In this document: in pieces, positions 1 through 64,000 of the stretch
Position numbering within the stretch: the stretch's first letter is position 1
How the letters are laid out: each line of letters opens with the position of its first letter
IMG/VR virus record: IMGVR_UViG_3300042907_001596
Location: 64,001-128,000 of that record
DNA: 64,000 nucleotides
From: a virus
Strand: one strand, 5' to 3'
Made by a program: the position numbers and the translations under genes
Notes under the pieces: model-generated
Seen by the model: the letters and a program-made list of their open reading frames with translations, nothing else
Databases searched by the model: none
What the model was told of the DNA's origin: nothing

Positions 1-1785
1 AAGATGCAGCGGCAGTACGAAGAGGCCAACGGTGGCCGACGCTCTCCGCGTGACGACGGCGGCGGCATGACAATTCCCCGGCCGACAATCCAGCAGCCGT
101 GCGTGTGGTGCGGCGAAGAGGCGAAGGGTCACAGCAGCGAGGGGCTGTGCAAGCAGTGCCTGAGTGAAGCGGGCAAGACGGCCCGCACCGCCATGCCGGT
201 GCCCCGCAGCGTGCCGTCCGGCCCCGGCACCTGGCAGAGGCAGCGCGACAAGCTCAACGAGAAGGCGCAGAAGGCCGGGGTGCCGGTCGAACTGACACCC
301 AACTTCTCAATGGATCAGGACGACTTCGATGCCCAGGCGTTCCAGCACGAAGAGGAGGGCCGACCCAACGGCTGGTACAACACGCCCGTCGAGTACGAAG
401 GCAAAGGCGTGCCGGGAGGGATCTCGCACCGCTACCTGGAGGTTGGCAACGCCAAGATCCCGGTGAACTATCTGCTGCACCACGGCGACGACGGCCGCAT
501 CAACGGCATCTTGTCGCACTTCCCCAAGGGCACCCCGTTTGAGAAGCCGGGGTCGGTCACCGTTACCGTGCATCCGCACCACCGGGATAAAGGTGTCGGG
601 TCGAAGTTGCTCAACACTGCCGTGGACAAGTTCGGTGTCGACCTCGACCAGCAGGAGTACACCCCGCTGGGCTACGAGCTTTATCGCAACGTCAAGCACC
701 AGCAGGGCGAGACGGTGCCCAACATCTTCAACGAGCCTGAGCCTCAGCCCAAACCGGCATTGTCTTCGGCCGAGATAGACGCAGAGTATGTCCGGCAGTG
801 GGCAAAAGGGATAAGGCCGAAGGTCACGAACAACGGCGTGCGGGAAGCTGCCCTCACGCCCGAAGACTATGCCGAAGCCAAGCGGCTATCGGCGTCGGGC
901 ATCGACCTTCCCGGCCTGAAAGCTCACCACGCCAACTGGGTGCTGAAGGAGAAGCCGATCAACCCGGCTACAGGCCAGCCTCACACACCGGAGTCAGCGC
1001 GAGGCCACTTCGGGTCAGGCATCTTCCCGTACCTGGCGGCGTTCTATCCCAATGCCACCCAGCAGCGGATGTTTGTGGATATTCCGGCGCACCAGCGCAC
1101 CCGCGACGAAGTTGTCAACGACCTCATCATGGACGACGGCAACATGGACAGGATGACGGCCGGGATGACGGCGCTGCATGCCGAACAGAACGATCAGCCC
1201 CACCTGGCCAACATGATCATGCGGATGCACAAATCTCTGGAGTTCCAACAGGACAAGTCTTCCCCTGAGCTACAGAAAATCATGGACGATGCTAGCTTCC
1301 TGCGGAAAGACATCCAGAAGAACGGGCCTGCGTTTGCCGAACAAATGGGCTACAGCTTTGCCCCCGACCCTGGCATGCCGGTCATGCCCGCCCCTGCCAT
1401 TCAGCCGCAACGCGCCCCGATGACGCCGCCGCGCCCGATGGCCCAACCGTTCGCCACCACCCCGATGCCCACCCCGATGCCGCAGCGCAACCCGATGCCG
1501 CAGCAGCCGCCGATGTCGGAGTCCGACGCGATCCGCCTGGAGATCCAGCGGGGACGAGCGGCCAGCGCCCACGAGCGCGACGAAGTGCGAACCCCGCCGG
1601 AGGACTACGTCGGTGAGCATCGCAAGCCGGAGAAGTCGCTGCCGAAGAAACTGCAAGACCGCTACGAGAAGTTTCGGACGGAAGACTTCTTCGACTTCCT
1701 CTACAACATCTCCGCCGCCCCCATTCCTGGGGTCACCGCGTCGCGCCTCACCATCGCCGCCGCCCTGGAGTCTTTGGCGGAATAA
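1..1785 (+). CDS. Modular polyprotein, 5'-truncated (tail of repeat domain, Cys cluster, GNAT module, unknown modules)
   Basis: Frame open from the window edge. Starts KMQRQYEE like the end of the repeat domain in 5898..9962. RTA|MP junction at 193; GNAT motif VHPHHRDKGVGSKLL. Confidence 0.85.
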   Translation, partial: KMQRQYEEANGGRRSPRDDGGGMTIPRPTIQQPCVWCGEEAKGHSSEGLCKQCLSEAGKTARTAMPVPRSVPSGPGTWQRQRDKLNEKAQKAGVPVELTPNFSMDQDDFDAQAFQHEEEGRPNGWYNTPVEYEGKGVPGGISHRYLEVGNAKIPVNYLLHHGDDGRINGILSHFPKGTPFEKPGSVTVTVHPHHRDKGVGSKLLNTAVDKFGVDLDQQEYTPLGYELYRNVKHQQGETVPNIFNEPEPQPKPALSSAEIDAEYVRQWAKGIRPKVTNNGVREAALTPEDYAEAKRLSASGIDLPGLKAHHANWVLKEKPINPATGQPHTPESARGHFGSGIFPYLAAFYPNATQQRMFVDIPAHQRTRDEVVNDLIMDDGNMDRMTAGMTALHAEQNDQPHLANMIMRMHKSLEFQQDKSSPELQKIMDDASFLRKDIQKNGPAFAEQMGYSFAPDPGMPVMPAPAIQPQRAPMTPPRPMAQPFATTPMPTPMPQRNPMPQQPPMSESDAIRLEIQRGRAASAHERDEVRTPPEDYVGEHRKPEKSLPKKLQDRYEKFRTEDFFDFLYNISAAPIPGVTASRLTIAAALESLAE

Positions 1786-1804
1786 TCCCACCCCCACCTG
1801 CGTT
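1779..1804 (+). promoter_or_regulatory. ECF-sigma-type promoter GGAAT-N18-GTT (copy 1), followed by hairpin and RBS
   Basis: GGAAT aatcccacccccacctgc GTT; overlaps the upstream GAA-TAA stop. Confidence 0.8.
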
Positions 1805-1846
1805 GTAACAGGTGGAGGGGATCCTCCCCTTCGGGAAGGGGATCTA

Positions 1847-2188
1847 ATGCCCGACTACGCAGGGCACTGGCGCATCCTCGACGCCGCCGCCAGGAAAGGT
1901 GGCTGGCCGCAACCGGGCAGTCATCCCGGTGGCTACGGCAACCCTGCCGTGTATGAGTACTGGTCGCGTGAAGCGGGCCTGAACCACCTCAACGGCGACA
2001 GCCGTCAAGGCCCGGTGCTGGAGGTCTTCTACAACGCTGGCGGCTACTGCATCGGCGTGGACTTCAAGCACGGCGTGTGCGGCAAGGTCATCGCCTCGAC
2101 CGGCGACCTCAAGGCGCTGAAGGCCAAAGAGCGCCTGGCCATCGCAGAGAAGTTCATCCTCGACCACCCGCTCGCGGAAGGAGCCTGA
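1847..2188 (+). CDS. Hypothetical protein
   Basis: ATG after promoter/RBS; phage-like codon usage. Confidence 0.7.
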   Translation: MPDYAGHWRILDAAARKGGWPQPGSHPGGYGNPAVYEYWSREAGLNHLNGDSRQGPVLEVFYNAGGYCIGVDFKHGVCGKVIASTGDLKALKAKERLAIAEKFILDHPLAEGA

Positions 2189-2189
2189 C

Positions 2190-2378
2190 ATGGCACGGAA
2201 ACGCGAAGCCCCGTATGGCTTCAAGTACGTTCTCCCCACTCTTGAGGAGCAGCAGGAGCGATACGACAAAGGCCGCAAGGGCTACCGCATAGAGTGCCTA
2301 GGCTGCGGCAAGCGCATCTGGGGAGTCGGTTTGGCGATCGGCTCGCACCGTGGTGCCTGCAAGGGCAGGCCGGAATAA
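2190..2378 (+). CDS. Small Zn-finger-like protein
   Basis: CLGC...H...C; RBS aaggag. Confidence 0.7.
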   Translation: MARKREAPYGFKYVLPTLEEQQERYDKGRKGYRIECLGCGKRIWGVGLAIGSHRGACKGRPE

Positions 2379-2397
2379 TCACTGCTCATCCCGCGTT
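2372..2397 (+). promoter_or_regulatory. GGAAT-N18-GTT promoter (copy 2)
   Basis: Exact spacing; overlaps upstream stop. Confidence 0.8.
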
Positions 2398-2441
2398 ATA
2401 GCTAGTGGAGGGGGCACCCGCCCTCTTCGGGAAGGAGACTC

Positions 2442-2609
2442 GTGAAGGATCTTGTCAAGCGAGCCGCCGCACGCGGCATCTTCGCTCGCCCTGAACGCGA
2501 CCTGGAGCGCGACGACCTGTTCTTCGTCCAGATCTGGGACGCCGGGTTCACCGGCATCGTCCCGGCCGACTACCTCGTCGGCCTCGTGGAAGCGGCGGAA
2601 GCGAAATGA
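2442..2609 (+). CDS. Hypothetical protein (55 aa)
   Basis: GTG after aaggaga; ATGA overlap with next gene; translated by hand. Confidence 0.65.
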   Translation: MKDLVKRAAARGIFARPERDLERDDLFFVQIWDAGFTGIVPADYLVGLVEAAEAK

Positions 2610-2842
2610 AGAAGCAGTTCCAGTTCAAGATCACCGACCCCCGCATGACCGAAGCGCCCATGGCCTTCCCCGACGAGGAAGCCCGCGACGGCATGCTCGC
2701 CTACCTGGAGGCGGAGTACGGCATCGCGCTGGACGACATCGCCCAGATCGTCTTCACCAGCGTCGATGAGGACGGAAAAGTGACCATCGACAAAGCCCTT
2801 CAGCGGGGCGAAGACGTGACCGCCCGCGCCCGGTTCGCTTAA
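2606..2842 (+). CDS. Hypothetical protein
   Basis: ORF track; coupled start. Confidence 0.7.
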   Translation: MKKQFQFKITDPRMTEAPMAFPDEEARDGMLAYLEAEYGIALDDIAQIVFTSVDEDGKVTIDKALQRGEDVTARARFA

Positions 2843-2854
2843 AGGAGGACGACA

Positions 2855-3286
2855 ATGACCATCCGCGACAAAGTTCGCATCGACATTGAGTGCATCGACG
2901 GGGTGCGGACAGAAGACCGAACACCCGTCCGCGAGGTCACCCTGACCCACGCCGACGTGCCCGACCTGCCCGCCCTCGTGGAGTGGCGCGACAAGCGGTT
3001 CACCCCCGACACGGTGACCATCCGCTACCGCCCCAGCCGGGGGAACGTCGACAAGCTGGGCTTTGAGGAGGTCACCATCTCCGGCACCACCATCCGCAAG
3101 GACGGCAAGCCCGGTACCGGCAGGACGGGATGCGGCCACTGGATGCGCCCCGAAGGACTGGACGAAGACCGCCTCGACCGGATTGGGGAGTACATCGTCC
3201 CGGCCTGGCTGCTGCCCTACATCGACAAGTACGACCCGATCGACGGAGAGTTCCCCTTCTCCGCGAAGGAAGAGGTGCCCGCATGA
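2855..3286 (+). CDS. Hypothetical protein
   Basis: RBS aggagg; ORF track. Confidence 0.75.
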   Translation: MTIRDKVRIDIECIDGVRTEDRTPVREVTLTHADVPDLPALVEWRDKRFTPDTVTIRYRPSRGNVDKLGFEEVTISGTTIRKDGKPGTGRTGCGHWMRPEGLDEDRLDRIGEYIVPAWLLPYIDKYDPIDGEFPFSAKEEVPA

Positions 3287-3459
3287 TCTTCACCCACGAC
3301 GGCACCCTGCTGTGCTGGTGCGGCAACACCCCCAGCAGTTCAGGGTTCGACCCTTGCACTGCGACCGGCACCATCGACTACACCCTACTGGACGCCAACA
3401 GCCCACCGGGGCTGCACTACATCTGCAACCGCTGCGGGCTGATCGGCCCGACGGAATAA
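3283..3459 (+). CDS. Small Zn-ribbon protein
   Basis: CWCG...CNRCG; ATGA overlap. Confidence 0.7.
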   Translation: MIFTHDGTLLCWCGNTPSSSGFDPCTATGTIDYTLLDANSPPGLHYICNRCGLIGPTE

Positions 3460-3478
3460 CCTCGCCCGCCAGGGCGTT
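3453..3478 (+). promoter_or_regulatory. GGAAT-N18-GTT promoter (copy 3)
   Basis: Exact spacing; overlaps upstream stop. Confidence 0.8.
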
Positions 3479-3520
3479 ATAGCTAATGGAGGGGGCATCC
3501 CTCCGGTAAGGAGACACCGA

Positions 3521-3724
3521 ATGGCTGAGTTGACACCGGCCCAGCAGATCTTCATGGCCGCGCTGATCGACGCCGCACCTTACGGTGCGGGAGTGGGCAA
3601 CGGTCGCGCCCTGCGCCTCGACACCGCTCGTGCGCTGCACCGTAAAGGGCTGATCGTGCTTACGGCATATCCCAGCATGCTCACTGGTCGCTTGACCTAC
3701 GACTACCGCGCTGCGCTCGCCTGA
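3521..3724 (+). CDS. Hypothetical protein
   Basis: RBS aaggagaca; ORF track. Confidence 0.7.
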   Translation: MAELTPAQQIFMAALIDAAPYGAGVGNGRALRLDTARALHRKGLIVLTAYPSMLTGRLTYDYRAALA

Positions 3725-3728
3725 CGCG

Positions 3729-3754
3729 GAAATAATGCGCCCCGCCGGGGCGTT
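3729..3754 (+). promoter_or_regulatory. GAAAT-N18-GTT promoter variant (copy 4)
   Basis: One mismatch, same spacing, same downstream hairpin/RBS. Confidence 0.7.
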
Positions 3755-3796
3755 ACACCAAGTGGAGGGGACGATCCCCTTCGGTAAGGAGACACC

Positions 3797-3988
3797 ATGC
3801 ACGACATCAGCATCCGCGTCGGTGACGCAGAGGTCATCCTGTACATCGCGGAGTTCACCAACAAGCACGAGATGGCTTCGCGTGTCGCCCGCGCCAAGCT
3901 CACCTCCGGCGAAGCCTTCGCCCTCGCGGCGAAGCTCGTTCAGGCCGGTGCCGATCTACTGGAGAAGGAACTGGAGGCGGCAGGATGA
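3797..3988 (+). CDS. Hypothetical protein
   Basis: RBS aaggagaca. Confidence 0.7.
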   Translation: MHDISIRVGDAEVILYIAEFTNKHEMASRVARAKLTSGEAFALAAKLVQAGADLLEKELEAAG

Positions 3989-4224
3989 CCAAGACCGCCA
4001 GTTCCTCCGCCCTGCGGATCTACGCCCTCGCCCACGACTACGCCGTCAAGGCCGTCGGCAAGGACGTGTTCAACTTCCAGAACGACCGGGTGAAGCACGC
4101 CCTGGTGGCCGTGCAGATCATCTACCTCGTCGGTGCTCAAGACGAAGACTCCCCCGCTGAAAAGCGGCTCGACCTGCTATTCCAACTGCAATGCCTCAAC
4201 GGCGAGCAGTACGGACTCGCGTAA
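3985..4224 (+). CDS. Hypothetical protein
   Basis: ATGA overlap. Confidence 0.7.
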   Translation: MTKTASSSALRIYALAHDYAVKAVGKDVFNFQNDRVKHALVAVQIIYLVGAQDEDSPAEKRLDLLFQLQCLNGEQYGLA

Positions 4225-4249
4225 ACCCTCAACCCCAGAAGGAGACACC

Positions 4250-4414
4250 ATGTACGTCGCAGACGTGACAGACATCAAAGAGCTTGAGCAGCTTCTGAGC
4301 GAGGCTCAGGTTTTTCTCGCAGATTCCCGTAGCGAGGCTGGCCGCGAGCAGGCCGCGTGGGACATCGAAGACATCACCGCTCGCATCGAAGAGTTAGAGG
4401 CGGGTGGCTCGTGA
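4250..4414 (+). CDS. Hypothetical protein
   Basis: RBS aaggagaca; ATG 4250. Confidence 0.65.
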   Translation: MYVADVTDIKELEQLLSEAQVFLADSRSEAGREQAAWDIEDITARIEELEAGGS

Positions 4415-4593
4415 CCCTGCACACCCGCACCTGGACTGTCCAGCCCTTCGGGGCGCACTGGAATGTCATCCAGCGGCTCTTCGATGAGGACAAAGGCGAC
4501 TTCATCGAAGCCACCACAGAGTGGGTGGCGACCGTGAAGGACGAAGCCGCCGCCCGCACCCTGGCCGAACTGCTCGCAGAAGGAGACACATGA
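4411..4593 (+). CDS. Hypothetical protein
   Basis: GTGA overlap. Confidence 0.6.
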   Translation: MTLHTRTWTVQPFGAHWNVIQRLFDEDKGDFIEATTEWVATVKDEAAARTLAELLAEGDT

Positions 4594-4745
4594 CCTACGA
4601 CGACGCCATCGCCGCCTACGAGGAGGCGAAGAAAAAGGCCGACGCCGCCTACCAGGAGTTCCTGTACCTGGAGGCGAAGGCGCGGGATCTGATAGACGAA
4701 GCGGAGCGAGTCGCTGAGGCCGACTGGAAAGCGGCCGGATACTGA
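4590..4745 (+). CDS. Small coiled-coil protein
   Basis: RBS aaggagaca; ATGA overlap. Confidence 0.65.
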   Translation: MTYDDAIAAYEEAKKKADAAYQEFLYLEAKARDLIDEAERVAEADWKAAGY

Positions 4746-4927
4746 TGGACTTCATGGACATTTTGGTGTCACAGGTCGCCGCGCTGGGAATCATTGTGGA
4801 CACCTTGCTTGAGGTTGAGCAGGAGACGTACGCCGACATGACCGGCCGGTACGAAAAGCTGGATCAGATGATCGCCATGCTGGATTCCGTGAAGGAGCAG
4901 CTAGTCAAAGAGAGGGGACGAGTGTAA
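4745..4927 (+). CDS. Hypothetical protein
   Basis: TGATG overlap. Confidence 0.6.
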   Translation: MDFMDILVSQVAALGIIVDTLLEVEQETYADMTGRYEKLDQMIAMLDSVKEQLVKERGRV

Positions 4928-5145
4928 TGGAAGTCGTCCGCATGATTGACGACCGCGTCGTTACCTCCGGCGAGTGGGATCTGACCTACCAGACCAACGC
5001 CGTCACGCTGCGAGCCGCCTGCAAAGGCGAAGGGCTGGCCGTGTCGGGCACCAACGCCCAACGGGCACGCCGGTTGCTCGACGCCGGACTGACCTACGAG
5101 GATGTGATCGCCAAGTATGGCTGGAAGGCCCGTAGGGGCCTGTAG
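4927..5145 (+). CDS. Hypothetical protein
   Basis: TAATG overlap. Confidence 0.6.
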   Translation: MEVVRMIDDRVVTSGEWDLTYQTNAVTLRAACKGEGLAVSGTNAQRARRLLDAGLTYEDVIAKYGWKARRGL

Positions 5146-5170
5146 ATGCCCCGCTGGCTGGCGGGAAGAG
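5139..5170 (+). promoter_or_regulatory. Putative late promoter CCTGT-N22-AAGAG
   Basis: Fixed-spacing motif shared with 8 other late-gene leaders. Confidence 0.55.
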
Positions 5171-5199
5171 GTGAAGGGTGCAACGACCAAGGAGAACCC

Positions 5200-5499
5200 A
5201 TGAACAACTTCCTGATCGGCCTGATGCTGGCCGCGCTGAAGAATGAAAAGGTGCAGCAGGAGATCGGCAACTTCACCAGCCGCATCGTGACCGACAAGCT
5301 CCTGCCGCTGCTGCCCCTCGTCGCCGCCGCCGCCGCCAAAGCCGTGACCGATCAGATCCCCCAGTTGGCCACCATCACCACCGACGTAGCCAAGATGGCC
5401 GACGACCTGCGCGATAACCTCAACGACGCCATCCCCGACTTCGACTTCGGGATCCCCGCACTGGATGACCTGCTCGACATCTGGCGACCCAAGAAATAG
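5200..5499 (+). CDS. Hypothetical protein
   Basis: RBS aaggag; ATG 5200. Confidence 0.7.
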   Translation: MNNFLIGLMLAALKNEKVQQEIGNFTSRIVTDKLLPLLPLVAAAAAKAVTDQIPQLATITTDVAKMADDLRDNLNDAIPDFDFGIPALDDLLDIWRPKK

Positions 5500-5507
5500 G
5501 GAGCATA

Positions 5508-5855
5508 ATGCCTGGCGACCGCACCGAAGGCACCGACGGCGTTCACCCGTTGCAGCACCTCATCAACAAGTCTGTTCGTCCCCCCGACTATGAAGAGGAC
5601 TCCAAAGGCTGGTGGGCCGACAAGCTGGCTTTGGGGGAGATCACCAACGAAGAGTTCCTGAAGCGTTGGCCGAAAAAAGACCCCGTCAAAGAGGCCGTCG
5701 CCGCCATCAAAGAAGCCCAAGCCATCCTCGCCTACGACCCGCCGGAGCAGCAGCCTAGCTGGCGGGATATGGGCATTGAGGTCGAAGACGCCGACGAAGC
5801 CGACGCCCGCCGACGCGGAAAGCCGAAGCTGCGCCCGCCGGTTCAGCGCGACTGA
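5508..5855 (+). CDS. Hypothetical protein
   Basis: ORF track; RBS ggag. Confidence 0.65.
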   Translation: MPGDRTEGTDGVHPLQHLINKSVRPPDYEEDSKGWWADKLALGEITNEEFLKRWPKKDPVKEAVAAIKEAQAILAYDPPEQQPSWRDMGIEVEDADEADARRRGKPKLRPPVQRD

Positions 5856-5888
5856 CCTGTAGCCTCGCCCGCCCCCATCCTGAATAAG
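5856..5888 (+). promoter_or_regulatory. Putative late promoter CCTGT-N22-AATAAG
   Basis: Directly upstream of the polyprotein pair. Confidence 0.6.
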
Positions 5889-5897
5889 TGGAGGTGG

Positions 5898-8800
5898 GTG
5901 GTGATCAGACGGATCCAACGGCAGGCTGAGGCGTTCGCCTACCGGCTGGCTTTCCTGCCGTCGCACACCGACAGTGACGCGCCCTTCTGGCTCCAAACCA
6001 CGGAGATTCCTTCCCTCAACGAGTTCGACCACCCGGCGGTCAAGGAGTTCCAAGAGTTTTTAGATGCCGGTCTGGTGCCCCCCGACCCGAAGGAAGCCGT
6101 CGCGGAGTATCTGAACCATCTGCGCCCCGACAACCGAATCCACTACAACCTGCTGCGCAGATACGTCGGGGAGCCGGAACTGGACTCCTACCCGTACACG
6201 ATGACGCGGCCCCCCGCCCCCACTCTGCCCCACGAGCCGTACGCGGAAGTCACCTACCCTCAAGGGTACGAACTCGACTACGACGACCCCGAGCCTGGCG
6301 CTCACTACGCTGGGAGCCGCCACCCTTTTGACCGTGCGCTCGCCGCCGCCCGCTTCACCTTGGCGATGGCCGATACGACGATGTGGCACCCACGCATTGA
6401 GCAGGATCATCGGGACGGCCACGCCGGATGGCACGAAGGCACCTACCGCATCAAAGGGGACGACGGCAAAACCATCGGGGCTATGCAGTACAGCATGGTG
6501 CCCGAAATCGAACACCGGCCCGTCGACCGCCGCCCGCCGAAGAGCATCATCATCGACAAGGTGTTCGTCCACCCGCAGCATCGCGGGAAAGGCATCGCCC
6601 AGTCGTTCGTAGAGCGGTTACACAACGACTTCCCCGACTACAAGATCGACCCCGGCGCGACCACCACCCACGGCAACGGCTTCGCGGAGCATCTGCGCAA
6701 GATCCTCCCCGACGCGGAGCATGCACTGATTCCCGACTACACCCCGAACGTCATGGACGACCGGGCTTCGGACTTCTACGACCGCACCCAGCGCGGCTAT
6801 TACCGGGCTTATTCCGGCGACGAAGACAACGAAGAAATGGAGGAGCTAGAGGCCAACACCGCCCCCGAAGACGACATCGAAGACGACTACGACGCTCCGG
6901 CGCGGGAGATCACTCCCCCCGAAACCGAAGATCAGCTTCTTCAGCGCCTGCGCAACCAGTGGCCCGACGGGGTGATCCAGCATGCCGCCAGCGTTTTGCG
7001 CTACGCCGCCGCCCTCGTGGTGGATCCGCCCACCTTGGAGTGCAACCACCGCACGCCCTGCGCCCCCGGCACCTGCCCGCAGCGCGACATCGCCGCCGAC
7101 CCCGACTTCTACGCCGAGTTCCCCGACCCGGCCGACAAAGAGCGCGAGTTCCAAGACCTCTACCGGCTCCAGTACGAAGACGACGCCGCCGACGCCCGCG
7201 CCACCAACCGGCCCTCAGCGGTGGAGAAAGCGGAGATCCTGCCGCCCGCCCAGCCCGCCCGCGACATCCTCACCGAGTTCGTCAAAGAGCGCGGCCGACG
7301 TAATCGCCGCCCGATCGTCATCACCTGCCCCGACTGCAAGGGGCACCGCTACGAGACGATCCAGCCGGGACAATTGCGGGCTGACGATTGCCGAACCTGC
7401 AAAGGTGAGGGCAGTTTCGTCAAGCCTAGCGTGGAAGAAAAGCTGCGCCCTTGGGCGGAGCGCCTGGAGAACGCCCTTTACAACGAGTTCATGGAGTGGT
7501 GGCCGCAATCGGAAGCCTCGCGGATCCGCAAGCCCGAAGGGTCTGGCACCAAGTGGGAAGACCGCCCCAAAGAGCCGGTCACGCACTGGCTGAACGTGGA
7601 GGACTTCCTCAAGGAGCGGTATCCCGACGCCGCTACGGGGGCGAACTACGGCGGCGAAGAAGCACAGAACCTGCTGGAGCGGGCCATCCAAGAAAGGCCC
7701 GACCCGAAGTGGCTGGAGGAGCGCGGCTACGTCGGTTACGGAAACCCCGTCACCCAAGCCATGCTGACGTTGCACAACCGGTTCAATCTACGTCCTTGGC
7801 GCAACAAAGAGGATCGCCGCCGGTATTACGAACTGATGCTGCGCCACGTCGGGCCGGGAGCCGCCCAGCGGCAAAAGGTGGCAGCGTCAAGTGAGCATTA
7901 CGAACCGATGGACGACGACTTTCTGGACGGTCTGCGAAAGCAATTTGACGAGTGGGCGGCAACCAGCCCCGACGTTGTCAATCCCGATCCCGACGGTCAG
8001 CCTCGCGGCCCGGTCGGTCATTGGCCGAATATCGAAAAGTTCTTCCAAGAGAAATACCCGGCAGCCTATAAAGGCTTGAGCCGTGGCTTGGAGAGTGCCG
8101 TCCCCGCTTTGGACAGTGACGCCGGAGATTACTGCCCACACTGCACCGGCGAGGGGTACTTGCTAAACGAGAACCCGCACCCCGCTGACCTTCCGAGAAA
8201 ATGCCTCAGTTGTAGCGGCACCGGGAAGATCAACGACGATCTGGTGTACGAAACCGGCCCCGACGCCGAAGCCAAGTATGGCTACGACCCGAAGGCTGTC
8301 GCCGCCGGTCTGCTGTATCTGCATAGCGAGTCCCATCCGTATCGGTTCCACATGCGGCAAGAAGACCACAACCGGCTCACCGACATCTTCCAGAAACGCA
8401 TGAAGATGCAACGCCAGTACGAGCAGCGCACCGCCGCCCCGAACCGCACCGAGCCGCTGTCTTCCTCGCCGGACACCGACAGCATCATTTACGGCCTCAG
8501 CAGCGAGTTCGATGAGTGGGCGAAAGCGAACAACAAAGGCAACCCGTACGACCACCGCGTCCTCACCACGCCGAGGGATCTGGTACCCAAGAACTGGAAG
8601 CCTCGCGGCCCGGTGGGCTACTGGCCCAACATCGAAGAGTTTATGAAGGAAAGGTATCCGGCCGCGCACCGTGGGTTGTCAATGGGCTTTGAGGACGCCG
8701 ACCCGCTGCTGGATAGCGGTGGGAAGCACGAGGACGGCACCGACCTGGAGTGGCTCGTCGGCAAGGATCCGTACGAGACGGGGCCGGAGGCTGTCGCTAA

Positions 8801-9962
8801 ACACGGCTACGACCCGCGTGAGATCGCGGCCACCCTGCTGCTGTTGCACAACGACACCCACCCCGGCCGGGAGAATTACCTCAAGAGCGACCAGGCCCGT
8901 CTGCTCGACATCGCCCAGAAGCGACACCAGATGCAGCAGGCGTATGAGGAGAAGCAGAAGGTCGCTGCCTTTCCCTACACCCCTGTGAGGGGCCGTCAAA
9001 ACTTCAGTCACCCGCTGGTCGACACGATCGGCAAAGAGTTCGATGACTGGGCCACCGCTAACGGTGCGGAAAACCCCAACGATCACCCTGACTCCCTAGG
9101 ATATTGGGGCAAGCCTCGCGGGGCCATCGGCTATTGGCCCAACGTCGAAGAGTTCCTAGAAGAGAACTACCCCGAAGCCCACCGGGGCTTGGAGATGGGC
9201 CTGGAGGGGGCCGGATCCCTGCGGGACTACGGTGCGCCGTCCGGCATGGTGCTGGCCCCCGATGACTATGAGCCGCCCGAAGATCTCATGGACTACGCGC
9301 CCTACCCTCCCGAATACGCCGAATACGAGACGGGCGCGTGGGCCGAAGCCCAACACGGCTACGACCCCAAAGAGGTCGTGACGGCACTGCTGCTGCTGCA
9401 CAATCAGACCCACCCGCACCGGTGGGAGCAAGTCAACGCCGACCAAGACGTGCTGATGGACATCGCGCAGAAACGCCACAAAATGCAGAAGGCGTACGAC
9501 GAGCGCATGAAGACCGCCGCCCAACGCACTTGGCACCAACACCTCGCCTCCATCAACCGGCTGGGTGCCGAACTGTCCGACGCCGACGCCGCCATGCTCT
9601 ACGACCACATGCAGAAGCTGTTCCAGCCCATCAAGCCCTCCGGCAAGTGGTACCACGTCTCCCCGCACGCGCTGGCCGACGGCACCGACCTGATCCCCGG
9701 CGGCGGAGACTCCCCCTCCCAATCCTTCTACGACGACGGCTGGGGTGAGGACACCGGCACCCTCACCGACATGGGCCAGGGACGCACCGGCCATGTGTGG
9801 TTGACGCCGGATTTGGACGACGCCCACTTCTGGTCGGCAGCCCTGAGCGCCCCGCACATCTACGAAGTGGATCCGCACGAGGATCCCCGGCCGTGGAACG
9901 GCACCGGTGCCGACGGCTGGGTCGTCCCCGGCGCGAAGATCCGCCGCAAGGTCATCGAATGA
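5898..9962 (+). CDS. Polyprotein A: leader, GNAT, Zn-finger, 4 novel repeat domains, Arr-like ADP-ribosyltransferase (start likely GTG 5901)
   Basis: GNAT VFVHPQHRGKGIAQ; CPDCKG..CRTCKG; repeats YETG..A...HGYDP; ART WYHVSPHALADGTDLIP..HVWLT..IYEVDP. Modules joined at RLA/TLA/KVA/RTA/KTA. Confidence 0.9.
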   Translation: MVIRRIQRQAEAFAYRLAFLPSHTDSDAPFWLQTTEIPSLNEFDHPAVKEFQEFLDAGLVPPDPKEAVAEYLNHLRPDNRIHYNLLRRYVGEPELDSYPYTMTRPPAPTLPHEPYAEVTYPQGYELDYDDPEPGAHYAGSRHPFDRALAAARFTLAMADTTMWHPRIEQDHRDGHAGWHEGTYRIKGDDGKTIGAMQYSMVPEIEHRPVDRRPPKSIIIDKVFVHPQHRGKGIAQSFVERLHNDFPDYKIDPGATTTHGNGFAEHLRKILPDAEHALIPDYTPNVMDDRASDFYDRTQRGYYRAYSGDEDNEEMEELEANTAPEDDIEDDYDAPAREITPPETEDQLLQRLRNQWPDGVIQHAASVLRYAAALVVDPPTLECNHRTPCAPGTCPQRDIAADPDFYAEFPDPADKEREFQDLYRLQYEDDAADARATNRPSAVEKAEILPPAQPARDILTEFVKERGRRNRRPIVITCPDCKGHRYETIQPGQLRADDCRTCKGEGSFVKPSVEEKLRPWAERLENALYNEFMEWWPQSEASRIRKPEGSGTKWEDRPKEPVTHWLNVEDFLKERYPDAATGANYGGEEAQNLLERAIQERPDPKWLEERGYVGYGNPVTQAMLTLHNRFNLRPWRNKEDRRRYYELMLRHVGPGAAQRQKVAASSEHYEPMDDDFLDGLRKQFDEWAATSPDVVNPDPDGQPRGPVGHWPNIEKFFQEKYPAAYKGLSRGLESAVPALDSDAGDYCPHCTGEGYLLNENPHPADLPRKCLSCSGTGKINDDLVYETGPDAEAKYGYDPKAVAAGLLYLHSESHPYRFHMRQEDHNRLTDIFQKRMKMQRQYEQRTAAPNRTEPLSSSPDTDSIIYGLSSEFDEWAKANNKGNPYDHRVLTTPRDLVPKNWKPRGPVGYWPNIEEFMKERYPAAHRGLSMGFEDADPLLDSGGKHEDGTDLEWLVGKDPYETGPEAVAKHGYDPREIAATLLLLHNDTHPGRENYLKSDQARLLDIAQKRHQMQQAYEEKQKVAAFPYTPVRGRQNFSHPLVDTIGKEFDDWATANGAENPNDHPDSLGYWGKPRGAIGYWPNVEEFLEENYPEAHRGLEMGLEGAGSLRDYGAPSGMVLAPDDYEPPEDLMDYAPYPPEYAEYETGAWAEAQHGYDPKEVVTALLLLHNQTHPHRWEQVNADQDVLMDIAQKRHKMQKAYDERMKTAAQRTWHQHLASINRLGAELSDADAAMLYDHMQKLFQPIKPSGKWYHVSPHALADGTDLIPGGGDSPSQSFYDDGWGEDTGTLTDMGQGRTGHVWLTPDLDDAHFWSAALSAPHIYEVDPHEDPRPWNGTGADGWVVPGAKIRRKVIE

Positions 9963-12900
9963 GGCCCATCCTCCGCCAGCGCGACACCTTCGCGTATCGC
10001 ATTGCCGCGCCGGTCAACCAGAACGTCGTCACCCGACTGAATGACGAGTTCCACCAATGGTGGAAGGACAGCGGCTACACCTGGGATCCGTACGAGCGTG
10101 GTACGGCGAGTGAGGACTACGAGCGCGGCCCGATGGGGGACTGGCCGACCATTGAGGAGTTCCTTGAGGAACGCTATCCCGCCGCCCACCGTGGACTGAT
10201 GATGGGGCAAGAGATCGCCCGCCCCCTCCTCGACGGTGTCGGGCGGGACGAGGAAGCCTTGGGACGATGGGACTCTAATCCGCAGACTCAGCGCAACTTC
10301 AACATGCTCCAGGTGACCCACGGCGACAACGTCCCGCCGTACGAGACGGGGCCGGAAGCGCAAGCCCAGCACGGCTACGACCCCCGCGAGGTGGCGGCAG
10401 CTTTCCTGCTGCTGCACAACAAGACGCACCCGCTGCGCGGCTATCGGGCCGGGGAAGACCAAGCCCGCCTGGACGAGATCGCCCAGGCCCGCAACGCCGA
10501 GTTCGACAACGCCGACATCGACGTGCTGCACGACATCGCGCAAAAGCGGACGAAGATGCAACGCGCCGCCATGCCAGCCGAAGACGCCTACGACAACGCC
10601 TACAAGAGCCAGGGGCACGTTCCACGACCTGTTTCGGTTCAGGGGCCGTGGTATCACGGCACCAGGGAGGATCTGCCGGACGGCACCATCCTTGTTCCTA
10701 GCCCAGACAAAAGCCTGTGGAGGTACTTCGATCGGCCAGGAAAAGAAAACCGTGCCGACTGGGTCTGGATGGACACCGACGCCCACATCGCTAAACAGTT
10801 CAGTAAAGGCGGTCACGTCTATGAGGTAGAGCCGCTGGACGAAGGGCCGTGGGAGTGGAACGGCGGCATGTTACCCGCTGGTTACGCTTCGCCTCGCGCA
10901 CGGATCATCCGAAAAGTGCATACCTATGTGCCGCAGTTGCAGGCCGACGAAGATGGTCAGTTCGGGTGGAAGCGCATCGCCATGCCCGCCCCGGCCCCCA
11001 AGGGTCTGCGCTTTGAGTATGACCCCAACTTCATCCACCCTCACGCCGACTACCTAGGCCGAGTCCAGGCTTACGTCGATGACCATCCGGTCGGCCACCT
11101 GGAGTGGCTGAAAGAAGGCAACCCCCTCAGCATGGTCACCGACCGCAAGCCCGGTGAGGTCAGCTTCATCTACGTCCACCCTAATTACCGCCGCCAGTCC
11201 ATCGCCAGCGAGATGTTCGACTGGGCTAAGGAGAACGCCGCGCCGGATTTGCACCACTCGCAGCGCCGTACGGACTTGGGTGACAAATGGGTCGGCTACG
11301 AGCAGCAGCGTGTCGCCGCCGTAGCCGACGACACCATCGACCGCCTGCGCGGAGAGTTCCACGACTGGTGGAACACCGACGGAACTTCCCCGAAAAAGGG
11401 TCAACCCCTTTGGACTCCCGTCTCCTCCAGAGAAGCCATGGGCTACTGGGGAAATATGGAGCGGTTCCTGTCGGCCCGGTATCCGGCGGCGTCCCGCGAC
11501 AGCCTGTATATGGGCATGGAGCAGGTGGAGCCGCTGCTGCATCAGCGCGACGGCCAGTGGGGTGGTGTGCCCCGCAATGCTGACCCTTACGAGACGGGCC
11601 GGAAGGCTGTCGAAAAGCACGGCTACGACCCGGCGGAGATCGCCGCCGGGATGCTGTATCTCCACAATGATGGTCGTCCCGGCCGGGAGCAATTCCAGCA
11701 CGTCAACCGCAACCTCATCTTAAAGATCATCCGCAACCGGCGCAAAATGCAGAAGGAATACGACAGCAAGCCCCGCCAGCTTGAGCTTCCATTGGACGAC
11801 ACCCTCGACAAGGCTGCCGCCGTCTTAGACTTCGCCTCCCGGCTGGCTATGCCCGCCGAAGACGCCTACGACGGCAACTGGAAGAACCGCAAGACCAGCC
11901 CGCCGGTCGTCGGGCCGTTCTACCACTCATCCGATCACGACCTACCGGACGGCACCATCCTCCTCCCCAACCAGGGGGAGTCGAAGTTCACCGACGACTA
12001 CGAGCGGCGTCCCGGCTGGAAAGAGCGCACCAAGTGGGTGTGGATGGAGCTTGACCCCTCCGGCGGGTGGGGTGAGCACACCTACGAGGTAGAGCCGATG
12101 GATGAAGGGCCGTGGCCGTGGAATGGTGACGGTCGGGCTAACGGCTACACCTCTCCTCGCGCCCGCATCATCCGCAAGATGACGCCCGAAGATCAGCAAG
12201 AACTGATGGACGCTTTTGTCGACCGGATGCACGAAGAGAATCGTCAACGAAGTCAAAACAGACCACGGCAAGTTCGCCTCTACACCCGCACCGCCATGCC
12301 CGCCCCTCTACCGGAGGGCATCACCTTCCACTATCACCCCGACGACAGCACCATTCCGGCGGAACACTACGACGACTTTTATGCACCTGCGATTGAGGCC
12401 CGCCACCACGGCAACTACGTCGGGCACCTGAGTTGGACTGACGGCAGCCCCGAAGACGGTGGCAGGCCGGTGGGCGAAATCAACGGCATTATGGTCAAGC
12501 CCGAATATCGACGCCACAGTGTGGCGACGGCGATGTTCGATTACGTCCGGCAACAGCACGAGCCTGCGATCCACCATTCGGGATTCCTAAGCGCAGATGG
12601 CCGATCGTGGCGTGACTATGAAGAATCTCGCCATAAGACGGCGATGCCCGCCCCTCTGCCGGACGATGTCACCTTCAAGTACCACCACACCAACGACTCC
12701 ATCCCCGAGGGATACAACGGCGTCAACCAAGGCGGATCCCACACCTTCCTCGCCCCCGCCGTCGCCGCGTATAAAAACGACAAGCCGGTCGCGTACGTCG
12801 AATGGTGGCCGACCGACAAGTACCCCAACGCCGCCAAGCACTACCGCTTCATGGACAAAGGCAAGCCGGGGGAGGTGTACTACATCTACGTCCACCCCAA

Positions 12901-13891
12901 CCATCGCCGCAACTCCATCGCCAGCGAGATGTTCCGGTGGGCGAAAGACAACGTCGAACCGGATCTGCACCACTCCCCGAAGAAGAGCGAGCTAGGCACG
13001 AAGTGGGTGAGCTACGAGGAGTCCACGCCGGAGCTTGCCCGCGCCGCCGCCGTGATCCGCTACGCCCAGCAGGTGGTGGCGATGCCGCTCAATCACATCC
13101 CGCCGATGAACCACTTCGATGACCGGCTGTTCAAGAAGCAACTGGACAACCTGCACTACTACGGCGACGAGATCACCGGGAAGCCGGATCGTGCCAATCT
13201 CATTCGCAGCCAGGGCGGCAGCACCATCAACACCGCCGGGGAGCATGCAGTCTTCGTGTCGTTTATCCACCACGACGAGAACGGTGCCCCCACCGGGATC
13301 CTGCACTACTTCCCGACCGGCAGCCGGTCGGCTAAGGAAAAGCCCGGTGGGATTCAGGTGCTGGTGCATCCCGCCCACCAAGGCAAGGGTATCGGCTCCA
13401 AGCTCCTCGACGCCGCAATGGCGGAGTACGGCCCCGAAGCGGAAGGATTCGGTGACTACGTCCCCATCGACCTGGACAACCAGAATGTCACCCCCGGCGG
13501 CAACGCACTGATCCAGCGGTACCTCAAGCGCACCGCGATGCCCGCTGTCGACGCCTACGACAGCAACATCCCCCGCAAGAAGCGCATCAGCGATCCATAC
13601 ATCCCTAACGGGCCGTGGTATCACGGCACCGACCATGACCTTCCAGAGGGAACCGTTCTGACTCCCGGCGGTGGACACTCCAGGTACACCGACACCCTCT
13701 ACAAGCGGTGGCCGCACAAGAATCGGGCGAAATGGGTGTGGTTAGCCCCCAGTCCCGACCTCGCCAAGCGGTGGGGGGAGCACATCTACGAGGTGGAGCC
13801 GGAAGTCGAAGGCCCGTTCCCTTGGAATGGGGACGGCGATATGTTCACCGAGTTCGCCACCCCTCGTGCTCGCATTGTGCGCAAGCTCTGA
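9959..13891 (+). CDS. Polyprotein B (1310 aa): leader, repeat, ART, GNAT, repeat, ART, GNAT, GNAT, GNAT, ART
   Basis: ATGA overlap with polyprotein A. Module-start Met after x-x-A at 10571, 10982, 11849, 12296, 12644, 13082, 13538. Motifs GPWYHGT, GPFYHSS, YVHPNYRRQSIAS. Confidence 0.9.
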   Translation: MRPILRQRDTFAYRIAAPVNQNVVTRLNDEFHQWWKDSGYTWDPYERGTASEDYERGPMGDWPTIEEFLEERYPAAHRGLMMGQEIARPLLDGVGRDEEALGRWDSNPQTQRNFNMLQVTHGDNVPPYETGPEAQAQHGYDPREVAAAFLLLHNKTHPLRGYRAGEDQARLDEIAQARNAEFDNADIDVLHDIAQKRTKMQRAAMPAEDAYDNAYKSQGHVPRPVSVQGPWYHGTREDLPDGTILVPSPDKSLWRYFDRPGKENRADWVWMDTDAHIAKQFSKGGHVYEVEPLDEGPWEWNGGMLPAGYASPRARIIRKVHTYVPQLQADEDGQFGWKRIAMPAPAPKGLRFEYDPNFIHPHADYLGRVQAYVDDHPVGHLEWLKEGNPLSMVTDRKPGEVSFIYVHPNYRRQSIASEMFDWAKENAAPDLHHSQRRTDLGDKWVGYEQQRVAAVADDTIDRLRGEFHDWWNTDGTSPKKGQPLWTPVSSREAMGYWGNMERFLSARYPAASRDSLYMGMEQVEPLLHQRDGQWGGVPRNADPYETGRKAVEKHGYDPAEIAAGMLYLHNDGRPGREQFQHVNRNLILKIIRNRRKMQKEYDSKPRQLELPLDDTLDKAAAVLDFASRLAMPAEDAYDGNWKNRKTSPPVVGPFYHSSDHDLPDGTILLPNQGESKFTDDYERRPGWKERTKWVWMELDPSGGWGEHTYEVEPMDEGPWPWNGDGRANGYTSPRARIIRKMTPEDQQELMDAFVDRMHEENRQRSQNRPRQVRLYTRTAMPAPLPEGITFHYHPDDSTIPAEHYDDFYAPAIEARHHGNYVGHLSWTDGSPEDGGRPVGEINGIMVKPEYRRHSVATAMFDYVRQQHEPAIHHSGFLSADGRSWRDYEESRHKTAMPAPLPDDVTFKYHHTNDSIPEGYNGVNQGGSHTFLAPAVAAYKNDKPVAYVEWWPTDKYPNAAKHYRFMDKGKPGEVYYIYVHPNHRRNSIASEMFRWAKDNVEPDLHHSPKKSELGTKWVSYEESTPELARAAAVIRYAQQVVAMPLNHIPPMNHFDDRLFKKQLDNLHYYGDEITGKPDRANLIRSQGGSTINTAGEHAVFVSFIHHDENGAPTGILHYFPTGSRSAKEKPGGIQVLVHPAHQGKGIGSKLLDAAMAEYGPEAEGFGDYVPIDLDNQNVTPGGNALIQRYLKRTAMPAVDAYDSNIPRKKRISDPYIPNGPWYHGTDHDLPEGTVLTPGGGHSRYTDTLYKRWPHKNRAKWVWLAPSPDLAKRWGEHIYEVEPEVEGPFPWNGDGDMFTEFATPRARIVRKL

Positions 13892-13892
13892 C

Positions 13893-13918
13893 GGAATAGT
13901 CACTCCCTCCTCCGCGTT
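13893..13918 (+). promoter_or_regulatory. GGAAT-N18-GTT promoter (copy 5)
   Basis: Exact spacing. Confidence 0.8.
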
Positions 13919-13941
13919 GTACTAGATGGAGGAGGTGCCCC

Positions 13942-14385
13942 ATGACCCGGCGCAAAGCTGTCATCGTAGACGTAGACGGCACCCTCGCGGACGTGCGCGG
14001 GATCCGCCACCACGTCACCACCAAGCCCAAAGACTTCGACGCTTTCCACGCCGCCTCCGCTGATGTTCCCCCGAACCAGCAGGCGATCGACTTCGTGCAG
14101 CGCCACCACGACGCCGGACACGTCATCGTGGTCGTCACCGCCCGCCGCCAGCAGTGGTTGGGCGTGACGCAAGCGTGGCTCGACCAGCATGTGCCGGTGC
14201 CCTTCGACGGCCCCTTCCACCGGGCCGACGACGACTTCCGGCCCGACGTGCAGGTGAAGCGGGACATCCACCGCTACCTCGCCCGCCACTTCGACATCCG
14301 TGGTGCGATAGACGACAACCCCAACGTCATCGCGTTGTGGGACAGCATCGGCATCCCGGTGGAGGTCGTGCCGGGGTGGGAATAG
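13942..14385 (+). CDS. HAD-family phosphatase (polynucleotide 3'-phosphatase-like)
   Basis: DVDGTL motif I, VTAR motif II, K, IDDNP motif IV. Confidence 0.85.
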   Translation: MTRRKAVIVDVDGTLADVRGIRHHVTTKPKDFDAFHAASADVPPNQQAIDFVQRHHDAGHVIVVVTARRQQWLGVTQAWLDQHVPVPFDGPFHRADDDFRPDVQVKRDIHRYLARHFDIRGAIDDNPNVIALWDSIGIPVEVVPGWE

Positions 14386-14404
14386 CCCCCTGCGGTTTCG
14401 CGTT
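14379..14404 (+). promoter_or_regulatory. GGAAT-N18-GTT promoter (copy 6)
   Basis: Exact spacing; overlaps upstream stop. Confidence 0.8.
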
Positions 14405-14430
14405 GTAATAAGTGGAGGGAAAGGAGCGAA

Positions 14431-14583
14431 ATGGCCAAGATGCTGGCTCACGCCCAACACATCCGCCAGGGCTACGAAACCTGCGGGTGCGGGCGACCCC
14501 AATGCCGAAAAAAGCGCATAGACGATCGGCGCACTCAGCGCCGGGTGGAAAAAGCCGCGTGGCGGAAAGAGGTAGCGCAATGA
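14431..14583 (+). CDS. Small basic Cys-containing protein (50 aa)
   Basis: RBS aaggag; MAKMLAHAQ...CGCGRPQC; ATGA overlap; translated by hand. Confidence 0.65.
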   Translation: MAKMLAHAQHIRQGYETCGCGRPQCRKKRIDDRRTQRRVEKAAWRKEVAQ

Positions 14584-14993
14584 GAGACTTCATCCCCTTC
14601 AAGGGCCGCAAGCTCGTCCAGGGCGCACCCCACAAGGTGTACTGGAACCTGCACAAAGACGTGTGGTCGCTGGTGGCCCAGGACGGCCCCGACAAAGGCC
14701 GCGTGGTCGGCCACGTCCCCCAACTGGGGCTGCACGACGTGAAGTTCGTCGTGTCCCAAGCCGGACGGGCGCGGGTGATCCGCGAGGAGAAGAAGAACGT
14801 CCACGCCTTCGCCGTCGGCATCCCGGTCAGCCCCTGGCAGATCCATTCGCTGGCTGCTGGCCCGCTGCGGCAACTGAGCTACAACCCCTACAAGGCGGGC
14901 CACTTCGTGGTGCGCGACACCGGCGCGAAGATCGACGCCGCCGGACTGGTGGTGTTCAACGACGCCGGGAAAGCCTTCGCGGACGCGGAATAA
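14580..14993 (+). CDS. Conserved phage hypothetical protein
   Basis: VYWNLH...GRV..H...KNVHAF pattern recalled from many phages. Confidence 0.75.
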   Translation: MRDFIPFKGRKLVQGAPHKVYWNLHKDVWSLVAQDGPDKGRVVGHVPQLGLHDVKFVVSQAGRARVIREEKKNVHAFAVGIPVSPWQIHSLAAGPLRQLSYNPYKAGHFVVRDTGAKIDAAGLVVFNDAGKAFADAE

Positions 14994-15012
14994 TCCCGAC
15001 CACCCTGGCGTT
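14987..15012 (+). promoter_or_regulatory. GGAAT-N18-GTT promoter (copy 7), driving the ncRNA
   Basis: Exact spacing; overlaps upstream stop. Confidence 0.8.
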
Positions 15013-15052
15013 ACATCTAGTGGAGGGGCCAGGAAACTTCCCCCCGGTGATG

Positions 15053-15395
15053 TTTGAGAACTGAAGAGAGATTCCAGACCTGCGAGGTACCTTGCAAGTA
15101 ACTCAGAAGCGGCGCTGACGGTTAACGACCACGACTCTGATGCAGCAACATCAGCACCTGCCCAGGACAGACACCTTTGGTGGTGCGTCCCCTGGAGAGC
15201 GATCCCTGAACGAACGCCGAGCCTCTTGAGTGAGGGAGTCACCCGCGAGGGTGGCACGGAGAGCGAAATCTGCCGAGAGAGAAGCAGGAGAACGACGGAG
15301 GCACAAAGTAGTCGAGAGTAGCCGGGGCGTGGCCACAATCCGGTGAGGGTAGACCAAATGAGAACGTCGGCTGGAATCTCCCTTCAGTTCTTGAA
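15053..15395 (+). ncRNA. Putative large structured ncRNA of unknown class
   Basis: 15053-15077 pairs with 15371-15395 (25 bp, 1 mismatch, 2 G-U). Internal hairpins 15137-15154 and 15238-15255 (GCGA tetraloop). No credible ORF; own promoter. Confidence 0.7.
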
Positions 15396-15410
15396 CGGAG
15401 AGGAGTCCCG

Positions 15411-15503
15411 ATGACGCAGGCTGAGCTTCAACTCTTAGCCCTCATCGCCGCTACCGACGAGGTGCGGCAGAAGATCCTCGACGCCTTCCAGGCAGAGGAA
15501 TAG
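15411..15503 (+). CDS. Small protein (30 aa)
   Basis: RBS gaggag; MTQAELQLLALIAATDEVRQKILDAFQAEE. Confidence 0.55.
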   Translation: MTQAELQLLALIAATDEVRQKILDAFQAEE

Positions 15504-15522
15504 TCCCTGCCCGCTGGGCGTT
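15497..15522 (+). promoter_or_regulatory. GGAAT-N18-GTT promoter (copy 8)
   Basis: Exact spacing; overlaps upstream stop. Confidence 0.8.
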
Positions 15523-15564
15523 GTAATAATTGGAGGGGCGCACGCCCCCCAGGAAAGGAGTGCC

Positions 15565-15951
15565 ATGAGCGCACCCACCACGGTCGACTTCGCCGCGTTG
15601 CGCGAGCGTGCCCACGAAGCCGGGATGGCGGCTGGGCTGGCCGCACGGCCCGCCCCGATGGTCGTCGTCCAGCATGAGAACCCGTTCGATGAGACTAGCC
15701 CGATCGTCCGGCAGTACGCCCCCATCATGGACGGCGTCTGCGGCTTCGCGTGGGTCAACGTCAAAGGCAACACCGCCTTCGGCCGGTATCTGCGCAAACA
15801 GGGCTACACCACCGCTTACGGCGGCGGCTATAACATCCGGTGCCACGAGTTCGGCCAGAGCTACGAGCGCAAGTACGCCTACGCGGCTGCCTACGCCGGA
15901 GTGCTTAAAGAGGCCGGAATCGCCGCCTACCCCGAAGGAAGGTTGGACTGA
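15565..15951 (+). CDS. Conserved phage hypothetical protein
   Basis: CGFAWV...QSYERK.AYA.A.A.VL...GI...RLD pattern. Confidence 0.8.
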   Translation: MSAPTTVDFAALRERAHEAGMAAGLAARPAPMVVVQHENPFDETSPIVRQYAPIMDGVCGFAWVNVKGNTAFGRYLRKQGYTTAYGGGYNIRCHEFGQSYERKYAYAAAYAGVLKEAGIAAYPEGRLD

Positions 15952-15952
15952 C

Positions 15953-16150
15953 ATGCGCTATCGACGCGGCAACAGCAGAGAGCCGGACGACGACTCGTTG
16001 GCCAACGTGCAACGCCACGCTGTGGCGCGGGAACTATTCACCGCCTGGACGGGCGTCGATGACCCCGACACCGCCGGTGCGCTCTGGTACAACCTGAGCG
16101 ACAGCGACCGCAAGTACTGGCTCGACCTGGCGAACGAGCGCAAGGAATAG
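15953..16150 (+). CDS. Hypothetical protein
   Basis: ATG 15953; ends in promoter-overlapping stop. Confidence 0.65.
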   Translation: MRYRRGNSREPDDDSLANVQRHAVARELFTAWTGVDDPDTAGALWYNLSDSDRKYWLDLANERKE

Positions 16151-16169
16151 CCACGCCCTGCTGGGCGTT
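16144..16169 (+). promoter_or_regulatory. GGAAT-N18-GTT promoter (copy 9)
   Basis: Exact spacing; overlaps upstream stop. Confidence 0.8.
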
Positions 16170-16192
16170 GCAGTAACCGAAGGAGACATCGC

Positions 16193-16474
16193 ATGAAACT
16201 GATCAAAACCGAATATGCCAAGCTGACCCGCACCGCACTGGAACATCTGCTGTCAGCGGCCACCGTGCCGGGATCGCGCAATGCGGCCGAACACCTCAGC
16301 CGTGCGGAGTTCTACTTGGACGCCGCCGCAGAGGAAGCAAAGCTGGAAGGCGAACGCGACCTACTGGCCCGGTTGACCTACGCCTGCTGCGAACTGGTCG
16401 ACCGCAACAACGAAGCGCTGGCGCTGTTCTCCCGCTTGGAGACTGCCCTGGCCGAAGAGGAGGAAGCGGCATGA
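16193..16474 (+). CDS. Hypothetical protein
   Basis: RBS aaggagaca. Confidence 0.7.
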   Translation: MKLIKTEYAKLTRTALEHLLSAATVPGSRNAAEHLSRAEFYLDAAAEEAKLEGERDLLARLTYACCELVDRNNEALALFSRLETALAEEEEAA

Positions 16475-16806
16475 CACTCGACCCGCAGAGCATGTTGATC
16501 GACATCGAAGCCACCATTGAGGAGTTCGTCGCGGACGCCGAACCCGACGACACGGTGGCCGACTGCGCCAAAGCGGTCATCGCGATGCTCACGAAGTTCT
16601 ACGCCACCCCGAAGCGGCGTCGGCCCGACCACGGCGGCAGCCTCGCCCCCAGCAAGCTGGGCGACCTGCTGCTGTCGGCGGCGCACGTCCAGCGCCTCGC
16701 TGATCTAGGGGAAAAGGGCCGTGCCGACGGCAGCGTCGAAGACGCGCTGGGCATCGACGCCGACGACGCCAAAGCGATCCTCGCCCACCTTTTGCGGGAG
16801 GAATAA
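16471..16806 (+). CDS. Hypothetical protein
   Basis: ATGA overlap. Confidence 0.7.
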   Translation: MTLDPQSMLIDIEATIEEFVADAEPDDTVADCAKAVIAMLTKFYATPKRRRPDHGGSLAPSKLGDLLLSAAHVQRLADLGEKGRADGSVEDALGIDADDAKAILAHLLREE

Positions 16807-16825
16807 TCCCCCGCCCGCAGGCGTT
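16800..16825 (+). promoter_or_regulatory. GGAAT-N18-GTT promoter (copy 10)
   Basis: Exact spacing; overlaps upstream stop. Confidence 0.8.
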
Positions 16826-16872
16826 CTACTAAGTGGAGGGGCGAGTATCGCCCCCCAGGAAGGAGACACGTT

Positions 16873-17664
16873 ATGCGGGCACTGAAGTCCACAACCATCA
16901 GCTTCGGCCTGGTATCCGTGCCGGTCAAGCTCTACAAGTCGGTGGACTCCCACGACGTGGCGTTCAAGCAGCACCACGGCGGCTGCGGCGGCTCCATCAA
17001 GATGGAGCGGTACTGCGAAGGCTGCGAGGTCAAGCCGGTGCCGTTCGGTGATGTTGTCAAAGGCATCGACCACGACGGCACGCTGGTGCTGCTCGCGCCG
17101 GAGGAACTGAAGGATCTGGAAGGCGAAACCCCGTCGGCCATTGAGGTCATCCAGTTCGTGGAGGCCGACGAGATCGACCCGCTCACCTACGAAGCGGGCT
17201 ACTTCGCCGCGCCGGACAAGACCAGCGTGAAGGGCTACAAGCTGCTCCACAAGGTGCTGACCGAAACGGGTCGGGTCGGAGTGGTGCGGTTCTCGCTCCG
17301 CGCCGGACGCCTGAGCCTGGGTGTCCTGCGGGCCTCCGGTGACCTGCTCATCGTCCACACGGTGGCCTGGCCGGACGAAGTCCGCACGCCGGAGTTCCCG
17401 ATCCTCGACAAAGAGGTCGAACTGGAGCCTGCTGTCCTCGACGCCGCCCGCATCCTGGTGGAGTCGATGACCGGCAGCTTCAAGCCGGAGGACTTCGTGG
17501 ACACCTACACCGGGCGGGTCAAGGAGTTCATCGCGGCCCGCGCCGACGGCGGAGAGTTCATCCCTGCCCCGGCCGAAACCGCTGAGGACATCTCCGACCT
17601 GCTGGCGGCGCTGGAAGCCTCCGTCATCAAGCGGAAGAAGAAGGCCGCAAAGAAGGCGGCGTAA
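16873..17664 (+). CDS. ku: Ku DNA end-binding protein
   Basis: ISFGLVSVPVKLY, IEVIQFV...EIDP, WPDEVR, F.PEDFVDTY, DLLAALEASV. Confidence 0.93.
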   Translation: MRALKSTTISFGLVSVPVKLYKSVDSHDVAFKQHHGGCGGSIKMERYCEGCEVKPVPFGDVVKGIDHDGTLVLLAPEELKDLEGETPSAIEVIQFVEADEIDPLTYEAGYFAAPDKTSVKGYKLLHKVLTETGRVGVVRFSLRAGRLSLGVLRASGDLLIVHTVAWPDEVRTPEFPILDKEVELEPAVLDAARILVESMTGSFKPEDFVDTYTGRVKEFIAARADGGEFIPAPAETAEDISDLLAALEASVIKRKKKAAKKAA

Positions 17665-17670
17665 CGGGAC

Positions 17671-17688
17671 GGGGCGGGCAACCGCCCC
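17671..17688 (+). terminator. Hairpin after ku (possible terminator or processing site)
   Basis: GGGGCGG-GCAA-CCGCCCC; no U-tract. Confidence 0.45.
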
Positions 17689-17705
17689 TCCTAGAAGGAG
17701 GAAAA

Positions 17706-17798
17706 ATGAACTGCCCAGCCTGCACAGACCCCAATCACACCCGGTACTCCGACGATGTCGGATGCCTCGACTGCGCCGACGCCGATTACAAAGCGTAG
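17706..17798 (+). CDS. Small Zn-binding peptide (30 aa)
   Basis: RBS aggagg; CPAC...CLDC. Confidence 0.55.
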   Translation: MNCPACTDPNHTRYSDDVGCLDCADADYKA

Positions 17799-17823
17799 GA
17801 ATAATCCTGCGCCGCACGGCGTT
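17798..17823 (+). promoter_or_regulatory. GGAAT-N18-GTT promoter (copy 11)
   Basis: Exact spacing. Confidence 0.8.
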
Positions 17824-17847
17824 GCACAAGATGGAGAGGAGACAACC

Positions 17848-18168
17848 ATGATGATCATCGGCGGAGTCCACGTTCCCTTCGTGGTGTCGATCAGCCTCGA
17901 CGCCGACGGCGGGGAGGTATCCCACCGCGAAGAGTTCGACACCTTCGGTGCCGCCCGCGAGGCGCTGGAGGACTTCATCATCGACCACGACGACGATGTT
18001 CACGACTACCGCATCGACCTGGAGCGCATCGGCCTGCGGGGCGGAGATCTCGTCCGCTTCGACATCGAACTGCGCGAAGCACCCGGCCGCGAACCCCGCG
18101 AAGTCAGTGTGCCGCGAGTCTGCGGCGCATGGTCAATCAGTTGGGCGCAACCCGCCCTCACCCGATAG
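17848..18168 (+). CDS. Hypothetical protein
   Basis: RBS aggagaca. Confidence 0.65.
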   Translation: MMIIGGVHVPFVVSISLDADGGEVSHREEFDTFGAAREALEDFIIDHDDDVHDYRIDLERIGLRGGDLVRFDIELREAPGREPREVSVPRVCGAWSISWAQPALTR

Positions 18169-18178
18169 GAGACACATC

Positions 18179-18598
18179 ATGTTGAGAGGTTTACGACTCA
18201 GCGTCTACCGCGCCGTCGATTTCCCCGACTGCACCAACGGCGGCATCAGCGGCAAGCATGCCCGCGTCACCGTGGTCGGCCGACTGGTCGGTGACACGGT
18301 GGTACCGCTGCCTGATGGGTGCTGCATCTCTGAGGCCGACGACGACGCCCCGGCCGTGGTGCTGGTGGAGTCGCGCTGCCCCGGCTACGACCCTACCCCG
18401 CACCTTGTCCCGCTGGAGTTCGTCCACGGCACCCCGGTCGACTGCGTCGGCCCGATGTCCGGCGGCAACTACGCCGGGACGACCGATAGCCGGTGGGGCC
18501 AACTGGGCAAGCTCTACGAGGGCTTGCGGCACCTGGACGCGGTGGCCATCCACGACCGCATCGAAACCTACGCCCAATACCGGGCACTGAGCCACTAA
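18179..18598 (+). CDS. Conserved phage hypothetical protein
   Basis: DCTNGGIS...GPMSGGNYA...DSR...IHDR pattern. Confidence 0.8.
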   Translation: MLRGLRLSVYRAVDFPDCTNGGISGKHARVTVVGRLVGDTVVPLPDGCCISEADDDAPAVVLVESRCPGYDPTPHLVPLEFVHGTPVDCVGPMSGGNYAGTTDSRWGQLGKLYEGLRHLDAVAIHDRIETYAQYRALSH

Positions 18599-18607
18599 GG
18601 AGGAGAC

Positions 18608-18952
18608 ATGGCGGAGCTACCACCGCCGCGCACCGATCTGCCCCAGGACAAACGTGCTTTGCGGCAGAACAAGATCGCCGCCAAGGTTCGGAAGATGTTT
18701 CCGCGAGGAGCCAGGGTGGAGTCCACGGTGATCTTCAGCGAGCCTGGTCTGGAGATCTTCGGCACCATCGTCGGGCACATCCCCGGCATGAGTGAGGACG
18801 GCGGGCGGCTGATCGTCCTGTGGGACAAACCGAACCCCTTCGGCGGTGGCCCGCACATCACCAACAAAGCGTGGGCCGGTGGCCTGCTGATCGTTGACCC
18901 CGACACCGGGCGCGGGATTGTTCGTCCCGGCTTTAAGGAGAAGAAGAAGTGA
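18608..18952 (+). CDS. Hypothetical protein
   Basis: RBS aggagg. Confidence 0.7.
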   Translation: MAELPPPRTDLPQDKRALRQNKIAAKVRKMFPRGARVESTVIFSEPGLEIFGTIVGHIPGMSEDGGRLIVLWDKPNPFGGGPHITNKAWAGGLLIVDPDTGRGIVRPGFKEKKK

Positions 18953-19335
18953 GCGACTACATCGAAATCCCCGACCTGCTGCTGCGCGAGATCGGGGAGG
19001 AACTGGTGGCCCTGTCGGGGCCTGTCGGCTCTACCGGGCGCGGCGACGTGCCGAAAGAGTTGATCGGCGTGCTGATCGACTACCTGGGCGAGGATCTGGG
19101 GTGTGATCACTCCGTCGGGATCTGCTGCTGCGGCACCGCCGCACTGGTGGCCGAACTGAGGCTTGCCCTCGACGGCAAGCAGTCCTGCGTCGCCTGCGGC
19201 GGGGACGGCACCGGCTGGGATGAAGCCAAGTACGAAGCGGCGAAGACAGCCGCGAGCGCCGAAGGTTTGTTCGTCAGCGACTTCGACGGGATGATCCAAT
19301 GCCCCGGCTGCGACGGCACCGGCGTTACGGAATAA
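18949..19335 (+). CDS. Protein with DnaJ-type CxxCxGxG Zn motifs
   Basis: CVACGGDG...CPGCDGTG. Confidence 0.7.
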   Translation: MSDYIEIPDLLLREIGEELVALSGPVGSTGRGDVPKELIGVLIDYLGEDLGCDHSVGICCCGTAALVAELRLALDGKQSCVACGGDGTGWDEAKYEAAKTAASAEGLFVSDFDGMIQCPGCDGTGVTE

Positions 19336-19354
19336 CCGCCGCGCCCCCCGCGTT
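19329..19354 (+). promoter_or_regulatory. GGAAT-N18-GTT promoter (copy 12)
   Basis: Exact spacing; overlaps upstream stop. Confidence 0.8.
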
Positions 19355-19397
19355 ATACCCAGTGACAGAGTTCCACCCAACAGAAGGAGACAAGAAC

Positions 19398-19604
19398 GTG
19401 AAACGCATCTACACGGTGTTCTATCACGAGAAAGGCGAGGACTACGGGCTGTACAGCCACCCCTCGCTGGTGGTGAAAGCCACCGACGTGGGCCGCGCTA
19501 TCGTGGCGGCGAAGAAGATCATCGACCTGCCTGCCCGCAGCATCGTGGTGGACGAGGTGTGCCTCGACATCCCCGGTGCCGAAGATCGGCTGGAGGTGGT
19601 CTGA
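19398..19604 (+). CDS. Hypothetical protein
   Basis: GTG after aaggagaca. Confidence 0.65.
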   Translation: MKRIYTVFYHEKGEDYGLYSHPSLVVKATDVGRAIVAAKKIIDLPARSIVVDEVCLDIPGAEDRLEVV

Positions 19605-19865
19605 ATGGCAACGAAGCCCATCTACGCGGACTTCCCCACCCGCTTCTCGACGTTGGAGGCCGACGCCAAAAGGGTCATTGCCTACACCAAGATCCTCAAC
19701 GACGAAGACTTGGATGAGGAAACCAGGAACATCTTCTCGTTCAAGACCACCCTGCGCCTGCTGAAGATGGAGAAGGAGCTTGGCCGCATCAAGAAGTTCC
19801 TTGAACTCACCCTCGACGCCGACGTTGCTGCGGACATCTCCGATGCGGTCGGTGAAGGAGAGTAA
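19605..19865 (+). CDS. Hypothetical protein
   Basis: ORF track; RBS ggagg. Confidence 0.7.
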   Translation: MATKPIYADFPTRFSTLEADAKRVIAYTKILNDEDLDEETRNIFSFKTTLRLLKMEKELGRIKKFLELTLDADVAADISDAVGEGE

Positions 19866-20185
19866 TGGCCAACGCCAAAGAGGTCGCAGACTCCCTCGAC
19901 GGCCTGGACGAGGTGTGGTACGTCATCAACCATTTCCTCAACCGGCTGCCCGTCGAGGAGAGGCTGCGGTTCCGACGGACGCTGATCCGCCGGTTGCGCC
20001 ACCCCGAAGTGGCCGACATCCCGTCCGTCCGCGACCGGTTCTTCGCCGCCCTGGACGGCCCCAGGAAGCGCCCCAGCTTCGACGCTCCGCTGTGCCTGTG
20101 CGGGTACGCGGCCGACAAACACGATTTGCTCACCGGCGAGTACGCCGAGTCGGGCTGTGAAGGTTTCACCGAAGTTCCCTCGTAA
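19865..20185 (+). CDS. Hypothetical protein with C-terminal Cys/His cluster
   Basis: CLCG...H...C. Confidence 0.7.
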   Translation: MANAKEVADSLDGLDEVWYVINHFLNRLPVEERLRFRRTLIRRLRHPEVADIPSVRDRFFAALDGPRKRPSFDAPLCLCGYAADKHDLLTGEYAESGCEGFTEVPS

Positions 20186-20199
20186 ACAAAGGACAGAGC

Positions 20200-20439
20200 A
20201 TGGCTGGTAAAAAGCAGATCCCTGCGGCGGAGTACAAGCAGTACCCGCTGCACTATTTCCGCGACAAGTGCGGGAATCTCTACTACGTCCACATGGACAT
20301 CCACGACCAGGATGGCCCGGTGTACATCAAGCAGGTGGCCGACCACGTCCGCATCGACAAGGTGACTTCGGAGCAGTGGGGGAACGCCATTCTCAATCAC
20401 GGCATGTACGAGGAAGGAACGGACAAATGGGTGAACTGA
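20200..20439 (+). CDS. Hypothetical protein
   Basis: ORF track. Confidence 0.65.
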   Translation: MAGKKQIPAAEYKQYPLHYFRDKCGNLYYVHMDIHDQDGPVYIKQVADHVRIDKVTSEQWGNAILNHGMYEEGTDKWVN

Positions 20440-20831
20440 CGACCGACTACGACTGGTTTGTGCTGGCTGCGCCGGTGTTTGAGTTCGCGCTCATCCTGAA
20501 GGCGGCAGAACTGGATCCGCCCGACATCCTCGACTACTTTGAGAAGCCGTGGAAGTGGGTGCCGGAACGCCGCGCCTGGGTCAACGCCGGACGCCCGCAG
20601 CCGCCGGACGGCGGCGAAACCTCACTGCCGTGGGAGAAGTTCCTGCGCGGGTGGGAACGGTTCCTGCGCGGAGAGGTATGCCTGGGAGACGGCGGTTTTT
20701 ACCTCGTTGATAGCGATGACGACCCGAAGACCCTTGCGGAGGCCCTGGATGCCACGCAGACGGGCGAGGAGTTCGCCCAGGTGCTGGCGGGCCTGTTCAC
20801 CACGTTAGAGAGGCAGCGCGACGATGAGTAA
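20427..20831 (+). CDS. Hypothetical protein
   Basis: ATG 20427. Confidence 0.65.
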   Translation: MGELTTDYDWFVLAAPVFEFALILKAAELDPPDILDYFEKPWKWVPERRAWVNAGRPQPPDGGETSLPWEKFLRGWERFLRGEVCLGDGGFYLVDSDDDPKTLAEALDATQTGEEFAQVLAGLFTTLERQRDDE

Positions 20832-21153
20832 AGCCCGCGAGCAGATCCGCGCCGTAGTGCGCTCGTCGGCCGGGTTCGACCCGACCGGCACGGTGCGTCG
20901 GTGCATCACCAACTGGGGCTTCGCCCACTACATCAAGCTGTCCCAGTCGCCGGGGGAGCCGTGCTGGATGTGCTACGACTGCTACGGGCCGACCGACGAC
21001 ATCCTGCCCGACAGCAGCTTCCTCACCGACGTTCAGATGGACGAGCGCAACGACACCGAAGTGGTGTACGTCCCGATGGACGACAAGACGTGGGCGAGGA
21101 TCCACGGCCTCAATCCCGAACCGGCGATCGACGCCCACGACGAGATCGCCTGA
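20824..21153 (+). CDS. Hypothetical protein
   Basis: ORF track. Confidence 0.65.
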   Translation: MSKAREQIRAVVRSSAGFDPTGTVRRCITNWGFAHYIKLSQSPGEPCWMCYDCYGPTDDILPDSSFLTDVQMDERNDTEVVYVPMDDKTWARIHGLNPEPAIDAHDEIA

Positions 21154-21197
21154 TATACGTTCGGGAAACTGATCTTTTCTGCGCTGTGCGGAACGGG

Positions 21198-21223
21198 GGA
21201 ATAATCCGAACCGCTGTGGCGTT
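21198..21223 (+). promoter_or_regulatory. GGAAT-N18-GTT promoter (copy 13)
   Basis: Exact spacing. Confidence 0.8.
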
Positions 21224-21267
21224 CTATTAAGTGGAGAGGGGAAACGCCCCGACCAGGAGGGAACGTC

Positions 21268-21384
21268 ATGGCCACCGCCATCGCCGCCGGGAGTTTCGGC
21301 TTCGCTGGGATTCACGCTGTTGCTATCGCCTTGCTCGCCAAGGTGTCCTTCAAGAAGGCGAAGAAGGAGGCGGAGGCGGAGTAA
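21268..21384 (+). CDS. Small membrane protein (38 aa)
   Basis: RBS aggagg; hydrophobic stretch then KKAKK; translated by hand. Confidence 0.55.
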   Translation: MATAIAAGSFGFAGIHAVAIALLAKVSFKKAKKEAEAE

Positions 21385-21393
21385 TCCCCTTCG

Positions 21394-21419
21394 GGAATAA
21401 TCGTCTGCCCGGTGCTGTT
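21394..21419 (+). promoter_or_regulatory. GGAAT-N18-GTT promoter (copy 14)
   Basis: Exact spacing. Confidence 0.75.
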
Positions 21420-21451
21420 GTACCGGGCAGATCGCTAGAGAAGGAGACATC

Positions 21452-22585
21452 GTGAGCGACACCGGCAACGCCATCAAGTCGGCGGAGGCCATGCTGCGGC
21501 ACTGCGCCGTCGACCAGCAGCTAGCCCCCGCCATCCTGGCCGGGACAGCCCCCAAAGGGGTGTATCAAGACCTGTCGGTGTCGTGGCGGGCCAACATCGT
21601 GCGCGGCAACGCCGCCACCAAGCTGTGGCGGGCCGAAGGCCGTCAGACGTTGGCGATCCACCCCGAAGTCGTGCGCGAAGTCAGCAAGGCATCGTCGTCT
21701 AAGTTCCCGGCCGAGATCCTGCGGGCCATCCCGTACATCAACCCGATGGTCGTCTTCTCCGACCCGCCGATTCTCAAGACGTGGCGGGAGCGCACCCAGG
21801 CCAGCCGTCTGATGCCGTACGCCGCGAAAGAGGACGGACTGCGCCTCGTCGGATTCTTTGTGTACGGGCAGAAGCACGGGGTTGTCGCTACGCCGGAGTC
21901 CGACGCGCACGAACACATCGCCATGAAGAAGATGGCCGGAATCGTCACCTCCACCCACGCCCCCGACGCCCAGACGATCGGGATGACGGCGATCTTTGAG
22001 GTGCTAGACGCCGCAGGCAAACGCCTCGACATGGAGGCTGCCAGCTTCTCCGTGCCCCTCCAGGGCGACTACACCCTCGCCCAACTGGTGGACGATCAGG
22101 TGGAGCGGTTTACGTTCGCCGTCGGATCCGCCACCGAACTGAAAAGGGCGTGGGTCACGGAGGTCTACAAGATCTTGGTGGGCACGATGCTCTACCTCTG
22201 CTCGACGGTGCTGGACGCCGAACGGGTGCCGACGGTAACCACCAAGCACCTGGCGAAGACCATCGCCCGCAAGCCGCTCAGTTTCTACCGGGTGGGCTGG
22301 ACGCTGGGTGCGGCGCTGACGAAGTACCGCCAGGCCCAGAGCCGGGGTGAAGGTAGCCAGCAGGGCGACCTCGCCCACCAGCAGGATCCGCAGCACCGCA
22401 AGTGCCACTTCCGCATGCAATGGTACGGCCCGCGCTCCGCGCACGCCTGCGAACTGATGCGCAACACCTGCGACTGCGACGGCCGACACCGCGAATGGAT
22501 CTTCATCGCCCCGTACTGGACGCACCGCGAACGGTTGGGTGTCGCCGGAATCAACACGGTGCGCCGTGTCCCCAAAACGGCGTGA
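21452..22585 (+). CDS. Hypothetical protein, possibly AcrVA2/FinQ-like
   Basis: C-terminal PQHRKCHFRMQWYG...WIFIAPYW resembles the PHxRRGHW...W..P motif; family call is tentative. Confidence 0.6.
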   Translation: MSDTGNAIKSAEAMLRHCAVDQQLAPAILAGTAPKGVYQDLSVSWRANIVRGNAATKLWRAEGRQTLAIHPEVVREVSKASSSKFPAEILRAIPYINPMVVFSDPPILKTWRERTQASRLMPYAAKEDGLRLVGFFVYGQKHGVVATPESDAHEHIAMKKMAGIVTSTHAPDAQTIGMTAIFEVLDAAGKRLDMEAASFSVPLQGDYTLAQLVDDQVERFTFAVGSATELKRAWVTEVYKILVGTMLYLCSTVLDAERVPTVTTKHLAKTIARKPLSFYRVGWTLGAALTKYRQAQSRGEGSQQGDLAHQQDPQHRKCHFRMQWYGPRSAHACELMRNTCDCDGRHREWIFIAPYWTHRERLGVAGINTVRRVPKTA

Positions 22586-22608
22586 GGCAAGGCAAAATAG
22601 TGGCTGTG

Positions 22609-22926
22609 ATGAAAGGCCCTTACTCCCGCGCCAAAGTGTTGCGGAACGCCCTAACCATGCTGGACGAAGACCGGCTACATGCCCAACCGGACGGCACCAT
22701 CATCGTCGCCGGAATTAAAGAGCACGCCGGAGTCTTCACCCTCGTCAAGAACGGCCCTTTCTGGTTCAGCTTCATCATCGACGGCGACACCTTGGAACTG
22801 GAGATGATGTGTACCCCAGAGCCTCCCGGCTTGCTGGTGCTGTACGGCGACGAAGACGACGAAGATATGTACGAGCCGTTCGCCCCCATCCTGGCGCTCC
22901 TCCCCGGCGGCAAAGACGAGGAATAA
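22609..22926 (+). CDS. Hypothetical protein
   Basis: ATG 22609; ends in promoter-overlapping stop. Confidence 0.65.
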   Translation: MKGPYSRAKVLRNALTMLDEDRLHAQPDGTIIVAGIKEHAGVFTLVKNGPFWFSFIIDGDTLELEMMCTPEPPGLLVLYGDEDDEDMYEPFAPILALLPGGKDEE

Positions 22927-22945
22927 CCACCCCCTCCCCGGCGTT
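22920..22945 (+). promoter_or_regulatory. GGAAT-N18-GTT promoter (copy 15)
   Basis: Exact spacing; overlaps upstream stop. Confidence 0.8.
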
Positions 22946-22987
22946 GTACAAGATGGAGGGAGCGGTTCCCTCCAGAGGGGAGTTCCC

Positions 22988-23224
22988 ATGACAGACCTGG
23001 GCCTTCGGATGGACAGAGCCGTCGTAGTCGGCACCAAGTGGACGAAGTACGAAGACGGCTTCTACGCCGACGTGCGCGGCCTGGAGTGCCGCGTCACCGG
23101 CGGCGGCGGCTCCTGGTGGACGGCTTACGTCGGAGAAGGATTCGACGGCAGCATCGGTGCCTACCCCACAGCGGCGGAAGCCAAGAAGGCAATCATCGAC
23201 TTAGCACTGGAAGGGATGGAGTAA
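22988..23224 (+). CDS. Hypothetical protein
   Basis: ORF track. Confidence 0.7.
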   Translation: MTDLGLRMDRAVVVGTKWTKYEDGFYADVRGLECRVTGGGGSWWTAYVGEGFDGSIGAYPTAAEAKKAIIDLALEGME

Positions 23225-23455
23225 ATGAGCTACCACGACTGCCTGGACGGCCCCAAGGGCTGCGAAGGCGAAACCTTTGAGCGACTGACCCGCAGCGGGT
23301 CGGGGATGCGATTCCCGCGCTGCGAGAAGCACTACGTCGAGTACGCCGAACGGATGGACGCTGTCCACGCCGAAACCCGGCGGCGCTACCCCCGGTCGGC
23401 CCCCGCCGACTTCGACCCGGCCTACGCCGGGGAGCGGTGGGACGACGACTACTGA
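23225..23455 (+). CDS. Conserved actinophage small protein
   Basis: CLDG...C...FPRCEKH...FDPAYAGERWDDD. Confidence 0.7.
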   Translation: MSYHDCLDGPKGCEGETFERLTRSGSGMRFPRCEKHYVEYAERMDAVHAETRRRYPRSAPADFDPAYAGERWDDDY

Positions 23456-23638
23456 GCCACCCATATGCAGGGCTGGGCGTCAAACCAGTACGGGCCACAT
23501 ACCCATCTCCCTGGCAAGCCTAGCTCACGACCCTGACCCCCTTTCTGAAGGAGAGGTTAGTGCTGCGCCCCGCCCTGCCCCCCCCAACTCTCAGAAACTT
23601 CTTATCTTCGGTGATGAGGCAGCGAATCGCACGCTTAG

Positions 23639-24351
<713 letters not shown>

Positions 24352-24356
24352 GAGTC

Positions 24357-24388
24357 CCTGTACCCCTCCCTGCCAGCAGCCAGAAGAG
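24357..24388 (+). promoter_or_regulatory. Putative late promoter CCTGT-N22-AAGAG
   Basis: Precedes the tail-protein cluster. Confidence 0.6.
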
Positions 24389-24416
24389 ATAGAGAGCTTG
24401 CTGACCGGAGGATTGC

Positions 24417-27400
24417 ATGCCGCCGACAATCTTGAAACGGAACCTGGAGTTCCACTTTCCGCGAGCGGTGTCGGCTGTCGGCCAACTTCCGCAGACGCTG
24501 GAGGTGGTCGTCGTTCCGCTGTCCGACCCTTCGGGGCCGGATCAGGGCACCTACGTTGGTGGACTACAGCGGCAGACGGTGCTGCTGGACGACGACGATA
24601 ACGTCCTCGTCTTCTCCCTCGTCCCTACCGCTTCGCCGCAACTGCTCGCCCCCGTCAGGTATCGGGTGGCCTGGCGCGACGGCGGCGTCGTCGGGCGCAC
24701 CTACACCTACGACTTCGCTATGCCGGATGCTGATACCCGGTTTGACGAACTAGGCGACCTGGGCCAGATCATCGGTGGGGAAGCCTACCTCCAGCAGACC
24801 GACCTGGGTGTCCCCGGCCGGGTGGCCCGCCTCAACTCCTCCGGTATCCCGATCACCTCCACCGGTGTCGCCTTGGCGACTTCGGCGTCGGTCACCTCGC
24901 TGTCTACCAGCCTGACGGCTGAAACCACCGCCCGCACTTCCGGCGACACCAACACCTTGGCGACGGCCAACGCCTACACCAACCAGCAGACCAGCGCACT
25001 GTCCTCGACGCTCACCGCCAGCCAAAGCGCTTTATCGACCTCGCTGAACACAGCGATCACCAACGAAAGTGCCGCCCGCGCCACCGCCGTCGCCGCCGAA
25101 ATCACCGCCCGCACCGCCGCCGACACCGCGCTGGGGTACCGCATTGACGCGCTGGACGCCACCATCACCGGCGACACCTCCACCCTCGACAACAAAGCCG
25201 ACCTGGACGCTTCCGGCCGTGTCCCGATCAGCCAGATCCCCCGCGAAGCCATCACCAGCGCCGTCAGTGTGGCCAACCAAGCGGAGATGCTGGCGCTGAC
25301 CACCGAGCAGGTGCAGCCCGGTGACCTTGCGGTGCGCCCCGACGGTGTGTACGGGCTGTTCTCCACCAACCCGGCGGTGCTCAGCAACTGGGTGCCGCTG
25401 AGCAAAATCAGTTCCGTCAACGGTTACCAAGGCGAGATCAACCTGACCGCCGCCGACGTAGGGGCTATCCCCATCGGATCGTCCATTCCCGTCAGTCAAG
25501 TCATCGGACTCCAGACGGCGCTAGATGCGAAGGCGTCCACGACACAACTGTCGTCGCTGACTACGACCGTCAACGCATTGCAGAACGACTCCACCGTCGT
25601 CCGCACCGTCAGCGGCACCATCCCGCCGACGCTGCTGGGCACGACGGTGGCGTACATTGACGGCAGCAACAACGTCGTCAACAAAGCCGGAACGATCATT
25701 GCGGCCGGAACCGGCAACGTCGCGTCCGTCAACGGCCTCACCGGTGCGATCACGCTGACGGCCACGAACGTCGGGGCCATCGCCACCGGCTCCGCCCTGC
25801 CGATCAGTCAGATCACCGGCCTTCAGACCGCGTTGGACGCCAAAGTCGGCACCTCCGACTCCCGGCTGACCAACAGCCGCACCCCGACGGCCCACGCCGC
25901 CAGCCACGCCTCCGGCGGCTCCGACGCCCTCACGCTGGCCGTTACCCAGATCACCGGCCTCCAGACCGCGTTGGACGCCAAGACCGCCGCCACCGCGACC
26001 ACCGCCCTCACCAACCGGGTGTCGACACTGGAAACGCAGGTGACCAACCTGACCTCCGGCGGCGGCGGATCCCCGGTCAGCAAGGACGTGTGGTGGGATT
26101 CCGCCAGCATCGTGTCCGGCCAGACCACCGCCCCGGCGTTCAAAACCGCCGGGGTGCGACTGAAGTCGCCGTTCGGCAAAGCCGCCAGCGGACAGTTCTA
26201 CATCGACCCGGCCGGGGCGGCGGAGAACGAAACCCTCTGGCCGTACATCACCCCGATGGGCCACCTGGAGCTACGCAAGTGGGATGAGACGGCCGGGGCG
26301 GATGTCGTCTACGCCCCGCAGGCCGCGCTGGACGCCACTAACACCACCGTTAACCTCAAAGCCAGCAAGGTCGACCTGGCGCTGGTCGACACCGCCGTCC
26401 GCGCCAAAGCCAACCAGGCCGACCTGGAGGCGATGCAGGCCGCGCTGGCAGCCAAAGCGACCGTCATTTCCGTCAACGCTCTGTCTACCGCAATCACCGG
26501 CCTGGCGACCCAGGCTTCCGTCAACGCTTTGACGACGACCGTCACGAACAAAGCCAGCACCGCCGAGGTCAACACTTTGACAACCACGGTGGCCACCAAG
26601 GCGTCGCAAGCCGAACTGGACACGGCGAAGGCCGCGATCGTCACCCTCAACACCGCGCTCACCAACAAAGCCGACCTGATCACCGTCGGTGTGGACAAGA
26701 AGATCCCGCTAGCCCAGATCCCCATCGGCATCCCGGTGTCGTCCGTCAACGGTCTTACTGAAGCCCTCGTCGCCAAGGCATCGCTGGTGAGCGGCAAAAT
26801 CTTGGTCGACCAGATCCCCACTTTGCCGATCAGCCAGATCACCGATTTGCAAACCACCCTCGACGGCAAAGCCTCGCTGGTCAACGGCAAGCTGGCGAGC
26901 AGCCAGATCCCGGCCATCGCGACCCACGAGACGTTCGCGGTGGCCTCCAGGGCAGCCATGATGGGCCTCAGTAGCTCGCAGGTGCAGATCGGTGACCAGT
27001 GCATCATCACCAGCGGCACCGACGCGGGAACCTACACCCTTATCGCGAGTGACCCGTCGCAGTTCGGCAACTGGCTGTACAACACGGTGCGCGGCACGGT
27101 GTCGTCGGTCAACACCCAGACCGGTGCCGTCAACCTGACCGCCGACAACGTCAACGCCTGGTCGAAAGACAGCCTCATCCCGATTGCCAGCATCAACGGG
27201 CTGACCGGGCGACTCGACGGCTTGGCGACGACCAGCGCACTGACCACCGGCCTGGCCGACAAGCAGTCAGCCGAAGGGGTGCGCAGCATCATTTCCGGCA
27301 GCCCGCAGATCAAGCAGGCAGCCGATTACGTCGCTACCACCGCCGTCGGAACCCTCAGCGGTGCGCAGACCATCGACGGCGTCTCCACCGTTCCCGGTAA

Positions 27401-27965
27401 GGTTGTCTTGCTGACCGCCCAGGTCGACCCGATCGCTAACGGGGTGTATGTCACCGGCACCAGTGCGTGGACGCGGGCCACCGATATGTCGACCGGATCC
27501 TATCTGGTGCGCGGCACCATCGTGAACGTCACCGGCGGGTCGGTGTTCGCCAACACCGTCTGGCAAGTCACCTCCGCGTCCGGTGTGGTCGGCACGAACG
27601 TCACCAACTGGGTCAAGGTGCTTCAGTCCGGCACCGGCGGGGCGTACACCGCCGGGAATGGTGTAGCACTGACTGCCGGAGCTTTCTCCGCCAAACCCGA
27701 CCGGGGCATCACTGTCGGGCCGTCGGGCATCGCCACCAACCCGGCCGTCGTCGCCCACAAGTTCATCGGGGACATCCCCGGCGGCTCGACGGTCTGTTCG
27801 GTCAACCATGGACTGAACACCCAATGGCCGCTAGTGCAGGTGATCTCCGTAGCCTCCGGTGCCGCCGTTCTCGTCGGGTGGACAGTCACCGGCCCCAACA
27901 CCGTCTCCTTTGAGTTCGCCACCACGCCGCAGTCCGGCCAGTGGAAGGTCGTCGTCCTTGGCTAG
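24417..27965 (+). CDS. Large tail fibre-like / minor tail protein
   Basis: Thr/Ala-rich; repeated SVNG.TG.V.LTA, ISQITGLQTALDAK and LD..G.IP.SQIP fibre-type repeats. Confidence 0.75.
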   Translation: MPPTILKRNLEFHFPRAVSAVGQLPQTLEVVVVPLSDPSGPDQGTYVGGLQRQTVLLDDDDNVLVFSLVPTASPQLLAPVRYRVAWRDGGVVGRTYTYDFAMPDADTRFDELGDLGQIIGGEAYLQQTDLGVPGRVARLNSSGIPITSTGVALATSASVTSLSTSLTAETTARTSGDTNTLATANAYTNQQTSALSSTLTASQSALSTSLNTAITNESAARATAVAAEITARTAADTALGYRIDALDATITGDTSTLDNKADLDASGRVPISQIPREAITSAVSVANQAEMLALTTEQVQPGDLAVRPDGVYGLFSTNPAVLSNWVPLSKISSVNGYQGEINLTAADVGAIPIGSSIPVSQVIGLQTALDAKASTTQLSSLTTTVNALQNDSTVVRTVSGTIPPTLLGTTVAYIDGSNNVVNKAGTIIAAGTGNVASVNGLTGAITLTATNVGAIATGSALPISQITGLQTALDAKVGTSDSRLTNSRTPTAHAASHASGGSDALTLAVTQITGLQTALDAKTAATATTALTNRVSTLETQVTNLTSGGGGSPVSKDVWWDSASIVSGQTTAPAFKTAGVRLKSPFGKAASGQFYIDPAGAAENETLWPYITPMGHLELRKWDETAGADVVYAPQAALDATNTTVNLKASKVDLALVDTAVRAKANQADLEAMQAALAAKATVISVNALSTAITGLATQASVNALTTTVTNKASTAEVNTLTTTVATKASQAELDTAKAAIVTLNTALTNKADLITVGVDKKIPLAQIPIGIPVSSVNGLTEALVAKASLVSGKILVDQIPTLPISQITDLQTTLDGKASLVNGKLASSQIPAIATHETFAVASRAAMMGLSSSQVQIGDQCIITSGTDAGTYTLIASDPSQFGNWLYNTVRGTVSSVNTQTGAVNLTADNVNAWSKDSLIPIASINGLTGRLDGLATTSALTTGLADKQSAEGVRSIISGSPQIKQAADYVATTAVGTLSGAQTIDGVSTVPGKVVLLTAQVDPIANGVYVTGTSAWTRATDMSTGSYLVRGTIVNVTGGSVFANTVWQVTSASGVVGTNVTNWVKVLQSGTGGAYTAGNGVALTAGAFSAKPDRGITVGPSGIATNPAVVAHKFIGDIPGGSTVCSVNHGLNTQWPLVQVISVASGAAVLVGWTVTGPNTVSFEFATTPQSGQWKVVVLG

Positions 27966-29292
27966 CTACACTGCCGCCGCCACGCTGGCTGTCACGGCGG
28001 GCAGGATCACCGACACCTATCCCACCGCGAAGATCGCGGTACGTTCCGCCAACCCCGCGCTGGCGGTGACAGCAACGCCGACCGCTATCGACGTGTCGAC
28101 GGCAAACATCTTGCGATTCGTCGGGCCGTCGGCATCCGGCGATAACGATCTGATCACGCAAGGAAACTTGCTGGCTTTGCTGCCCGACACCGTCGATGTG
28201 CCGCAAGCGCAGACACTGATCAACGCCGCTTTGGCGACGTACGCCGACGACACTTACGTCGACACCCGCGATGCGCTGCTGGCCACCTCCGAATACATCG
28301 ACACCGCCGACGCCACCCGACTGGCCAAAGCTAACCTCAACAAGCCGGGTTTTCCGTTCACACTGGACTCCGCCGGGAAAGTACCGGCATCACTGGCTGC
28401 AAGCCTGCAACGCTATCCCCGCACTGCGATGATTGCCACCACCGGCTCCGGCTCCACCACGTCGGAGACGACGATCGGCAGCCTCATCCCCATCCCCGAC
28501 CCCGGCTACAACTACAAGCTGATGGTCACCGGCACAGTGCATGCCCAGATCAACCGGGACAACGGGGAGTACCCGAAGATCGTGGCCGTCCGCGCCGACA
28601 ACACTGTCGTCGGCATCGGCTACGGCATCGCGGAAGGCTACCAAACCCCAGTACCAGACGGTCAATCCAGCCAGATCTACCTGGCCACCGCCGTCACGCT
28701 GGACGCCAACAACACCTGGACAAACCTTCCGAACTGGACTCCGGTCAGCACCGGGATCTACACCGCCTCCCTCAGCGGCAACGGCATTTTGGTGAACAAA
28801 ACCATGAAAGCTGCGACAATCTCCGCGTCGCTGGCCTTTACCGGCGCGGCAGCCCCGCTGGGCGGAGCGACTGCCTCGCAGATCCGCATCGTCAACGTGT
28901 CTACCCAAACCATCGTGGCGACCTCCGCCGCCGTTACCGCCGCCAGCGGCACCGCCACGGTCACTGCGACTATCGCCCCCCTCGCCGGACAGGTGTACGT
29001 CGTGCAGGCGTTGACCAGAAACTCCGGCACGCTCTACAACCCCACCCTCAACGCCGGGAGCCTAGCCACCTGGACGGCAGGCTCGACAAGAACCCTGACC
29101 ATCACTGCCGCCACCGCGACCGGGCAGACCTCCTCCGATATCCCGATCATCCCGCAGATCACCAACCAGTCCACGATCGCCGCCGGAACCTCCACGACCG
29201 TGTCGCTGCGCATCCAGAACCCCGCCTCCGGCGGCACCGTGTCCACCGTCAACTACAGCCCGTATCTGTGGGTTGTCCCGATTCCGGCATAG
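27958..29292 (+). CDS. Minor tail / virion protein
   Basis: TTG start overlapping upstream gene after ggaagg; Thr/Ala-rich; YVDTRDA and LDSAGKVPAS motifs. Confidence 0.7.
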   Translation: MASYTAAATLAVTAGRITDTYPTAKIAVRSANPALAVTATPTAIDVSTANILRFVGPSASGDNDLITQGNLLALLPDTVDVPQAQTLINAALATYADDTYVDTRDALLATSEYIDTADATRLAKANLNKPGFPFTLDSAGKVPASLAASLQRYPRTAMIATTGSGSTTSETTIGSLIPIPDPGYNYKLMVTGTVHAQINRDNGEYPKIVAVRADNTVVGIGYGIAEGYQTPVPDGQSSQIYLATAVTLDANNTWTNLPNWTPVSTGIYTASLSGNGILVNKTMKAATISASLAFTGAAAPLGGATASQIRIVNVSTQTIVATSAAVTAASGTATVTATIAPLAGQVYVVQALTRNSGTLYNPTLNAGSLATWTAGSTRTLTITAATATGQTSSDIPIIPQITNQSTIAAGTSTTVSLRIQNPASGGTVSTVNYSPYLWVVPIPA

Positions 29293-29295
29293 ACC

Positions 29296-31530
29296 ATGGA
29301 CGCACCGACAAGGAAGATGTACCGGGGGCTGAGGCTGAACAACCTCCCGCCGGAACTGCTGGAACACGTTAAGCGGCACACGCGCATGCCGTACGACGAG
29401 TCTGAGGTCGGCCAGCACTTCAAGATCGGCCCCGTCCTGCTCGACCACATTGAGAACAGCCACCACGACCCCGAACTCAGCCTGGGTCAGAACTGGACGA
29501 TCAACAGGGACTTCGCGGGGAAAGCCGGATGCTCGCAGACCGGCCCCTGCCAGCTAGGCGTGGTACTAGAAGCTGACATCCCGACCGACGAGCACAGCTT
29601 CGACCCCAAGAATAGGGGGCAGAACCCCGGCACAATGCAGTCAGAGCAGCAGGTCACCATCCTGCCGGATGTGCCGCTGAACATCACCGGACTCAAGCTG
29701 GTGGGGTATGGCAACGGTGGCCCCGGCGGACACGATCTAGAAGTCCTCAACGACCCCCGCTATGTCACCCGCCAAAAAGAGTTCCCCAGTGTCGCCCAGT
29801 TCCATTCCGGCCCGCAGATTCGGATCGCCTACCTCCGCAACAAGACCGCTGCACGCGGCGTCCCCGGCTACAACCTGGACGACTGCGAGCCGTCCGGTCG
29901 CTACCTGACCGCCGACACCATCCCCAACCAGCCCGCCCCCGCCGGGTGGGAGCGCGGCACCGTATCTTTCGTCAACCCGCTGCGCTTAGAGCATCTGCAC
30001 GGCGGCTGGCGGCAGGCGCTGTCGGCGCACTACGACGGGCGCACCGGGAAGGAACTCACCGCCAGCCTGGTGGCCGACGGCTACGACGGCATCATCACCG
30101 CCGACCATCACGGCTACGGCGAGATCGTCGCGTTCAGCCCGCCGACCTACAAGAAGCTGGATCTGAAGATCCGCTACCCCGAAACCATCAGGGATCCGCA
30201 GAAGGACACCAGCGACTACAACTTCACCGGCAGCCCCGAAACGCAGTACCACCACCGGGCGCTGGACGACGACGACTTAGAAGACATCGACACCCGCAAA
30301 GACAGCGCAGATGACTGGTATGCCGAGATGGCGACCCGCCGCGCCCAAGGGCTGCCGGAGATCGACTGGAACACCTGGATCAACAAGCGGATCTCGTATC
30401 GTCTCGCCATGGCGTGGGATGAGTGGGCACCGAAGGTTAAAGGCGGCTGTCTGCTGGACGGTTGCTACTGGGACAAAAATGGTGGCAACGACAGTCGCTA
30501 CACCATCCCCCAGGCCGGTGCGTTCCTCCATTACAGTCACGGACAGCGGTGGGGCAAGCCTGCACTGAACGTCATCGGCATCTACACCCACCCCGACAAC
30601 CGCAACGACGGCGTAGCCGAAGCGTTGATGCGGCGGCTCGCCGAAGACCATCCCGGCGTCCACATCGACACCGGCTACATGACACCCGACGGCCAACGCT
30701 TCCACGACCGTGTGCTGGAGAAGGAGCCGTCTGCGCGGGAACTCGTGACAGCCGTGCGGTTGGCCATGGCCTGGGATGAGTGGAAAGACAAGATTCAGCA
30801 CCATGAATATGGCGATGACTTTCTTCAAGGAACAGACAACACTGGAACGTACAAGATTGACCACGGCCCAGACCCCGATGAGCCAGACTTTACGCATGAG
30901 TCATGGCTCAATTACGGATGGGGCCGGGACGACAATGGAGAGCCAGTATTAGATATTCACGATTTAGGTACTGCCGCGCCATTTCGTAATCGTGGAGTAG
31001 CTGAAGCACTGATGCGAAGGCTACATCAAGATAACCCAGGTATCCGAATTAACCCCGGCGGCATGACCGATATGGGCCAAGCCTTCCATGACCGGATGCT
31101 GGAGAAGGAACCCGACGCCCGCGCTTTGGTCACCGCCGCTTCCCTGCTCGTCGGGCCGTATGACGCTTACGACGAAAACGACTGGTTCCAACGCCATATG
31201 GATCATCCGCCCCTGGAGAACCCCGACACCGCCGACTGGTACCACGTCTCGCCGCACCGCATGCAGGTCGGCACCATCCTGGCCCCGATGCGCGGCGAAA
31301 CACCGTGGGATGACGAACCGTACGACAACGGCTTGCAGAACCGGGCCAACTGGGTGTGGATCGAATACGACGAGCGCAAAGCCCGCGAGTGGCAGCAGTG
31401 GGTTCTCAAGCACCAGCCGCAATGCCACCTCTACCGGGTGCAACCCCACCTTGGCCCGTTCGCCTGGAACGGTACCGCCGACGAAGGCTGGGTCACCGAC
31501 TGGGCCGAGATCCTTGAGGAAATGACCTGA
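29296..31530 (+). CDS. Polyprotein C: ART-like (YRG), ART-PolyVal-like, 2 GNAT, Arr-like ART
   Basis: MYRGL...NWT...SEQQV; GYDGII...GEIVAF; RLA|MAWDEW twice before GNATs (RNDGVAEALMRRL, RNRGVAEALMRRL); WYHVSPH...WVWI...LYRVQP...WNG. Confidence 0.85.
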   Translation: MDAPTRKMYRGLRLNNLPPELLEHVKRHTRMPYDESEVGQHFKIGPVLLDHIENSHHDPELSLGQNWTINRDFAGKAGCSQTGPCQLGVVLEADIPTDEHSFDPKNRGQNPGTMQSEQQVTILPDVPLNITGLKLVGYGNGGPGGHDLEVLNDPRYVTRQKEFPSVAQFHSGPQIRIAYLRNKTAARGVPGYNLDDCEPSGRYLTADTIPNQPAPAGWERGTVSFVNPLRLEHLHGGWRQALSAHYDGRTGKELTASLVADGYDGIITADHHGYGEIVAFSPPTYKKLDLKIRYPETIRDPQKDTSDYNFTGSPETQYHHRALDDDDLEDIDTRKDSADDWYAEMATRRAQGLPEIDWNTWINKRISYRLAMAWDEWAPKVKGGCLLDGCYWDKNGGNDSRYTIPQAGAFLHYSHGQRWGKPALNVIGIYTHPDNRNDGVAEALMRRLAEDHPGVHIDTGYMTPDGQRFHDRVLEKEPSARELVTAVRLAMAWDEWKDKIQHHEYGDDFLQGTDNTGTYKIDHGPDPDEPDFTHESWLNYGWGRDDNGEPVLDIHDLGTAAPFRNRGVAEALMRRLHQDNPGIRINPGGMTDMGQAFHDRMLEKEPDARALVTAASLLVGPYDAYDENDWFQRHMDHPPLENPDTADWYHVSPHRMQVGTILAPMRGETPWDDEPYDNGLQNRANWVWIEYDERKAREWQQWVLKHQPQCHLYRVQPHLGPFAWNGTADEGWVTDWAEILEEMT

Positions 31531-31531
31531 C

Positions 31532-33265
31532 ATGGCCGTCACTTACGATTCGGTCGGCGGCGGAGTCGCAACCACCAGGGGCGTCACCTCCACGTCGTGG
31601 CAGCACGTCATGGGCGTCTCCGCGACCGCACTCATCGTTGCCGTCAACTTCTCCGGCTCCAGCAACGTCAACAACTCTTTGACTCGCACCGTGAAGGTTG
31701 GCACGAAAACCTTGACCCCACTAGGGTCGATCATCAACCGCTACAACCTCTTCTTCGCCCCGGTGGGCTGGATTGAACTGTTCGGCATCATCGGCCCGCC
31801 GACGGGAGTGCAGAGTATCTTCGTCACCTGCTCCGCTTCCGAGCAGATCACCGCGAACTCCGTTGCCTACAACGGCGCATCAGCGTTCGGTGCTTTTGCC
31901 GGAGGCGTCAACCTGGCGGGCACTGGACAGACGTTGCCGTCCGTCACCGGCCCCACTAAGGGCATGGTGGTAGCGGCGTTCGGGGTGACTTCCAATAGGA
32001 CGCTGACCGCCGGATCCGGCCAGACGATGCGGTGGACGGCATCCGCTGCCGCGTCGGTCGGCATTGAAGACACCGCCGCCACCGGGTCGGTGAGTATGTC
32101 GATGAACGTCACCGGCCCCCTCCCGGCGACGTGGGGTGGAGTGACCGTCGCGCTGGTACCGGCCACCGTCGCCAGCATCGGTCACACCACCGCCGCCAAC
32201 CTCGTCGCCGCGAAAACCACCCTGGCCGCTGCGGTCACCGGCAGTCTTAAGGGAGCGGCATCGCGCACCACTACGGCCACCGTCACGGCCAGCGCCACCG
32301 CCGTAGAGCCGATCGGCCCAAAGACCGCTGGGTCTTCGCGCATCATTACCGCCACCCCGACGGCGTCGGCGTTCTCCTTTACCCCGCCGCCCCCGAACGC
32401 TGCTGCGCTGCCGGTCACTGTTACCCGCACTGCGGATGCGACCCGCACGCTCGCGCCGACCACGGCGGCAGCCTCCCCGCTGATGTACGTCGGGCGCTAC
32501 CCTGACGAACCCGATGCCGTGGTGCCGAAAAGGTACGTCGTCTCCCTCAACTCTACGAGCGCATTGACGACCAGCTTCATTGACCAAGTTGTGGGATCCC
32601 GCGCCCAGTATTTAGCGACGACCGCATTTGTCGACCAAGAAGACGCCAAGCGGGCGACAAGAACCGAAGTGACGGCGGCGGACGCTAACTACTTCCCGGC
32701 GACCGGGCACGGCCTTGCGGTCACCGACTCGACCGGAAAACTTCCGGCGTCGGCTATTCCTTCGTCGGGCCTCGTCACCGACCGTACCGCCCGCTACTAT
32801 CCGTGCGCCGCCCCGTCGATCAGCACACCGACCCGCGTGGTGACGGCCACTCCGACCGAGTTGCTGATCGGAACCGTCACAGTGACAGATCAAGGGTATC
32901 CGTGGACACCGCTGGTGTTCGCGTATGTAAAGGGGTACGACCGCATCGGAGCCAGCCCCACCCGCTGGGCGGGGACTGGAGTGGCCGACGCCGCCGGACA
33001 GATCCTCGTCAACAACGTCGGTATCCTCACCGTGCAGGGCAGCAACGGAACGGTCTACGGATCCGGCCAATGTACCGCCAGCACGAAGGACACCTATTCG
33101 GTGGTGCTGCCCGCCTCTACTAGCACTACCGCCACGCCCCTTTCTGGTGCGCTGACATTCAACCTTTACGGGTCGTGCCGCGACGGCGCGGGGCGCACCG
33201 GCGAGGGGTACACCTTCACCGGGGCGGATCTGATCTTTTACGTCATCGCCATGCCAGCAGGATAG
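31532..33265 (+). CDS. Minor tail / virion protein
   Basis: Thr/Ala-rich beta-type; FVDQEDA and DSTGKLPAS motifs shared with 27958. Confidence 0.7.
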   Translation: MAVTYDSVGGGVATTRGVTSTSWQHVMGVSATALIVAVNFSGSSNVNNSLTRTVKVGTKTLTPLGSIINRYNLFFAPVGWIELFGIIGPPTGVQSIFVTCSASEQITANSVAYNGASAFGAFAGGVNLAGTGQTLPSVTGPTKGMVVAAFGVTSNRTLTAGSGQTMRWTASAAASVGIEDTAATGSVSMSMNVTGPLPATWGGVTVALVPATVASIGHTTAANLVAAKTTLAAAVTGSLKGAASRTTTATVTASATAVEPIGPKTAGSSRIITATPTASAFSFTPPPPNAAALPVTVTRTADATRTLAPTTAAASPLMYVGRYPDEPDAVVPKRYVVSLNSTSALTTSFIDQVVGSRAQYLATTAFVDQEDAKRATRTEVTAADANYFPATGHGLAVTDSTGKLPASAIPSSGLVTDRTARYYPCAAPSISTPTRVVTATPTELLIGTVTVTDQGYPWTPLVFAYVKGYDRIGASPTRWAGTGVADAAGQILVNNVGILTVQGSNGTVYGSGQCTASTKDTYSVVLPASTSTTATPLSGALTFNLYGSCRDGAGRTGEGYTFTGADLIFYVIAMPAG

Positions 33266-33278
33266 GAAGGACACACTT

Positions 33279-34013
33279 ATGCCTGCACTCTTTTATGTCG
33301 GGGCCGTCCCTGCGGCGTGGCGGGACATCGCCACCTACGCTTCTGTCGATGCCGCCGTCGCGGCCAGCCGGACGGAAGTCGAAGAGTTGGTGTCGACGGC
33401 AGTGGCCGACAAAGCGGCGGCGGCGGAAGTCCGCGCTAAAGACAACTATTACGCTTTGGACACCGAATACAAAAGCAAAGACGCCACCCGCAACGTGCCG
33501 CTAAACCCCGTCAACGTCGCCGGTGCCCCGGCAACACTAGAAGGTGACGGCACCATCGCCGCCGCCAAGTTCCCGCTGATGGGTGCCGGATACCTGTACG
33601 GGCCGTGGGGTGTCGGCGTCGCCACCAAAGCCACAGGGGTTGGCCTTTCCCCTGTGGCCGTCGCAACCTTCACCACCTCCGCGATTCCCGCCCGATACCT
33701 GTACCGGCCGATGTGCTTCGCCACCATCCTGGTCAAATCGTCCAGCACCGCCGGACGCCCGGTGGTGGAGGTGCGGATGGGCACCACCAACCAGGGTGAA
33801 CTGGTGGCGGTCGGCAGGGGTCGGACGATGTTCACCGGCTTACAGTCCATTGCCGTGATGCCGGTGGCCAGCACCGCCGCCTGGTTGGTCGGCACCGGAA
33901 GCGCGGCCACGTTGACGATGTGGCTGTCCGACGCCGCCGGGGTGCCGGTGTCGATGGACGCCAGCGAAGACGTGACCGGCGCAGCCTACCTGCTCCAAGC
34001 CCCGCCGGTCTGA
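33279..34013 (+). CDS. Minor tail / virion protein
   Basis: Similar organisation to the C-terminal parts of neighbouring genes. Confidence 0.65.
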   Translation: MPALFYVGAVPAAWRDIATYASVDAAVAASRTEVEELVSTAVADKAAAAEVRAKDNYYALDTEYKSKDATRNVPLNPVNVAGAPATLEGDGTIAAAKFPLMGAGYLYGPWGVGVATKATGVGLSPVAVATFTTSAIPARYLYRPMCFATILVKSSSTAGRPVVEVRMGTTNQGELVAVGRGRTMFTGLQSIAVMPVASTAAWLVGTGSAATLTMWLSDAAGVPVSMDASEDVTGAAYLLQAPPV

Positions 34014-34045
34014 CCTGGATTTTGGCCTTCCTCGTCCCCTAAAAG
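34014..34045 (+). promoter_or_regulatory. Putative late promoter CCTGG-N22-AAAAG
   Basis: Variant of the late motif. Confidence 0.5.
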
Positions 34046-34060
34046 ATGAGGAGGATGAGC

Positions 34061-35710
34061 GTGGCGAGACGGATCCAGCGGCAAGCTGAAGTGTATTCCT
34101 GGCGTACCGCCGACCCGGTGTGGCGTCGGGTCGCACGCTTCCCCGTCCCGGCGGAGTGGGCCAGCGACCCCGAGATGCAAGGTACCCTCGCCGCCCCTCG
34201 CGGGCACAGCGGCAGGCGCTGGGACGAACACATCCAGAACCTCGACACCCTCCTCAACGAGTACCACGACAACAAGATCGACAGCCGGTCGATGTTCGGC
34301 CAGCACGACCCGATCACCAAAACCACCCGGTGGAACGCCGACCGGGTGAAGATGCACCAAGACATCGTCAACGAACTCGTCGCGCAGATGGCGAACATCC
34401 CCCGGCAGAAACGGGCCATCCTGATGGCCGGACTGGGCGGGGCGGGCAAAACCTGGGTGCAAAACCAGCCCTTCTTCGGGGTGGATGCGAAGCAGTTCTT
34501 CGTCCTCAGCGCCGACAACATCAAAGAGATGATGGCCGCACGCGGCATGATGCCCACCGCGAAGCACGACCCGCGCTTTGCCGGACACTCCCCGATGGAA
34601 TTGAGTTCCCTCATCCACCTGGAGTCCGACGAGATCGCCAAGCGGGTCGCGGAGATCGCCACTGAGCAGGGCACCAACGTCATCTGGGACTACCGGATGG
34701 CCAACCTGCCTTCGGCACTAGAGCGCATCGGCCGGTTGCGCAGCAACGGCTACAAAGACATCGGGGCGTTCCTGGTCAACGTCGACCCGCAACGGGCACT
34801 GAAGTCCGCGATCAGCCGACACAAAGACGGCCAACAGGCGTGGCTGGACTCCGGCGGGTCGGATCCGGCGAAGCAGGGTGGCCGTTGGCTACCCAGTTTT
34901 GCCCACCATGAAGGCAGCCCCACCCCCGGCTCCGGCATGATGAGCAGCAGCCAGGAAGCGTTCAACCAACTCATCACTCAGCACGCCGACCTGCTGCCGA
35001 TGGGGTACGGCTCCATCGACAACCGGGTGCGCGGCAAGCCGGTGTTCCAAGGCGGCAGCGGACAGTGGGCTAACCTCAACATTCCGCAGGGCCACCCCGA
35101 CACCCTGGCCCCGACACCACCGACGCCGACGCTGGTCAGCGCGAGGAGATGGTTCATGGCCGACGAGCACAACCTCTACGAAACTGACCCATACAGCGTG
35201 CGCGGAATCCTCAACGCCTACAGGGCCGAGCAGATCGACTACCCCACGTTGGTGTCGGAAATCGTCAACCGATTCATGGCGATCACCCCGATTGCCGACG
35301 ACCCGGCCCGCGCCGGATGGTCGCAGTACATGCACAGCGAAATGATGCCGGGGGACGACGACGGCTTCTGGTTGTCGTGTGCTGTCAGCTTGGGCGTTCT
35401 GACTCCCGAGCAGCTAGATGAAATCCTCGACGCCATCCACCAGTCCGTCCACAACGAGCCGCCGCCGGTGCGTCAAGCCAACTCCGTCACTGTCAACTAT
35501 CCGGCCGAGTCGGTGGTGTATCACAGCAACTACATCAAAGCCGTCGGGGATCAACTGGTGGAGTGGTTCGATTCGCGCCGCCAGCCGGGGGAGACGATCG
35601 ACCACTTTATGAAGCAGTACGCCTCCAACCCTGACGAGGTGGCTGTCGCCAAGCCGTATGTAGAGCGTTTTTTGGGGCGCACTGACATCTATCCCCAATC
35701 CGGCGTGTAG
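34061..35710 (+). CDS. Leader-bearing zeta-toxin-like P-loop kinase fused to extra modules (alternative starts 34046/34055)
   Basis: MAGLGGAGKT Walker A, SADNIK, HLES, NVIWD, GGRWLP; leader MARRIQRQAEVYSWRTA. Confidence 0.85.
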   Translation: MARRIQRQAEVYSWRTADPVWRRVARFPVPAEWASDPEMQGTLAAPRGHSGRRWDEHIQNLDTLLNEYHDNKIDSRSMFGQHDPITKTTRWNADRVKMHQDIVNELVAQMANIPRQKRAILMAGLGGAGKTWVQNQPFFGVDAKQFFVLSADNIKEMMAARGMMPTAKHDPRFAGHSPMELSSLIHLESDEIAKRVAEIATEQGTNVIWDYRMANLPSALERIGRLRSNGYKDIGAFLVNVDPQRALKSAISRHKDGQQAWLDSGGSDPAKQGGRWLPSFAHHEGSPTPGSGMMSSSQEAFNQLITQHADLLPMGYGSIDNRVRGKPVFQGGSGQWANLNIPQGHPDTLAPTPPTPTLVSARRWFMADEHNLYETDPYSVRGILNAYRAEQIDYPTLVSEIVNRFMAITPIADDPARAGWSQYMHSEMMPGDDDGFWLSCAVSLGVLTPEQLDEILDAIHQSVHNEPPPVRQANSVTVNYPAESVVYHSNYIKAVGDQLVEWFDSRRQPGETIDHFMKQYASNPDEVAVAKPYVERFLGRTDIYPQSGV

Positions 35711-35741
35711 CTGTATCCCCCCTCCGCCCGCCCCTAAAAGG
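35710..35741 (+). promoter_or_regulatory. Putative late promoter GCTGT-N22-AAAGG
   Basis: Precedes lysin A. Confidence 0.55.
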
Positions 35742-35752
35742 ATGAGGAGGGT

Positions 35753-37435
35753 GTGATGAGCTTTCGCGTGGTGTACGGCCAATCCCGCAGCGAGAATGGC
35801 TGGCGGATGTGCAACGCCGACGAAACCGATTCGTTGCCTATCCCCGGCAGTAGCGTGCGGATCCCGCTGCGCTCCGGCGTCCCCAGCACCATCCTGCGAG
35901 CGTTCGCGTCCCGATTCAACCAGTTGATCGAACCGCTGGATCAGACCCAGTGCGGCGGCTGGACGCCGACGAACTCCGTCGCTACGTCGAACCACCTCGC
36001 CGGTTCCGCCGTCGATCTGAACTGGAGGCTGCACCCCTTCAGGGTCAAAGGAACCTTCGGGGACAAGCTGCCGGTGCTGCGCAACATCCTCCGCGAGTTT
36101 GAGGGCACCGTCTTTTACGGCGGCGACTGGGCGAACCCGATAGATGAGATGCACTTCCAGATGAACTACGACTGCTTTGAGGGGTCGAAGAAAGCAGAAG
36201 ACTTTGCTCAGCGCCTCCTCAACGGACATCTGGGAATCTATGCCTCCGCTAACCCGAACGATTTCCCGCTGCCGCTGGGGTACTACTACGGCCCGCTCAG
36301 CGGCCCGAACGAGTCGGTATCCGGCGAGTGGGCGGGGGAGCGGCCGGAGTGGAGGGCGGGCCTGAAGCGGTGGCAGAAAGCGTTGGGTCTGAAGCAGACC
36401 GGCAAGTGGAATGACGGCGTCACCGCGAAGGCCGCGACGACACTCCAGCTAGCTAAGCGGTGGCCTCCGCACCCTGACTTCGGCTACGGCGGGGTGTACC
36501 TGGGTGAGTGGGATGCCGTCATCAAGAACGGTTGGCGTCTGCCGGACGGCTGGAAGCCCGACGCGGTGCCCGCGACCCGCGTCAAGTGGGCGGATGTCAG
36601 CCAGTACCAAACTGCCACCCTCGACGCCACCTACCCCTACCCGGTGGTGGCGTTCCGTGCGTCCGTCGCTGACCGGCGCGACACAAAGTTCCTCGCCAAC
36701 ATGACCGCCGCCCGCAAGCTGGTGGCTGCCGGGAAGCTCCAGAAAGTCATCGCCTACCACTTTTGGGTTCCCGGCTACGACAACGTCGGCACCTTCATGT
36801 CGGCGCTGGAGAGCAGCGGCGGGATATTCCCCGAACTGGCTTTTATGATCGACGTAGAAGACGGCGGCACGAAGTGGAATATCACCGGTGACCAGTCCGA
36901 CGGCGTCAACGACTTCATCGACCGCGTGTCGGAGCGCTTCGGCAACCCGGCGGCGGCGGTCGGCTATCTCAACTTCCGCTCCAACCAAGACTTGTGGAAG
37001 ACCATCCCGCACGGACTGAAGCTCATCGTCCCGGCGTACAGCGGGCCGGAAAGCAAGCCGTGGGTGCCGGAAGGCTACACGGCGTTCGGGCATCAGTATG
37101 CCGACAACGAAGACACCCCGCCGTTCGGGCCGTGCGACATCAACCAGGCGCACATGACGCTGGCCGACTTCATCTCCGCGTTCGGCGTACAAGCTGTACC
37201 AGATCTTGTACCAGATTCTGGTACCACTCCGGTACCTCCCCCGACCGGCGCGGGGAGCCTTACCCTCACCGGCCGACCGCTAGACCCCCGCATCCCCGAC
37301 GACCTGGCAGGTCACGTCTTGTCGATGCGGATGGAAGGACTGCGCACCCAAGCCTTGGTTGCTGCGCTGTGCGAAGCCAACAACATCGACGTGAGCGACG
37401 TGTTTAACAAGGTAAAGGATGCCGTGACGCCATGA
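35753..37435 (+). CDS. Lysin A (M15-type peptidase, PG-binding, GH25-like muramidase)
   Basis: SENGW, SNHLAGSAVDLNW, DEMHFQ; WQKALGL; WADVSQYQ...MIDVE. Confidence 0.9.
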   Translation: MMSFRVVYGQSRSENGWRMCNADETDSLPIPGSSVRIPLRSGVPSTILRAFASRFNQLIEPLDQTQCGGWTPTNSVATSNHLAGSAVDLNWRLHPFRVKGTFGDKLPVLRNILREFEGTVFYGGDWANPIDEMHFQMNYDCFEGSKKAEDFAQRLLNGHLGIYASANPNDFPLPLGYYYGPLSGPNESVSGEWAGERPEWRAGLKRWQKALGLKQTGKWNDGVTAKAATTLQLAKRWPPHPDFGYGGVYLGEWDAVIKNGWRLPDGWKPDAVPATRVKWADVSQYQTATLDATYPYPVVAFRASVADRRDTKFLANMTAARKLVAAGKLQKVIAYHFWVPGYDNVGTFMSALESSGGIFPELAFMIDVEDGGTKWNITGDQSDGVNDFIDRVSERFGNPAAAVGYLNFRSNQDLWKTIPHGLKLIVPAYSGPESKPWVPEGYTAFGHQYADNEDTPPFGPCDINQAHMTLADFISAFGVQAVPDLVPDSGTTPVPPPTGAGSLTLTGRPLDPRIPDDLAGHVLSMRMEGLRTQALVAALCEANNIDVSDVFNKVKDAVTP

Positions 37436-37932
37436 CCGATTTCGTCCCCCCATGGGTGAAGTACGACACCCCCGAAGCTGTCCCGCCGGTGCCGGTCACC
37501 TCCTCGACGGCCGCACCGGCGGGACTCTCCTGGGCCGCTCAACTGGAGCAGGCCGCAGTAGAGGCCGCACAGTCGGCGCTGACCGATGCGGCACCGAAGA
37601 TTCAGGATCAGGTCGCGAAGTACACCCAGGACTACATCACCGGCATCCTGACGGGAAACACCCCCAGCCCGACGATCACCGGCACCACCCTGTCGGGAAC
37701 CAAACTGGACATCGCGTCGGCCAAGAACCGCAGTTGGCGCACCTTCCTGGCCGGGATGGGCTTGGACGTGATGTTCGCGCTGGTGGCCGTCGTCGGCACC
37801 CTCAGCCATGTTGACTTCTTTACCCAAGCCGGGTGGATCACCTTCGGCGTGTTGATCACCAAGACTGTCATTCAGACAGTAATCTCTTACATTGCGCGGC
37901 TAAAAATTGCTCCGCCGTACGAGAAAAAGTAG
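37432..37932 (+). CDS. Holin
   Basis: Overlaps lysin stop; WRTF then two hydrophobic helices. Confidence 0.75.
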   Translation: MTDFVPPWVKYDTPEAVPPVPVTSSTAAPAGLSWAAQLEQAAVEAAQSALTDAAPKIQDQVAKYTQDYITGILTGNTPSPTITGTTLSGTKLDIASAKNRSWRTFLAGMGLDVMFALVAVVGTLSHVDFFTQAGWITFGVLITKTVIQTVISYIARLKIAPPYEKK

Positions 37933-38063
37933 CTCAGCCGAGGCGTGCTTCTACTGCGGGCAGCCAAGGCCGTATCGGTGGATCGGTAGCTTTCACTGTA
38001 CCCAAGAGGGTCGCTCCCCAAGGCGAAGTCTCCCCCTTTGGCTTGACCAGCAGGAGGCGGACA

Positions 38064-38288
38064 ATGCCGGAATGTAAGGTCACCTGCTACACCTGTCGTT
38101 CCGATACCAACCAGCCCAAAGTGTGGCGCTGGCTGTGTGAAGACTGCGCCGCCGACTGCCTCGACGGCCACCGCCGCAGCACCGGACACACCGACCTGAA
38201 CCTGGCGGTCGTCACCGCGCCGACGATCAGCGGCTTGGGCAGCCAGATCCGCCAGGCACACCGCCAAGTAGTTCAGATGGGATGGTGA
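38064..38288 (+). CDS. Small Zn-binding protein upstream of terminase
   Basis: CYTC...CEDC...H...GH; RBS aggagg. Confidence 0.65.
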   Translation: MPECKVTCYTCRSDTNQPKVWRWLCEDCAADCLDGHRRSTGHTDLNLAVVTAPTISGLGSQIRQAHRQVVQMGW

Positions 38289-38289
38289 C

Positions 38290-40467
38290 GTGGCTTTTCA
38301 TCCAGGCCAGCAGCAGCGGCTCGTCACCGACCGGCCTTACAGTCCTCAAGCGGCGTTCTCGTCGGGCATCATCACCAAAGCTCCGTGGGATTCAGTCATC
38401 GACTTCGCTACTCACCCATCGTTCTGCGGGATGACGCTCTACCCCCGCCAGCAGACGCTGCTGCGGTTGATGTTTCTGGAAACCGACCAGATGACCGACT
38501 TCGACCGCGACGTGATCGAAGAGTGGCGACGCGGCTTTACGCAGCGCCGCGAAGTCTTCGGGGTGCAGCCCGACATCTGGGAGCGGGTGGCTTACCTTAA
38601 GGAGCGGGGCTTTCGGCGGTTCCCCGAGATCCAAGCCGTCCTGGGGCGACGGGCCTCTAAAGGGATGATCGGCGGCATTTTGGGCGCGGAGCAGATGGCG
38701 TATCTGTTCAGCTTGGACGACTGGCAGTCCCACTACGGCGTCGTCCCCGGCAAGGATGGCTACCTCACGGTGGTGGCCACCAGCCAGTCCCAGGCGAAGC
38801 GCCACCAGTTTCGCGACATCGCGATGGCCATCGAAAACTGCGCCTACCTCCAGCCGCACATCGCCAGTTCTAAAGACTACGAACTGTCCATCCGCACCCC
38901 CGCCGACCTCCGGCGGATCGGCTCGCTGAAGGCGGCGGGCATGGTGCCCGACCACGAGATCGCGACGCTGCACGCCATCGCGATGGCGTCCAACTCCGAC
39001 GTAGTGCGCGGCGCGGCGTCGTTCGCGCTGTTTCTGGATGAGTTCGCGTTCATGGTGCAAGGCACCGGGTCATCGAAGTCCGGCGAAGAAGTGTACGAGT
39101 CGGCGGTGCCCTCCCTCGACCAGTTCGACCCTGACGCCCTGATCTACATCCCTTCCTCGCCGTGGACGAAGATCGGACAGTTCTTCGCCCTCTATAAGCA
39201 GGGGTCGGTGCTGATGCGCTCCTACACCGAAAAGGAAGGCGTCACCTACACCCGGCAGACCGAAGAGAGCTTAGGTGTCGACGCCGAAGCGGAGATTGCC
39301 GACCTCACCGCCGACCCGGTCAAGCTGGTCTTCCAAGGCCCCAGTTGGATCCTGTACCAAGATTGGGAACGCGGGCCGGAGCTAGTCGGGCGAGCCTTCA
39401 AGCGTGCCATCCAGCCGGATCTGACCAGCGAGGTGCAGCAGCGCAGGATGCGGCGCAACCCCGAGAAGTTCCGCGTGGAAAGGATGGGGCAGTTCGCGGA
39501 GGTGGCCGCGCAATACCTCGACCCCGACAAGGTGGAAGCGATGTTCGCCCCGCTGGATTGGCGGGAACCGCTGGTGTCGCAAAGTCAAGGCCGCTTCGAC
39601 CGCAGCTACCGGATTCACTGCGATCCAGGCCGAACAGGAGCTAACTTCGCGATGGCTGTCGGCCACCTGGAAGATGCCCCCTGCAACGGCTGCGGCTGGA
39701 CGAAAGCCGACGGCGGCACCGGCTGGGCCAGTAACGCCCACATCTGCCCCGAAGGCGGATCGGTGTGGCCGCACGTCATCATAGATCTGCTGCATGTCTG
39801 GAAGCCCTCAGACTTCCCGGCTGACGCCGAGAGTGGACGGCGCACGATCGACTACATCCAAGTCGGCAACGACATCAAAGATGTCCTCACCCGGTTCCGC
39901 TCGACGGAGAAGATCTCCTTCGACCAGTGGAACTCCGCATACTTCCTGGCGGATCTGAAGCAGCAGTTCTCCCCCGGCATCCGCGTCACCGAAGTGACCT
40001 TCACCGACAAAGTCAACCAGGAGCGGTACGAAAAGTTCAAGTCGGCCATGAACCTGGGCTGGGTGTCGTCGTATCGCGACCACTTCTTCGACAACGGCTC
40101 GCTGCTGGAACAAGAGTTGAAGTTCTTGTCGGAGAAGAACGGCAAAGTCGTCAAGCAGGATTTCGGCCCAGTCACGACGAAAGACCTCGCGGACTGCGTC
40201 CAGGTGGTGACCGTCGATCTGCTGCACGAAGCGCTGGATCGGTGGGCTGCGGGCACGTTGACGGCGTCGGCGTACGGATCTTCTGACACAGCGGGGCTGC
40301 GCACCGGCCGGGAGTTTGAGCGGATGGGATTCGGCCAACCCGGCGGCGGTGGTGGTGCCCGCCGTACCGGGCGGGCCTGGCAGGACTTGGAGCGTCAGCG
40401 CAAAGAGCGCGGGCGTAGTGGATTCTCGCCCGACCGGGCGTCGTCTATTCGATCACGAAGAGGATGA
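38290..40467 (+). CDS. terL: Terminase large subunit
   Basis: LYPRQ, GRRASKG Walker A, LFLDE Walker B, SSP motif III, nuclease HCDPG / FDQWNS / KDLAD. Confidence 0.9.
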   Translation: MAFHPGQQQRLVTDRPYSPQAAFSSGIITKAPWDSVIDFATHPSFCGMTLYPRQQTLLRLMFLETDQMTDFDRDVIEEWRRGFTQRREVFGVQPDIWERVAYLKERGFRRFPEIQAVLGRRASKGMIGGILGAEQMAYLFSLDDWQSHYGVVPGKDGYLTVVATSQSQAKRHQFRDIAMAIENCAYLQPHIASSKDYELSIRTPADLRRIGSLKAAGMVPDHEIATLHAIAMASNSDVVRGAASFALFLDEFAFMVQGTGSSKSGEEVYESAVPSLDQFDPDALIYIPSSPWTKIGQFFALYKQGSVLMRSYTEKEGVTYTRQTEESLGVDAEAEIADLTADPVKLVFQGPSWILYQDWERGPELVGRAFKRAIQPDLTSEVQQRRMRRNPEKFRVERMGQFAEVAAQYLDPDKVEAMFAPLDWREPLVSQSQGRFDRSYRIHCDPGRTGANFAMAVGHLEDAPCNGCGWTKADGGTGWASNAHICPEGGSVWPHVIIDLLHVWKPSDFPADAESGRRTIDYIQVGNDIKDVLTRFRSTEKISFDQWNSAYFLADLKQQFSPGIRVTEVTFTDKVNQERYEKFKSAMNLGWVSSYRDHFFDNGSLLEQELKFLSEKNGKVVKQDFGPVTTKDLADCVQVVTVDLLHEALDRWAAGTLTASAYGSSDTAGLRTGREFERMGFGQPGGGGGARRTGRAWQDLERQRKERGRSGFSPDRASSIRSRRG

Positions 40468-40673
40468 CTGTGCGCGACTCAAAGAACTTCACGGCGGTGT
40501 GCGACGACGCTGAAGAGCCGTCGGAAGTAGAGAAGGCCGCAGCGCGGCTGACGGTGTGCGGGAACGCCCTCGACGCTGAGGACGCCGTCGATCTGTTGCA
40601 GATGTTAGGGCTGTATCCCGGCAACGACTCTGCGTCGCTGCTCACCTCGCCGCTGCGGAACTCGTTTTCGTGA
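40464..40673 (+). CDS. Hypothetical protein
   Basis: ATGA overlap; AR..VC..A.DAEDA..LL.MLGL actinophage pattern. Confidence 0.7.
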   Translation: MTVRDSKNFTAVCDDAEEPSEVEKAAARLTVCGNALDAEDAVDLLQMLGLYPGNDSASLLTSPLRNSFS

Positions 40674-40978
40674 AGCGTCCCGCCCAGCCCGGTCTGCACA
40701 GCCACCTTCCTGCGGTCGGAACCGACGACGAAGAGTGGCGGCTGCACGGACTCTGCCGGGGACACCACGATCCCGACCCGCTGTGGTGCCCCAACGACCC
40801 GCGTGACGCCGGAGCCGGGGTGGCGATCTGCAACACCTGCCCGGTCAGGATTCGCTGCGCCGAGTACGCGATGGTGCGCCGGGAGAAGCACGGCACCTGG
40901 GGCGGCATCACCGAATGGGAGCGCGAGTATCTGCTCACCGGCCGCTACCGCCGCCCCTTGAAGCCGCCGAAGGAATAA
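40670..40978 (+). CDS. whiB: WhiB-family transcription factor
   Basis: W...GLC, ICNTCPVRIRC, GTWGG. Confidence 0.9.
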   Translation: MKRPAQPGLHSHLPAVGTDDEEWRLHGLCRGHHDPDPLWCPNDPRDAGAGVAICNTCPVRIRCAEYAMVRREKHGTWGGITEWEREYLLTGRYRRPLKPPKE

Positions 40979-40997
40979 TCGACCGCTCTGTGGCGTT
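40972..40997 (+). promoter_or_regulatory. GGAAT-N18-GTT promoter (copy 16)
   Basis: Exact spacing; overlaps whiB stop. Confidence 0.8.
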
Positions 40998-41040
40998 CTT
41001 GTAGGTGGAGGGGAAAGGATCCCCCGCTGAAAGGAGCCGT

Positions 41041-41541
41041 ATGTACGAGCGAAGTTACGGTGCCCGGTACGACGAGCCTGGCAAGTATGCCCGCGTAGCC
41101 GACATCGCCAAACTGATTCGGCGCGACATCAAAGAGGCCATCGGCCGGGGTGACCTGCCGGGGCGTGCGTCGAACTACAGCGTGCGCAGCGAGTCCTACT
41201 CCGGTGGCTCCGCCATCCGCGTGAAGGCGATCGGCCTGGACGGGCTGTACCAGCAGTGCGAGGGATTCGTCCCCGCCGCAGACAGCGAGTACAAACGCTC
41301 CTGCGGGAACCCCTGGTGCAAAGCCGGAGGGCGGCACGCCGACCTGCCGCACGCCCAGTACCACGACGTGCTGTCCGTCGAAGGACAGCGGGTCGAGAAA
41401 GTCCTCAAGGGCATCCACTCCGCGTACAACCACGACGGGTCGGAAGTCCAATTCGACTACTTCGACGTGCGCTACTACGGCGAGGTCGACATTGAGCGCC
41501 CCGACGAGGCGGCGTACCGACTTCGGCGCAAAGCCGGATAA
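41041..41541 (+). CDS. LPD29-like protein
   Basis: AKLIRRDIK...YSVRSESYSGGSAIRV...YNHDGS...DYFDVRYY. Confidence 0.6.
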   Translation: MYERSYGARYDEPGKYARVADIAKLIRRDIKEAIGRGDLPGRASNYSVRSESYSGGSAIRVKAIGLDGLYQQCEGFVPAADSEYKRSCGNPWCKAGGRHADLPHAQYHDVLSVEGQRVEKVLKGIHSAYNHDGSEVQFDYFDVRYYGEVDIERPDEAAYRLRRKAG

Positions 41542-41581
41542 CCGTGAGAGGGGATCCTCCCCTCCACAGGAAGGAGACACC

Positions 41582-41896
41582 ATGACCACCCTGACCCGCG
41601 AGGAGTACACCTCCCTCCGCGACCGCTTCGACGGCGTCCGCGCCGACTACAGCGGCCGGGGAATGTACGGGGACGCCTGCCTCGCCTACACCGGCGACGA
41701 GCCGTACCTGTTCGTCTTCGATCTGGCCGAACTCCTGGCGGAGCGCGACAGCGATGACCCCAGCCCCAGCGACATCCGCTACGAACTGAGCAGCCTCAGC
41801 GCGTCCGGCGACTCCATGGGCCGGGGCAGCGTCATCTACTTCACCGGGATCGACGTGGAACCCGGCGACGACGATGACGACGAGGATGACGACTGA
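41582..41896 (+). CDS. Hypothetical protein
   Basis: YSGRGMYG..C...DSMG...IYF pattern; RBS aaggagaca. Confidence 0.75.
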   Translation: MTTLTREEYTSLRDRFDGVRADYSGRGMYGDACLAYTGDEPYLFVFDLAELLAERDSDDPSPSDIRYELSSLSASGDSMGRGSVIYFTGIDVEPGDDDDDEDDD

Positions 41897-41897
41897 C

Positions 41898-41923
41898 GGA
41901 ATAATCCCCCTCCACTGAGCGTT
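41898..41923 (+). promoter_or_regulatory. GGAAT-N18-GTT promoter (copy 17)
   Basis: Exact spacing. Confidence 0.8.
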
Positions 41924-41965
41924 ACAGCTAGTGGAGGGGGCAGTTCCCTCCGGCAAGGAGACACC

Positions 41966-42913
41966 ATGATCGACCTCAGAGCCGCGACACCGCCGGTGAT
42001 CGACGCCGCCCTCGCGGAGTTGGACTACGAACGCTACGCCGCCATGGTTCGCAAGATCGACCTGTGGCAAGCCGCCGACAAGGCTCGCAACCACATCCAC
42101 TACGACTGGCGCACCCGCGTGAAGACTCCCCGCCCCGACCTGGAGCGGGCGGCAAAGCTGGAAGCTCTGGCGGTAGAGCAAGCGGCCATCGAAGAAGCCA
42201 AGCTGGACGAGATGGCCCCCTACATCGCTGAGTTCCAGCGGCGGGGCGGCTGGACGCGGGCCTTCCTGGTGGTCACCAACGGCGACGGCCACGTTCACCG
42301 CAGCCAGGCGTGCCACACCTGCTACCCCACCACCCAGTTCCACTGGGTGACCGACTTCTCCGGCCACGACGAAGCGGAGATTGTCGACGCGGCCGGTGAG
42401 CGTGCCTGCACCATCTGCTACCCCACTGCTCCGGCCGAGGTGCTGAACCGGCCAACCGCCATCTTCAGCAAGGACGAAGAGGCGAAGCGGGCAGCCCGCG
42501 AGGAGCGGGAAGCCAAGCGGGCGGCGAAAGCGGCCCTGGAGGTCATCGACCCCGACACCGGCAAGACCCTCTTCAAGACGGAGCGGGGCGCGACCAACGA
42601 GATCGCCTCGCACCTGGATGCCTACGCCCGGTACGAGAACGACGAGTACCTGGAGAAGGCGAAGAAGATCGTCGCCGCCGTCGCCGTCAAGCGGGGCACC
42701 GACCCGGCAGACCTGCTGGATGAGCTTCTGGCCAAAGCGACCGCGAAGTTCCGCAAGGAAGCCATCAAAAGCATCAAGGAACTGAGGCAGGGGCCAAAGG
42801 GTCTGCACTACGACCAGACTGACCCGGCCAACTGGCATGCCAGCTACCGCCGGATCGCGGAGGAGGAGGGCCTGATCGCCTCTACCCCCGCACTGGCCAA
42901 GAAGCTCCACTGA
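41966..42913 (+). CDS. Conserved actinophage Zn-binding protein
   Basis: GWTRAFLV..GHVH...CHTC...ACTICYP. Confidence 0.8.
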   Translation: MIDLRAATPPVIDAALAELDYERYAAMVRKIDLWQAADKARNHIHYDWRTRVKTPRPDLERAAKLEALAVEQAAIEEAKLDEMAPYIAEFQRRGGWTRAFLVVTNGDGHVHRSQACHTCYPTTQFHWVTDFSGHDEAEIVDAAGERACTICYPTAPAEVLNRPTAIFSKDEEAKRAAREEREAKRAAKAALEVIDPDTGKTLFKTERGATNEIASHLDAYARYENDEYLEKAKKIVAAVAVKRGTDPADLLDELLAKATAKFRKEAIKSIKELRQGPKGLHYDQTDPANWHASYRRIAEEEGLIASTPALAKKLH

Positions 42914-43008
42914 CTGGCGGGGGCCGGAGCTAACCGGCCCCTAAAAGTTATAGAACTTCCCAGCGTGGCTCCCCCACGTTGCGGTCAGCCGCAAGTAGAA
43001 AGTGATGT

Positions 43009-43323
43009 ATGAAGATTATCGCTGTACTCTCATCGCTCCTTGCCGCCACCTTCGTGGGGGCCGGAGTTGCGCACGCCGATCTGTCCCCCAGCGAAGAGGC
43101 TTTGGGGGACTTTATGAGTGAGGCCGTCTGCGAGTTCCTTGATGACCAAGGAGTCAACACCGCCAGCATGCTGGATCTGTTCGCCGTCGTCTATCGACAA
43201 CAGGCTGTTCGCACCGAACAAGACGCCGCCGACGTGGTTAACTACGTCGTCTACACCTACTGCTACAGCCACTGGAGTGAGCTTGTCGCGTTCGGTGAAG
43301 GCGTCAGGGCGGGAGGAGGGTGA
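43009..43323 (+). CDS. Secreted DUF732-like protein
   Basis: Signal peptide AHAD; AVC..L...YC. Confidence 0.65.
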   Translation: MKIIAVLSSLLAATFVGAGVAHADLSPSEEALGDFMSEAVCEFLDDQGVNTASMLDLFAVVYRQQAVRTEQDAADVVNYVVYTYCYSHWSELVAFGEGVRAGGG

Positions 43324-43625
43324 TGGCGACCTACCTGATCACTTCAGCATCCGTTGAACCCCGCCGGGTGCAAGAGCATTTTGATGCTCGCGGCTGGCCG
43401 GGTGAGGCCCGCAGTCACGCCGAAGTTGCTCAAGTCTTCCGGCGCGGCGAAGGGTGGAAGATCCTGCCGGGACGCACGAAGATCAGCCACGACTGGCTCC
43501 TGAAGGCCCAAGCCGACGACATCACGTCGATCGCGCTGCGCGTGCGCTACGCCGACCGCCGCACGGTGACGGCCGACTTCTCCGTCAAAGAGTTGTTGAA
43601 GATGGCCGGTCTGCGCGGGGAATAG
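43323..43625 (+). CDS. Hypothetical protein
   Basis: ORF track. Confidence 0.65.
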   Translation: MATYLITSASVEPRRVQEHFDARGWPGEARSHAEVAQVFRRGEGWKILPGRTKISHDWLLKAQADDITSIALRVRYADRRTVTADFSVKELLKMAGLRGE

Positions 43626-43644
43626 CCCCGCCCGCTCCGGCGTT
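43619..43644 (+). promoter_or_regulatory. GGAAT-N18-GTT promoter (copy 18)
   Basis: Exact spacing; overlaps upstream stop. Confidence 0.8.
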
Positions 43645-43684
43645 ACACCAGATGAAGGGGCATCCGCCCCTGGTAAGGAGACGC

Positions 43685-43999
43685 ATGAAAATCAAGCTGT
43701 TCAACAAAGAGGTGCTTGCCGCCGCCGCTGCGCAGGGTGCGAAGCGGAACTACAACCGGCAGGTACCATCGGAAGTCATCGCAGGATTACCGGACGACAT
43801 GGTGTTCCCGGTGACGCTGTCCATGCTCCACGAGCACGCCGGTGGTGAACGGGTGGAGCCGCACATCCGCGCAATCGTCGCTGTCGACCCCGATGGGGAG
43901 ACGCTGATTCTCGACGTGAGCATGGCGGTCTTCCTGGCCCTGCCCGAAGTGGAAGTCAAAGACGGGGAGATCGTGCATGACGTACCGCAACATCACTGA
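43685..43999 (+). CDS. Hypothetical protein
   Basis: RBS aaggag. Confidence 0.7.
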   Translation: MKIKLFNKEVLAAAAAQGAKRNYNRQVPSEVIAGLPDDMVFPVTLSMLHEHAGGERVEPHIRAIVAVDPDGETLILDVSMAVFLALPEVEVKDGEIVHDVPQHH

Positions 44000-44297
44000 G
44001 GTCAAGCGGGCCAACAAAGCCGCCGGATACTTCTGGTTCAGCCCCGCCACCAGGAAGCACTGGGGTGCGCGGGTGGAGACGCCAGTCATGGACGGCCGGT
44101 TCTGGGTCGAGTCTGCCCGCACTTACGACGACGAAGGCCGCGAGTACAAGCTCGTCTACGCCACCGACGACGCCGGGGCCGTGGACTACTTCCGCGCCGG
44201 GGGCACAGACATCCTGCGCTTCCCTACCCGCGCCGAAGCCATCGACGCCCTGGTCGAATACATCGCAAAAGAGAAGGAGGCAGCAGATGCCGGTTAA
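43977..44297 (+). CDS. Conserved phage hypothetical protein
   Basis: N..AG.FWFS..T..HWG.RV pattern. Confidence 0.7.
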   Translation: MTYRNITEVKRANKAAGYFWFSPATRKHWGARVETPVMDGRFWVESARTYDDEGREYKLVYATDDAGAVDYFRAGGTDILRFPTRAEAIDALVEYIAKEKEAADAG

Positions 44298-44562
44298 AGA
44301 AAAGTGGAAGCTGAGAGTCAACGGCTGGGGCAAAGTCATCTTCGATGACAGCCTCTCCCTGGTGGCCAAGCGCGACAAGCTGATCGCGCTGCTGCGCGAC
44401 TCCGACTGGCACATCGTCAGCGGAGGCGACGACGGCGAGTTGGAGGACAGGATCCAAGACTGGCTGTTCGCGGACGAAACCGAAAGCGAACTCCAGTACG
44501 GGATGGATCGGATCTACGACCTAGCCGACGACGACGGTGTCTGGCTGGATCCGCGAGCATAG
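44287..44562 (+). CDS. Hypothetical protein
   Basis: RBS aggagg; IYDLADD..VW. Confidence 0.7.
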   Translation: MPVKEKWKLRVNGWGKVIFDDSLSLVAKRDKLIALLRDSDWHIVSGGDDGELEDRIQDWLFADETESELQYGMDRIYDLADDDGVWLDPRA

Positions 44563-44638
44563 CTAAGGCCGGGGGAGGGCAGTTGGCCCCTTTCGGCTAT
44601 GCCTCAACAGCGAAGATCCCCTCCCCCGGCCTGTCCAG

Positions 44639-44664
44639 GGAATAACTCCCCCTCCACCAGCGTT
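44639..44664 (+). promoter_or_regulatory. GGAAT-N18-GTT promoter (copy 19)
   Basis: Exact spacing. Confidence 0.8.
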
Positions 44665-44707
44665 ATAGCTAGTGGAGGGGGAGTTTCCCCCCTGGAAGGG
44701 AGTTCGC

Positions 44708-44956
44708 ATGGATCCCCGCAAGTACGCCGAAGCCGCCCTGGAGCGCCAGATCGCGGAGCTAGACGAGATGATCGGCCTGTTGGATCCCTTCGCTGGTGCC
44801 CCCAGCGAGTTGGGTCGGCTCTACTCCGAGTCTGCTGCCCTCGCCGCCGTCGCGGCGGTGTGGGACGACGCTGCTGAAGACATCTACGCCGCACGGATCA
44901 AGGCGCTGGAAGACCACGAGTACGGCCTCAAGAAGCTCGACCACCTCTACGTCTGA
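44708..44956 (+). CDS. Hypothetical protein
   Basis: ATG 44708. Confidence 0.65.
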   Translation: MDPRKYAEAALERQIAELDEMIGLLDPFAGAPSELGRLYSESAALAAVAAVWDDAAEDIYAARIKALEDHEYGLKKLDHLYV

Positions 44957-44968
44957 GAAAGGACGACC

Positions 44969-45211
44969 ATGGCCAAGAAAGCCCCCCGCTACGAACTGTT
45001 CAAGACCTGCGTGGCCGACGCCAAAAAGCGGGCCGGTGGCGACTACGGCTTCAACCTCATCGGGCCGAACTTGCGCCGCGCCTTGGTGGCCGAACGCATC
45101 TTGATGCTGCAACAGCAGTTCCGTCGCCAGTTCGACGCCGCCGTCGTGGTGGACACCATCGGGGAGTTGTGCGACCTGCTGGCCGACGAGTTCCCCGCCG
45201 AAGACATCTAG
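44969..45211 (+). CDS. Hypothetical protein
   Basis: ORF track. Confidence 0.65.
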   Translation: MAKKAPRYELFKTCVADAKKRAGGDYGFNLIGPNLRRALVAERILMLQQQFRRQFDAAVVVDTIGELCDLLADEFPAEDI

Positions 45212-45224
45212 GAAGGATGACCCC

Positions 45225-45422
45225 ATGATTGAGGTTCACGACTACTCCACCGGCACACCGCCCAGTGGTGACACCTGGACAACGGAGGAGTTGCAGCGCG
45301 ACTACGAAGTCGTGGGCTTCGCCGCCCCGTTCGTCGTCGTCCGGCGCAAAGCCGACGGCGTAAAAGGCACGCTGGAGTTCACCCACTCCCCAAGGGTGTA
45401 CTTCGGATTCCGGCCGGAATAA
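45225..45422 (+). CDS. Conserved small phage protein
   Basis: WTTEELQRDYEVVGFAAPFVVVRRK.DG.KGTLEFTHSPR.YF. Confidence 0.75.
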   Translation: MIEVHDYSTGTPPSGDTWTTEELQRDYEVVGFAAPFVVVRRKADGVKGTLEFTHSPRVYFGFRPE

Positions 45423-45441
45423 TAACCGGCCGGGTTGCGTT
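45416..45441 (+). promoter_or_regulatory. GGAAT-N18-GTT promoter (copy 20)
   Basis: Exact spacing; overlaps upstream stop. Confidence 0.8.
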
Positions 45442-45483
45442 ACACCTAACGTAAGCCCACCAACCACGAAGGAGACACCCGAC

Positions 45484-46347
45484 GTGACATCCCCGAATGA
45501 CCGCTCGCTGGAGCGCATCGCTGCGCTGCTCGCCCAGGCGGAGAACACCGACAACGAAGCCGAAGCCACCGTCTTCATGGAGAAGGCGCAGGCGCTGGCT
45601 ACCGCGCACTCCATCGACCTCGCCGTGGCCCGCTCCCACACCAAAGGTAAAGAGCGCACCGTCCCGATCCAGCGGAGCATCCGCATTGGGGAGCGCCGCA
45701 CCAAAGGGCTGGGCACTTACGTCACGCTGTTCAGCGGGATCGCCGGAGCCAACGAGGTCAAGATCGACATCGCCCACGACTCGACGGTCGTCTACGCCTT
45801 CGGGTTCGCAGAGGACATCGACCTGGCCGAACAGATCTACACCAGCGTCCTGGGTCAGATGGTCACCGCATCTGCCGCCTTCAAGAAGAAGGGCGAGTGG
45901 AAGCAGGACACCGTCTACACCAAGGTGCGCTACGCCAACGACGGCTGGTACGGGAACCGGTACGACTACGGGTACGAAGAGCGCCCCGTCTCGTGGCTGT
46001 CGGCGCGGCTGTCCTTCCAAGACGGCTACGCCCGCCGGATCGGGGAGCGCCTGCGCATCGCCCGCGTCGAAGCGGAGCAGCAGCGCATCGCTGAGGACGC
46101 CGCTAAGGCTCCGGTGATCACCGACGACGCCACCGAAGAGCCGGGTACCGACTTGGTGCTGGCCAACAAGCAGGTGGAGGTCAAAGACTTCTACAAGGCA
46201 ACCAGCCGCGCACGCGGAAGCTGGAGGGGTGCCTACTCCGGCAACCGCTCGCACACCGCCAGCAGCGCGGGACGCAGCGCCGCCGACAAAGCACGGCTGT
46301 CCGGCCAGGGCGAGATCGGCGGACGGCGCGGGGAGTTGACGGCATGA
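45484..46347 (+). CDS. DUF2786-domain protein (Rv0184-like)
   Basis: LERIAALLAQAENTDNEAEA..FMEKAQALAT.HSIDLA. Confidence 0.85.
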   Translation: MTSPNDRSLERIAALLAQAENTDNEAEATVFMEKAQALATAHSIDLAVARSHTKGKERTVPIQRSIRIGERRTKGLGTYVTLFSGIAGANEVKIDIAHDSTVVYAFGFAEDIDLAEQIYTSVLGQMVTASAAFKKKGEWKQDTVYTKVRYANDGWYGNRYDYGYEERPVSWLSARLSFQDGYARRIGERLRIARVEAEQQRIAEDAAKAPVITDDATEEPGTDLVLANKQVEVKDFYKATSRARGSWRGAYSGNRSHTASSAGRSAADKARLSGQGEIGGRRGELTA

Positions 46348-46883
46348 GCCGCGACTTCCAGCGGGCCAAGGTCTACGCGGCGGAGAACATCCTCGCCCGC
46401 ATGTACGACCGCGCTGCGGAGTCGGGCAGCCCAGAGGTGAGCCTGCACGGCGTGACAGTCACGCTGCCTCCCGAAGCGAAGTTCGGGTGCGTCGACTCCG
46501 TGCAGGCGTACATCGACCGGGTGATGGCGATGCCGACGGTGGCGGCGGCGTTCGGCGGCAAGTCGACTCCGACTGTGCGCCACCGCCAGGGCACGAAGGC
46601 GGCGCACTATTGCAACGACACCATCGCCATTCCGACGGATCGCGACGGGCGCTGGGCAATGCGGGAGTTGGTCGTGCTCCACGAACTGGCTCACCATTTA
46701 GCGTGGGGAGATCGCCACGGCCCGCGATTCGTCTCCAGCTTCATCACTTTGCTGGGGCTGGTCTTGGGGCCGGAGATCGAACTGCTGGCCCGCATGTTGT
46801 TTACCGACGGCGGAGTGCAAACCATTCCGCCCAGAGTGGCGTGGGAGAAATCCGCCGCCCGAACAAGAAAGGATCCACAATGA
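46344..46883 (+). CDS. HExxH metallohydrolase (TIGR04338/Rv0185-like)
   Basis: RDFQRAKVYAAE...WAMRELVVLHELAHHL...HGPRF. Confidence 0.85.
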   Translation: MSRDFQRAKVYAAENILARMYDRAAESGSPEVSLHGVTVTLPPEAKFGCVDSVQAYIDRVMAMPTVAAAFGGKSTPTVRHRQGTKAAHYCNDTIAIPTDRDGRWAMRELVVLHELAHHLAWGDRHGPRFVSSFITLLGLVLGPEIELLARMLFTDGGVQTIPPRVAWEKSAARTRKDPQ

Positions 46884-47146
46884 AAGCATTACGCGCCCTC
46901 TTGGTGGCGGCAACTGGAGTGTTCGCCATTCTTGCCCTGCCCGCCCAAGCGCAGGCCGCTCCAGGTCAGTGCTGGAACAGTCCGTTCGGCGGCTTCTGCG
47001 ACCAGATGCCCGAAGCCGACGGGAGCTTTATGCACTGCGAATACACCGGCTTCGGGAGTTCGACGTACCGGAACTGCTTCCAGGTGTGCATGGGCGTCAA
47101 TGGCGGCATCTTCCCAACGGACTACAACTTTCAAACTCCGTGCTAA
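46880..47146 (+). CDS. Small secreted Cys-rich protein
   Basis: Signal peptide AQAA; GFCD...DGSFMHC. Confidence 0.7.
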   Translation: MKALRALLVAATGVFAILALPAQAQAAPGQCWNSPFGGFCDQMPEADGSFMHCEYTGFGSSTYRNCFQVCMGVNGGIFPTDYNFQTPC

Positions 47147-47219
47147 GTGAGTATTGCTGATTTCCCAATGTGCGTATATCATCGCTGACATAAGCAGTCT
47201 TGAAGGAGACACCCCAGTG

Positions 47220-47603
47220 ATGAAAATCAGTTACGAACTCACCGCAGAGCAGTTCATGGCAGTGCATGAAGAGTTGGCGATACTCAACGCCAAGCTGGCC
47301 GGACAGGCAGCACCAGAGCCGGAGATCGAAGAAGTGATCGGCGGACTGGAAGGGCCGGAGGCTTCCCTCACCGCCAGCCAGTACCGCACCTGGAACTATC
47401 TTCGGGCGCGGGAGAACGACTGCCCGAACGGCGTCAGCATCTCTTCGGTCGCTCGCCACTTCGGCATCAACGCCTCCGCCGCGTCGCAGCGGCTGAACGT
47501 CCTGAAAAGGCTGGGGTACGCCGACCAGATCAAAAAGGGCTACTACCGGGTGGCGATGCCGACGGTGCGCAGCCGCCGGATCCTGACCGGCGTCAGGAGC
47601 TAG
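47220..47603 (+). CDS. Winged-helix DNA-binding protein
   Basis: SISSVARHFGINASAASQRLNVLKRLGY..GYYR. Confidence 0.7.
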   Translation: MKISYELTAEQFMAVHEELAILNAKLAGQAAPEPEIEEVIGGLEGPEASLTASQYRTWNYLRARENDCPNGVSISSVARHFGINASAASQRLNVLKRLGYADQIKKGYYRVAMPTVRSRRILTGVRS

Positions 47604-47845
47604 GCGGCAGCCAACTCTTCGGCCAGCGCGTCGATCGCGTCGGAGCGGTATCCATCCCACACGTCGTCGTCACCGACCAAGACGACCGGTGCCGTCGTGA
47701 AGCCCAACGCACGAACTTCCTCCGCCAAGCTGGGGTTCTCGTCCAGACGAACCTCCTCAAATGCGATGCCTCGCTTCGTCAAGTGCATCTTGGTGATGCG
47801 GCAAAGGTGGCATGCGGGGCCGGTGGTGAAGACGGTGATGGACAT
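47600..47845 (-). CDS. nrdH: NrdH-like glutaredoxin
   Basis: ITVFT..ACHLC...GFTTAPVV...WDGYR. Confidence 0.88.
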   Translation of the reverse strand: MSITVFTTGPACHLCRITKMHLTKRGIAFEEVRLDENPSLAEEVRALGFTTAPVVLVGDDDVWDGYRSDAIDALAEELAAA

Positions 47846-48051
47846 TAGGGTTCCTGTCTGATCTGTGCCCAGGCGAGTGCCTGGCCGAGAGATATTTGCA
47901 AGCCGGACACCTTGGTGCAACCTTCCTAGACCAGCCGCTCGTGTTGCTCTCAACGTGAGTAAAGTCCCTTCCCCATCGGATGGTTTCGACACTCCAACCG
48001 GTGATGCCCCAGCCTGTAAAGGGTGAGGTCGCAAGTGTGGGAGGTGAGCAG

Positions 48052-48318
48052 GTGCCGGAGATCCAGCTAATGGGTGGCGAGCAGGATGGCCACACCGTGA
48101 CTACCAACACCGAAAACTGCCCCGAAGTGTTTTATGCTGTGCCGTTGGCTGACGCGGAACTGATCCGCACCACCAAGGGGAACCTGAAAAAGCTGACGCT
48201 CCGCGACAAACTAGCAACGCTGGCGTACCGCTTTGATTGTGTCATTGCTACTGAAGGTCGCGTGGAGTTGCGCTACGTCCGCGATCCCGGCATGGACAAA
48301 AAGCGGTCATCCCTGTGA
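48052..48318 (+). CDS. Hypothetical protein
   Basis: GTG after ggagg; L.GG..DG motif. Confidence 0.6.
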   Translation: MPEIQLMGGEQDGHTVTTNTENCPEVFYAVPLADAELIRTTKGNLKKLTLRDKLATLAYRFDCVIATEGRVELRYVRDPGMDKKRSSL

Positions 48319-48343
48319 ACACCCTGCCGCTGACAAAGAAGGT
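48312..48343 (+). promoter_or_regulatory. Putative late promoter CCTGT-N22-AAGGT
   Basis: Precedes 48357. Confidence 0.55.
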
Positions 48344-48356
48344 GTAGGAGGTCTAG

Positions 48357-49958
48357 ATGTTCTACTCGACTGCACGCTCCATCGACAACCAGGCTACCGC
48401 CACGACGTTCCGCGCCGCTTATGTGCGCTACGCCGGTGAGACGGAAGCCTGGTTCGACGGCACCCCCCAGTCCATCGACGGCCGGATCGCTCGCGCCAAC
48501 CGGCTGCTGCACCTGGCGAAGGAGTCCGTCGCCCGCCAAGGCATGGACGCTGAGAAGCTGGCGTCGATCGGGGAGCTTCAGGCCGACGTGCAAGCACTGA
48601 CCGCGCTGCGCCACGACCTGCTGACCGCCGGGGCTGACCGCGAGGACAACTCGCCCATCGCCGGAGTCCACATCGCCTCTGAGTGGAGTGAGAGAGAGCG
48701 CATTTACGCTCCCGACGACGACTACGACCCGGCCTTCGACATTGACTACAACGACCCCGACTGGGAAGAGCATTTTGAAAATGCTATGAAGATGCGCGAC
48801 GAGCTAAAGGCCAAGGGTGTGCCGACGACGCGGCGAGAAGTCCGCGAAAAGAAGGAGCGAGAGAGGGCGTTGCAGTCCGGTGAGTTGTCGTCCGCTGAGT
48901 CGGGACTTACCGTTGCCTACCGCGAGGCTTACTTCCGTCGCCTGGCCGCTGAGTACACAGAGACTCACCCCCTCAACGGGATGACCGTCGAGGAACTGAT
49001 TGAACTGCTCAAAGCCAGCGTGGCTGCTCAGGCGAGCAGTGCTCGCCACGGCAACTCGCGTACCGCCGACTGCGGCGACGACGAAGAGTACAAGGGCGGC
49101 GAGCACGACGAAGACGGCGAGCAGCCCAACGACTATCTGTTCGATGAGCAGGGCCGGTACCGCCGCGAGCGGTTCAAGGGCAAAGAGGCCGGATACTTCG
49201 GGGACGGCCAGGACAACGACTGGCGCGACGAAGGCTACTACGACGACGAAACCGACGACAAGCGTGACAAGCGCGGCAAGCACCGCATGGACGAGGTCGG
49301 CGGATCCGGCCGTCCGGTCACCAACCCCTACACCGGCGACGACGGGGGCAGCTTCAGCGGCAACCCGAAGGGGCGCGGGCACTGGGACAAAGCGTCCAGG
49401 CGAATGGTCGCTGGATCTGAGTGGCGCAGCATTGAGTGCCCTGAGTGTGGATCCAGGCCGGGAGACAACTGCACCGAAGGTTCAGGTCATTGGGCTGATG
49501 AAGGTCGGTTTGATCGCACACCGCATGAACTGCGCACCGACCCCGACGTGATTGCCGAGTACCTGGAGGAGTTCTCGCCGGAGAACGTCCAGCGCGGCGA
49601 GGATCAGCGCAACGAAGGGCTGCGCGAACTGGCTGACGCGATCGTGCGAGGTGGGCCACGCGAAGCGGGCCTCTCCCCCGATGACCGCCGCTTCGTGGTG
49701 CTGGAGTCCGCGAAGTTCTTAGCCGACAACACCGACACCGACAATGTCCGCGAGCTAGCCACCCGCGCCCAGCACTTCGCGCAGCAGGTCACCTCCACTT
49801 ACTCCGACGATCGCTCTCAGGCCGTCACCACCGCGTTCGTCCGGCGGGTGGCTTCTGCTGCTGCGCAGCGTCGTGACGCTGTCCGGCGCGAGCCGTCCGG
49901 CATGAGCAGACAGGCTTCGACCGTCAATGCCTTACCGCCCGAAGCACTGTTTTTGTAA
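48357..49958 (+). CDS. Head-associated modular protein with R/K-x-A junctions
   Basis: Acidic segments bounded by HIA, RLA, RTA, KEA, REA, RQA. Confidence 0.75.
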   Translation: MFYSTARSIDNQATATTFRAAYVRYAGETEAWFDGTPQSIDGRIARANRLLHLAKESVARQGMDAEKLASIGELQADVQALTALRHDLLTAGADREDNSPIAGVHIASEWSERERIYAPDDDYDPAFDIDYNDPDWEEHFENAMKMRDELKAKGVPTTRREVREKKERERALQSGELSSAESGLTVAYREAYFRRLAAEYTETHPLNGMTVEELIELLKASVAAQASSARHGNSRTADCGDDEEYKGGEHDEDGEQPNDYLFDEQGRYRRERFKGKEAGYFGDGQDNDWRDEGYYDDETDDKRDKRGKHRMDEVGGSGRPVTNPYTGDDGGSFSGNPKGRGHWDKASRRMVAGSEWRSIECPECGSRPGDNCTEGSGHWADEGRFDRTPHELRTDPDVIAEYLEEFSPENVQRGEDQRNEGLRELADAIVRGGPREAGLSPDDRRFVVLESAKFLADNTDTDNVRELATRAQHFAQQVTSTYSDDRSQAVTTAFVRRVASAAAQRRDAVRREPSGMSRQASTVNALPPEALFL

Positions 49959-49975
49959 CCCAGAAGGGCACCCCG

Positions 49976-50428
49976 ATGATGGGTCAACCGCTGACAATAG
50001 ATGACGAGTACGTTTCCTTTCGGCCCTTCCTCTATGTGTTCACCTGGGTTTCCACCCTGCTGCTGCTGTTCAACGGAGACTTTGCCTCCGTCCCCGAAGA
50101 GCTACGCGACAACACCGACGGCATCTTCTGGGTGTGGGGCGGGCTATCGCTGTGGGCACCGCCGGTCGCGCTGCTGGCCTCCGTCCTCATCCGCAAGTCC
50201 CCGCAGTGCAAATACCGTGCCTTGTGGCTTCGGCTCAGTGCCGACTTCTGCCAGTTCATCGCCATCTTGGTGTACCTGATCATGCGGATCTACGTCGGGG
50301 ATTACCACGTCTACTCCATGGCCTTCCAGTTCGCAGCGCTGGGGTATATGGCCCACCTCGTGATGGGGGACTCCGTCAAGCTGATGGGTATTGAGGCTCT
50401 TGCCGCCAAGCTCCGGCGAGAGGGGTAA
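49976..50428 (+). CDS. Membrane protein (~4 TM)
   Basis: Four hydrophobic stretches. Confidence 0.75.
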   Translation: MMGQPLTIDDEYVSFRPFLYVFTWVSTLLLLFNGDFASVPEELRDNTDGIFWVWGGLSLWAPPVALLASVLIRKSPQCKYRALWLRLSADFCQFIAILVYLIMRIYVGDYHVYSMAFQFAALGYMAHLVMGDSVKLMGIEALAAKLRREG

Positions 50429-50433
50429 GCCCC

Positions 50434-50769
50434 GTGAGTGCATCCATGAGCGGATTCCTCGCCGCTCTCGCTTACGCTGGCGTCGGGGCCGGTGTCGGAA
50501 CGATCGGAGCTTCCATCGTGACCGCCCGCTCCGGCCGGGGTGAATCCCGCGCCCACGCCGCCGAACTCCTCAGTAACGCCGCCGGAGGTCTAGCCGACCG
50601 GCTCTCTACCCTGAATGAGAAATTGGACAAAGACAACCGCGAACTGCGGGATGCCGTCGGTTCGCTCATCGAAGTCATCGACCTGCTGCTGCCGTACATC
50701 AAGGACGCCCCGCCGGGAGTGATCTCCAAGGCTGAGAAGATGAGCCAGCACGCCAGGCGAGCTATCTAG
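50434..50769 (+). CDS. Membrane-anchored coiled-coil protein
   Basis: N-terminal hydrophobic helix plus heptads. Confidence 0.7.
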   Translation: MSASMSGFLAALAYAGVGAGVGTIGASIVTARSGRGESRAHAAELLSNAAGGLADRLSTLNEKLDKDNRELRDAVGSLIEVIDLLLPYIKDAPPGVISKAEKMSQHARRAI

Positions 50770-50778
50770 CCACGCTGA

Positions 50779-50811
50779 CCTGTAACCGACACGCCCCGCG
50801 CCGGGAAAGAG
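50779..50811 (+). promoter_or_regulatory. Putative late promoter CCTGT-N22-AAAGAG
   Basis: Precedes 50856. Confidence 0.6.
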
Positions 50812-50855
50812 GGAAGAAGCAAGTTCCGTCCAAGGCTGGAAGCAGGGAGCCGAAC

Positions 50856-53800
50856 GTGGCTGACGTTTTTGAGGTGTTGACCGCCTCTGAGTCCGAGCAG
50901 AGCATCGCGAAGAAAGCAGCGGCCGACACCCTCGCCGCCGCGATCTACGACGTACGCGAGCAGTTCGGGGAGCATCTGTTCATCGCCAAGAGCAAAGACG
51001 AGTTCCACGACCGTCTGGCCTTGTGCAAAGACGACATGATGAAGACGGTCAACGCTCACCTCATGCCGGTGACCGGCGTGATGCGCCGGGTCTGCAAGAC
51101 GATGGAGCGCGAATGGCGTGAGCGCACCGCCAATCGTCCGCTGCACGAGATCGCCCGCGACATCAAGACCAACTGGCCGAAGGTCAACTACGCCGCCCAG
51201 CCGTACTTAGATGCCCTCCACGAACTGGAGAGCGTCGATGATATGTACTACGCGGATCCGGCCAGCCATATCGTCAACTACTTCCTCTCCAACGCCAGAT
51301 CGTGGCGCGGGCCGGAAGCCAAGCGCATCAAGGACGAACTGAAGGGCTTGGTCAGCCGCCGCGCCAACCGGCTGGCCTATTCCGACGAAGAGTTGGAAGC
51401 CTACAAAGAGACGGTGAGCAGCGACGAGAAGCCGCCGCGCCCGAAAGCCAAGCCGTTCCCCGACACCGACGGCGAGTGGAAGAAGGCCGACAACACCGGC
51501 CCGGTGCAAAGCCTGGAGCAGACCTACTCCCCCTCTGACGGCCCGCTCGTCCCCGAAGGTGACTTCCACGCCTACCAGAACTCCGTCGACCAGAACGCCG
51601 ACTCGACGGTGTCGGGAAACTTCACTCCCGGCGAGGACTCCGGCTCCGACAAGCACGGCTACCGCACCGCCAACGAGGTGATGGGGTACCCGGCCGACGG
51701 CGGCATGCCCGACGCAGGCATGGCGACTCCGCCGCCCGCTCCCGGTATGGATCCGACCACCGGTGCGGGCATGGTTGCCGCCCCGCCAGGAACCGGCGGC
51801 AGCGGCCCCGAAATGATGACCGCCGCGATCATCAAGCGGTATGCCCAGTGGTGTGTCGCCAACTTGGCGCGGCCGTCGGTGCAGACGCTGGAGTATTACG
51901 CCGCCAACCGTCCCGACCTGGACTATTTCGTCCTGACGGCGGCGTTGCAGAAGCACGCTGAAGTTCCCGGTGGTTCAGCATCGGAGGGGCTTGGTCATAT
52001 CATTAACCCCTTTGAGCCATCCCCTGAACCCAAGGCTCTTGATCCGAACCCCTACGCTGGCCTGACCATCCCCGAAAACTTCGATTACAGTGGAGGCAGC
52101 GGGGGATCAACCGGCCAGTTTACGGGTGCCTACCTGAAGCTGTGCCGCCAACAGGGTGTTCAGCCAACGCTACAGGGCTACCAGCGTTTTGCTAACCTCC
52201 ATACCGCCGCCGGTAAGGGCAAGGACTACCTGCTGCAAGCCGACGAGGCCATCACCAACCTGCTCAACGAGAAAGCTGAAGAGTTCCAAGAGAGCATTAC
52301 GCCGCTCCAGCAGGCACTCCAGACCATCCAGTACGCGGAGCAGGTGCAGCAGGCGCAGAACCCGATGGGCGTCATGCCTCCGGCCGGAACCGTCAACGTC
52401 ATGCCCCAGACCCAAGGCCCCGCAGGGCCTGCCCCGGCGGGTGTAGATCCGTCCGGCCAGGTCGACCCGGCGATGCTCGCCCAGCTTATGGGCATGGGTG
52501 GCGGGGATCCGTCGCAGATGCAGGATCCCAACGCAGGCATCCCTCCGGCAGCCGCCCAGCAGGGTGCGGTGCCGCCGGAGATGCAGATGCAGGCTCGCCG
52601 TCGCCGTGCGCAGATCAGCTTGTCTGATGTCCGCATCGAAGACCGGGGTGCCGGTCTGTGCAGCGGGACAGACCCCGCCGGTCACCGGGTGATGTTCCAG
52701 GCTTCGCCGGAAGACATGAAGGATCTCCTGCATGTGATGCAGGGCGACCTGGCCCAGAACTTCTCTGGGGTGTCGGTGGATGAAGAAGACATTGTCGATA
52801 TGGGGCCGCAGGAAAAGGTTCCTTCCCACGGCGAGCAGGATCCTTACGGTGGCGGTGATGGCGACATCAACCGCAGCTTTACGGGAACCCGCCGCACCGC
52901 CAGCAGAACTTCCGACCTCATCGCGGAGTACGAAAGCACTCCGCACGACGACGTGAAGAGCTTTGAGCTTGAGGAAGCCATCCACCGTCTGGCGGAGCAA
53001 GGTGACCCCGAAGCCCTCGCGTTCCTGAACGGTCACGACGAGCAGGCTCACGACGCGGAAGGGCACGACTACCCTCCGACGGGACACATGGCCCGCCGAC
53101 GCACCGCCATGCCGATGACCGAAGACGGCTACGACGGAGGTGACGGCTGGGTTCCCGGCCAGGACTTCGATCCCCATGATCCAGACGAGATGGAAATCAT
53201 GGAGCACATCTGGGAAGGCGAAAAGCTGAACCGGATGCAGCAGCTTGAGGAAGAGAACGCGAGACTGCGCAGTCAGCTTGACCCCGGCGGTGAACGTCAG
53301 GACTACGAGAACTATCACGATAACCACCGTGAGGGTGCCGTCTCCGAACTGGGCTACCCCGAACCCGAAGAGGGCTTTGAGGAAAACCACAAGAAGGTAC
53401 GCAAAGAGAACGACTGGCCAGAACCGGAGTCGCGCTCAAGCGAAAAGCGTGGTGGTCGGGGAAAAGCACGAGGGGCCGCTAGGCCCCAGAGCCGGGGCCG
53501 CACCGCCAGCGGCGACCTGGGCCACTGCCAGATGGGATCGGGCTGCGGCAACCAGGCCGACCTGACCTTGCCGCTGCGCATCCTGGGGGATGTGCCGTTC
53601 TGCCGCCCCTGCGCAGAGCGGTACGTCCGCGTCAAAGACCGCTACCGCAAAGAAACCCAAGAGAAGAACCGGGCGCAGCAGAAATCCGGCGGCATCTTGG
53701 AGGAATGGCAGAAGTGGCAGCAGCGCCGCAGCCAAAGCGGCAAGCTGGGTATCGGCGGAGACAAAGACATTGAGGACTTCGCCGCCGAGCGCGGCTACGG

Positions 53801-54767
53801 CAGCCGGGGTGTGGCCACACTCCGCAAGCACCTTTACGGCCAGCGCACCGGCTGGTATGAGTCTTACGGTGAGCGCAAAAAGGCTCTCCGCAAGCAAGCC
53901 TGGTCAGGCTGGGGGCCGAGCCAGGTCAAGCGCAACCATGCTGTCGACGGCTGGGACTGGGACAAGCGGCTGTCGGCGTACGTCGCCTCCAGTCCGCCGG
54001 AGCACTTCATCTGCAAGTGCGGATCCAAGCTCGCGGTACCGGGCTACCACAACTGCAAGTGCGGCAAGATCTGGAACTCGTACGTCATCGGCACCGGCGG
54101 GGAGAACCGTCAGGCTGCTGTGGAGAAGTTTTTGTGCCGCGAGATCGCGGTGCGCGACAACGTCATCGTGGCGAACAACAGAACCGCCGGTCGCCCTGTT
54201 CGCGACAGCCAGGGCAACCCAATAGAAACGGAATCAGACGGGTACGTCGAGCGCAAAGTAGTTCGTCAGCCCCAAAGGCCAGAAAAAGACCCAGACCGTC
54301 GCCCGTCTGATTTCCAAAGGCAATCTCTCAGTCCTGAAGACTTGAGGGATTGGTGGGATTCAGTGAAGCATCTGCACGACAACTCTGAGTTTGATCCAAG
54401 ACGGTACAACCCAACCACCGGCAAGTATTGGACAGGCAAGGATGCGCCAGAGATCGGGGCCAGCCGCGAAGCCGCCAAAACCGCCAAAGACGGCGGCTGC
54501 ACCTGCTGGGAAGGCTACGAGCGTGTCCCCGGCACCGAGCCGTGCGCGTCTGGCTCCTGCCGGAAGAAGACTTCCGGCCGCGACACGCCAGCAGCGCAGC
54601 CGTCCCGGCGGGGCGATTCGTGGAAGTATCGGGAGATGCTTGCCGCCGATGAAGACGACTCCGACGAGTGGCCATCTGAGCACCACCCCAATGCCGGGAA
54701 GTCCACGATGAGCAAGCCCCCCGCCGATTGGCATCACCGCGATCGTGGAGGGAAGTGGACGGCGTGA
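50856..54767 (+). CDS. Large head-associated polyprotein-like protein (1303 aa)
   Basis: Many RTA/RLA/KQA/KHA/RQA junctions including RRRTA|MP at 53109; Cys clusters; lies upstream of portal. Confidence 0.8.
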   Translation: MADVFEVLTASESEQSIAKKAAADTLAAAIYDVREQFGEHLFIAKSKDEFHDRLALCKDDMMKTVNAHLMPVTGVMRRVCKTMEREWRERTANRPLHEIARDIKTNWPKVNYAAQPYLDALHELESVDDMYYADPASHIVNYFLSNARSWRGPEAKRIKDELKGLVSRRANRLAYSDEELEAYKETVSSDEKPPRPKAKPFPDTDGEWKKADNTGPVQSLEQTYSPSDGPLVPEGDFHAYQNSVDQNADSTVSGNFTPGEDSGSDKHGYRTANEVMGYPADGGMPDAGMATPPPAPGMDPTTGAGMVAAPPGTGGSGPEMMTAAIIKRYAQWCVANLARPSVQTLEYYAANRPDLDYFVLTAALQKHAEVPGGSASEGLGHIINPFEPSPEPKALDPNPYAGLTIPENFDYSGGSGGSTGQFTGAYLKLCRQQGVQPTLQGYQRFANLHTAAGKGKDYLLQADEAITNLLNEKAEEFQESITPLQQALQTIQYAEQVQQAQNPMGVMPPAGTVNVMPQTQGPAGPAPAGVDPSGQVDPAMLAQLMGMGGGDPSQMQDPNAGIPPAAAQQGAVPPEMQMQARRRRAQISLSDVRIEDRGAGLCSGTDPAGHRVMFQASPEDMKDLLHVMQGDLAQNFSGVSVDEEDIVDMGPQEKVPSHGEQDPYGGGDGDINRSFTGTRRTASRTSDLIAEYESTPHDDVKSFELEEAIHRLAEQGDPEALAFLNGHDEQAHDAEGHDYPPTGHMARRRTAMPMTEDGYDGGDGWVPGQDFDPHDPDEMEIMEHIWEGEKLNRMQQLEEENARLRSQLDPGGERQDYENYHDNHREGAVSELGYPEPEEGFEENHKKVRKENDWPEPESRSSEKRGGRGKARGAARPQSRGRTASGDLGHCQMGSGCGNQADLTLPLRILGDVPFCRPCAERYVRVKDRYRKETQEKNRAQQKSGGILEEWQKWQQRRSQSGKLGIGGDKDIEDFAAERGYGSRGVATLRKHLYGQRTGWYESYGERKKALRKQAWSGWGPSQVKRNHAVDGWDWDKRLSAYVASSPPEHFICKCGSKLAVPGYHNCKCGKIWNSYVIGTGGENRQAAVEKFLCREIAVRDNVIVANNRTAGRPVRDSQGNPIETESDGYVERKVVRQPQRPEKDPDRRPSDFQRQSLSPEDLRDWWDSVKHLHDNSEFDPRRYNPTTGKYWTGKDAPEIGASREAAKTAKDGGCTCWEGYERVPGTEPCASGSCRKKTSGRDTPAAQPSRRGDSWKYREMLAADEDDSDEWPSEHHPNAGKSTMSKPPADWHHRDRGGKWTA

Positions 54768-55114
54768 CCGTGTGCTTCACCTGTAAGCATCTGCGGGAGA
54801 TTGTCCACACCGACGAACTGGAGCGGGGCTTCTGCGCCCAGTGCTACCGGCCGTCGTGGGATCTCCTCTTCGCCAACAGCTTCATGGCGCTGACCGTCCC
54901 CTTCGCGGTGGGCGATCGGGTGCAGTGCCGCACCGCCGGAGTGATCTACGACGGCATCGGCGTGGTGGAGGAAGTCTCCACCGACTTGAAGGACGGAGGA
55001 ACCTGGGTGTATCCGGCGTTCCGCGTCCGCTTCGATGAGAAGGCATACTCATCGGTGCCCGACGTGCAGTTGTACACCGAAGCCTGCCTGACGAAGGTGG
55101 GCAGCGATGAGTGA
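54764..55114 (+). CDS. Zn-ribbon plus SH3-like small protein
   Basis: CFTC...CAQC; VGDRVQC. Confidence 0.65.
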   Translation: MTVCFTCKHLREIVHTDELERGFCAQCYRPSWDLLFANSFMALTVPFAVGDRVQCRTAGVIYDGIGVVEEVSTDLKDGGTWVYPAFRVRFDEKAYSSVPDVQLYTEACLTKVGSDE

Positions 55115-57503
55115 CTTCTCCATCTCCGACCGGCGCGGGCGCACCGCGTCCGGCCTCTACGTCGGCAACGCCAACACCGAGATGCACCGGCTGCGCCAGG
55201 CCGGGTACACCCTGCCCAACTCCCCGGTGCAGGCCCGCATCGAATCCCGCCGGGTAGCCGACACCGCCACCGCCGGATCGCTGGCCGACTCCACCAACAA
55301 AGCTATCGCCGCGCAGATGCGCCGCAGCCGGATGGGCAGCATGCGGGCGTCCACCGGCGGATCTACGATGATGCGTACCGGATCCAATACCCAGATGGCG
55401 ATGCCGAAGGTGCGCCAGCCGATGGGGTCGCTGGCCGACAAAGGCATCCCCTTCAACGTCCAAGACCCCAAAGAGCTTATTGAGCTTCGCCGGTGGTGCC
55501 GGTTGTTCTATTCGACCCATGACTTGGTGCCGTTGTTGATCGACATCTACGCGAAGTTCCCGGTCGTCGGCTTGGAGTTCCAAAGCAAAGACCCGAAGAT
55601 CCAAGAGTTCTACGAGCAGATGTTTATGCAGGATCTGAACTACTCCGAGTTTCTGCCCGAAGGGCTGGGCCGGGAATACTTCACCGTCGGTGAGGTCACC
55701 TCGCTGGCGCACTTCAACGAGTCGCTGGGCATCTGGTCGTCCGAAGAGATCCTGAACCCCGACATGGTGCGCGTCAGCAAAAGCCTCTTCGTCGGCCAGG
55801 AGCGGGTGCAGCTTCTCGTCAAAGACTTGGTGGACTCGCTGCGCACCGGCCCGCAAGGGTCAACCTCCGGCGAAGAGTCGCCCAGCGAGAAGCTGGAGCG
55901 CACCTGGGAGTACCAGCAACTGGTCAAGCACTACCCCGAAATCGTCAAGGCGGCAGCCCAAGACGACGGCCTCGACATCTCCGACGCGCTCTGCTCACGC
56001 CTAGTCAACAAGTCCTCCTGGTGGGATCTGCGGGGCACCCCGCACCTGCTGCGCTCCTTCCGCACCCTGATGATGGAAGAGTCGCTGCACGCCGCCCAGG
56101 ACGCCGTGGCCGACCGGCTGTACGCCCCGCTCATCCTCGCCACGATGGGTATTGAAAATATGGGCGACGGCGAGCCGTGGATCCCCGACCAAGGCGAATT
56201 GGACGATCTGCGCGACGACATGCAGAACGCTTTGTCGGCCGACTTCAAGCTGATGGTGCATAACTTCGGCGTGAACATCCAGTCGGTGTTCGGCCGCGAG
56301 CAGGTGCCGCGCTTCGACACCGACTACGACCGCATCGACGCCAAGCTCCTCCAGGCGTGGGGCATCGGCCAAGCTCTCATCGCCGGTGGCTCCGGTGCCG
56401 GTGGTGCCTACGCTTCGTCCGCGCTGAACCGCGAGGTGTGCGAGCAGTTGATGCTCACCTTCCAGAACAAGGTTCACCGCCACATTATGAAGCGGGCCGA
56501 AGTCATTGCCGAAGCCCAGGAGCATTACGACTTTGAGCTAAAAGGCGGCATCCGCCGCCCGATCTACCGGGAGATCGTGCAGTACAACGAAGAGACGGGC
56601 GAAGAAGAGATCGTCCGCGTCCCCAAGCTGCTGCTGCCCGAAGTCAAGTTCGCTACCCTCAACCTTCGCGACGAAGCCCAAGAAAGGGCGTTCATCGCCC
56701 AACTCAAGCAGATGGGTGTGCCCGTCTCCGACGGCAGCTTGGCGGTCAACATCCCGATTGAGTTCGACCAGGAGCTAGAGAAGCAGGCCGAAGAGACGGT
56801 CGCTAAAGGGCTGGCGAAAGCCCAGGCGATGGACAAGCTCCAGAAGATGTGCGACGCCCAAGGCATCCCGTACCCCGACGATCTGGTGGCTGCACTATCA
56901 GCCACACTGCAACTGCGTCAGGGTTTGGCCCAGACCGAAATGGTCGAGGGTCAGGCGGAGATGCAGGAGCAGCAGATGAAGGCGATGTCTCCCGCCGGAC
57001 AGATGGGCCTTATCCCCGGCGTCGCTGCGCCTCCGCCGCCGCCGGAAGGTCAGCAGAAAGCTGCCTCGACCGGCCCGCACGGATCCCCGCCGTTTGCGTC
57101 CGGCCCCGGCGGTGTGCAGGAAGTAGAAGAGGAAGGGACTCCGCCGGAGCTTCCCCGCAACCGGCAGCGTCCGGCGGAGTCCGACGAGCAGCGCGGCTCC
57201 ATGCCGAAGAAGTCACGGTTTGAGCAGGGGCCAAGCTCCTACGGCAAAGCGATGCGGGCCAACACCAACCGGGTGGAGCAAGCAGTGCGCCGCCGGGAGG
57301 CGGTCGCTCGCGGAGTGTCCGTCAGCGATCTGGTCAACGACCCCGAGTCGTACTTCTTGACTAATATGGGTGGCTACGAAGCGCAGATCCGCGCCGACTG
57401 GCCGGAGATTCAAGCCGGGGGTGCCCCCGACAGTCGCAAGCTGTTAGAGGAGTTGGTGGAGCAATATGAAGAAGTCACCGGTATCACGCCCCGATGGGAC
57501 TAA
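55107..57503 (+). CDS. Portal protein
   Basis: WCRLFY..HDLVPLLIDIY.KFP, YFTVGE, GTPHLLRSFRTL; helical core; position in head module. Confidence 0.8.
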   Translation: MSDFSISDRRGRTASGLYVGNANTEMHRLRQAGYTLPNSPVQARIESRRVADTATAGSLADSTNKAIAAQMRRSRMGSMRASTGGSTMMRTGSNTQMAMPKVRQPMGSLADKGIPFNVQDPKELIELRRWCRLFYSTHDLVPLLIDIYAKFPVVGLEFQSKDPKIQEFYEQMFMQDLNYSEFLPEGLGREYFTVGEVTSLAHFNESLGIWSSEEILNPDMVRVSKSLFVGQERVQLLVKDLVDSLRTGPQGSTSGEESPSEKLERTWEYQQLVKHYPEIVKAAAQDDGLDISDALCSRLVNKSSWWDLRGTPHLLRSFRTLMMEESLHAAQDAVADRLYAPLILATMGIENMGDGEPWIPDQGELDDLRDDMQNALSADFKLMVHNFGVNIQSVFGREQVPRFDTDYDRIDAKLLQAWGIGQALIAGGSGAGGAYASSALNREVCEQLMLTFQNKVHRHIMKRAEVIAEAQEHYDFELKGGIRRPIYREIVQYNEETGEEEIVRVPKLLLPEVKFATLNLRDEAQERAFIAQLKQMGVPVSDGSLAVNIPIEFDQELEKQAEETVAKGLAKAQAMDKLQKMCDAQGIPYPDDLVAALSATLQLRQGLAQTEMVEGQAEMQEQQMKAMSPAGQMGLIPGVAAPPPPPEGQQKAASTGPHGSPPFASGPGGVQEVEEEGTPPELPRNRQRPAESDEQRGSMPKKSRFEQGPSSYGKAMRANTNRVEQAVRRREAVARGVSVSDLVNDPESYFLTNMGGYEAQIRADWPEIQAGGAPDSRKLLEELVEQYEEVTGITPRWD

Positions 57504-57504
57504 G

Positions 57505-57798
57505 GTGTCCGACGACGAAACTGTGTCGGTACGCATGGAGTGGGGCCTGTCTTTGCCTAGCGGAGAAGTGATGTGGAATGAGTACCGGGGACACCCGACT
57601 CATACCCCTGAACACCGATGGGTGTTGTGGCAGGTTCTTCGTAAGACAGCCGGAGAAGTCGGCTTCGATGAGCGCGAGTTTCTGTCCCGTTATGGATGGG
57701 TATCGCGTAGCGTTACCACTACTATCCGTGGGCGAAACACCTACACGATTAACGACGAGAAAATATGCGCTGAACCTACTGACACGGAGCCAGCCTAG
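57505..57798 (+). CDS. Hypothetical protein
   Basis: GTG right after portal stop. Confidence 0.55.
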   Translation: MSDDETVSVRMEWGLSLPSGEVMWNEYRGHPTHTPEHRWVLWQVLRKTAGEVGFDEREFLSRYGWVSRSVTTTIRGRNTYTINDEKICAEPTDTEPA

Positions 57799-57857
57799 CT
57801 ATAGAGTGGCTATCAACTTTCCCCTCCCCCAGACCCAGGAACGAGGCTGCTCGCCTA

Positions 57858-58106
57858 ATGGAAACCGCCCCCAGCATCTTCTACATGACCTTGCCGACGG
57901 AGAACGCCGACGAGGCGGTGTCGCTGATGGAGTATCTGAATCAGCATGGGGTGCTGGCAGCAAGGGAAGGCACCGAGATGGTGACCTGCCCGATGGAGCA
58001 TCACTCCATGGCGGAGACGGTCTACAACCTTCACCAAAGCTGGCGTCGATTTTGGGAGCACTCCGACTCCGGCCTGTTCGGTCTTCCCGTTTACACTAAA
58101 GGTTAA
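57858..58106 (+). CDS. Hypothetical protein
   Basis: ORF track. Confidence 0.6.
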   Translation: METAPSIFYMTLPTENADEAVSLMEYLNQHGVLAAREGTEMVTCPMEHHSMAETVYNLHQSWRRFWEHSDSGLFGLPVYTKG

Positions 58107-58107
58107 A

Positions 58108-58140
58108 CCTGTAACCACCTCGCTGTCCTGCCGGAAAGGG
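58108..58140 (+). promoter_or_regulatory. Putative late promoter CCTGT-N22-AAAGGG
   Basis: Precedes 58156. Confidence 0.6.
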
Positions 58141-58155
58141 TAGGAGGTAGCGACG

Positions 58156-61100
58156 ATGGTGAAAATCGGCAGCGCGGTACAGACTGCCCACGGTTTGGGC
58201 ACGGTTACCGACACCGAAACGGTGCGCGGCCGAACCCAGTACAAAGTGGCCGGAGATGGCTTCGCTGTCTGGCTGGACGACGTGAAGGTTGCCGCTTCCA
58301 GCCCAAGCTCAGAGGATTGGGTTGACGAGCGTCGGAGATGGGAAAACTCTCACCCCGAATGGAGTCCGTTTAAAGAAGATGAGGATTCTCAGCGTCGGCT
58401 GAATACAAAAGAGTCCTCGCTAGGTGACGTAGACGAGTCCAACTCCACCACGCTGCCGTACGACTACGAGCCGCAGCACCCGGTGGAGATGTACAACCAA
58501 GAGTCCACCATCATCCCCGCCGAGCACGACGATGTCGACGCAGAAGAGCGCACCCACCCCACCAACTCCGTGACCGGCGAGAGCGAAGAGGGTGGCCCCT
58601 ACCCCGGCCCCGCCCCGCACCTGTTCGCCAGGGTCATGGACTACCCCGCCGACTACGACCTGGGCGATGAGCCGTCCGAAGAGGAAGTCGCCGCCGACGA
58701 GCGCAGGAACCGCGAAGAGGAAGAAGCTCTTTACGAGCAGTACCTCCTTGAGCATCGCCCTCACTTCCACGGCGACGAAGAGTACGAAGGACGGATGTCC
58801 TTTGAGGGCGCAGCCGAAGGCGCAGCCTCTCAAGACTGCGACTATTGCGGTGAGTCGGGACACGACTGGCAGGAGCATCCCGAAGCGTGGGCCGACGTTG
58901 CAGTATGGAATTACGAGAAGAAACAGCATGACTTCCCGTTCGGGGATCACCACGAAGGCGAGCCTGCTGAGGACTTTGACGGCTACGAGCATTTCGCTGC
59001 ACGCACCGCCGCCGGAGCGTGGGGCGACCTGGCCGACGAACCCGAAGCTGGCGGAGGACACCACGCCAAAGGCAGCGCAGGGCACTATCAGCAGTACGCG
59101 CTGCGCAACGGATTAAACCCCGGCAGCAGCCTCGCCGCCGATCAGTATTCCCGCGAACACAACATCCCGCTGGAACGGGCTGAAGGCTTCGCTATGAAGC
59201 AGAGCCACCGCCCCGCCGGTCTGAGTGACAAGTACATCGACATCCAGGCTGCCGCCGACGACATTCACGACCCGATCGTCCAGTTCCGCCGCGACCCCAT
59301 CGCCTTCCTTCAGCGCAAAGCCTACGAGGCGGAGTGCGAAGAAGGGCTGGATCCGCGTGTCGGGCAGTACATGGATCTGGTCAACGCCGACACCAGCATC
59401 CGCACTGCCGCCTGGAACGATGTCCGCACCAAAGCTCTGCGGCTGCGCCGCGAAGGCAAGGTGTATGTCAAGTCCTCCACGCCGGAAGCCATCTACGCCA
59501 CCGTCGAGGGCGACAACAACGTGTACGACTCCATCATCGTCCAAGGCAACGCCTTGAACATCGGTGGCCAGTCGGTCACCGAATGGCACTGTGGCTGCCC
59601 ATGGGGCAAGTGGGCGTTCAAGCGCAAGATCTCTTACGTCGGCCGGTTCTGCTCCCACGCTTACGCCACCTACCTGGAGATGCAGTCCCGCCACACCACC
59701 GGCCAGGGTGGGGTCAAGCAGACCCCGAACCGCAACCGCAACAAGCCGTGGCTGAGTGTGCCGCAAAACAAGAAGGCTGCCGCCGACGACATGAAGACCC
59801 GGTCGGAGCGCGACTACGACGTGGACGGCTACGGCTTCGATGACGACGGCGGATCCGGTGGCCCGAAGACCCTGAAGAGCCAGCCCGAAAGCATGGAGCC
59901 GGACTTCTACGAAGTACCCGTCGGCACCCAACAGGGGTATACGTTCGACAATGGCAAGGGCACGGTCACGAACTTAGGCGACGACCGCAAGACCACCGGG
60001 CCGGATCAGATCATGGCCAAAGTCGACAAGAAGTGGGCCGACGACCACGCCAAGCTGGACGACGAAGAGCACGAGCCGATCGTTCACTTCAGCATGCGCA
60101 AGCAGGCGCTGACCTACACCGCCGATGAGAACCTGCTGGAGAAGCTGCGCGACCTCAGCCTGGAAGCCCCGTCCGACAGCAACGGCCACAAGCGGGAGCG
60201 CAACCGCGAGGTGTCGGAGATCGTGGACGAACTCCACGACCGGGGCTATGACGCCAGCCAGTTCGTCGCATCGCTGCGTACCGCCGAGGACGGCGAGGGT
60301 GGTATTTTTGACTGGCTAGGGCAGGCAACCCGTAGCCCTTTTGAGCGCAACCTGGATGGTGGCAGCGACAGCTTTTCGGACGCATTTGATCTTCGTAATC
60401 CGTTCTACAATGACGACGCACCTTCACAGACAAACCCGCAAGGATCTGGTGCTTACGTCAAGAGGGACGAGCCATCGTCGCCCACCGGAAGCTCCGACCC
60501 CGATGCTTTCGCGGATCTGAGCAATATCGGAGAAGATCCCGCTGACCCCGCTCCCGCCCCGGCAGCAGCCGCCGCCGCATCCGGTACCGGAGTCAGCGAA
60601 GTCAGCAGTGACGCCGGAGGCGGCGGCGGTGGTGGTGCAGGCGGCGGCGGTGGTGCAGGTGGCTATGTGTCCCCTCCCGGCGGCACTCGCGGCCCCGTCA
60701 CCGACGGTGGCGTTCCCGGCGCGGAGAACGGCGACAACTCGCTGATCAACACCGAGAGCTACACCACCCAGGCGGGGGACACCCTGACCGACATCGCGCA
60801 GCGGACGTACGGCGACATGAACCGTTACGAAGAGATCGCTACGAACAACAACATCACCAACACCGACCAGCTTGATGTTGGGACGACCCTGAACCTTCCC
60901 GGCGCGGGAGGGGCTTCCCCCGCCCCGGCGGCAGCGGACGCTCCGGCTTTGGCCGCAGAAGCCCCAACCCCGGCTCAGGCCAACGCTGGCCCCCCGCCGG
61001 ACAACGCCGCATCGGCAACCTTCGCGCCGGGTGCCCCGGTGCCGCCGGTCGGCACTGTGGCCCGCCGCCGGTACAGTGGCCCCGGCCACGACCACGGCAG

Positions 61101-61968
61101 CGAGGCTACCGACGACGACGACGAAACCAAAAAGACTGCCCCGCCAGCATCCACCACCACGACACCGTCGTCGTCAACGCCCCCGGCGTCCACGCCAGTA
61201 GACAGCCGCTCCCCGGCGGCGGGCGCATCCGGCGGGATGACCGCGCAAGGCATCCCCATCCCGACGGAAACGCAAGACCAGATAACGCAAGACAACTTCG
61301 GCTCCGCCAAGTCCCAGCCGAAAACACAAACCTTAGAGGATCGGCTACCCCAGCCGGGGCAGTCCACCTCAACCGGCGACGGCGGCATGGGTGACTTCGG
61401 ATCGGTGATGGGCGAAATCGGCCCCGCGCTGTCCGGCCTGACGACGGGCCTTGGCCCACTGGTGGGCGAGATCGGATCCGCTGTGGCTCCGGCCATCAGT
61501 GGCTTGGCCAGCGGTTTGGGCGGCGCACTCAGCGGGCTGTTCAGCATGGCGTCTGCACCGAATGAAGGATCTGACCACGACGCGGGCCTGCCCGCTGAGG
61601 ACTTCGGCACCTCCGAAGAGTGGATCAACGCCAACGAGAGCGGCTGCCGGGAAGACGTGACCGACGGCGACGGCGACATCACCAGTTACACCCCGCCGCG
61701 CCAGCAGCCCAAGCAGGCTAGCTACGACGACAACGACATCGTCCGGCAGTTCCAGGCCAACATCGGTAATACCGCGCTGGCATCGGTCGGCGGCGGCGGC
61801 GGATACAGCGACGACGCGATCTCGCAGGCTGCCCAAGGCTTTCTGCGGACAGCGGGTCGGGTGTACTCCCTAGCCGAGCAGCAGGAACTGATTGACGAGT
61901 CCCACCCGCAGGGTGCCCGCAACCTGCCTGGCCTCGACCTTCGGGGCACCCACTACCTGGAGGGCTGA
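58156..61968 (+). CDS. Large head-module protein with SWIM Zn-finger and LysM domains, many R/K-x-A junctions
   Basis: WHCGCPW...FCSHAYA; YTTQAGDTLTDIAQRTYGD...IATNNNI...LDVGTTLNLP. Confidence 0.85.
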   Translation: MVKIGSAVQTAHGLGTVTDTETVRGRTQYKVAGDGFAVWLDDVKVAASSPSSEDWVDERRRWENSHPEWSPFKEDEDSQRRLNTKESSLGDVDESNSTTLPYDYEPQHPVEMYNQESTIIPAEHDDVDAEERTHPTNSVTGESEEGGPYPGPAPHLFARVMDYPADYDLGDEPSEEEVAADERRNREEEEALYEQYLLEHRPHFHGDEEYEGRMSFEGAAEGAASQDCDYCGESGHDWQEHPEAWADVAVWNYEKKQHDFPFGDHHEGEPAEDFDGYEHFAARTAAGAWGDLADEPEAGGGHHAKGSAGHYQQYALRNGLNPGSSLAADQYSREHNIPLERAEGFAMKQSHRPAGLSDKYIDIQAAADDIHDPIVQFRRDPIAFLQRKAYEAECEEGLDPRVGQYMDLVNADTSIRTAAWNDVRTKALRLRREGKVYVKSSTPEAIYATVEGDNNVYDSIIVQGNALNIGGQSVTEWHCGCPWGKWAFKRKISYVGRFCSHAYATYLEMQSRHTTGQGGVKQTPNRNRNKPWLSVPQNKKAAADDMKTRSERDYDVDGYGFDDDGGSGGPKTLKSQPESMEPDFYEVPVGTQQGYTFDNGKGTVTNLGDDRKTTGPDQIMAKVDKKWADDHAKLDDEEHEPIVHFSMRKQALTYTADENLLEKLRDLSLEAPSDSNGHKRERNREVSEIVDELHDRGYDASQFVASLRTAEDGEGGIFDWLGQATRSPFERNLDGGSDSFSDAFDLRNPFYNDDAPSQTNPQGSGAYVKRDEPSSPTGSSDPDAFADLSNIGEDPADPAPAPAAAAAASGTGVSEVSSDAGGGGGGGAGGGGGAGGYVSPPGGTRGPVTDGGVPGAENGDNSLINTESYTTQAGDTLTDIAQRTYGDMNRYEEIATNNNITNTDQLDVGTTLNLPGAGGASPAPAAADAPALAAEAPTPAQANAGPPPDNAASATFAPGAPVPPVGTVARRRYSGPGHDHGSEATDDDDETKKTAPPASTTTTPSSSTPPASTPVDSRSPAAGASGGMTAQGIPIPTETQDQITQDNFGSAKSQPKTQTLEDRLPQPGQSTSTGDGGMGDFGSVMGEIGPALSGLTTGLGPLVGEIGSAVAPAISGLASGLGGALSGLFSMASAPNEGSDHDAGLPAEDFGTSEEWINANESGCREDVTDGDGDITSYTPPRQQPKQASYDDNDIVRQFQANIGNTALASVGGGGGYSDDAISQAAQGFLRTAGRVYSLAEQQELIDESHPQGARNLPGLDLRGTHYLEG

Positions 61969-61970
61969 AA

Positions 61971-62004
61971 CCTGTTAACCCAGGTGAGTCCGTGCAGTAA
62001 TAAG
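61971..62004 (+). promoter_or_regulatory. Putative late promoter CCTGT-N23-AATAAG
   Basis: Precedes the protease gene. Confidence 0.55.
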
Positions 62005-62021
62005 CGGAAGGGAGCATCGTT

Positions 62022-64000
62022 GTGATAACGCCGCCCCGCCGCTTCTCTGCGGCGCAATCCCGCAGCCTTTCCGGCGACGGTGTCCGGCAGCTACTCGCTT
62101 CGTATCGGGGTGGTGCCGCCGACAACGCTGCCGTCGTTCCTGGCTTCACGATTGAGCCGGGGATGATCTACACCCAGGTGCGGGCCATCAGTGCGCGGAT
62201 CAACCAGAACTACGATGCGTGGCCCAGCGGCGAACTGAAGAAGAGCTACAAGACCTTTTTGGGCAAGCCGGTCTTCGTCAATCACGCCAACTTCGACCCA
62301 GAGAAGGCACGCGGCCGGGTTGTCGCCGCCCGCTATGTCGAAAGCGGCAACGACAAATACGTTGAGGTCATCCAAGAGATCGACGCCCAACGCTTCCCGA
62401 AGCTCGCCAAAGAGATCCACGAAGGTGGACTGGATTCGGTGTCGATGGGTGTGGAGGCCGGGTTCACGAAATGTTCAATCTGTGACAACCGCGCCACCGA
62501 CATGACCGATATGTGTGACCACATCAAGTTCCACAAAGGCGAGTTTATGCGCCACGCCAAGACCGGCGAAGACACCATGGTCTACGAGAACTGCTACAAG
62601 CTGGGATTTTTTGAGTTGAGCTACGTCTTCGACCCGGCCGATGAGACGGCCGTCGTCAGCCGCGTCGTGGTAGCCAGCCGCCCACAGGCGTCGCGCCGCC
62701 AGGAGCGCGACCGCAAGATCCGCGAATACCGCGACTTCATCAAGCAAAACCCCGGCAGCCTTAAGGCAGCCCGCCTCATCGTGGCCACCGAGATCGCCAG
62801 GACGGACTGGTCAGATCTGGGTCGGCGGGCATACGGGGAGGGCGCACCGGCGAAAGCTGCTAGCCATCCCGAAGTTGCCGCCGCCTTGAAGCACTTAGAT
62901 CCGCGCAGCGACACCGCCCGGTGGATCAGCAACGAATACCAGCAGGGCTACGACACCGCCAGGAAGACCAGCCGCCGTCGGCTGGCGGCGGGCGAAGACG
63001 AACTCAACCGGGGCATGATCTCTCCCGCGACCTCACCGGCACCGCCTCCCGCCATGAAGCCGGATGAGAACACCTCCACCATGAGCGAACTGGCCAACAC
63101 CCCGCTGGGTGATCTGCCCTATCGGCCGACCTCGTTCCCCACCGCGATCCCCGGCGCACCGTCGGGCGGAAGTTCATCCGGCGGCGGTGTCAGCGGCGCG
63201 GGCTACGTCTCCCCCGGCGGCGGGACGGCCGACGCGGCAGGTCTGATGGACAACAACCGGGGCCTGCACACCCTGCTGAAGCAGACCTTCCCCGACCTAG
63301 AAATCGGCGGCTACCGCCCACCGGGGGATGGCTTCGATGAACACGCCAAAGGCGCGTTGGACATTATGACCACGGACAACGACATAGCGGCACAGATCCG
63401 CCAGATCGGCTTCGACAACGGTGTGCCCTACGCCTTGTGGCAGCAGCAGCAGTTCAACGCACCGTGGTACAACGGCGGAGGAGTATCACAAATGGAAGAT
63501 CGGTTCAGTCCGACCCAAAACCATTTCGATCACGTCCACCTCGCGCCGCCGGATATGTCTTTGATGCCGCGCTCCGCGTCTCGCCGTCGCGCCTGGGGAG
63601 AAACCGAAGCCCCCGAAGACATCGACACGCTGCGCGACCAAAGCGAAGACGACGGGCAGGACGAGTTCCACCACTATGTGGACTCCCCCGAAGAACTTCA
63701 GACACCCGACTTCGACCAGGCTAAGCGGCTGGATCGGGCACAAGAACAGCAGGGCCTCGACGCCGACCGGCGGGTAGAGGACATCGAAGAGGTCGGAACC
63801 CCCGGCCAACAAGGAAGAGGAAGAGCCGTGGCCGGACGACGCCGTTACGCCGAAGACATGCCGATGATGGCCCCCGAAGAAGAAGGCATGATGCCTCCTG
63901 AAGAAGGCATGGCCCCCGAAGAGAGCATGATGCCGTCCGAAGGGATGCCGCCCGCTGAAGCCATGCCTCCCGGCGCGATGGGCAGCCTCAGCCCCGCCGA
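62022..64000 (+). CDS. Capsid maturation (prohead) protease fused to further modules, 3'-truncated
   Basis: Translated by hand (not in ORF track): KPVFVNH, DSVSMG, CSIC..C.H, FFELSYVFDPADETA (HK97/herpes-type fold). Later IGGYR..EH..GALDIM..NHFDHVH. Confidence 0.88.
   Translation, partial: MITPPRRFSAAQSRSLSGDGVRQLLASYRGGAADNAAVVPGFTIEPGMIYTQVRAISARINQNYDAWPSGELKKSYKTFLGKPVFVNHANFDPEKARGRVVAARYVESGNDKYVEVIQEIDAQRFPKLAKEIHEGGLDSVSMGVEAGFTKCSICDNRATDMTDMCDHIKFHKGEFMRHAKTGEDTMVYENCYKLGFFELSYVFDPADETAVVSRVVVASRPQASRRQERDRKIREYRDFIKQNPGSLKAARLIVATEIARTDWSDLGRRAYGEGAPAKAASHPEVAAALKHLDPRSDTARWISNEYQQGYDTARKTSRRRLAAGEDELNRGMISPATSPAPPPAMKPDENTSTMSELANTPLGDLPYRPTSFPTAIPGAPSGGSSSGGGVSGAGYVSPGGGTADAAGLMDNNRGLHTLLKQTFPDLEIGGYRPPGDGFDEHAKGALDIMTTDNDIAAQIRQIGFDNGVPYALWQQQQFNAPWYNGGGVSQMEDRFSPTQNHFDHVHLAPPDMSLMPRSASRRRAWGETEAPEDIDTLRDQSEDDGQDEFHHYVDSPEELQTPDFDQAKRLDRAQEQQGLDADRRVEDIEEVGTPGQQGRGRAVAGRRRYAEDMPMMAPEEEGMMPPEEGMAPEESMMPSEGMPPAEAMPPGAMGSLSPA

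Follow-up and report, generated by a model that had tools for sequence, protein, structure and literature searches.

Modular proteins and their leaders

The window is a stretch of 64,000 nucleotides (positions 64,001 to 128,000 of IMG/VR virus record IMGVR_UViG_3300042907_001596) from an uncultured actinophage of 150 kb related to the Bxz1-type mycobacteriophages. The virus record includes genes for the portal, the terminase and the capsid. The window encodes large modular proteins, here called N, A, B, C and D, all on the plus strand. Polyprotein N is represented by its C-terminal 594 aa (1..1785); the complete product has 1069 aa, its gene beginning 1424 nt ahead of the window. Polyproteins A (5898..9962, 1354 aa) and B (9959..13891, 1310 aa) are coupled by an ATGA overlap that places the ATG of B on the stop codon of A, confirming an earlier note on this DNA, which had described two coupled frames of ~1300 aa. 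Polyprotein C (29296..31530, 744 aa) is flanked by minor-tail genes. Protein D (554 aa), a leader followed by a Zeta-toxin-type P-loop kinase, is encoded upstream of the endolysin gene at 34046..35710; the stop is as given in the earlier note, and the start lies at 34046 rather than at 34061. The N, A and B genes are located ~45 kb upstream of the head genes and the portal, outside the structural block; polynucleotide kinase and Ku-like genes come after them.

Polyprotein B contains nine modules from three families (four GNAT, three Arr-like and two W). After a leader of residues 1-16 (9959..10006, ending FAYRIA↓, the arrow marking the joint) come W1 (10007..10570, ending QRAA↓MP), Arr1 (10571..10981, KRIA↓MP), GNAT1 (10982..11317, QRVA↓A), W2 with a short helical spacer (11318..11848, SRLA↓MP), Arr2 (11849..12295, TRTA↓MP), GNAT2 (12296..12643, HKTA↓MP), GNAT3 with a spacer (12644..13081, QVVA↓MP), GNAT4 (13082..13537, KRTA↓MP) and the C-terminal Arr3 (13538..13888). 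Polyprotein A begins with a basic leader (residues 1-18, 5898..5951, ending FAYRLA↓), followed by an unassigned domain with a GNAT, a DnaJ-type Zn finger and four W copies: a divergent one within 7449-7883, and three canonical repeats at 7884-8435, 8436-8966 and 8967-9518 that end KVA↓A, RTA↓A and KTA↓A, respectively. An Arr-like ADP-ribosyltransferase module (9519..9959) forms its C-terminus. The order in N is leader, unassigned domain, two W modules, Zn ribbon, RTA↓MP (193), GNAT-like module and a Met/Pro-rich tail. In C, two N-terminal modules without assignment precede two GNAT-like modules, both beginning after RLA↓MA (30409, 30766), and a C-terminal Arr-like module.

The four GNATs of B score 29.9-33.3 bits each against Pfam PF00583 (cut-off 20.7) and the GNAT of A 26-28 bits, while residues 120-262 of D match the Zeta toxin family PF06414 with 39.1 bits (cut-off 22.3). 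The Arr-like modules of the window reach 13 bits (E 0.12) against PF12120, below the gathering cut-off of 25 bits, and their profile matches ARR-2 in the PDB weakly (E 0.18), in an alignment that spans the GPFYHGT stretch. Homologous segments of the proteins P0021, P0027, P0037 and P0041 reach 26-30 bits with PF12120, and their matches to the window modules have E values between 1e-20 and 1e-12. The NAD-site motifs of the Arr family, G-P-[FW]-Y-H and Y-x-V-E-P, are present in these modules, and Y28, H29, Y84, E85, V86 and P88 are invariant across the four copies in the window. W, a helical repeat of ~170 aa, is a new helical domain. The GNATs above the Pfam cut-off, the Arr-like modules and the W repeats bear out, for B, the claim that the chains are strings of discrete modules.

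A basic leader of 16-22 residues, ending in the motif found at the joints, is common to N, A, B and D. In N, A and B it has the form RRIQRQ..FAYR-x-A; the form in D is ARRIQRQ..SWRTA, which covers residues 1-22 and ends SWRTA↓D. Homologues contain three leader families, all with an R/H-x-A end, and short leader-plus-module proteins among them carry FAYRxA↓MP at residue 15-16.

The peptide at the joints

The A↓MP joints of N and B given above, QRVA↓A at 11318, TLA↓MA at 6366, the two RLA↓MA joints of C and the KVA↓A, RTA↓A and KTA↓A joints of A had all been located correctly in the earlier note, which proposed [R/K]-x-A↓M-P as a joint code. The [R/K]-x-A part of this code holds at eight of the nine module boundaries of B, against 17 occurrences of [RK]xA in all 1310 aa (binomial P = 7e-15), and it fails at QVVA↓MP, the sole B boundary without R/K at P3. 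All seven [RK][LTIV]A tripeptides of B are at module boundaries. We note that [RK]xA by itself is common; the motif that carries information is A-x-R-[LT]-A with M-P, A, G or S after it. The upstream R-x-A is the same after W, Arr and GNAT modules. The enrichment at boundaries that the earlier note proposed to test is seen in B. A point against a cleavage code is that the interior of modules shows no clear depletion of R[LT]A.

A total of 109 distinct A-M-P contexts were collected from 37 metagenomic homologues, with the consensus A-x-R-[L/T]-A↓M-P. P3 is R in 84 contexts and K in 11, P2 is L in 40 and T in 37, and P5 is A in 47. R[LT]A occurs 149 times in the homologues, compared with 28.5 expected by shuffling, and is followed by M (72), A (37), G (8) or S (7), by Leu once and by Val never. 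The right-hand flanks of the junctions fall into at least 23 unrelated clusters. The junction codons vary synonymously, which places the constraint on the peptide. Homologues of the GNAT cassette are preceded by A↓MP in 48 of 85 cases and by x-T-A↓G in 23 of 85, which means that the Ala is kept and the next residue changes. These observations support the view, from sequence comparison, that the joint peptide is selected rather than a product of chance.

Close relatives carry B-like modules (91-99% identical) in reshuffled order, with breaks exactly at the junction, in agreement with the idea of an expandable payload. These breaks are also compatible with joints that are cassette boundaries and are left uncut, the proteins working as whole multidomain polyvalent proteins. 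Each module would then descend from a separate gene, with the Met-Pro of the old start and a conserved helix end at the C-terminus still in place, and the repeated joint would be recombination microhomology or a flexible linker. Modules are gained, lost and reordered precisely at the joint among relatives of 80-94% identity, and the solo homologues P0200, P0222, P0223 and P0272 begin with MPxPLPE at residue 1, so the junction Met could be left over from an old start codon. Packaging without processing is known for some polyvalent proteins, among them the N4 vRNAP (PMC5512222). However, the synonymous codon variation, the R-x-A kept after three unrelated module families, the replacement of Met by Gly in other clades with the Ala retained, and the motif at the end of the short N-terminal leaders all speak against this explanation, as does the motif in non-modular head proteins and at the boundary of the protease itself in relatives (see below). 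We consider uncut joints unlikely. It is unusual for a protease to require the almost constant Met-Pro that follows the Ala, and this counts against cleavage by the prohead protease, as does the boundary of this phage's own protease, which reads R-P-Q-A instead of R-x-A.

The protease at 62022 and the head genes

The gene for the putative prohead protease starts at 62022 (62022..64000 in the window, plus strand) and runs to 65495, encoding the protease fused to a scaffold-like tail of considerable length; next is the capsid gene, at 66076 in window numbering. The protease domain spans residues ~45-218 and contains His88, Ser141 and a Cys3His insertion. Across 21 homologues of 45-76% identity, His88 (FVNH) and Ser141 (SVSMG) do not vary; by motif position, they probably correspond to the catalytic residues of gp21. 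In an AF2 model of the protease (pLDDT 81), VIA comparison gives Z 10.3 and an rmsd of 2.5 Å over 133 residues to T4 gp21 (5jbl) and Z 8-10 to the VZV, PRV, HSV and HCMV proteases, compared with Z 5.7 for the next fold class. According to the model, the product is a protease of the T4 gp21/herpesvirus assemblin fold, and the serine of the S-M-G motif that the earlier note had singled out is the invariant one. No match to Pfam Peptidase_S77 or Peptidase_S78 was found at E <= 1 in the whole genome, and the only profile matching the protease was PHROG 18299 'head maturation protease' (E 2e-21). In 13 of 20 relatives, [KR]xA lies 15-19 residues past the protease core, at its C-terminal boundary.

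Assemblin-fold proteases read P3-x-P1: the cleavage sites are (V/L/I)-x-A↓S for assemblin, (L/I)-x-E↓ for T4 gp21 and (S/A/G)-x-E↓ for phiKZ gp175. The P3-x-P1(Ala) pattern of the junctions fits this clan.

The motif is also enriched in the proteins whose genes lie in the neighbourhood of those for the portal, protease and capsid; R-T-A is ~6x over-represented in these proteins. Compared with its five permutations, RTA is found 14 times versus ~2 in head proteins and 5 versus ~1 in the polyproteins, with no over-representation in all other proteins of the genome (21 versus ~15). Enrichment of [RK][LTVI]A is likewise limited to the polyproteins and the head-block proteins. A 1303-aa protein encoded upstream of the portal gene (50856..54767, plus strand) contains 11 such tripeptides versus 2.4 expected, and a PHROG family begins, at the family's own position 1, after RRRTA↓MP at residues 751/752. 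The 1270-aa head-block protein (58156..61968, plus strand) contains 7 versus 2.0 expected, and the portal protein (55107..57503, plus strand) has RGRTA↓S at residue 14. In the capsid protein, R-x-A is conserved at residues ~13-16, although the N-termini vary. The same pattern of RTA is seen in the cluster C phage BananaFence (gp77, 82, 87, 95 and 96) and in 26 related loci (106 versus 21-45). The fold of the protease, the P3-x-P1 logic of proteases of this fold and the motif enrichment in the head block together make cleavage by the prohead protease the best reading of the joints.

The joints might instead be cut by a protease other than the prohead protease, either from the host or an unrecognised phage enzyme in the cytoplasm, and their processing would then be independent of the capsid. 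Such an enzyme would suit the position of the N, A and B genes outside the head block and the boundary of the phage's own protease, which has no canonical R-x-A, and a peptidase could be hidden in one of several modules without assigned function. Nevertheless, no further peptidase domain was detected in the polyproteins, the motif enrichment tracks the head-gene block here and in relatives, and the P3-x-P1(Ala) pattern suits the assemblin clan, making this source of cleavage quite improbable. It is highly improbable that the ATG at the joint serves as an internal translation start, giving separate proteins from one mRNA in addition to or in place of the long chains: Met is near-invariant at many joints and solo homologues start there, but no Shine-Dalgarno-like ribosome-binding sequence was found before the junction ATG, Val never and Leu only once follows R[LT]A although GTG is a common start in this high-GC genome, Ala, Gly or Ser replaces Met at many joints, and the upstream R-x-A and the motif in head proteins would have no explanation.

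Proposed cargo system and comparison with known systems

Based on the junction sequences, the protease model and their comparative analysis, we give cleavage at the joints by the capsid (prohead) protease a probability of roughly 55%. N, A, B, C and D would be polyvalent cargo proteins, arrays of independently folding cassettes comprising RimI-like GNATs, Arr-family ADP-ribosyltransferases, a Zeta-type kinase, Zn ribbons and the W domain. The cassette joint A-x-[R/K]-[L/T/I/V]-A↓M-P (or ↓A, ↓G, ↓S) would be the recognition site of the 62022 protease, which may read P3 and P1 and cut after the Ala. The basic leader may act like the T4 capsid-targeting sequence, bringing the precursor into the prohead before being removed, and maturation would yield ~25 pieces of 110-350 residues that leave with the DNA. 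Because all cassettes carry the same ends, recombination at the joints could add, delete and reorder them. Cleavage, protease identity, packaging, injection and enzyme targets are all parts that we infer. The location of the N, A and B genes outside the structural block counts against this proposal. Only tentatively do we suggest that this dsDNA phage lineage follows a genuine polyprotein strategy based on a portable code, in which a basic leader of 16 residues and flanking A-x-R-[LT]-A↓M-P allow any cassette to be loaded, released by the capsid protease and injected, with joint recombination driving the turnover of the arsenal (~25 pieces per virion type) between near-identical phages.

Should the joints be cut in the prohead, actinobacterial hosts would receive at infection a large collection of acetyltransferases and Arr-type ADP-ribosyltransferases whose composition changes rapidly by reshuffling. 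Injected proteins of Bxz1-type mycobacteriophages would become predictable from a sequence rule made up of the leader and the junction peptide, a so far uncharacterised branch of assemblin-fold proteases would have its specificity defined, and the orphan helical domain, with ~8 copies, would be a major internal head component. A literature search for virion proteome or N-terminal data on cluster C-type phages found none. Bxz1-type mycobacteriophages are easy to grow on M. smegmatis, and virion proteomics of cultured relatives could test the prediction directly.

The earlier note had presented a candidate new system, which does not stand, since multi-enzyme phage cargo and T4/phiKZ-like prohead processing are both already known. 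Prohead-protease processing of packaged proteins is known in T4 and phiKZ-like phages. In the herpesvirus assemblin precursor, as here, a protease of the same fold is N-terminal to a scaffold or scaffold-like tail, Ala occupies P1, and the junction between protease and tail carries a site (here in most relatives). The R and M sites of the herpesvirus precursor are (V/L/I)-x-A↓S; P3 is thus aliphatic there and basic here, and the substrates here would include separate multi-enzyme chains.

In phiKZ and SPN3US, head and ejection proteins are processed by the gp175-type protease at (S/A/G)-x-E. Numerous large head-associated proteins with repeated copies of one short P3-x-P1 motif are a feature shared with the present phage; in phiKZ and SPN3US, cleavage within the head gives several fragments of such proteins, and the ejection-protein mass is large. 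The lineage, motif and cargo differ, and the putative cargo here consists of swappable arrays of recognisable enzymes.

T4 IPI-III and Alt resemble the proteins described here in being several cargo proteins with a short leader at the N-terminus, closed by the protease motif, in including an ADP-ribosyltransferase, and in the gp21 fold of the protease (Z 10.3). The leaders of N, A, B and D would be, by analogy, a shared targeting peptide of the T4 type, although they have no sequence similarity to the T4 capsid-targeting sequence. The T4 cargo is single-module with the motif (L/I)-x-E↓ and its packaging is proven, whereas up to nine modules per chain with internal [R/K]-x-A↓ sites are found here, and packaging is a prediction.

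The 'polyvalent proteins' of phages and conjugative elements are multi-enzyme cargo with two to fifteen unrelated effector-type domains per polypeptide, as described in Iyer et al. 2017 (PMC5512222). B has nine modules, and the other four chains contribute a Zn finger, the Zeta kinase and modules without assignment. According to that paper (PMC5512222), ADP-ribosyltransferase, GNAT, Zeta-like kinase and ParB domains (the last here in homologues) occur in single polypeptides, delivery with DNA is predicted and domains are widely shuffled among related phages, all as here, and solo RimI-like GNATs are found among the late genes of the cluster C phage Alice. The polyvalent ADP-ribosyltransferases belong to the Tox-ART-HYD2 clade, in contrast to the Arr type here, and processing is proposed there mainly through embedded peptidase domains (MPTase; assemblin-like at the C-terminus), of which none is present here. 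The word 'linker', a conserved junction peptide and a shared leader were not found in the passages of PMC5512222 examined; the A-x-R-[LT]-A↓M-P code and the N-terminal leaders distinguish the present proteins from polyvalent proteins as portrayed there. The system is a clade-specific variant of the known polyvalent and internal-protein cargo.

Polyproteins of enzyme modules and helical repeats

The virus record is 150,440 bp long with 63% GC, of which the window covers bases 64001-128000, and almost all of its genes are encoded on a single strand. The portal protein shares 56-61% identity with its counterparts in cluster C (Bxz1, BananaFence, Tonenili) and cluster AA mycobacteriophages, and the capsid protein shares ~81% with that of phage Cali. 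These identities place the uncultured source phage among the Bxz1-type myoviruses of actinobacteria. Neither near-identical DNA nor close protein relatives were found in the phage collection or IMG/VR.

Polyprotein A (5898-9962, 1354 aa) and polyprotein B (9959-13891, 1310 aa) are coupled, with the terminal TGA of A overlapping the ATG of B as ATGA. A third polyprotein, N (1069 aa), starts 1424 nt upstream of the window, and the open reading frame at 1..1785 is its end. B contains, in order, a basic N-terminal leader, a helical repeat (W), an ADP-ribosyltransferase-like (Arr) module, an acetyltransferase (GNAT) module, W, Arr, three GNATs, and Arr. Each of the four GNATs passes the Pfam cut-off. 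Against Pfam Arr-ms the Arr-like modules reach only 13 bits, but they retain the G-P-W-Y-H and Y-E-V-E-P motifs and match, at E 1e-20, homologue segments that do pass the Arr-ms cut-off. W occurs in eight copies of ~170 residues each across N, A, and B. Its structure model is all-helical (pLDDT 72) and has no structural neighbour; W has no Pfam family, no sequence match in the PDB, and no Foldseek match in the PDB or BFVD, and a feature search of the ESM Atlas gave nothing usable. Judging from the model, W remains an orphan all-alpha domain.

Several further features were observed in and around these chains. One W repeat of A carries an inserted Cys-x2-Cys ... Cys-x2-Cys element (8100-8230, aa ~735-775) absent from the other copies, and a separate DnaJ-type CxxCxGxG finger is located at aa 473-509 of A. 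The tail of N contains a low-complexity stretch rich in Met, Pro, and Glu (1200-1500, about aa 880-970, with runs of M-P, P-M-P, and E-E-G-M). Directly downstream of B are polynucleotide kinase-like (13942-14385) and Ku-like DNA-end-binding (16873-17664) genes.

Conservation of the junction peptide and the leader

The modules are connected by a peptide of the form A-x-[R/K]-[L/T/I/V]-A↓M-P, or with A, G, or S after the proposed cut (↓). The earlier note proposed that the polyproteins are packaged, cut after this Ala by the protease encoded at 62022, and injected. Every junction coordinate it listed proved correct, and the enrichment it expected at the boundaries of B is present: [RK]xA ends 8 of 9 (P = 7e-15), and every one of the seven [RK][LTIV]A tripeptides of B is located at a boundary. 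In B the identical R-x-A follows all three kinds of module, W, Arr, and GNAT.

A search with B yielded 37 multi-module homologues, several on contigs of ~146-154 kb. Among their 109 distinct A-M-P contexts, P3 is Arg in 84 and Lys in 11, P2 is Leu in 40 and Thr in 37, and P5 is Ala in 47, often with an additional H/R-T-A shortly upstream. R[LT]A occurs 149 times in the homologues versus 28.5 in shuffles, and is followed by Met (72), Ala (37), Gly (8), or Ser (7). Clustering of the right-hand flanks gives at least 23 groups, and the junction DNA shows synonymous variation in the Arg, Ala, and Pro codons. These comparisons indicate that the junction motif is under selection at the peptide level. 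Depletion of R[LT]A within modules was not clearly seen. One GNAT cassette was used as query in an exhaustive search, which recovered 85 embedded copies; A↓M-P stands before 48 of them and x-T-A↓G before 23, so the Ala is retained and the next residue varies by clade. We note that four giant metagenomic proteins (P0165, P0168, P0190, and P0206, 3303-4739 aa) each contain this GNAT cassette 4-11 times, with x-T-A↓G before one copy in P0165; such proteins look like far longer versions of these arrays.

Relatives with modules 91-99% identical to those of B show module deletion, insertion, and reordering; alignments of the B modules to these relatives all begin at the first residue past the joint, and the first W repeat is followed by the first GNAT in one homologue (P0011) and by the first Arr in B. 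As the breaks fall at the joints, the payload is reshuffled there between relatives.

The leader RRIQRQ..FAYR-x-A opens N, A, and B, and a related one, ARRIQRQ..SWRTA, opens the multi-module protein D, which starts at 34046. The pI of these leaders is 11.5-12, against about 4.6-7.8 (acidic to near neutral) for most predicted pieces. Homologue leaders are of the RRIQRQ type, S-W-G-L-W-G-L-H-T-A, or ..E-L-L-S-P-W-R-T-A, all with the motif at their end, and some short homologues consist of a leader and a single module only. The same layout is found in cluster C proteins BananaFence gp82 and ScoobyDoobyDoo gp74, and in Gordonia phage Pupper gp109.

The prohead protease and the head-gene block

The N-terminal 233 residues of the 62022 product match the PHROG family 'head maturation protease', and the Pfam S77 and S78 models gave no match. 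The structure model of this domain (pLDDT 81) aligns with T4 gp21 at Z 10.3 (2.5 Å over 133 residues) and with herpesvirus assemblins at Z 8-10, the next fold class being at Z 5.7. His88 and Ser141, the latter being the S-M-G serine singled out in the earlier note, are invariant among 21 homologues. The same holds for a Cys3His insertion (Cys-x2-Cys ... Cys-x-His; C151, C154, C165, and H167, aa 149-170) that follows the catalytic Ser, precedes the last strands, and is probably a zinc ribbon; a phmmer search of the PDB returned only spurious zinc-finger matches to this insertion. A [KR]xA lies 15-19 residues past the protease core in 13 of 20 relatives (R-P-Q-A in the source phage), and at this boundary the protease would be expected to release itself from its scaffold-like tail. 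The tail carries a Met/Pro/Glu-rich stretch similar to that of N (genome 127.8-128.0 kb, about aa 610-660). A 193-aa protein encoded at 14412-14993 matches positions 523-601 of PHROG 2774, the family to which the protease-scaffold fusion belongs, and may be a detached copy of a segment of the scaffold tail.

Across the whole genome, [RK][LTVI]A is over-represented (observed versus expected counts) in the polyproteins and among the products of the genes surrounding the portal gene: in a 1303-aa protein at 50856 (11 versus 2.4), a 1270-aa protein at 58156 (7 versus 2.0), a protein at 48357 (5 versus 1.4), the protease fusion (7 versus 3.5), and the capsid protein (3 versus 0.7). Elsewhere only a few short reading frames, and no other large proteins, are enriched. 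A permutation control for composition gives, in head-block proteins, 14 occurrences of R-T-A versus ~2 per permutation, and in all other proteins 21 versus ~15. BananaFence gp77, 82, 87, 95, and 96 are enriched likewise, and across 26 related, partly redundant loci R-T-A occurs 106 times versus 21-45 for permutations. Straight after RRRTA↓MP in the 1303-aa protein, a match to a PHROG family begins, at position 1 of that family. At residue 14 the portal protein reads RGRTA↓S, and at residues ~13-16, preceded by variable N-termini, the capsid protein retains R-x-A (occasionally R-x-S). Searches of the literature on cluster C, Myrna, or E3 phages yielded no usable virion proteomics or capsid-protease cleavage data, and the Myrna capsid paper gives none on cleavage; a jumbo-phage capsid paper shows only that the related phage G trims its capsid protein from 282 to 255 aa.

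In three more distantly related IMG/VR contigs of 85-87 kb (GC 54%; protease 52-53% identical), the large head-region reading frames lack R-T-A and the protease boundary reads K-D-A↓R; by sequence, the junction code may differ along with the protease.

Readings of the joints and comparison with known systems

We favour, at a probability of roughly 0.55, the reading that the joints and leaders are putative prohead-protease sites and the chains are predicted capsid cargo. Against it, the structural block does not include N, A, and B, which neighbour the polynucleotide kinase and Ku genes, and the near-invariant Met-Pro could be a start-codon relic, since solo homologues have M-P at residue 1.

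A possible but clearly weaker contender is that the joint is an uncleaved cassette linker or a recombination joint. Cassette exchange and cleavage are compatible, not exclusive. It is unlikely that the joints are cut by a protease other than the prohead protease. Proteases of the gp21/assemblin fold recognise P3 and P1, namely (V/L/I)-x-A↓S for assemblin, (L/I)-x-E↓ for gp21, and (S/A/G)-x-E↓ for phiKZ gp175, and [R/K]-x-A↓ fits this pattern by analogy. A complex prediction for the protease domain with a 51-residue B junction segment scored 0.02 with the verdict 'no answer', the method being uninformative here. Internal translation initiation at the joint ATG is highly improbable, weakened by the lack of a Shine-Dalgarno or other ribosome-binding-site-like sequence upstream of that ATG at the DNA level, by Val never and Leu only once following the motif, and by joints with Ala, Gly, or Ser in place of Met. 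Ribosome arrest of the SecM/ApdA type by R-x-A-M-P was also considered and rejected, as the spacing is unlike and many joints lack Met-Pro.

In T4 and phiKZ-type phages, packaged proteins are processed by the prohead protease, and the same processing is predicted for the polyproteins of the window under the favoured cleavage reading. Together with polyvalent proteins, this means that the concept is already known, and the 'candidate new system' of the earlier note is not new in that respect. Iyer et al. 2017 defined polyvalent proteins and remarked on solo GNATs encoded by late genes of cluster C (PMC5512222). Word searches for 'linker' in that paper gave no match and its passages considered here mention no junction peptide, whereas a junction code is present in our polyproteins. 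What is new is this defined junction code with its leader in Bxz1-type actinophages, the arrays of Arr-type ADP-ribosyltransferases and GNATs without an embedded peptidase, and, from sequence comparison, direct evidence of cassette exchange at the joints.

Follow-up and report, generated by a model that had tools for sequence, protein, structure and literature searches.

An arginine-rich N-terminal leader ending in R-x-A on effector-type proteins of a Bxz1-type phage relative, and its possible role as a virion-loading tag

The genome under study (150,440 bp) is that of a relative of Bxz1-type mycobacteriophages. The window analysed here is a stretch of 64,000 nt of this genome; positions are those of the window unless given as genome positions, and all window genes described are on the + strand. 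Three of these genes start with a similar short peptide. Copy 1 (5901-5951, 17 codons, GTG start, MIRRIQRQAEAFAYRLA) ends with R-L-A, copy 2 (9959-10006, 16 codons, ATG start, MRPILRQRDTFAYRIA) with R-I-A and copy 3 (34061-34111, 17 codons, GTG start, MARRIQRQAEVYSWRTA) with R-T-A. The positions, the N-terminal location and the common R-x-A end are as claimed in the first-pass annotation. The leader system is larger than first noted. A fourth copy of the same type, MTRRIQRQREAFAYRVA, is carried by protein pA (genome 62576-62626, 1,425 nt before the window), and a type-2 variant is found on the gene that follows the major capsid gene. In total, the genome has five leaders at protein N-termini, four of type 1 and one of type 2. 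Type-1 leaders have 16-17 residues, with a first half R-R-I-x-R-Q-x-E/D and a second half [F/Y]-[A/S]-[Y/W]-R-x-A. Type-2 leaders have ca 21 residues and the consensus R-R-I-V-T-A-R-E-Q ... W-R-x-A. The likeness among the copies exceeds chance: a leader profile matches only 4 places in the whole genome, 4/4 at N-termini, with 22-43 bits, the next-best place having 6 bits. Only 3 of 13 leaders have a helical hydrophobic moment above 95% of shuffles; amphipathicity is thus no reliable feature.

The signals upstream of the leaders support these starts. The region 5' of the first leader gene (5853-5897) contains CTGACCTG at 5852-5859, CCTGAATAAGT and a Shine-Dalgarno sequence GGAGGTG (5890-5896) that ends 4 nt 5' of the GTG at 5901. 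The region 5' of the third leader gene (34011-34060) contains CTGACCTG, CCCTAAAAGAT and the Shine-Dalgarno sequence GAGGAGGA (34048-34055), placed 5 nt 5' of the GTG at 34061. The ATG at 9959 overlaps the TGA stop of the upstream gene pB, and the two genes are translationally coupled. Starts at the leader, rather than downstream of it, are therefore credible for all three copies. The late motif said to precede the leader genes at 5901 and 34061, CTGACCTG-N22-CCTnAAnAnGT, is present 5' of both but absent before the fourth copy. The same upstream layout is also seen 5' of a tail-module gene at genome 1961.

The copies at 5901 and 34061 had also been described as similar at the DNA level. Some likeness exists, but only about 65%, with different codons at half of the conserved residues. 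Synonymous differences affect about half of the codons for conserved leader residues; pA and pC share 1 identical codon and show 9 synonymous differences. The different codons at conserved residues indicate that selection acts on the peptide. We reject an RNA-level element on account of this high synonymous variation.

The proteins that follow the leaders are mostly giant and modular. pA (1069 aa; C-terminal 594 residues at 1-1785) contains two modules of a type called X and one GNAT domain. pB (1353 aa, 5901-9962) is composed of a unique N-terminal region, a GNAT, a DnaJ-type zinc finger, four X modules and a C-terminal Arr-like ADP-ribosyltransferase (ART), as delineated with Pfam, internal repeats and fold. 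pC (1310 aa, 9959-13891) has nine modules in the order X, ART, GNAT, X, ART, GNAT, GNAT, GNAT, ART. Thus, up to nine modules of several unrelated effector types (GNAT, DnaJ zinc finger, Arr-like ART, X) are combined in one polypeptide, and pA, pB and pC are mosaics built from a common set of modules. pD (744 aa, 29296-31530) contains a LYRG-type domain, two GNAT and an Arr-like ART, and has no N-terminal leader. pE (549 aa, 34061-35710) carries a zeta-toxin-type P-loop kinase domain at residues 115-257 (Pfam PF06414, E 6.7e-10), which is also matched by a PHROG 'minor head protein' family. BLAST detected no similarity of pE to pA-pD. The cargos had been called unrelated. This holds for the regions right after the leader and for the whole of pE, but pB and pC share three downstream module types.

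Module X, of ca 160 aa, gave no usable match in a protein atlas. No peptidase family matched pA-pE in Pfam or PHROGs. An AF2 model of an ART module designated 'WYH' has a mean pLDDT of 64.6, with a core mostly at 76-94 and two dips near 52-54. Search for similar structures using Foldseek gave Arr 2hw2, 9iaf and 9iba as the top three matches (probability 0.99-1.0, E 1e-3 to 5e-3, 21-23% identity), followed by other ARTs. The 'WYH' module is thus predicted to have the fold of rifampin ADP-ribosyltransferase (Arr).

A 12-sequence leader profile was then searched against 1.84 billion protein representatives. It identified 16 proteins at E <= 1e-3, and in 15 of them the match begins at residue 1-5. 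Leaders are also borne by proteins of the mycobacteriophages Phrappuccino and Myrna and of Bxz1-type mycobacteriophages, of the Gordonia phages Pupper and Skog, and of uncultured relatives. Among the cargos are Arr-like ADP-ribosyltransferase, GNAT, zeta-toxin-type kinase, SLT and a weak NlpC/P60 match. In Phrappuccino, type-1 leaders are present on gp67, gp68 and gp75. In one uncultured phage (G001), five proteins have type-1 leaders: two with a LYRG domain, a zeta kinase, a small protein, and one for which the match is weak and cytidylyltransferase-like. In another locus (L038), leaders stand on SLT and weak NlpC/P60 cargos 1.8 kb 3' of the capsid gene. Type-2 leaders are carried by Cali gp101 and gp102, Myrna gp102 and Phrappuccino gp57, and also occur in Pupper and Skog; gp57 has an internal type-2 copy immediately before its zeta domain. 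Metagenome proteins provide further leader cargos as well as internal GFAYRLA junctions, and one of these proteins has a full internal leader. With these profiles, no leader was found in Stormageddon, Finch and E3, which are closely related and have a capsid and protease of the same type. When residues 1-40 of pE were used in a word-based homologue search, only pE itself and one 90% relative came back, and megablast of the two leader regions found no match in 50,697 phage records. Two refined DNA patterns scanned against the collection gave nine matches, five of them by chance; among the chance matches, some fall inside the sequence of a capsid-like protein on low-GC contigs, and two contain stop codons.

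The leader likeness could in principle be a relic of duplication or shuffling among paralogous cargos, or a nucleotide element of the translation start region, with no peptide function. The mosaic nature of pA, pB and pC and the AGA-CGG-ATC codons, identical in two copies, go in this direction. However, synonymous differences are as common as identical codons, the peptide is kept across genera whose core proteins are 53-81% identical and on unrelated cargos, and nearly all database matches begin at the N-terminus. We consider such a relic or nucleotide element hardly credible.

The end of the leader, [F/Y]-[A/S]-[Y/W]-R-x-A, recurs at module boundaries of the giant proteins. In pB, [R/K]-x-A followed by A is found at 6999-7007, 7875-7883, 8427-8435, 8958-8966 and 9510-9518. 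In pC, [R/K]-x-A followed by M-P or A occurs at every module boundary (10562-10570, 10973-10981, 11309-11317, 11840-11848, 12287-12295, 12635-12643, 13058-13066 and 13529-13537). The internal echo KRISYRLA reported near 30385 is indeed present in pD (30385-30408), with MAWDEW next; a second echo, VTAVRLA (30745-30765, the AVRLA end at 30765), also precedes MAWDEW. The other half of the leader, R-R-I-x-R-Q-x-E, is conserved at N-termini and degenerate at most internal junctions. In the cargo proteins, [R/K]-x-A-[M/A] was observed 21 times against 5.3 expected, counts that are inflated by module duplication and are therefore not independent events. The motif was also observed 17 times against 5.5 expected in three giant proteins encoded between the portal and capsid genes. 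Neither count was matched by any of 500 shuffles (3-4 fold enrichment); nine other large proteins gave 13 against 10.1. R-x-A alone is mildly enriched in the cargo proteins (40 against 30), R and A being frequent residues in this GC-rich genome. Among all a-x-b pairs, R-x-A ranks third in the head-region giants and is depleted elsewhere.

Related sites are found in other head proteins. In most relatives examined, the capsid protein has [R/K]-x-[A/S] 9-17 residues from its N-terminus. This motif is kept down to a lineage with 60% identity, the upstream part being of different length; the G001 capsid protein has E-R-F-G-A instead. A PDB search with the capsid protein gave phage G gp27 (6wkk) as sole match, aligned from residue 37 of the query and thus without bearing on cleavage, and papers on the Myrna capsid and on phage G report nothing on N-terminal processing. 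At the end of the window, a 1157-aa prohead protease-scaffold fusion is encoded (62022-64000, continuing to genome 129495). Its protease domain (residues 67-211, about 62220-62654) matches phrog_18299 'head maturation protease' with E 4.6e-21. The fusion is conserved in eight relatives and retains four [R/K]-x-A sites in regions that otherwise cannot be aligned. This N-terminal protease domain is presumed to be the processing enzyme for leaders and junctions. An impression that the protease is HK97-like rather than T4 gp21-like found no confirmation in Pfam or in the PDB, where nothing matched the sequence of the protease region. When residues 1-40 of pB were modelled in complex with the protease domain (8-row alignment), the score was 0.10, short of the mark of 0.32, which argues neither for nor against binding.

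We propose that the leader may be a two-part tag for virion-carried proteins, made of a docking half and a prohead-protease cut site; we hold this reading to be evenly poised between right and wrong. The docking half, R-R-I-x-R-Q-x-E/D, would bring the newly made protein to the assembling head, at the scaffold or core, the shell interior or the portal. The second half would be the cut site of the phage prohead protease. The same cut site, without the docking half, would separate the modules of the giant proteins. Because such sites stand between modules, cleavage within the head would turn the giants into separate enzymes: Arr-like ADP-ribosyltransferases, GNAT acetyltransferases, module X and the zeta-type kinase. 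Ejected together with the DNA, these enzymes would target the host at an early stage of infection. Docking, cleavage, packaging and ejection of the leader cargos are steps that we infer from sequence. The kinds of cargo argue for the proposal by analogy, since ART, GNAT, kinases and cell-wall hydrolases are those of packaged phage proteins (PMC5512222).

pD, which has the junctions and lacks the N-terminal leader, speaks against the two-part tag. So do the close relatives in which no leader was found (Stormageddon, Finch and E3), the inconsistent amphipathicity of the leader, the mild excess of R-x-A alone and the inflation of the junction counts by duplicated modules. pD also argues for a leader that is only a propeptide or linker removed by a protease, R-x-A marking polyprotein processing and the cargos entering the head by another route or acting in the cytoplasm after cleavage by a phage or host protease. 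The junction motif, the best-supported feature, also speaks for this explanation. Nevertheless, the leader half far from the cut site is conserved across genera, although a mere cut site would not need it, and trimming of 16 N-terminal residues would have no evident purpose unless they had a prior function. We therefore regard a propeptide without docking role as unlikely.

Gene positions raise a second objection to a capsid tag. Phrappuccino gp67 and gp68 sit amid neck and tail genes and gp75 between the tube and tail chaperone genes, rather than among head genes, and the pE gene comes after two minor tail genes. The leader might accordingly load proteins into the tail, neck or tube lumen, as for payloads of contractile injection systems. 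The phage has a contractile tail, and the tail-module gene at genome 1961 starts with the leader-like EIQRQSDYYG. This explanation does not account for the cut-site half being common to the capsid protein N-terminus and the portal-capsid giants, nor for leader genes located directly 3' of the capsid gene in L038 and type-2 lineages; we judge it improbable.

We give a similarly low probability to a role unrelated to the virion, the leader being a chaperone handle, an inhibitor of toxic enzymes in the producing cell, or a degradation or export signal. Several cargos resemble toxins (zeta kinase, ART) and might have to be kept in check, and the leader starts with twin arginines. No hydrophobic run was found in the 17-residue leader, and polar or charged sequence comes next. 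A Tat or Sec export signal is ruled out, because no hydrophobic core (12 or more residues) follows the basic N-region. In addition, non-toxic cargos (SLT, module X) also bear the leader, and the same end motif at the capsid protein N-terminus would be left unexplained.

A T4-like capsid-targeting propeptide was the analogy put forward in the first-pass annotation. The capsid-targeting sequence (CTS) of T4 has about 10 residues and ends with L/I-x-E. It is N-terminal on internal proteins IPI-III and Alt and is removed by the gp21 prohead protease (see reviews such as PMC3012670). In both cases, a short N-terminal peptide is common to otherwise unrelated proteins, ADP-ribosyltransferase included, and its three-residue end recurs at other sites in head proteins, which are processing sites in T4 and putative ones in the leader phage. 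The computable traits fit because the leader is strictly N-terminal, selected at the protein level, borne by diverse enzymes in several genera, and shares its end motif with junctions and head proteins; encapsidation, leader removal and sufficiency for packaging would follow from the analogy. On the other hand, there is no sequence similarity to the T4 CTS: the present leader is Arg-rich and ends with R-x-A, without L/I-x-E. The protease is also different, being fused to the scaffold and matching the PHROG 'head maturation protease' family, and the leader motif also stands at polyprotein junctions, where cutting would occur.

In phiKZ-like giant phages, head and ejection proteins are cut at A/S/G-x-E by a prohead protease, SPN3US gp245 or phiKZ gp175 (PMC10052503, PMC7411985). 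As described there, one short consensus serves many head-internal or ejected proteins, and several large ones are cut at more than one site. Consensus and protease lineage differ from those of the leader phages, and the phiKZ-like phages are not known to have a fixed shared N-terminal leader. Their cleavages are shown by mass spectrometry, whereas those of the leader phages are proposed from sequence. Packaging and injection have been predicted for polyvalent proteins, giants with 2-15 effector domains (ART, GNAT, kinases, peptidoglycan hydrolases) found in phages and conjugative elements (Iyer, Burroughs, Anand, de Souza, Aravind 2017, PMC5512222). Among the late genes, that work names one for a solo GNAT in Alice, a Bxz1-type phage. 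The phage encoding pA-pE likewise produces giant multi-effector polypeptides. However, embedded peptidases were proposed for polyvalent proteins and none was found in pA-pE, and neither a shared N-terminal leader nor an R-x-A junction is described in that study (PMC5512222). In our literature search, we found no prior description of the shared leader, no published virion proteome covering leader proteins, and no proteomic, N-terminal sequencing or structural evidence for virion cargo or R-x-A cleavage.

To our knowledge, head loading of polyvalent effectors is known in detail for T4 only, and partly for P1 and the phiKZ group. In phage P1 (see PMC9024508), large Dar antirestriction enzymes, with an N-terminal determinant in DarB, are loaded into the head and ejected with the DNA, which they protect or assist. 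In contrast with the leader, this loading needs an ordered set of partner proteins, and neither a short leader common to the enzymes nor a consensus site for cleavage is known to be involved. Peptides of encapsulin and contractile-injection-system cargos are short and portable, and are enough by themselves to bring a foreign protein into an HK97-fold shell or a phage-tail-like tube. Encapsulin peptides are usually C-terminal and injection-system signals comprise ~50 disordered residues; neither is known to be cleaved, and both are unrelated in sequence to the leader.

Extended to the actinobacterial myovirus clade (Bxz1-type, Phrappuccino, some Gordonia phages and uncultured relatives), the two-part tag could form a modular address system, in which an N-terminal docking peptide would load arbitrary enzymes into the capsid, and an Arg-x-Ala prohead protease would remove the tag and cut polyproteins into effectors in the head. 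We consider this wider reading possible, on the doubtful side. If true, it would be an RNA-virus-like polyprotein strategy in a dsDNA phage and would offer a ready-made tag for loading mycobacteriophage capsids. The two-part tag, if true, would reveal which substrates an uncharacterised family of prohead proteases cuts, explain how the giant multi-enzyme genes are organised, predict which unknown genes encode injected proteins, and allow reporters or other benign proteins to be carried in mycobacteriophage particles. With a defined peptide and a defined cut motif, the proposal is testable in cultivable Mycobacterium smegmatis phages (Phrappuccino, Bxz1-type, Myrna). Phrappuccino gp68 consists of the leader, M-P and an Arr-like domain, and nothing else.

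The leader, an N-terminal peptide of 16-17 residues (type 1), is found at 5901, 9959 and 34061, exactly where the first-pass annotation had placed it. All three starts are credible: 5901 and 34061 have a Shine-Dalgarno sequence ahead of them, and at 9959 the ATG shares bases with the stop codon that closes the preceding gene. A fourth copy, located 1,425 nt upstream of the window, heads a 1069-residue protein (pA) that ends at window position 1785. A genome search with a profile of the four copies retrieved those four and nothing further. Scored against a profile built on 13 leaders of four phages, these copies reach 22-26 bits, compared with 6 bits for the runner-up site in the genome. Leaders also occur in related phages, where the first-pass annotation had proposed to look for them. 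The shared-leader observation is confirmed and extended. The internal echo KRISYRLA is located at 30385-30408, within pD (744 residues), whose N-terminus lacks a leader.

The virus record (150,440 bp; window, bases 64001-128000) is uncultured and rated complete. It has 63% GC and its + strand carries nearly all genes. The terminase shows 53-55% identity to those of Mycobacterium phage Phrappuccino, Rhodococcus phages Finch and E3 and Gordonia phages Pupper, Skog and Stormageddon. The major capsid protein is ~81% identical to those of Bxz1-type (Cluster C) mycobacteriophages and Myrna. From these identities, the virus is assigned to contractile-tailed actinobacteriophages of the Phrappuccino/Bxz1-type clade.

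pB (5901-9962) is composed of a GNAT domain, a DnaJ-type zinc finger, four copies of a ~160-residue module, X, and a C-terminal module, WYH. pC (9959-13891) contains two X, three WYH and four GNAT modules, pA two X modules and one GNAT, and pD an LYRG-type domain, two GNAT modules and one WYH. pE (34061-35710) carries a zeta-toxin-type kinase domain and has nothing in common with the other cargo proteins. The cargo had been described as unrelated; this is true of pE and of the stretches directly after each leader, but pA, pB and pC are built as mosaics from a common set of modules. Module X (10007-10573 and seven more copies across pA, pB and pC) has the conserved motifs E-F-x-x-W, Y-P-A-A-H-R-G, Y-E-T-G-P-E-A and L-L-L-H-N, and gave no match in Pfam, PHROG or the protein atlas. 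It is the commonest leader cargo in metagenomes. The WYH module (~110 residues) is present in five copies (9573-9959, 10526-10981, 11801-12295, 13490-13888 and 31123-31527). Its AlphaFold2 model has a mean pLDDT of 64.6, with core blocks mostly at 76-94 and two dips near 52-54. The top three Foldseek matches of this model are rifampin ADP-ribosyltransferase Arr, followed by other ADP-ribosyltransferases, and the Arr fold is predicted for the module. Directly after pC are a polynucleotide-kinase-type HAD phosphatase (13942-14385) and then a homologue of mycobacteriophage L5 gp82 (14412-14993). The cargo proteins fit the polyvalent protein concept, described with no shared leader or junction motif (PMC5512222).

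At residues conserved between two leader copies, codons differ synonymously as often as they are identical. Between pA and pC, 9 codons differ synonymously and 1 is identical. The copies at 5901 and 34061 had been called similar at the DNA level; their nucleotide identity is indeed ~65%, but synonymous and identical codons are equal in number (5 and 5). From this codon pattern, the leader is translated and under selection as a peptide, and a relic or nucleotide-level element is very improbable. As first noticed, a putative late motif, CTGACCTG-N22-CCTnAAnAnGT, precedes both of these copies (5852-5882 and 34010-34040). The motif lies ~45 nt ahead of the starts of pB, pE and one tail-module gene and may be a late promoter; the tail-module site is at L001:1892-1935. 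A looser copy (50775-50790) is located upstream of the 1303-aa gene at 50856. The motif is not present ahead of pA.

Phrappuccino has the type-1 leader on gp67 and gp68, and a weaker form on gp75. gp68 (126 aa) consists of the leader, M-P and an Arr-like module, no more. Pattern scans of the viral collection revealed five clear leaders in G001, a 143.6-kb uncultured phage. These leaders are carried by a zeta kinase (Pfam E 4e-17), two LYRG-domain proteins, a 93-residue protein and a protein with a weak, cytidylyltransferase-like match. In a GC-55% lineage, the leader is followed by a glycine-rich linker and by a domain also present inside the protease-scaffold protein of our phage. In another uncultured relative, two leaders are located 1.8 kb downstream of the capsid gene, one on an SLT transglycosylase and the other on a protein with a weak match to NlpC/P60. 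Searching 1.84 billion representatives with a 12-sequence profile gave 16 proteins at E <= 1e-3, 15 of them matching from residue 1-5. All nine looked-up clusters of profile-matched proteins come from metagenomes only, on contigs of up to 144,825 bp.

A longer leader, type 2, has the consensus R-R-I-V-T-A-R-E-Q ... W-R-x-A. It is found on Cali gp101 and gp102, Myrna gp102, Phrappuccino gp57 and several Pupper and Skog proteins, one being leader plus module X. In our phage, it heads (MARRIVTHRDQ ... LRWA) a 234-residue protein encoded directly after the capsid gene (L005:4345-5049, genome 131345-132049), for which no family match was found. Neither the type-1 nor the type-2 profile matched in Finch, E3 or Stormageddon. 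A search of the literature on these phages for a leader or N-terminal processing found neither.

Type-1 leaders all end in [F/Y]-[A/S/G]-[Y/W]-R-x-A or a near variant, in agreement with the R-x-A ending seen initially. In pC, [R/K]-x-A is found at every module boundary, with M-P next in six. The residues ahead of these triplets resemble the last six of the leader (e.g. FGWKRIA, DFASRLA, RLYTRTA); the six other pC R-x-A triplets, within modules, have N, E, K, W or S in the middle, not an aliphatic residue or Thr. Metagenomic proteins show internal GFAYRLA junctions ahead of a second module, and one metagenomic protein has a complete second leader at an internal position. Phrappuccino gp57 contains an internal type-2 copy directly before its zeta domain; in our phage, this domain is encoded by a gene of its own and has its own leader. 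These resemblances indicate that a putative cut-site half is common to leaders and junctions. N-termini retain the first half, R-R-I-x-R-Q-x-E, which is degenerate at most internal junctions. A propeptide that is only cut is rather unlikely. We give about an even chance to a two-part tag, in which a docking half would be followed by a cut site for the prohead protease, the same site being reused to part polyprotein modules. Beyond the sequence patterns, we infer every step of this mechanism.

The head block comprises, in order, portal (55107-57503), a 1270-residue LysM protein, a 1157-residue protein, cement protein and capsid protein. Over its ~250 N-terminal residues, the 1157-residue protein (the protease-scaffold protein) matches a head maturation protease family (E 4.6e-21). 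When all a-x-b residue pairs are counted neutrally, R-x-A takes third and K-x-A fifth place in the three head-region giant proteins; neither pair exceeds expectation in nine other large proteins. [R/K]-x-A-[M/A] occurs 17 times in the head-region giants (5.5 expected) and 21 times in cargo proteins (5.3 expected), with 0 of 500 shuffles as high in either case, the cargo total being inflated by module duplication and not equal to independent events. Other large proteins have 13 (10.1 expected). In nearly every lineage seen, the capsid protein has [R/K]-x-[A/S] 9-17 residues from its N-terminus (FQRIA in this phage; FGRYA, LGRFA, LGRFS, LQRTA, FGKLA or FGRVA elsewhere). A 60%-identical lineage has MQRKA and a shorter upstream part, and G001 has E-R-F-G-A in place of the motif. 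Four [R/K]-x-A sites of the protease-scaffold protein are kept in four phages within otherwise unalignable stretches. The capsid-targeting interpretation is plausible and sharply testable, but unproven. A leader function unrelated to the virion has a slim chance.

In the protein encoded at 62022-64000 and onward (L008:8022-11495), the prohead protease is fused to a scaffold-like tail of ~900 residues with proline/glutamate/methionine-rich repeats. A domain of this tail (residues ~391-508) matches a tape-measure family and, in other phages, is a separate protein with a leader. The homologue in Myrna and Cali is annotated 'tape measure'.

The positions of some leader genes and a conserved tail-module gene with a leader-like N-terminus would fit loading of cargo into the tail or neck instead of the head, which we nevertheless regard as unlikely.

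A 174-aa gene (L001:1961-2485, genome coordinates, outside the window), located between the tail tube gene and the genes 3' of it, starts with the leader-like EIQRQSDYYG. Its counterparts are Phrappuccino gp75 (N-terminus MAPRIARQAETFG), just upstream of the tail chaperones, and a G001 protein (N-terminus IVRQADQYG). The three have the docking half in common, and R-x-A is further downstream or absent.

The T4 capsid targeting sequence, to which the leader had been likened, is the closest working analogy. However, the leader differs from it in sequence, length, cut motif and protease match, which rules out membership in that family.

A 1182-aa 'virion structural protein' (24417-27965; phrog_2824, E 5e-302) shows head-decoration and minor-tail-like segments. 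Several antisense ORFs of high GC3 run opposite to it; they are unlikely to be genes.

Follow-up and report, generated by a model that had tools for sequence, protein, structure and literature searches.

Background

Few large structured RNAs lack an assigned function, and study of each of them has tended to uncover new biology. ROOL and GOLLD are much larger than the RNA of about 300 nt considered here, and Ms1 of actinobacteria has been described as binding the RNA polymerase core. In a cryo-EM report, ROOL, GOLLD and OLE are described as homo-oligomers with kissing loops among the contacts (PMC12286853). A boxA is present in the rrn operons of bacteria and is also contained in lambda nut (PMC2724277). 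A 2023 catalogue of candidate RNAs from IMG/VR is described as covering RNAs of 29–151 nt, and it could include a fragment of the family to which the present RNA belongs (PMC10690425).

Results

The window analyzed is a stretch of viral DNA of 64,000 nt, positions 64,001–128,000 of IMG/VR record IMGVR_UViG_3300042907_001596. Comparison with homologues identifies positions 15051–15397 as the gene for a predicted large structured non-coding RNA of about 345 bases on the + strand, and all features given below are on this strand. The gene is present in a single copy in the whole 150-kb genome. An earlier note, made from the sequence alone, had described a 400-bp gap in an otherwise gene-dense region, and the gene-free gap is borne out; the preceding ORF ends at position 14993, and the first ATG after it that has a ribosome-binding site is at 15413. 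The fold of the plus strand is only a modest gain over shuffled sequences (z = -2.4), and therefore the case for the RNA stands on homologues and covariation and not on folding energy. For the minus strand the z-score is better, at -5.3, and the gap is overlapped by ORFs on that strand. When folded into the family consensus, the window RNA lies 18 kcal/mol above its free-energy minimum.

A scan of the whole window with Rfam 15 at gathering scores matched no family. At E ≤ 10 nothing matched in positions 14950–15500, with 6S, Ms1, raiA, ROOL, GOLLD, OLE and tmRNA included in the scan, and at E ≤ 1 there was no match on the RNA at the loci of seven other members. The rRNA models have no match anywhere in the window; the closing stem does not enclose a ribosomal RNA. 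In a literature search no publication described an RNA at this locus, and the near-invariant motifs described below were found in none.

The window RNA is assigned by sequence homology to a conserved, uncatalogued RNA family found in Bxz1/Myrna-type cluster C mycobacteriophages and in uncultured phage contigs. It has members in 207 records of cluster C mycobacteriophages, and also in about 40 contigs from IMG/VR and at least 79 from metagenomes. A blastn comparison of the window stretch with 50,697 phage records gave no match; homology appeared only in a single-genome DNA search of Bxz1, which returned a homologue with an E value of 5e-8. Conservation of this homologue is at least 99% in 200 of 203 cluster C records. 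Another 32 IMG/VR loci, and later 7 more, came from motif scans, as did 79 of 120 metagenome loci. The 185,579 species genomes contain 42 matches to a 17-base pattern of motif M1 (see below), with motif M2 also present only in L166. About 70 chance matches are estimated from the database size and the pattern length, and therefore all species-genome matches to M1 only are treated as chance. Neighboring proteins were tried as search anchors and abandoned, as they gave one weak locus at first and none afterwards.

There is one copy of the RNA per genome in the cluster C (Bxz1/Myrna-type) mycobacteriophages, and the longest uncultured contigs are about 125–170 kb. Tandem copies are present in L234, L252 and L288. 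The cultured members are mycobacteriophages only, with high-GC actinobacteria as hosts, and the family is common in soil, freshwater and marine viromes. The length of the RNA ranges from 242 to 423 nt and differs by hairpin-sized insertions. In Bxz1 (NC_004687) the RNA is at about 22203–22605, and the annotated start of gp66 falls inside it. The earlier note had missed that the family is large and includes cultured cluster C phages, and had also missed the two near-invariant strands of the junction and the self-pairing palindrome in the loop.

Two domain covariance models were used, R1 for the 5' domain (P2–P6) and R2 for the 3' domain (P7–P9–P8), and the window was left out of both. R1 scores the window at 61.3 bits (E about 1e-12 to 2e-12), and R2 scores it at 69.1 bits (E 6.6e-16) at positions 15287–15373. 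Covariation in the homologue alignments supports nine helices in the predicted structure, and it is strong in both domains, in agreement with the structured non-coding RNA proposed in the earlier note. As counted in alignments fitted to the tested structure, which favors that structure, 91.4% of cells in the 5' domain are paired versus 63.6% in shuffles, with a covariation score of 0.619 versus 0.157 (a value attained by 0 of 500 shuffles, with slid controls at most 0.08); in the 3' domain 79.2% of cells are paired versus 58.2%, and the score is 0.462 versus 0.146. Evidence for the strand comes from the 257 G-U pairs as compared to 105 A-C pairs, and also from the promoter-type cassette and the sigma-70-like promoters upstream, described below. 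The near-invariant junction is beyond the reach of covariation testing.

The 5' arm of the RNA is modeled as a rod of P2, P3, P4 and P5, followed by a junction of the strands M1 and M2 and then by a variable hairpin, P6. P2 (positions 15079–15083/15284–15288, R1 helix 1) has five pairs, all of which change on both sides in the family and all of which pair in the window. P3 (15088–15094/15274–15281, R1 helix 2) has one A-A mismatch and one bulged A; six of its seven pairs are kept in the window, including a U-A that replaces the consensus G-C. P4 (15102–15104/15261–15263, R1 helix 3) is CUC/GAG in the window and CCC/GGG in the consensus, and 94.6% of cells are paired. P5 (15110–15114/15215–15219, R1 helix 4) has 93.9% of cells paired, and each of its seven pairs changes on both sides. 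R1 misaligns the 3' strands of the window because of a 34-nt subfamily insert, and P2–P5 all pair in the window when it is aligned by hand. Two short palindromes in this domain were rejected as self-pairing sites: GGUACC (15086–15091) lies within P3 and is GGCACC in Bxz1, and GUUAAC (15121–15126) is GCUAAC in most members.

The P5/P6 junction is approximately 17 x 13 nt. Its 5' side is M1, the near-invariant strand CTGACGGTTAACGACCACGAC at positions 15115–15135, whose last 4 nt begin P6. The window fits the family pattern CUGACGGYUAACGAYCACGNC exactly; three positions in this pattern are variable, and a few members have one or two more substitutions, including members that were retrieved via M2. 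The 3' side is M2, the near-invariant strand GCGATCCCTGAACGAA at 15199–15214. The M2 family pattern, GCGAYCCCURAAYGAA, is 13–151 nt downstream of M1 and is 63 nt after M1 in the window; it is present with at most one change in nearly all members retrieved through M1 alone. M1 is able to fold a mini-hairpin of its own, in which case the junction would be three-way and not a bubble.

The base of P6 (15132–15138/15196–15201, R1 helix 5) has a bulged A at 15134, with 93.5% of cells paired. The variable insert above it (15139–15195 in the window) is 13 to 151 nt long among 66 full elements. It carries the hairpins CUGAUG/CAUCAG (15137–15142/15149–15154) and CCAGG/CCUGG (15162–15166/15191–15195), both of which had been listed in the earlier note and are present; L038 retains these two inner hairpins with different letters. 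The subfamily insert (15222–15255) consists of the two other stems on that list, CCUC-UUGAGU-GAGG (stem strands 15222–15225/15232–15235) and GUCACCC-GCGA-GGGUGGC (15238–15255), the latter with a GNRA loop. This insert is common to L038, L015 and L237, where both stems have compensatory changes and the loops are conserved.

In the model of the 3' arm, P7 and P9 come with an internal loop that is conserved, and P8 is a hairpin. P7 (15293–15297/15365–15369, R2 helix 1) closes the 3' domain, and all five pairs form in the window. A local P7 hairpin, CGAC...GUCG, was dropped; the family supports the long-range P7 and P9. In P9 (15311–15313/15352–15354, R2 helix 2) all three pairs change on both sides and 86% of cells are paired; it is flanked by the conserved sequences GAGAGUA and GAGGGUA. 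P8 (15322–15325/15340–15343, R2 helix 3) has a 14-nt loop, and five of five pairs change on both sides.

The loop of P8 contains the 8-nt palindrome GUGGCCAC at positions 15329–15336, the second commonest type in the family and a proposed site of kissing-loop dimerization. A perfect palindrome of at least 8 nt is found at this site in 23 of 28 distinct loops versus 4% of shuffled loops, and in 27 of 28 when G-U pairs are allowed. Nine different palindromes fill the same eight positions across the family. L070 and L133 are near-identical RNAs with GUGGCCAC in the P8 loop of one and GUCCGGAC in that of the other. Computed energies for the self-duplex range from -9 to -17 kcal/mol. Because positions 4 and 5 of the palindrome sit next to each other, these two are unable to pair within one molecule. 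A palindrome that varies between phages and yet remains self-complementary suggests a kissing-loop dimer.

Both domains are bracketed by the closing stem P1. The inverted repeat at 15052–15077/15371–15396 is 26 nt and 88% complementary with arms 293 nt apart; a stem search that counts G-U pairs gives 27 bp with a 5' arm at 15051–15077 and a 3' arm at 15371–15397, slightly longer than the 25 bp of the earlier note. P1 is 22–40 bp in 66 distinct members. The arm sequences are unrelated, and their complementarity is always kept. P1 begins 54–77 nt before M1 in the family and 64 nt before M1 in the window.

Within the 5' arm is a boxA-type rrn leader/spacer motif, TTGAGAACTGAAGAG, at positions 15054–15068. 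This is the sole match in the window to the pattern TTGAGAACTNNANAG, with zero mismatches. The pattern is found in 130 of 151 sampled Actinomycetes genomes (124 of 145 without six unpublished ones), usually as two copies per genome about 2 kb apart, and the reversed control has 7 matches overall. The likeness to actinobacterial rrn leaders, which the earlier note had pointed out, thus holds. The position of the motif in rrn was determined in two operons, from Microbacterium mitrae and an Acidimicrobiales MAG, and is upstream of 16S and 23S; in M. mitrae, with 16S and 23S placed by Rfam, the distances are approximately 180 nt and 110 nt, respectively. In the Acidimicrobiales MAG the 5' strand of the 16S processing stem, TTGAAAACAGAAGAGAG, is identical to the window arm at 15 of 17 positions, and an ITS partner of TTGAAAACAGAAGAGAG closes the helix. 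Pairing of the rrn leader strand with an ITS strand can also be read from the sequence in L335 (positions 1300–1322 and about 3150–3172) and in Microbacterium.

The rrn motif is matched with no more than two mismatches where the 5' arm begins in 17 of 66 members, versus 4 of 66 for the reversed pattern. The rrn-type arm is present in only about 40% of members, and therefore mimicry is not the core function; in members without it the role of P1 may be structural only. The L014/L166 member does not resemble the rrn leader found in the MAG that holds its binned contig. The cluster C arms are TCGACAACT, which differs from the host-type TTGAGAACT. The window P1 is interpreted from its sequence as rrn-leader mimicry and not as membership among the rrn sites. 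The sequence GAACUCAAUAG is one that we take to be the NusA-bound BoxC RNA of M. tuberculosis, and TTGAGAACTCAATAG is present in one sampled Actinomycetes genome.

Upstream of the RNA, at positions 14988–15028, is a phage promoter-type cassette that consists of GAATAAT, 13 nt, and GCGTTACATCTAGTGGAGGGG; the promoter function is putative. It is the "promoter copy 7" of the earlier note and is one of 16 plus-strand copies in the window, where 0.28 are expected by chance. A short G/C hairpin, GGAGGGG ... CCCCCC (15022–15046), is at the predicted transcript start and probably has a stabilizing role. An alignment of all copies shows that most other cassettes are followed by the same hairpin, and then by AAGGAG and ATG. 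A related element, GGAATRA...GTTAYA, is upstream of the RNA in Bxz1, L015 and L038. In the family as a whole, a sigma-70-like promoter (at least 8 of 12 matches) is within 65 nt upstream in 18% of members versus 2.4% of control windows.

Downstream of the RNA is a putative ORF of 30 codons (15413–15505) that has GGAGAGGAG 5 nt before its ATG and is predicted to be co-transcribed with the RNA. Its stop codon falls in the GAATAG box of the following cassette. A search for a conserved neighbor gene across 66 loci found none, and the best neighbor cluster is in 4 of 66. The neighbors in the window encode a PNKP-type phosphatase, an L5 gp82-like protein and a Ku-like protein.

Discussion

The reading that we prefer, and consider on balance the probable one, is that the sequence encodes a transcribed RNA of an uncatalogued phage family that is excised in rRNA style by RNase III and acts in trans as a dimer. 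The RNA would be transcribed from the adjoining upstream phage cassette as the first element of a transcript that continues into small genes. The 5' arm of P1 would copy the boxA-type signal of the host rrn leader and spacer, which in rrn operons supplies the 5' strand of the helices for 16S and 23S processing, and for this reason the elongating polymerase probably carries the host Nus/rrn antitermination-chaperone complex. This complex would keep hold of the 5' arm until the 3' arm emerges. RNase III would then cut P1 as it does in pre-rRNA, to give a stable RNA of about 290–300 nt and a separate downstream mRNA. Two copies of the RNA would join via the palindromic loop into a symmetric dimer. 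The near-invariant junction may be the working site, and most likely binds one conserved host component; a host target is likelier than a phage target because no partner gene is conserved beside the RNA.

A more specific proposal can be offered tentatively, and we regard it as rather doubtful: the RNA may be disguised as an rRNA precursor that borrows the rrn antitermination-chaperone complex and RNase III for its folding and release, and the two junctions of the symmetric dimer would then capture a conserved component of host ribosome synthesis or transcription. Candidates for such a component would be Nus factors, a ribosomal protein, an assembly factor or RNA polymerase. If this is correct, host rRNA and ribosome production would be redirected in infection, and the family would represent a new class of phage takeover RNA.

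The alternative that survives best, which is nevertheless unlikely, is that of a cis-acting processive antitermination element similar to lambda nut or HK022 put, where the RNA stays with its own polymerase and allows terminator read-through into downstream genes. The position of the RNA would fit, as it is directly behind the promoter cassette and directly before same-strand genes, with no terminator-like site found between it and the ORF at 15413 and a median gap in the family of about 30 nt to the next same-strand ORF; the exact rrn boxA-type motif in the window 5' arm would fit as well. However, the boxA-type arm is missing from about 60% of members, the downstream genes are not conserved, and loading of Nus factors needs neither a covarying palindromic loop nor a near-invariant junction. 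The tandem copies and a closing stem of 22–40 bp, which resembles an excision signal, also argue against this model.

It is still less probable that the RNA is a polymerase decoy of the 6S/Ms1 type, in which the rod and junction would mimic open promoter DNA and sequester host holoenzyme or core in infection. The long irregular rod of P2–P6, broken by the large junction, does have broadly the 6S layout, and the hosts are actinobacteria, the group in which Ms1 has been described as binding the polymerase core. Against this are the absence of any Rfam match even at E ≤ 10, with 6S and Ms1 included, and the possible M1 mini-hairpin, which would give a three-way junction instead of a bubble. To our knowledge the bubbles of 6S are not sequence-invariant, and the 3' domain and dimer loop are without a 6S counterpart.

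Equally little weight is given to an architectural assembly made of RNA only, comparable to ROOL, GOLLD and OLE, which would be mainly a symmetric multimer or scaffold and not a binder of one host factor. The RNA is phage-borne and ornate with a covarying self-complementary loop, the GNRA loop of the subfamily insert suggests tertiary contacts, and the homo-oligomers with kissing loops described in the cryo-EM report (PMC12286853) offer a precedent. But only one self-complementary site was found, and therefore a dimer is predicted and not a cage. The size of about 300 nt is also much smaller than ROOL or GOLLD, and the near-invariant single strands resemble a binding or catalytic site more than a building block.

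A riboswitch-like or protein-responsive 5' leader that governs the small ORF at 15413 is very improbable. The 3' arm of P1 does end 15 nt before the start codon, with the ribosome-binding site just beyond the stem, but that site is left unsequestered, a conserved expression platform is absent and the downstream genes differ in nearly all members. That the locus is not an RNA at all, but an unrecognized coding region or a site that works at the level of DNA (origin, packaging or operator palindromes), is scarcely credible despite the better minus-strand fold and the minus-strand ORFs, as G-U is tolerated in pairing and A-C much less, helices covary while the intervening strands stay fixed, length varies through hairpin-sized insertions, and the P8 palindrome changes its letters where a protein-binding palindrome would be expected to keep them.

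The presence of the family in Bxz1 and approximately 200 sequenced relatives that grow on the harmless Mycobacterium smegmatis makes its function directly testable. An obvious experiment follows from each of three features, namely the mimicry of the rRNA leader, the switchable palindrome of the loop and the near-invariant junction. The arms may track the rrn variant of each host, and if they do, they could aid in predicting hosts of uncultured actinophages. There is also a consequence for annotation, i.e., the start of Bxz1 gp66 is currently placed within the RNA.

Comparison with known systems

The RNA is similar to ROOL, GOLLD and OLE in that it is large, intricately folded, non-coding and phage-borne, as those RNAs often are. 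They self-assemble, partly by kissing loops, and the window RNA is a predicted kissing-loop dimer in which one self-pairing site is seen. It matches none of them by sequence or covariance model, and it differs in that its closing stem is of the rRNA type and in that it lies behind its own putative promoter and not among tRNA genes. The pRNA of phi29 is also a phage non-coding RNA that forms a multimer by loop-loop pairing, and a loop-loop dimer is predicted here. The pRNA has two different complementary loops and forms a ring on the packaging motor, whereas the window RNA has one self-complementary loop and its neighbors, the phosphatase, the L5 gp82-like protein and the Ku-like protein, include no packaging genes.

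With 6S and Ms1 the RNA shares the layout of an abundant RNA, with a closing stem and a long rod that is widely interrupted at its center, and a decoy role is conceivable; unlike these it has a near-invariant and possibly three-way junction, an additional 3' domain and a dimer loop, with no match to their models. Lambda nut and HK022 put are likewise phage-encoded RNA signals just downstream of a promoter, but they are short, cis-acting elements of tens of nucleotides without a closing stem, near-invariant junction or self-pairing loop.

The P8 loop differs from the dimerization initiation site of HIV-1 in that its palindrome is 8 nt within the 14-nt loop of a phage non-coding RNA, with no link to genome packaging. 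The resemblance is in a loop with a self-complementary stretch and mostly purine flanks, where the palindrome varies and stays a palindrome. The rrn leaders differ in that P1 brackets a phage RNA of 290 nt and not rRNA, and most members have other arms. The likeness is to the rrn boxA and to the helices that RNase III processes in pre-16S and pre-23S, since in the window, too, the motif forms the 5' strand of a long helix around a structured RNA.

Locus and closing repeat

A 193-codon gene stops at 14993, the next RBS-bearing ATG is at 15413, and no convincing ORF is found in the interval. The source IMG/VR virus record is 150,440 bp and is rated complete by CheckV; the window covers its positions 64001-128000. 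The closing inverted repeat described in the earlier note is present: positions 15052-15077 pair with 15371-15396 (26 nt, 88% complementary, 293 nt apart), and the closing stem, P1, has 27 bp once G-U pairs are counted. The four internal stems named in that note are found as well. Nearby genes encode a PNKP-type HAD phosphatase (13942-14385, Pfam E 2e-21), an L5 gp82-like protein (14412-14993, E 2e-35) and a Ku-like DNA end-binding protein (16873-17664, E 5e-36); as judged from these similarities, they point to putative RNA/DNA end repair functions.

The folding energy of the plus strand has a z of -2.4 relative to shuffled sequences, and the minus strand scores better. Folding energy by itself is weak evidence, and for this reason homologues were searched for.

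Homologues and distribution

The Rfam check proposed in the earlier note places the RNA outside Rfam 15: neither the full window at gathering scores nor positions 14950-15500 at E<=10 gave a match. A blastn search of 50,697 phage records gave no match. A single-record DNA search of mycobacteriophage Bxz1 aligned its positions 22206-22288 with the beginning of the RNA locus at 73% identity (E 5e-8). The Bxz1 copy is between gp65 and gp66 and has the same layout as the window RNA but different letters in the closing stem. Of 203 records of cluster C (Bxz1/Myrna-type mycobacteriophages), 200 match it with an identity of 99% or more; the figure for Myrnavirus ScoobyDoobyDoo is 67%. The annotated start of Bxz1 gp66, 22486, is inside the RNA; the more likely start is at ~22646, where an ATG has a GGAGG site (22486 to 22646 is L004:1780-1940 in the locus numbering). 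"Hypothetical proteins" are annotated across the RNA in many cluster C records.

Two strands that are identical in all three phages, M1 and M2, served as search patterns. M1 detects 32 loci in IMG/VR, and M2 detects seven additional members in which M1 has one or two changes. Metagenome contigs have at least 120 M1 loci, at least 79 of them with M2 too. One genome per species (185,579 species) gave 42 matches to M1 vs ~70 estimated by chance, and only one match to M1 and M2 together, on an Acidimicrobiales MAG contig. M1 is present in 207 cultured phage records, exclusively of Mycobacterium or Mycolicibacterium phages, and all cultured members of the family are cluster C. The longest contigs with the RNA are about 125-170 kb. 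This distribution across IMG/VR, metagenomes, species genomes and cultured phages indicates that the family is phage-borne. Among the papers searched, none describes the window RNA or contains its near-invariant motifs; a 2023 catalogue of short candidate RNAs from IMG/VR (PMC10690425) may include a fragment of the family.

Some uncultured phages have two copies of the RNA (L234:4932-5414, L252:2151-2636 and L288:1-1701), which directly adjoin in L234 and L252. The second 5' domain has diverged further and scores 51 and 47 bits vs 118 and 127. One uncultured relative has a phage tmRNA gene (L215:1047-1394, minus strand, Rfam 49.5 bits) that shares the strand of the RNA and is ~760 nt downstream of it.

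Conserved secondary structure

There are 66 distinct full elements of 242-423 nt. Each has an ungapped closing stem of 22-40 bp, and the sequences of these stems are unrelated. The 5' domain consists of P2, P3, P4 and P5, followed by a junction of M1 (15115-15135) and M2 (15199-15214), then P6, whose tip varies from 13 to 151 nt across the family. The 3' domain consists of P7 and P9, an internal loop with conserved strands GAGAGUA and GGAGGGUA, and the P8 hairpin.

Covariation of the homologues, also proposed as a check in the earlier note, is above both shuffled and slid controls in the two domains (90 distinct sequences for the 5' domain, 63 for the 3' domain). In these alignments, which were fitted to the tested structure and are thus biased in its favour, 91.4% of cells are paired in the 5' domain vs 63.6% after shuffling (3' domain, 79.2% vs 58.2%), and 687 vs 205 cells are changed on both sides (163 vs 64). 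The covariation score is 0.619 vs 0.157 in the 5' domain, reached by 0 of 500 shuffles, and 0.462 vs 0.146 in the 3' domain; the top scores with partners slid 1-3 columns are 0.079 and 0.146, respectively. Both-sided changes are present in 24/30 and 12/13 pairs. A separate MAFFT/RNAalifold run recovered P1-P6 alike. G-U pairs exceed A-C pairs in the family helices (257 vs 105), which fits an RNA read off the plus strand.

Covariance models of the 5' domain (R1; 139 positions, 30 pairs) and the 3' domain (R2; 84 positions, 13 pairs) were trained on short members only, with the window and cluster C left out. The window scores 61.3 bits with R1 (E about 2e-12), and positions 15287-15373 score 69.1 bits with R2 (E 6.6e-16). 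R2 detects one copy in the whole 150-kb genome. At 15222-15255 the window RNA has two additional hairpins, a 34-nt insert common to three relatives, and the stems display compensatory changes. Because of this insert R1 misaligns the 3' strands; with manual placement, each consensus helix pairs. R1 has a weak match (8 bits, E 0.07) to the 3' domain of the same RNA, 15290-15373, where GAAC-NNNN-GAGG...AAGUA recurs. The match is not significant, and an ancient internal duplication is possible.

A self-complementary loop in P8

Of 28 distinct P8 loops, 24 have a length of 14 nt, made up of an 8-nt palindrome with 3 nt on either side. Among the 66 distinct elements, 20 have the palindrome GUGCGCAC and 18, including the window (15329-15336), have GUGGCCAC. 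Other elements have GCUGCAGC, GCGGCCGC, GUUGCAAC, GUCCGGAC or GGUGCACC, one of two wobble forms (GGUGCAUC, GGUGCACU), or a 12-mer. A perfect palindrome of at least 8 nt is present in 23/28 distinct loops, and in 27/28 with G-U pairs; the figure for shuffled loops is 4%. The near-identical RNAs of loci L070 and L133 differ by four letters at the palindrome (GUGGCCAC vs GUCCGGAC), and loci L030 and L226 have GUGCGCAC vs GUGGCCAC.

The central two positions are unable to pair intramolecularly because they are adjacent. Unlike a protein operator, for which constant letters would be expected, this palindrome exchanges its letters pairwise. The computed self-duplex energy is -9 to -17 kcal/mol. The simplest explanation of the palindrome would be intermolecular pairing of two RNA copies via the P8 loop.

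Transcription context

A cassette is repeated on the plus strand at 16 sites within window positions 1780-44710 (1799, 2392, 3473, 3749, 13913, 14399, 15007, 15517, 16820, 17818, 21218, 22940, 40992, 41918, 43639 and 44659), and one of these copies precedes the RNA. There the cassette consists of GAATAAT, 13 nt and GCGTT..TA......TGGAGGGG, then a hairpin. In the repeated form GAATAAT and the 13 nt are followed by GCGTTnTAnnnnnnTGGAGGGG, a G/C hairpin, AAGGAG and ATG, and GAATAAT contains the stop of the preceding gene. Most of the other copies run directly into AAGGAG and ATG. By position, the RNA occupies the slot that a protein-coding gene holds after the other copies. In form the cassette resembles a promoter specific to the phage, and its hairpin would stabilise the 5' end. 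Bxz1 and loci L015 and L038 have a related element, GGAATRA...GTTAYA, upstream of the RNA, and 18% of members have a sigma-70-like promoter no more than 65 nt upstream vs 2.4% of control windows.

No terminator was found 3' of the window RNA. Across the family the median distance from the RNA to the start of the next ORF on its strand is 30 nt, and no neighbouring protein family recurs beside the RNA (best, 4/66 loci). Directly 3' of the window RNA is a 30-codon ORF with a strong RBS (15413-15505, MTQAELQLLALIAATDEVRQKILDAFQAEE). It starts 15 nt past P1, and its stop codon is part of the following cassette, within the GAATAG box.

The closing stem and host rrn signals

The earlier note pointed to a likeness of the 5' arm to actinobacterial rrn leaders, and the genomes bear this out. 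In two operons of Microbacterium mitrae CTTGAGAACTCAACAG precedes 16S by ~180 nt, and TTTGAGAACTACACAG is in the spacer, ~110 nt upstream of 23S (rRNA positions by Rfam). Of 151 genomes sampled across class Actinomycetes, 130 have the pattern TTGAGAACTNNANAG, or 124/145 without six unpublished genomes (G008, G016, G025, G031, G037, G044), mostly as a same-strand pair ~2 kb apart; the reversed control has 7 matches overall. The window has a single match, with zero mismatches, at 15054-15068 within the P1 5' arm. In an Acidimicrobiales MAG, leader TTGAAAACAGAAGAGAGGAAC pairs with spacer GTTCCTCTCTTCTGTTTT to form the 16S processing helix, and the window arm TTGAGAACTGAAGAGAG equals its 5' strand at 15/17 positions. 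These leader and spacer matches argue that the closing stem of the window RNA's subfamily imitates the host rrn signal.

Arm starts with at most 2 mismatches from the pattern are present in 17/66 members vs 4/66 for the reversed pattern, and most of them read TTGACAACT or TCGACAACT. Arms of other kinds are found in ~60% of members, so rrn mimicry is accessory and not the core function. The 5' arm of the metagenomic member L231, CCTTGAGAATTTAATAG, equals a 23S-spacer boxA variant of the Acidimicrobiales MAG, CCTTGAGAATTTCATAG (L335:3215-3231), at 16/17 positions. This hints that closing-stem arms may track the host's own rrn sequence, which, if true, could be of use in host prediction.

The arm of loci L030 and L024, TTGACAACTGAAGAG, is also present outside rrn in three Actinomycetes genomes (L336, L337, L338), on the minus strand at ~position 1000 and apparently intergenic. 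The flanks align closely in two of them, and the stretch has no Rfam family match in the three genomes. The stretch may be one more leader of boxA type. In 61 genomes there are 14 matches to the variant TTGACAACTNNANAG vs 1 for the control.

Interpretation

The comparisons show the window RNA to be a conserved, plus-strand, highly structured putative non-coding RNA of an uncatalogued family. Its features include a junction that is near-invariant, a self-complementary loop that covaries and, in its subfamily, an rrn-type closing stem. The RNA would be transcribed with the aid of the host rrn machinery and excised at P1 by RNase III. It may then form dimers and act in trans, with the junction engaging a conserved host component. 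A cis-acting antitermination element is the main rival reading, which accounts for the position of the RNA and the boxA motif but leaves unaccounted for the palindrome and near-invariant junction, the tandem copies in L234, L252 and L288, and the members without boxA.

The rrn-type closing stem can be compared with the rrn operon of E. coli, where the corresponding signal is established as the site at which the Nus antitermination complex nucleates and as part of the helix cut by RNase III (PMC2724277, PMC6614797). The rrn processing helix and the window RNA both have a boxA-type motif as the 5' strand of a long stem.
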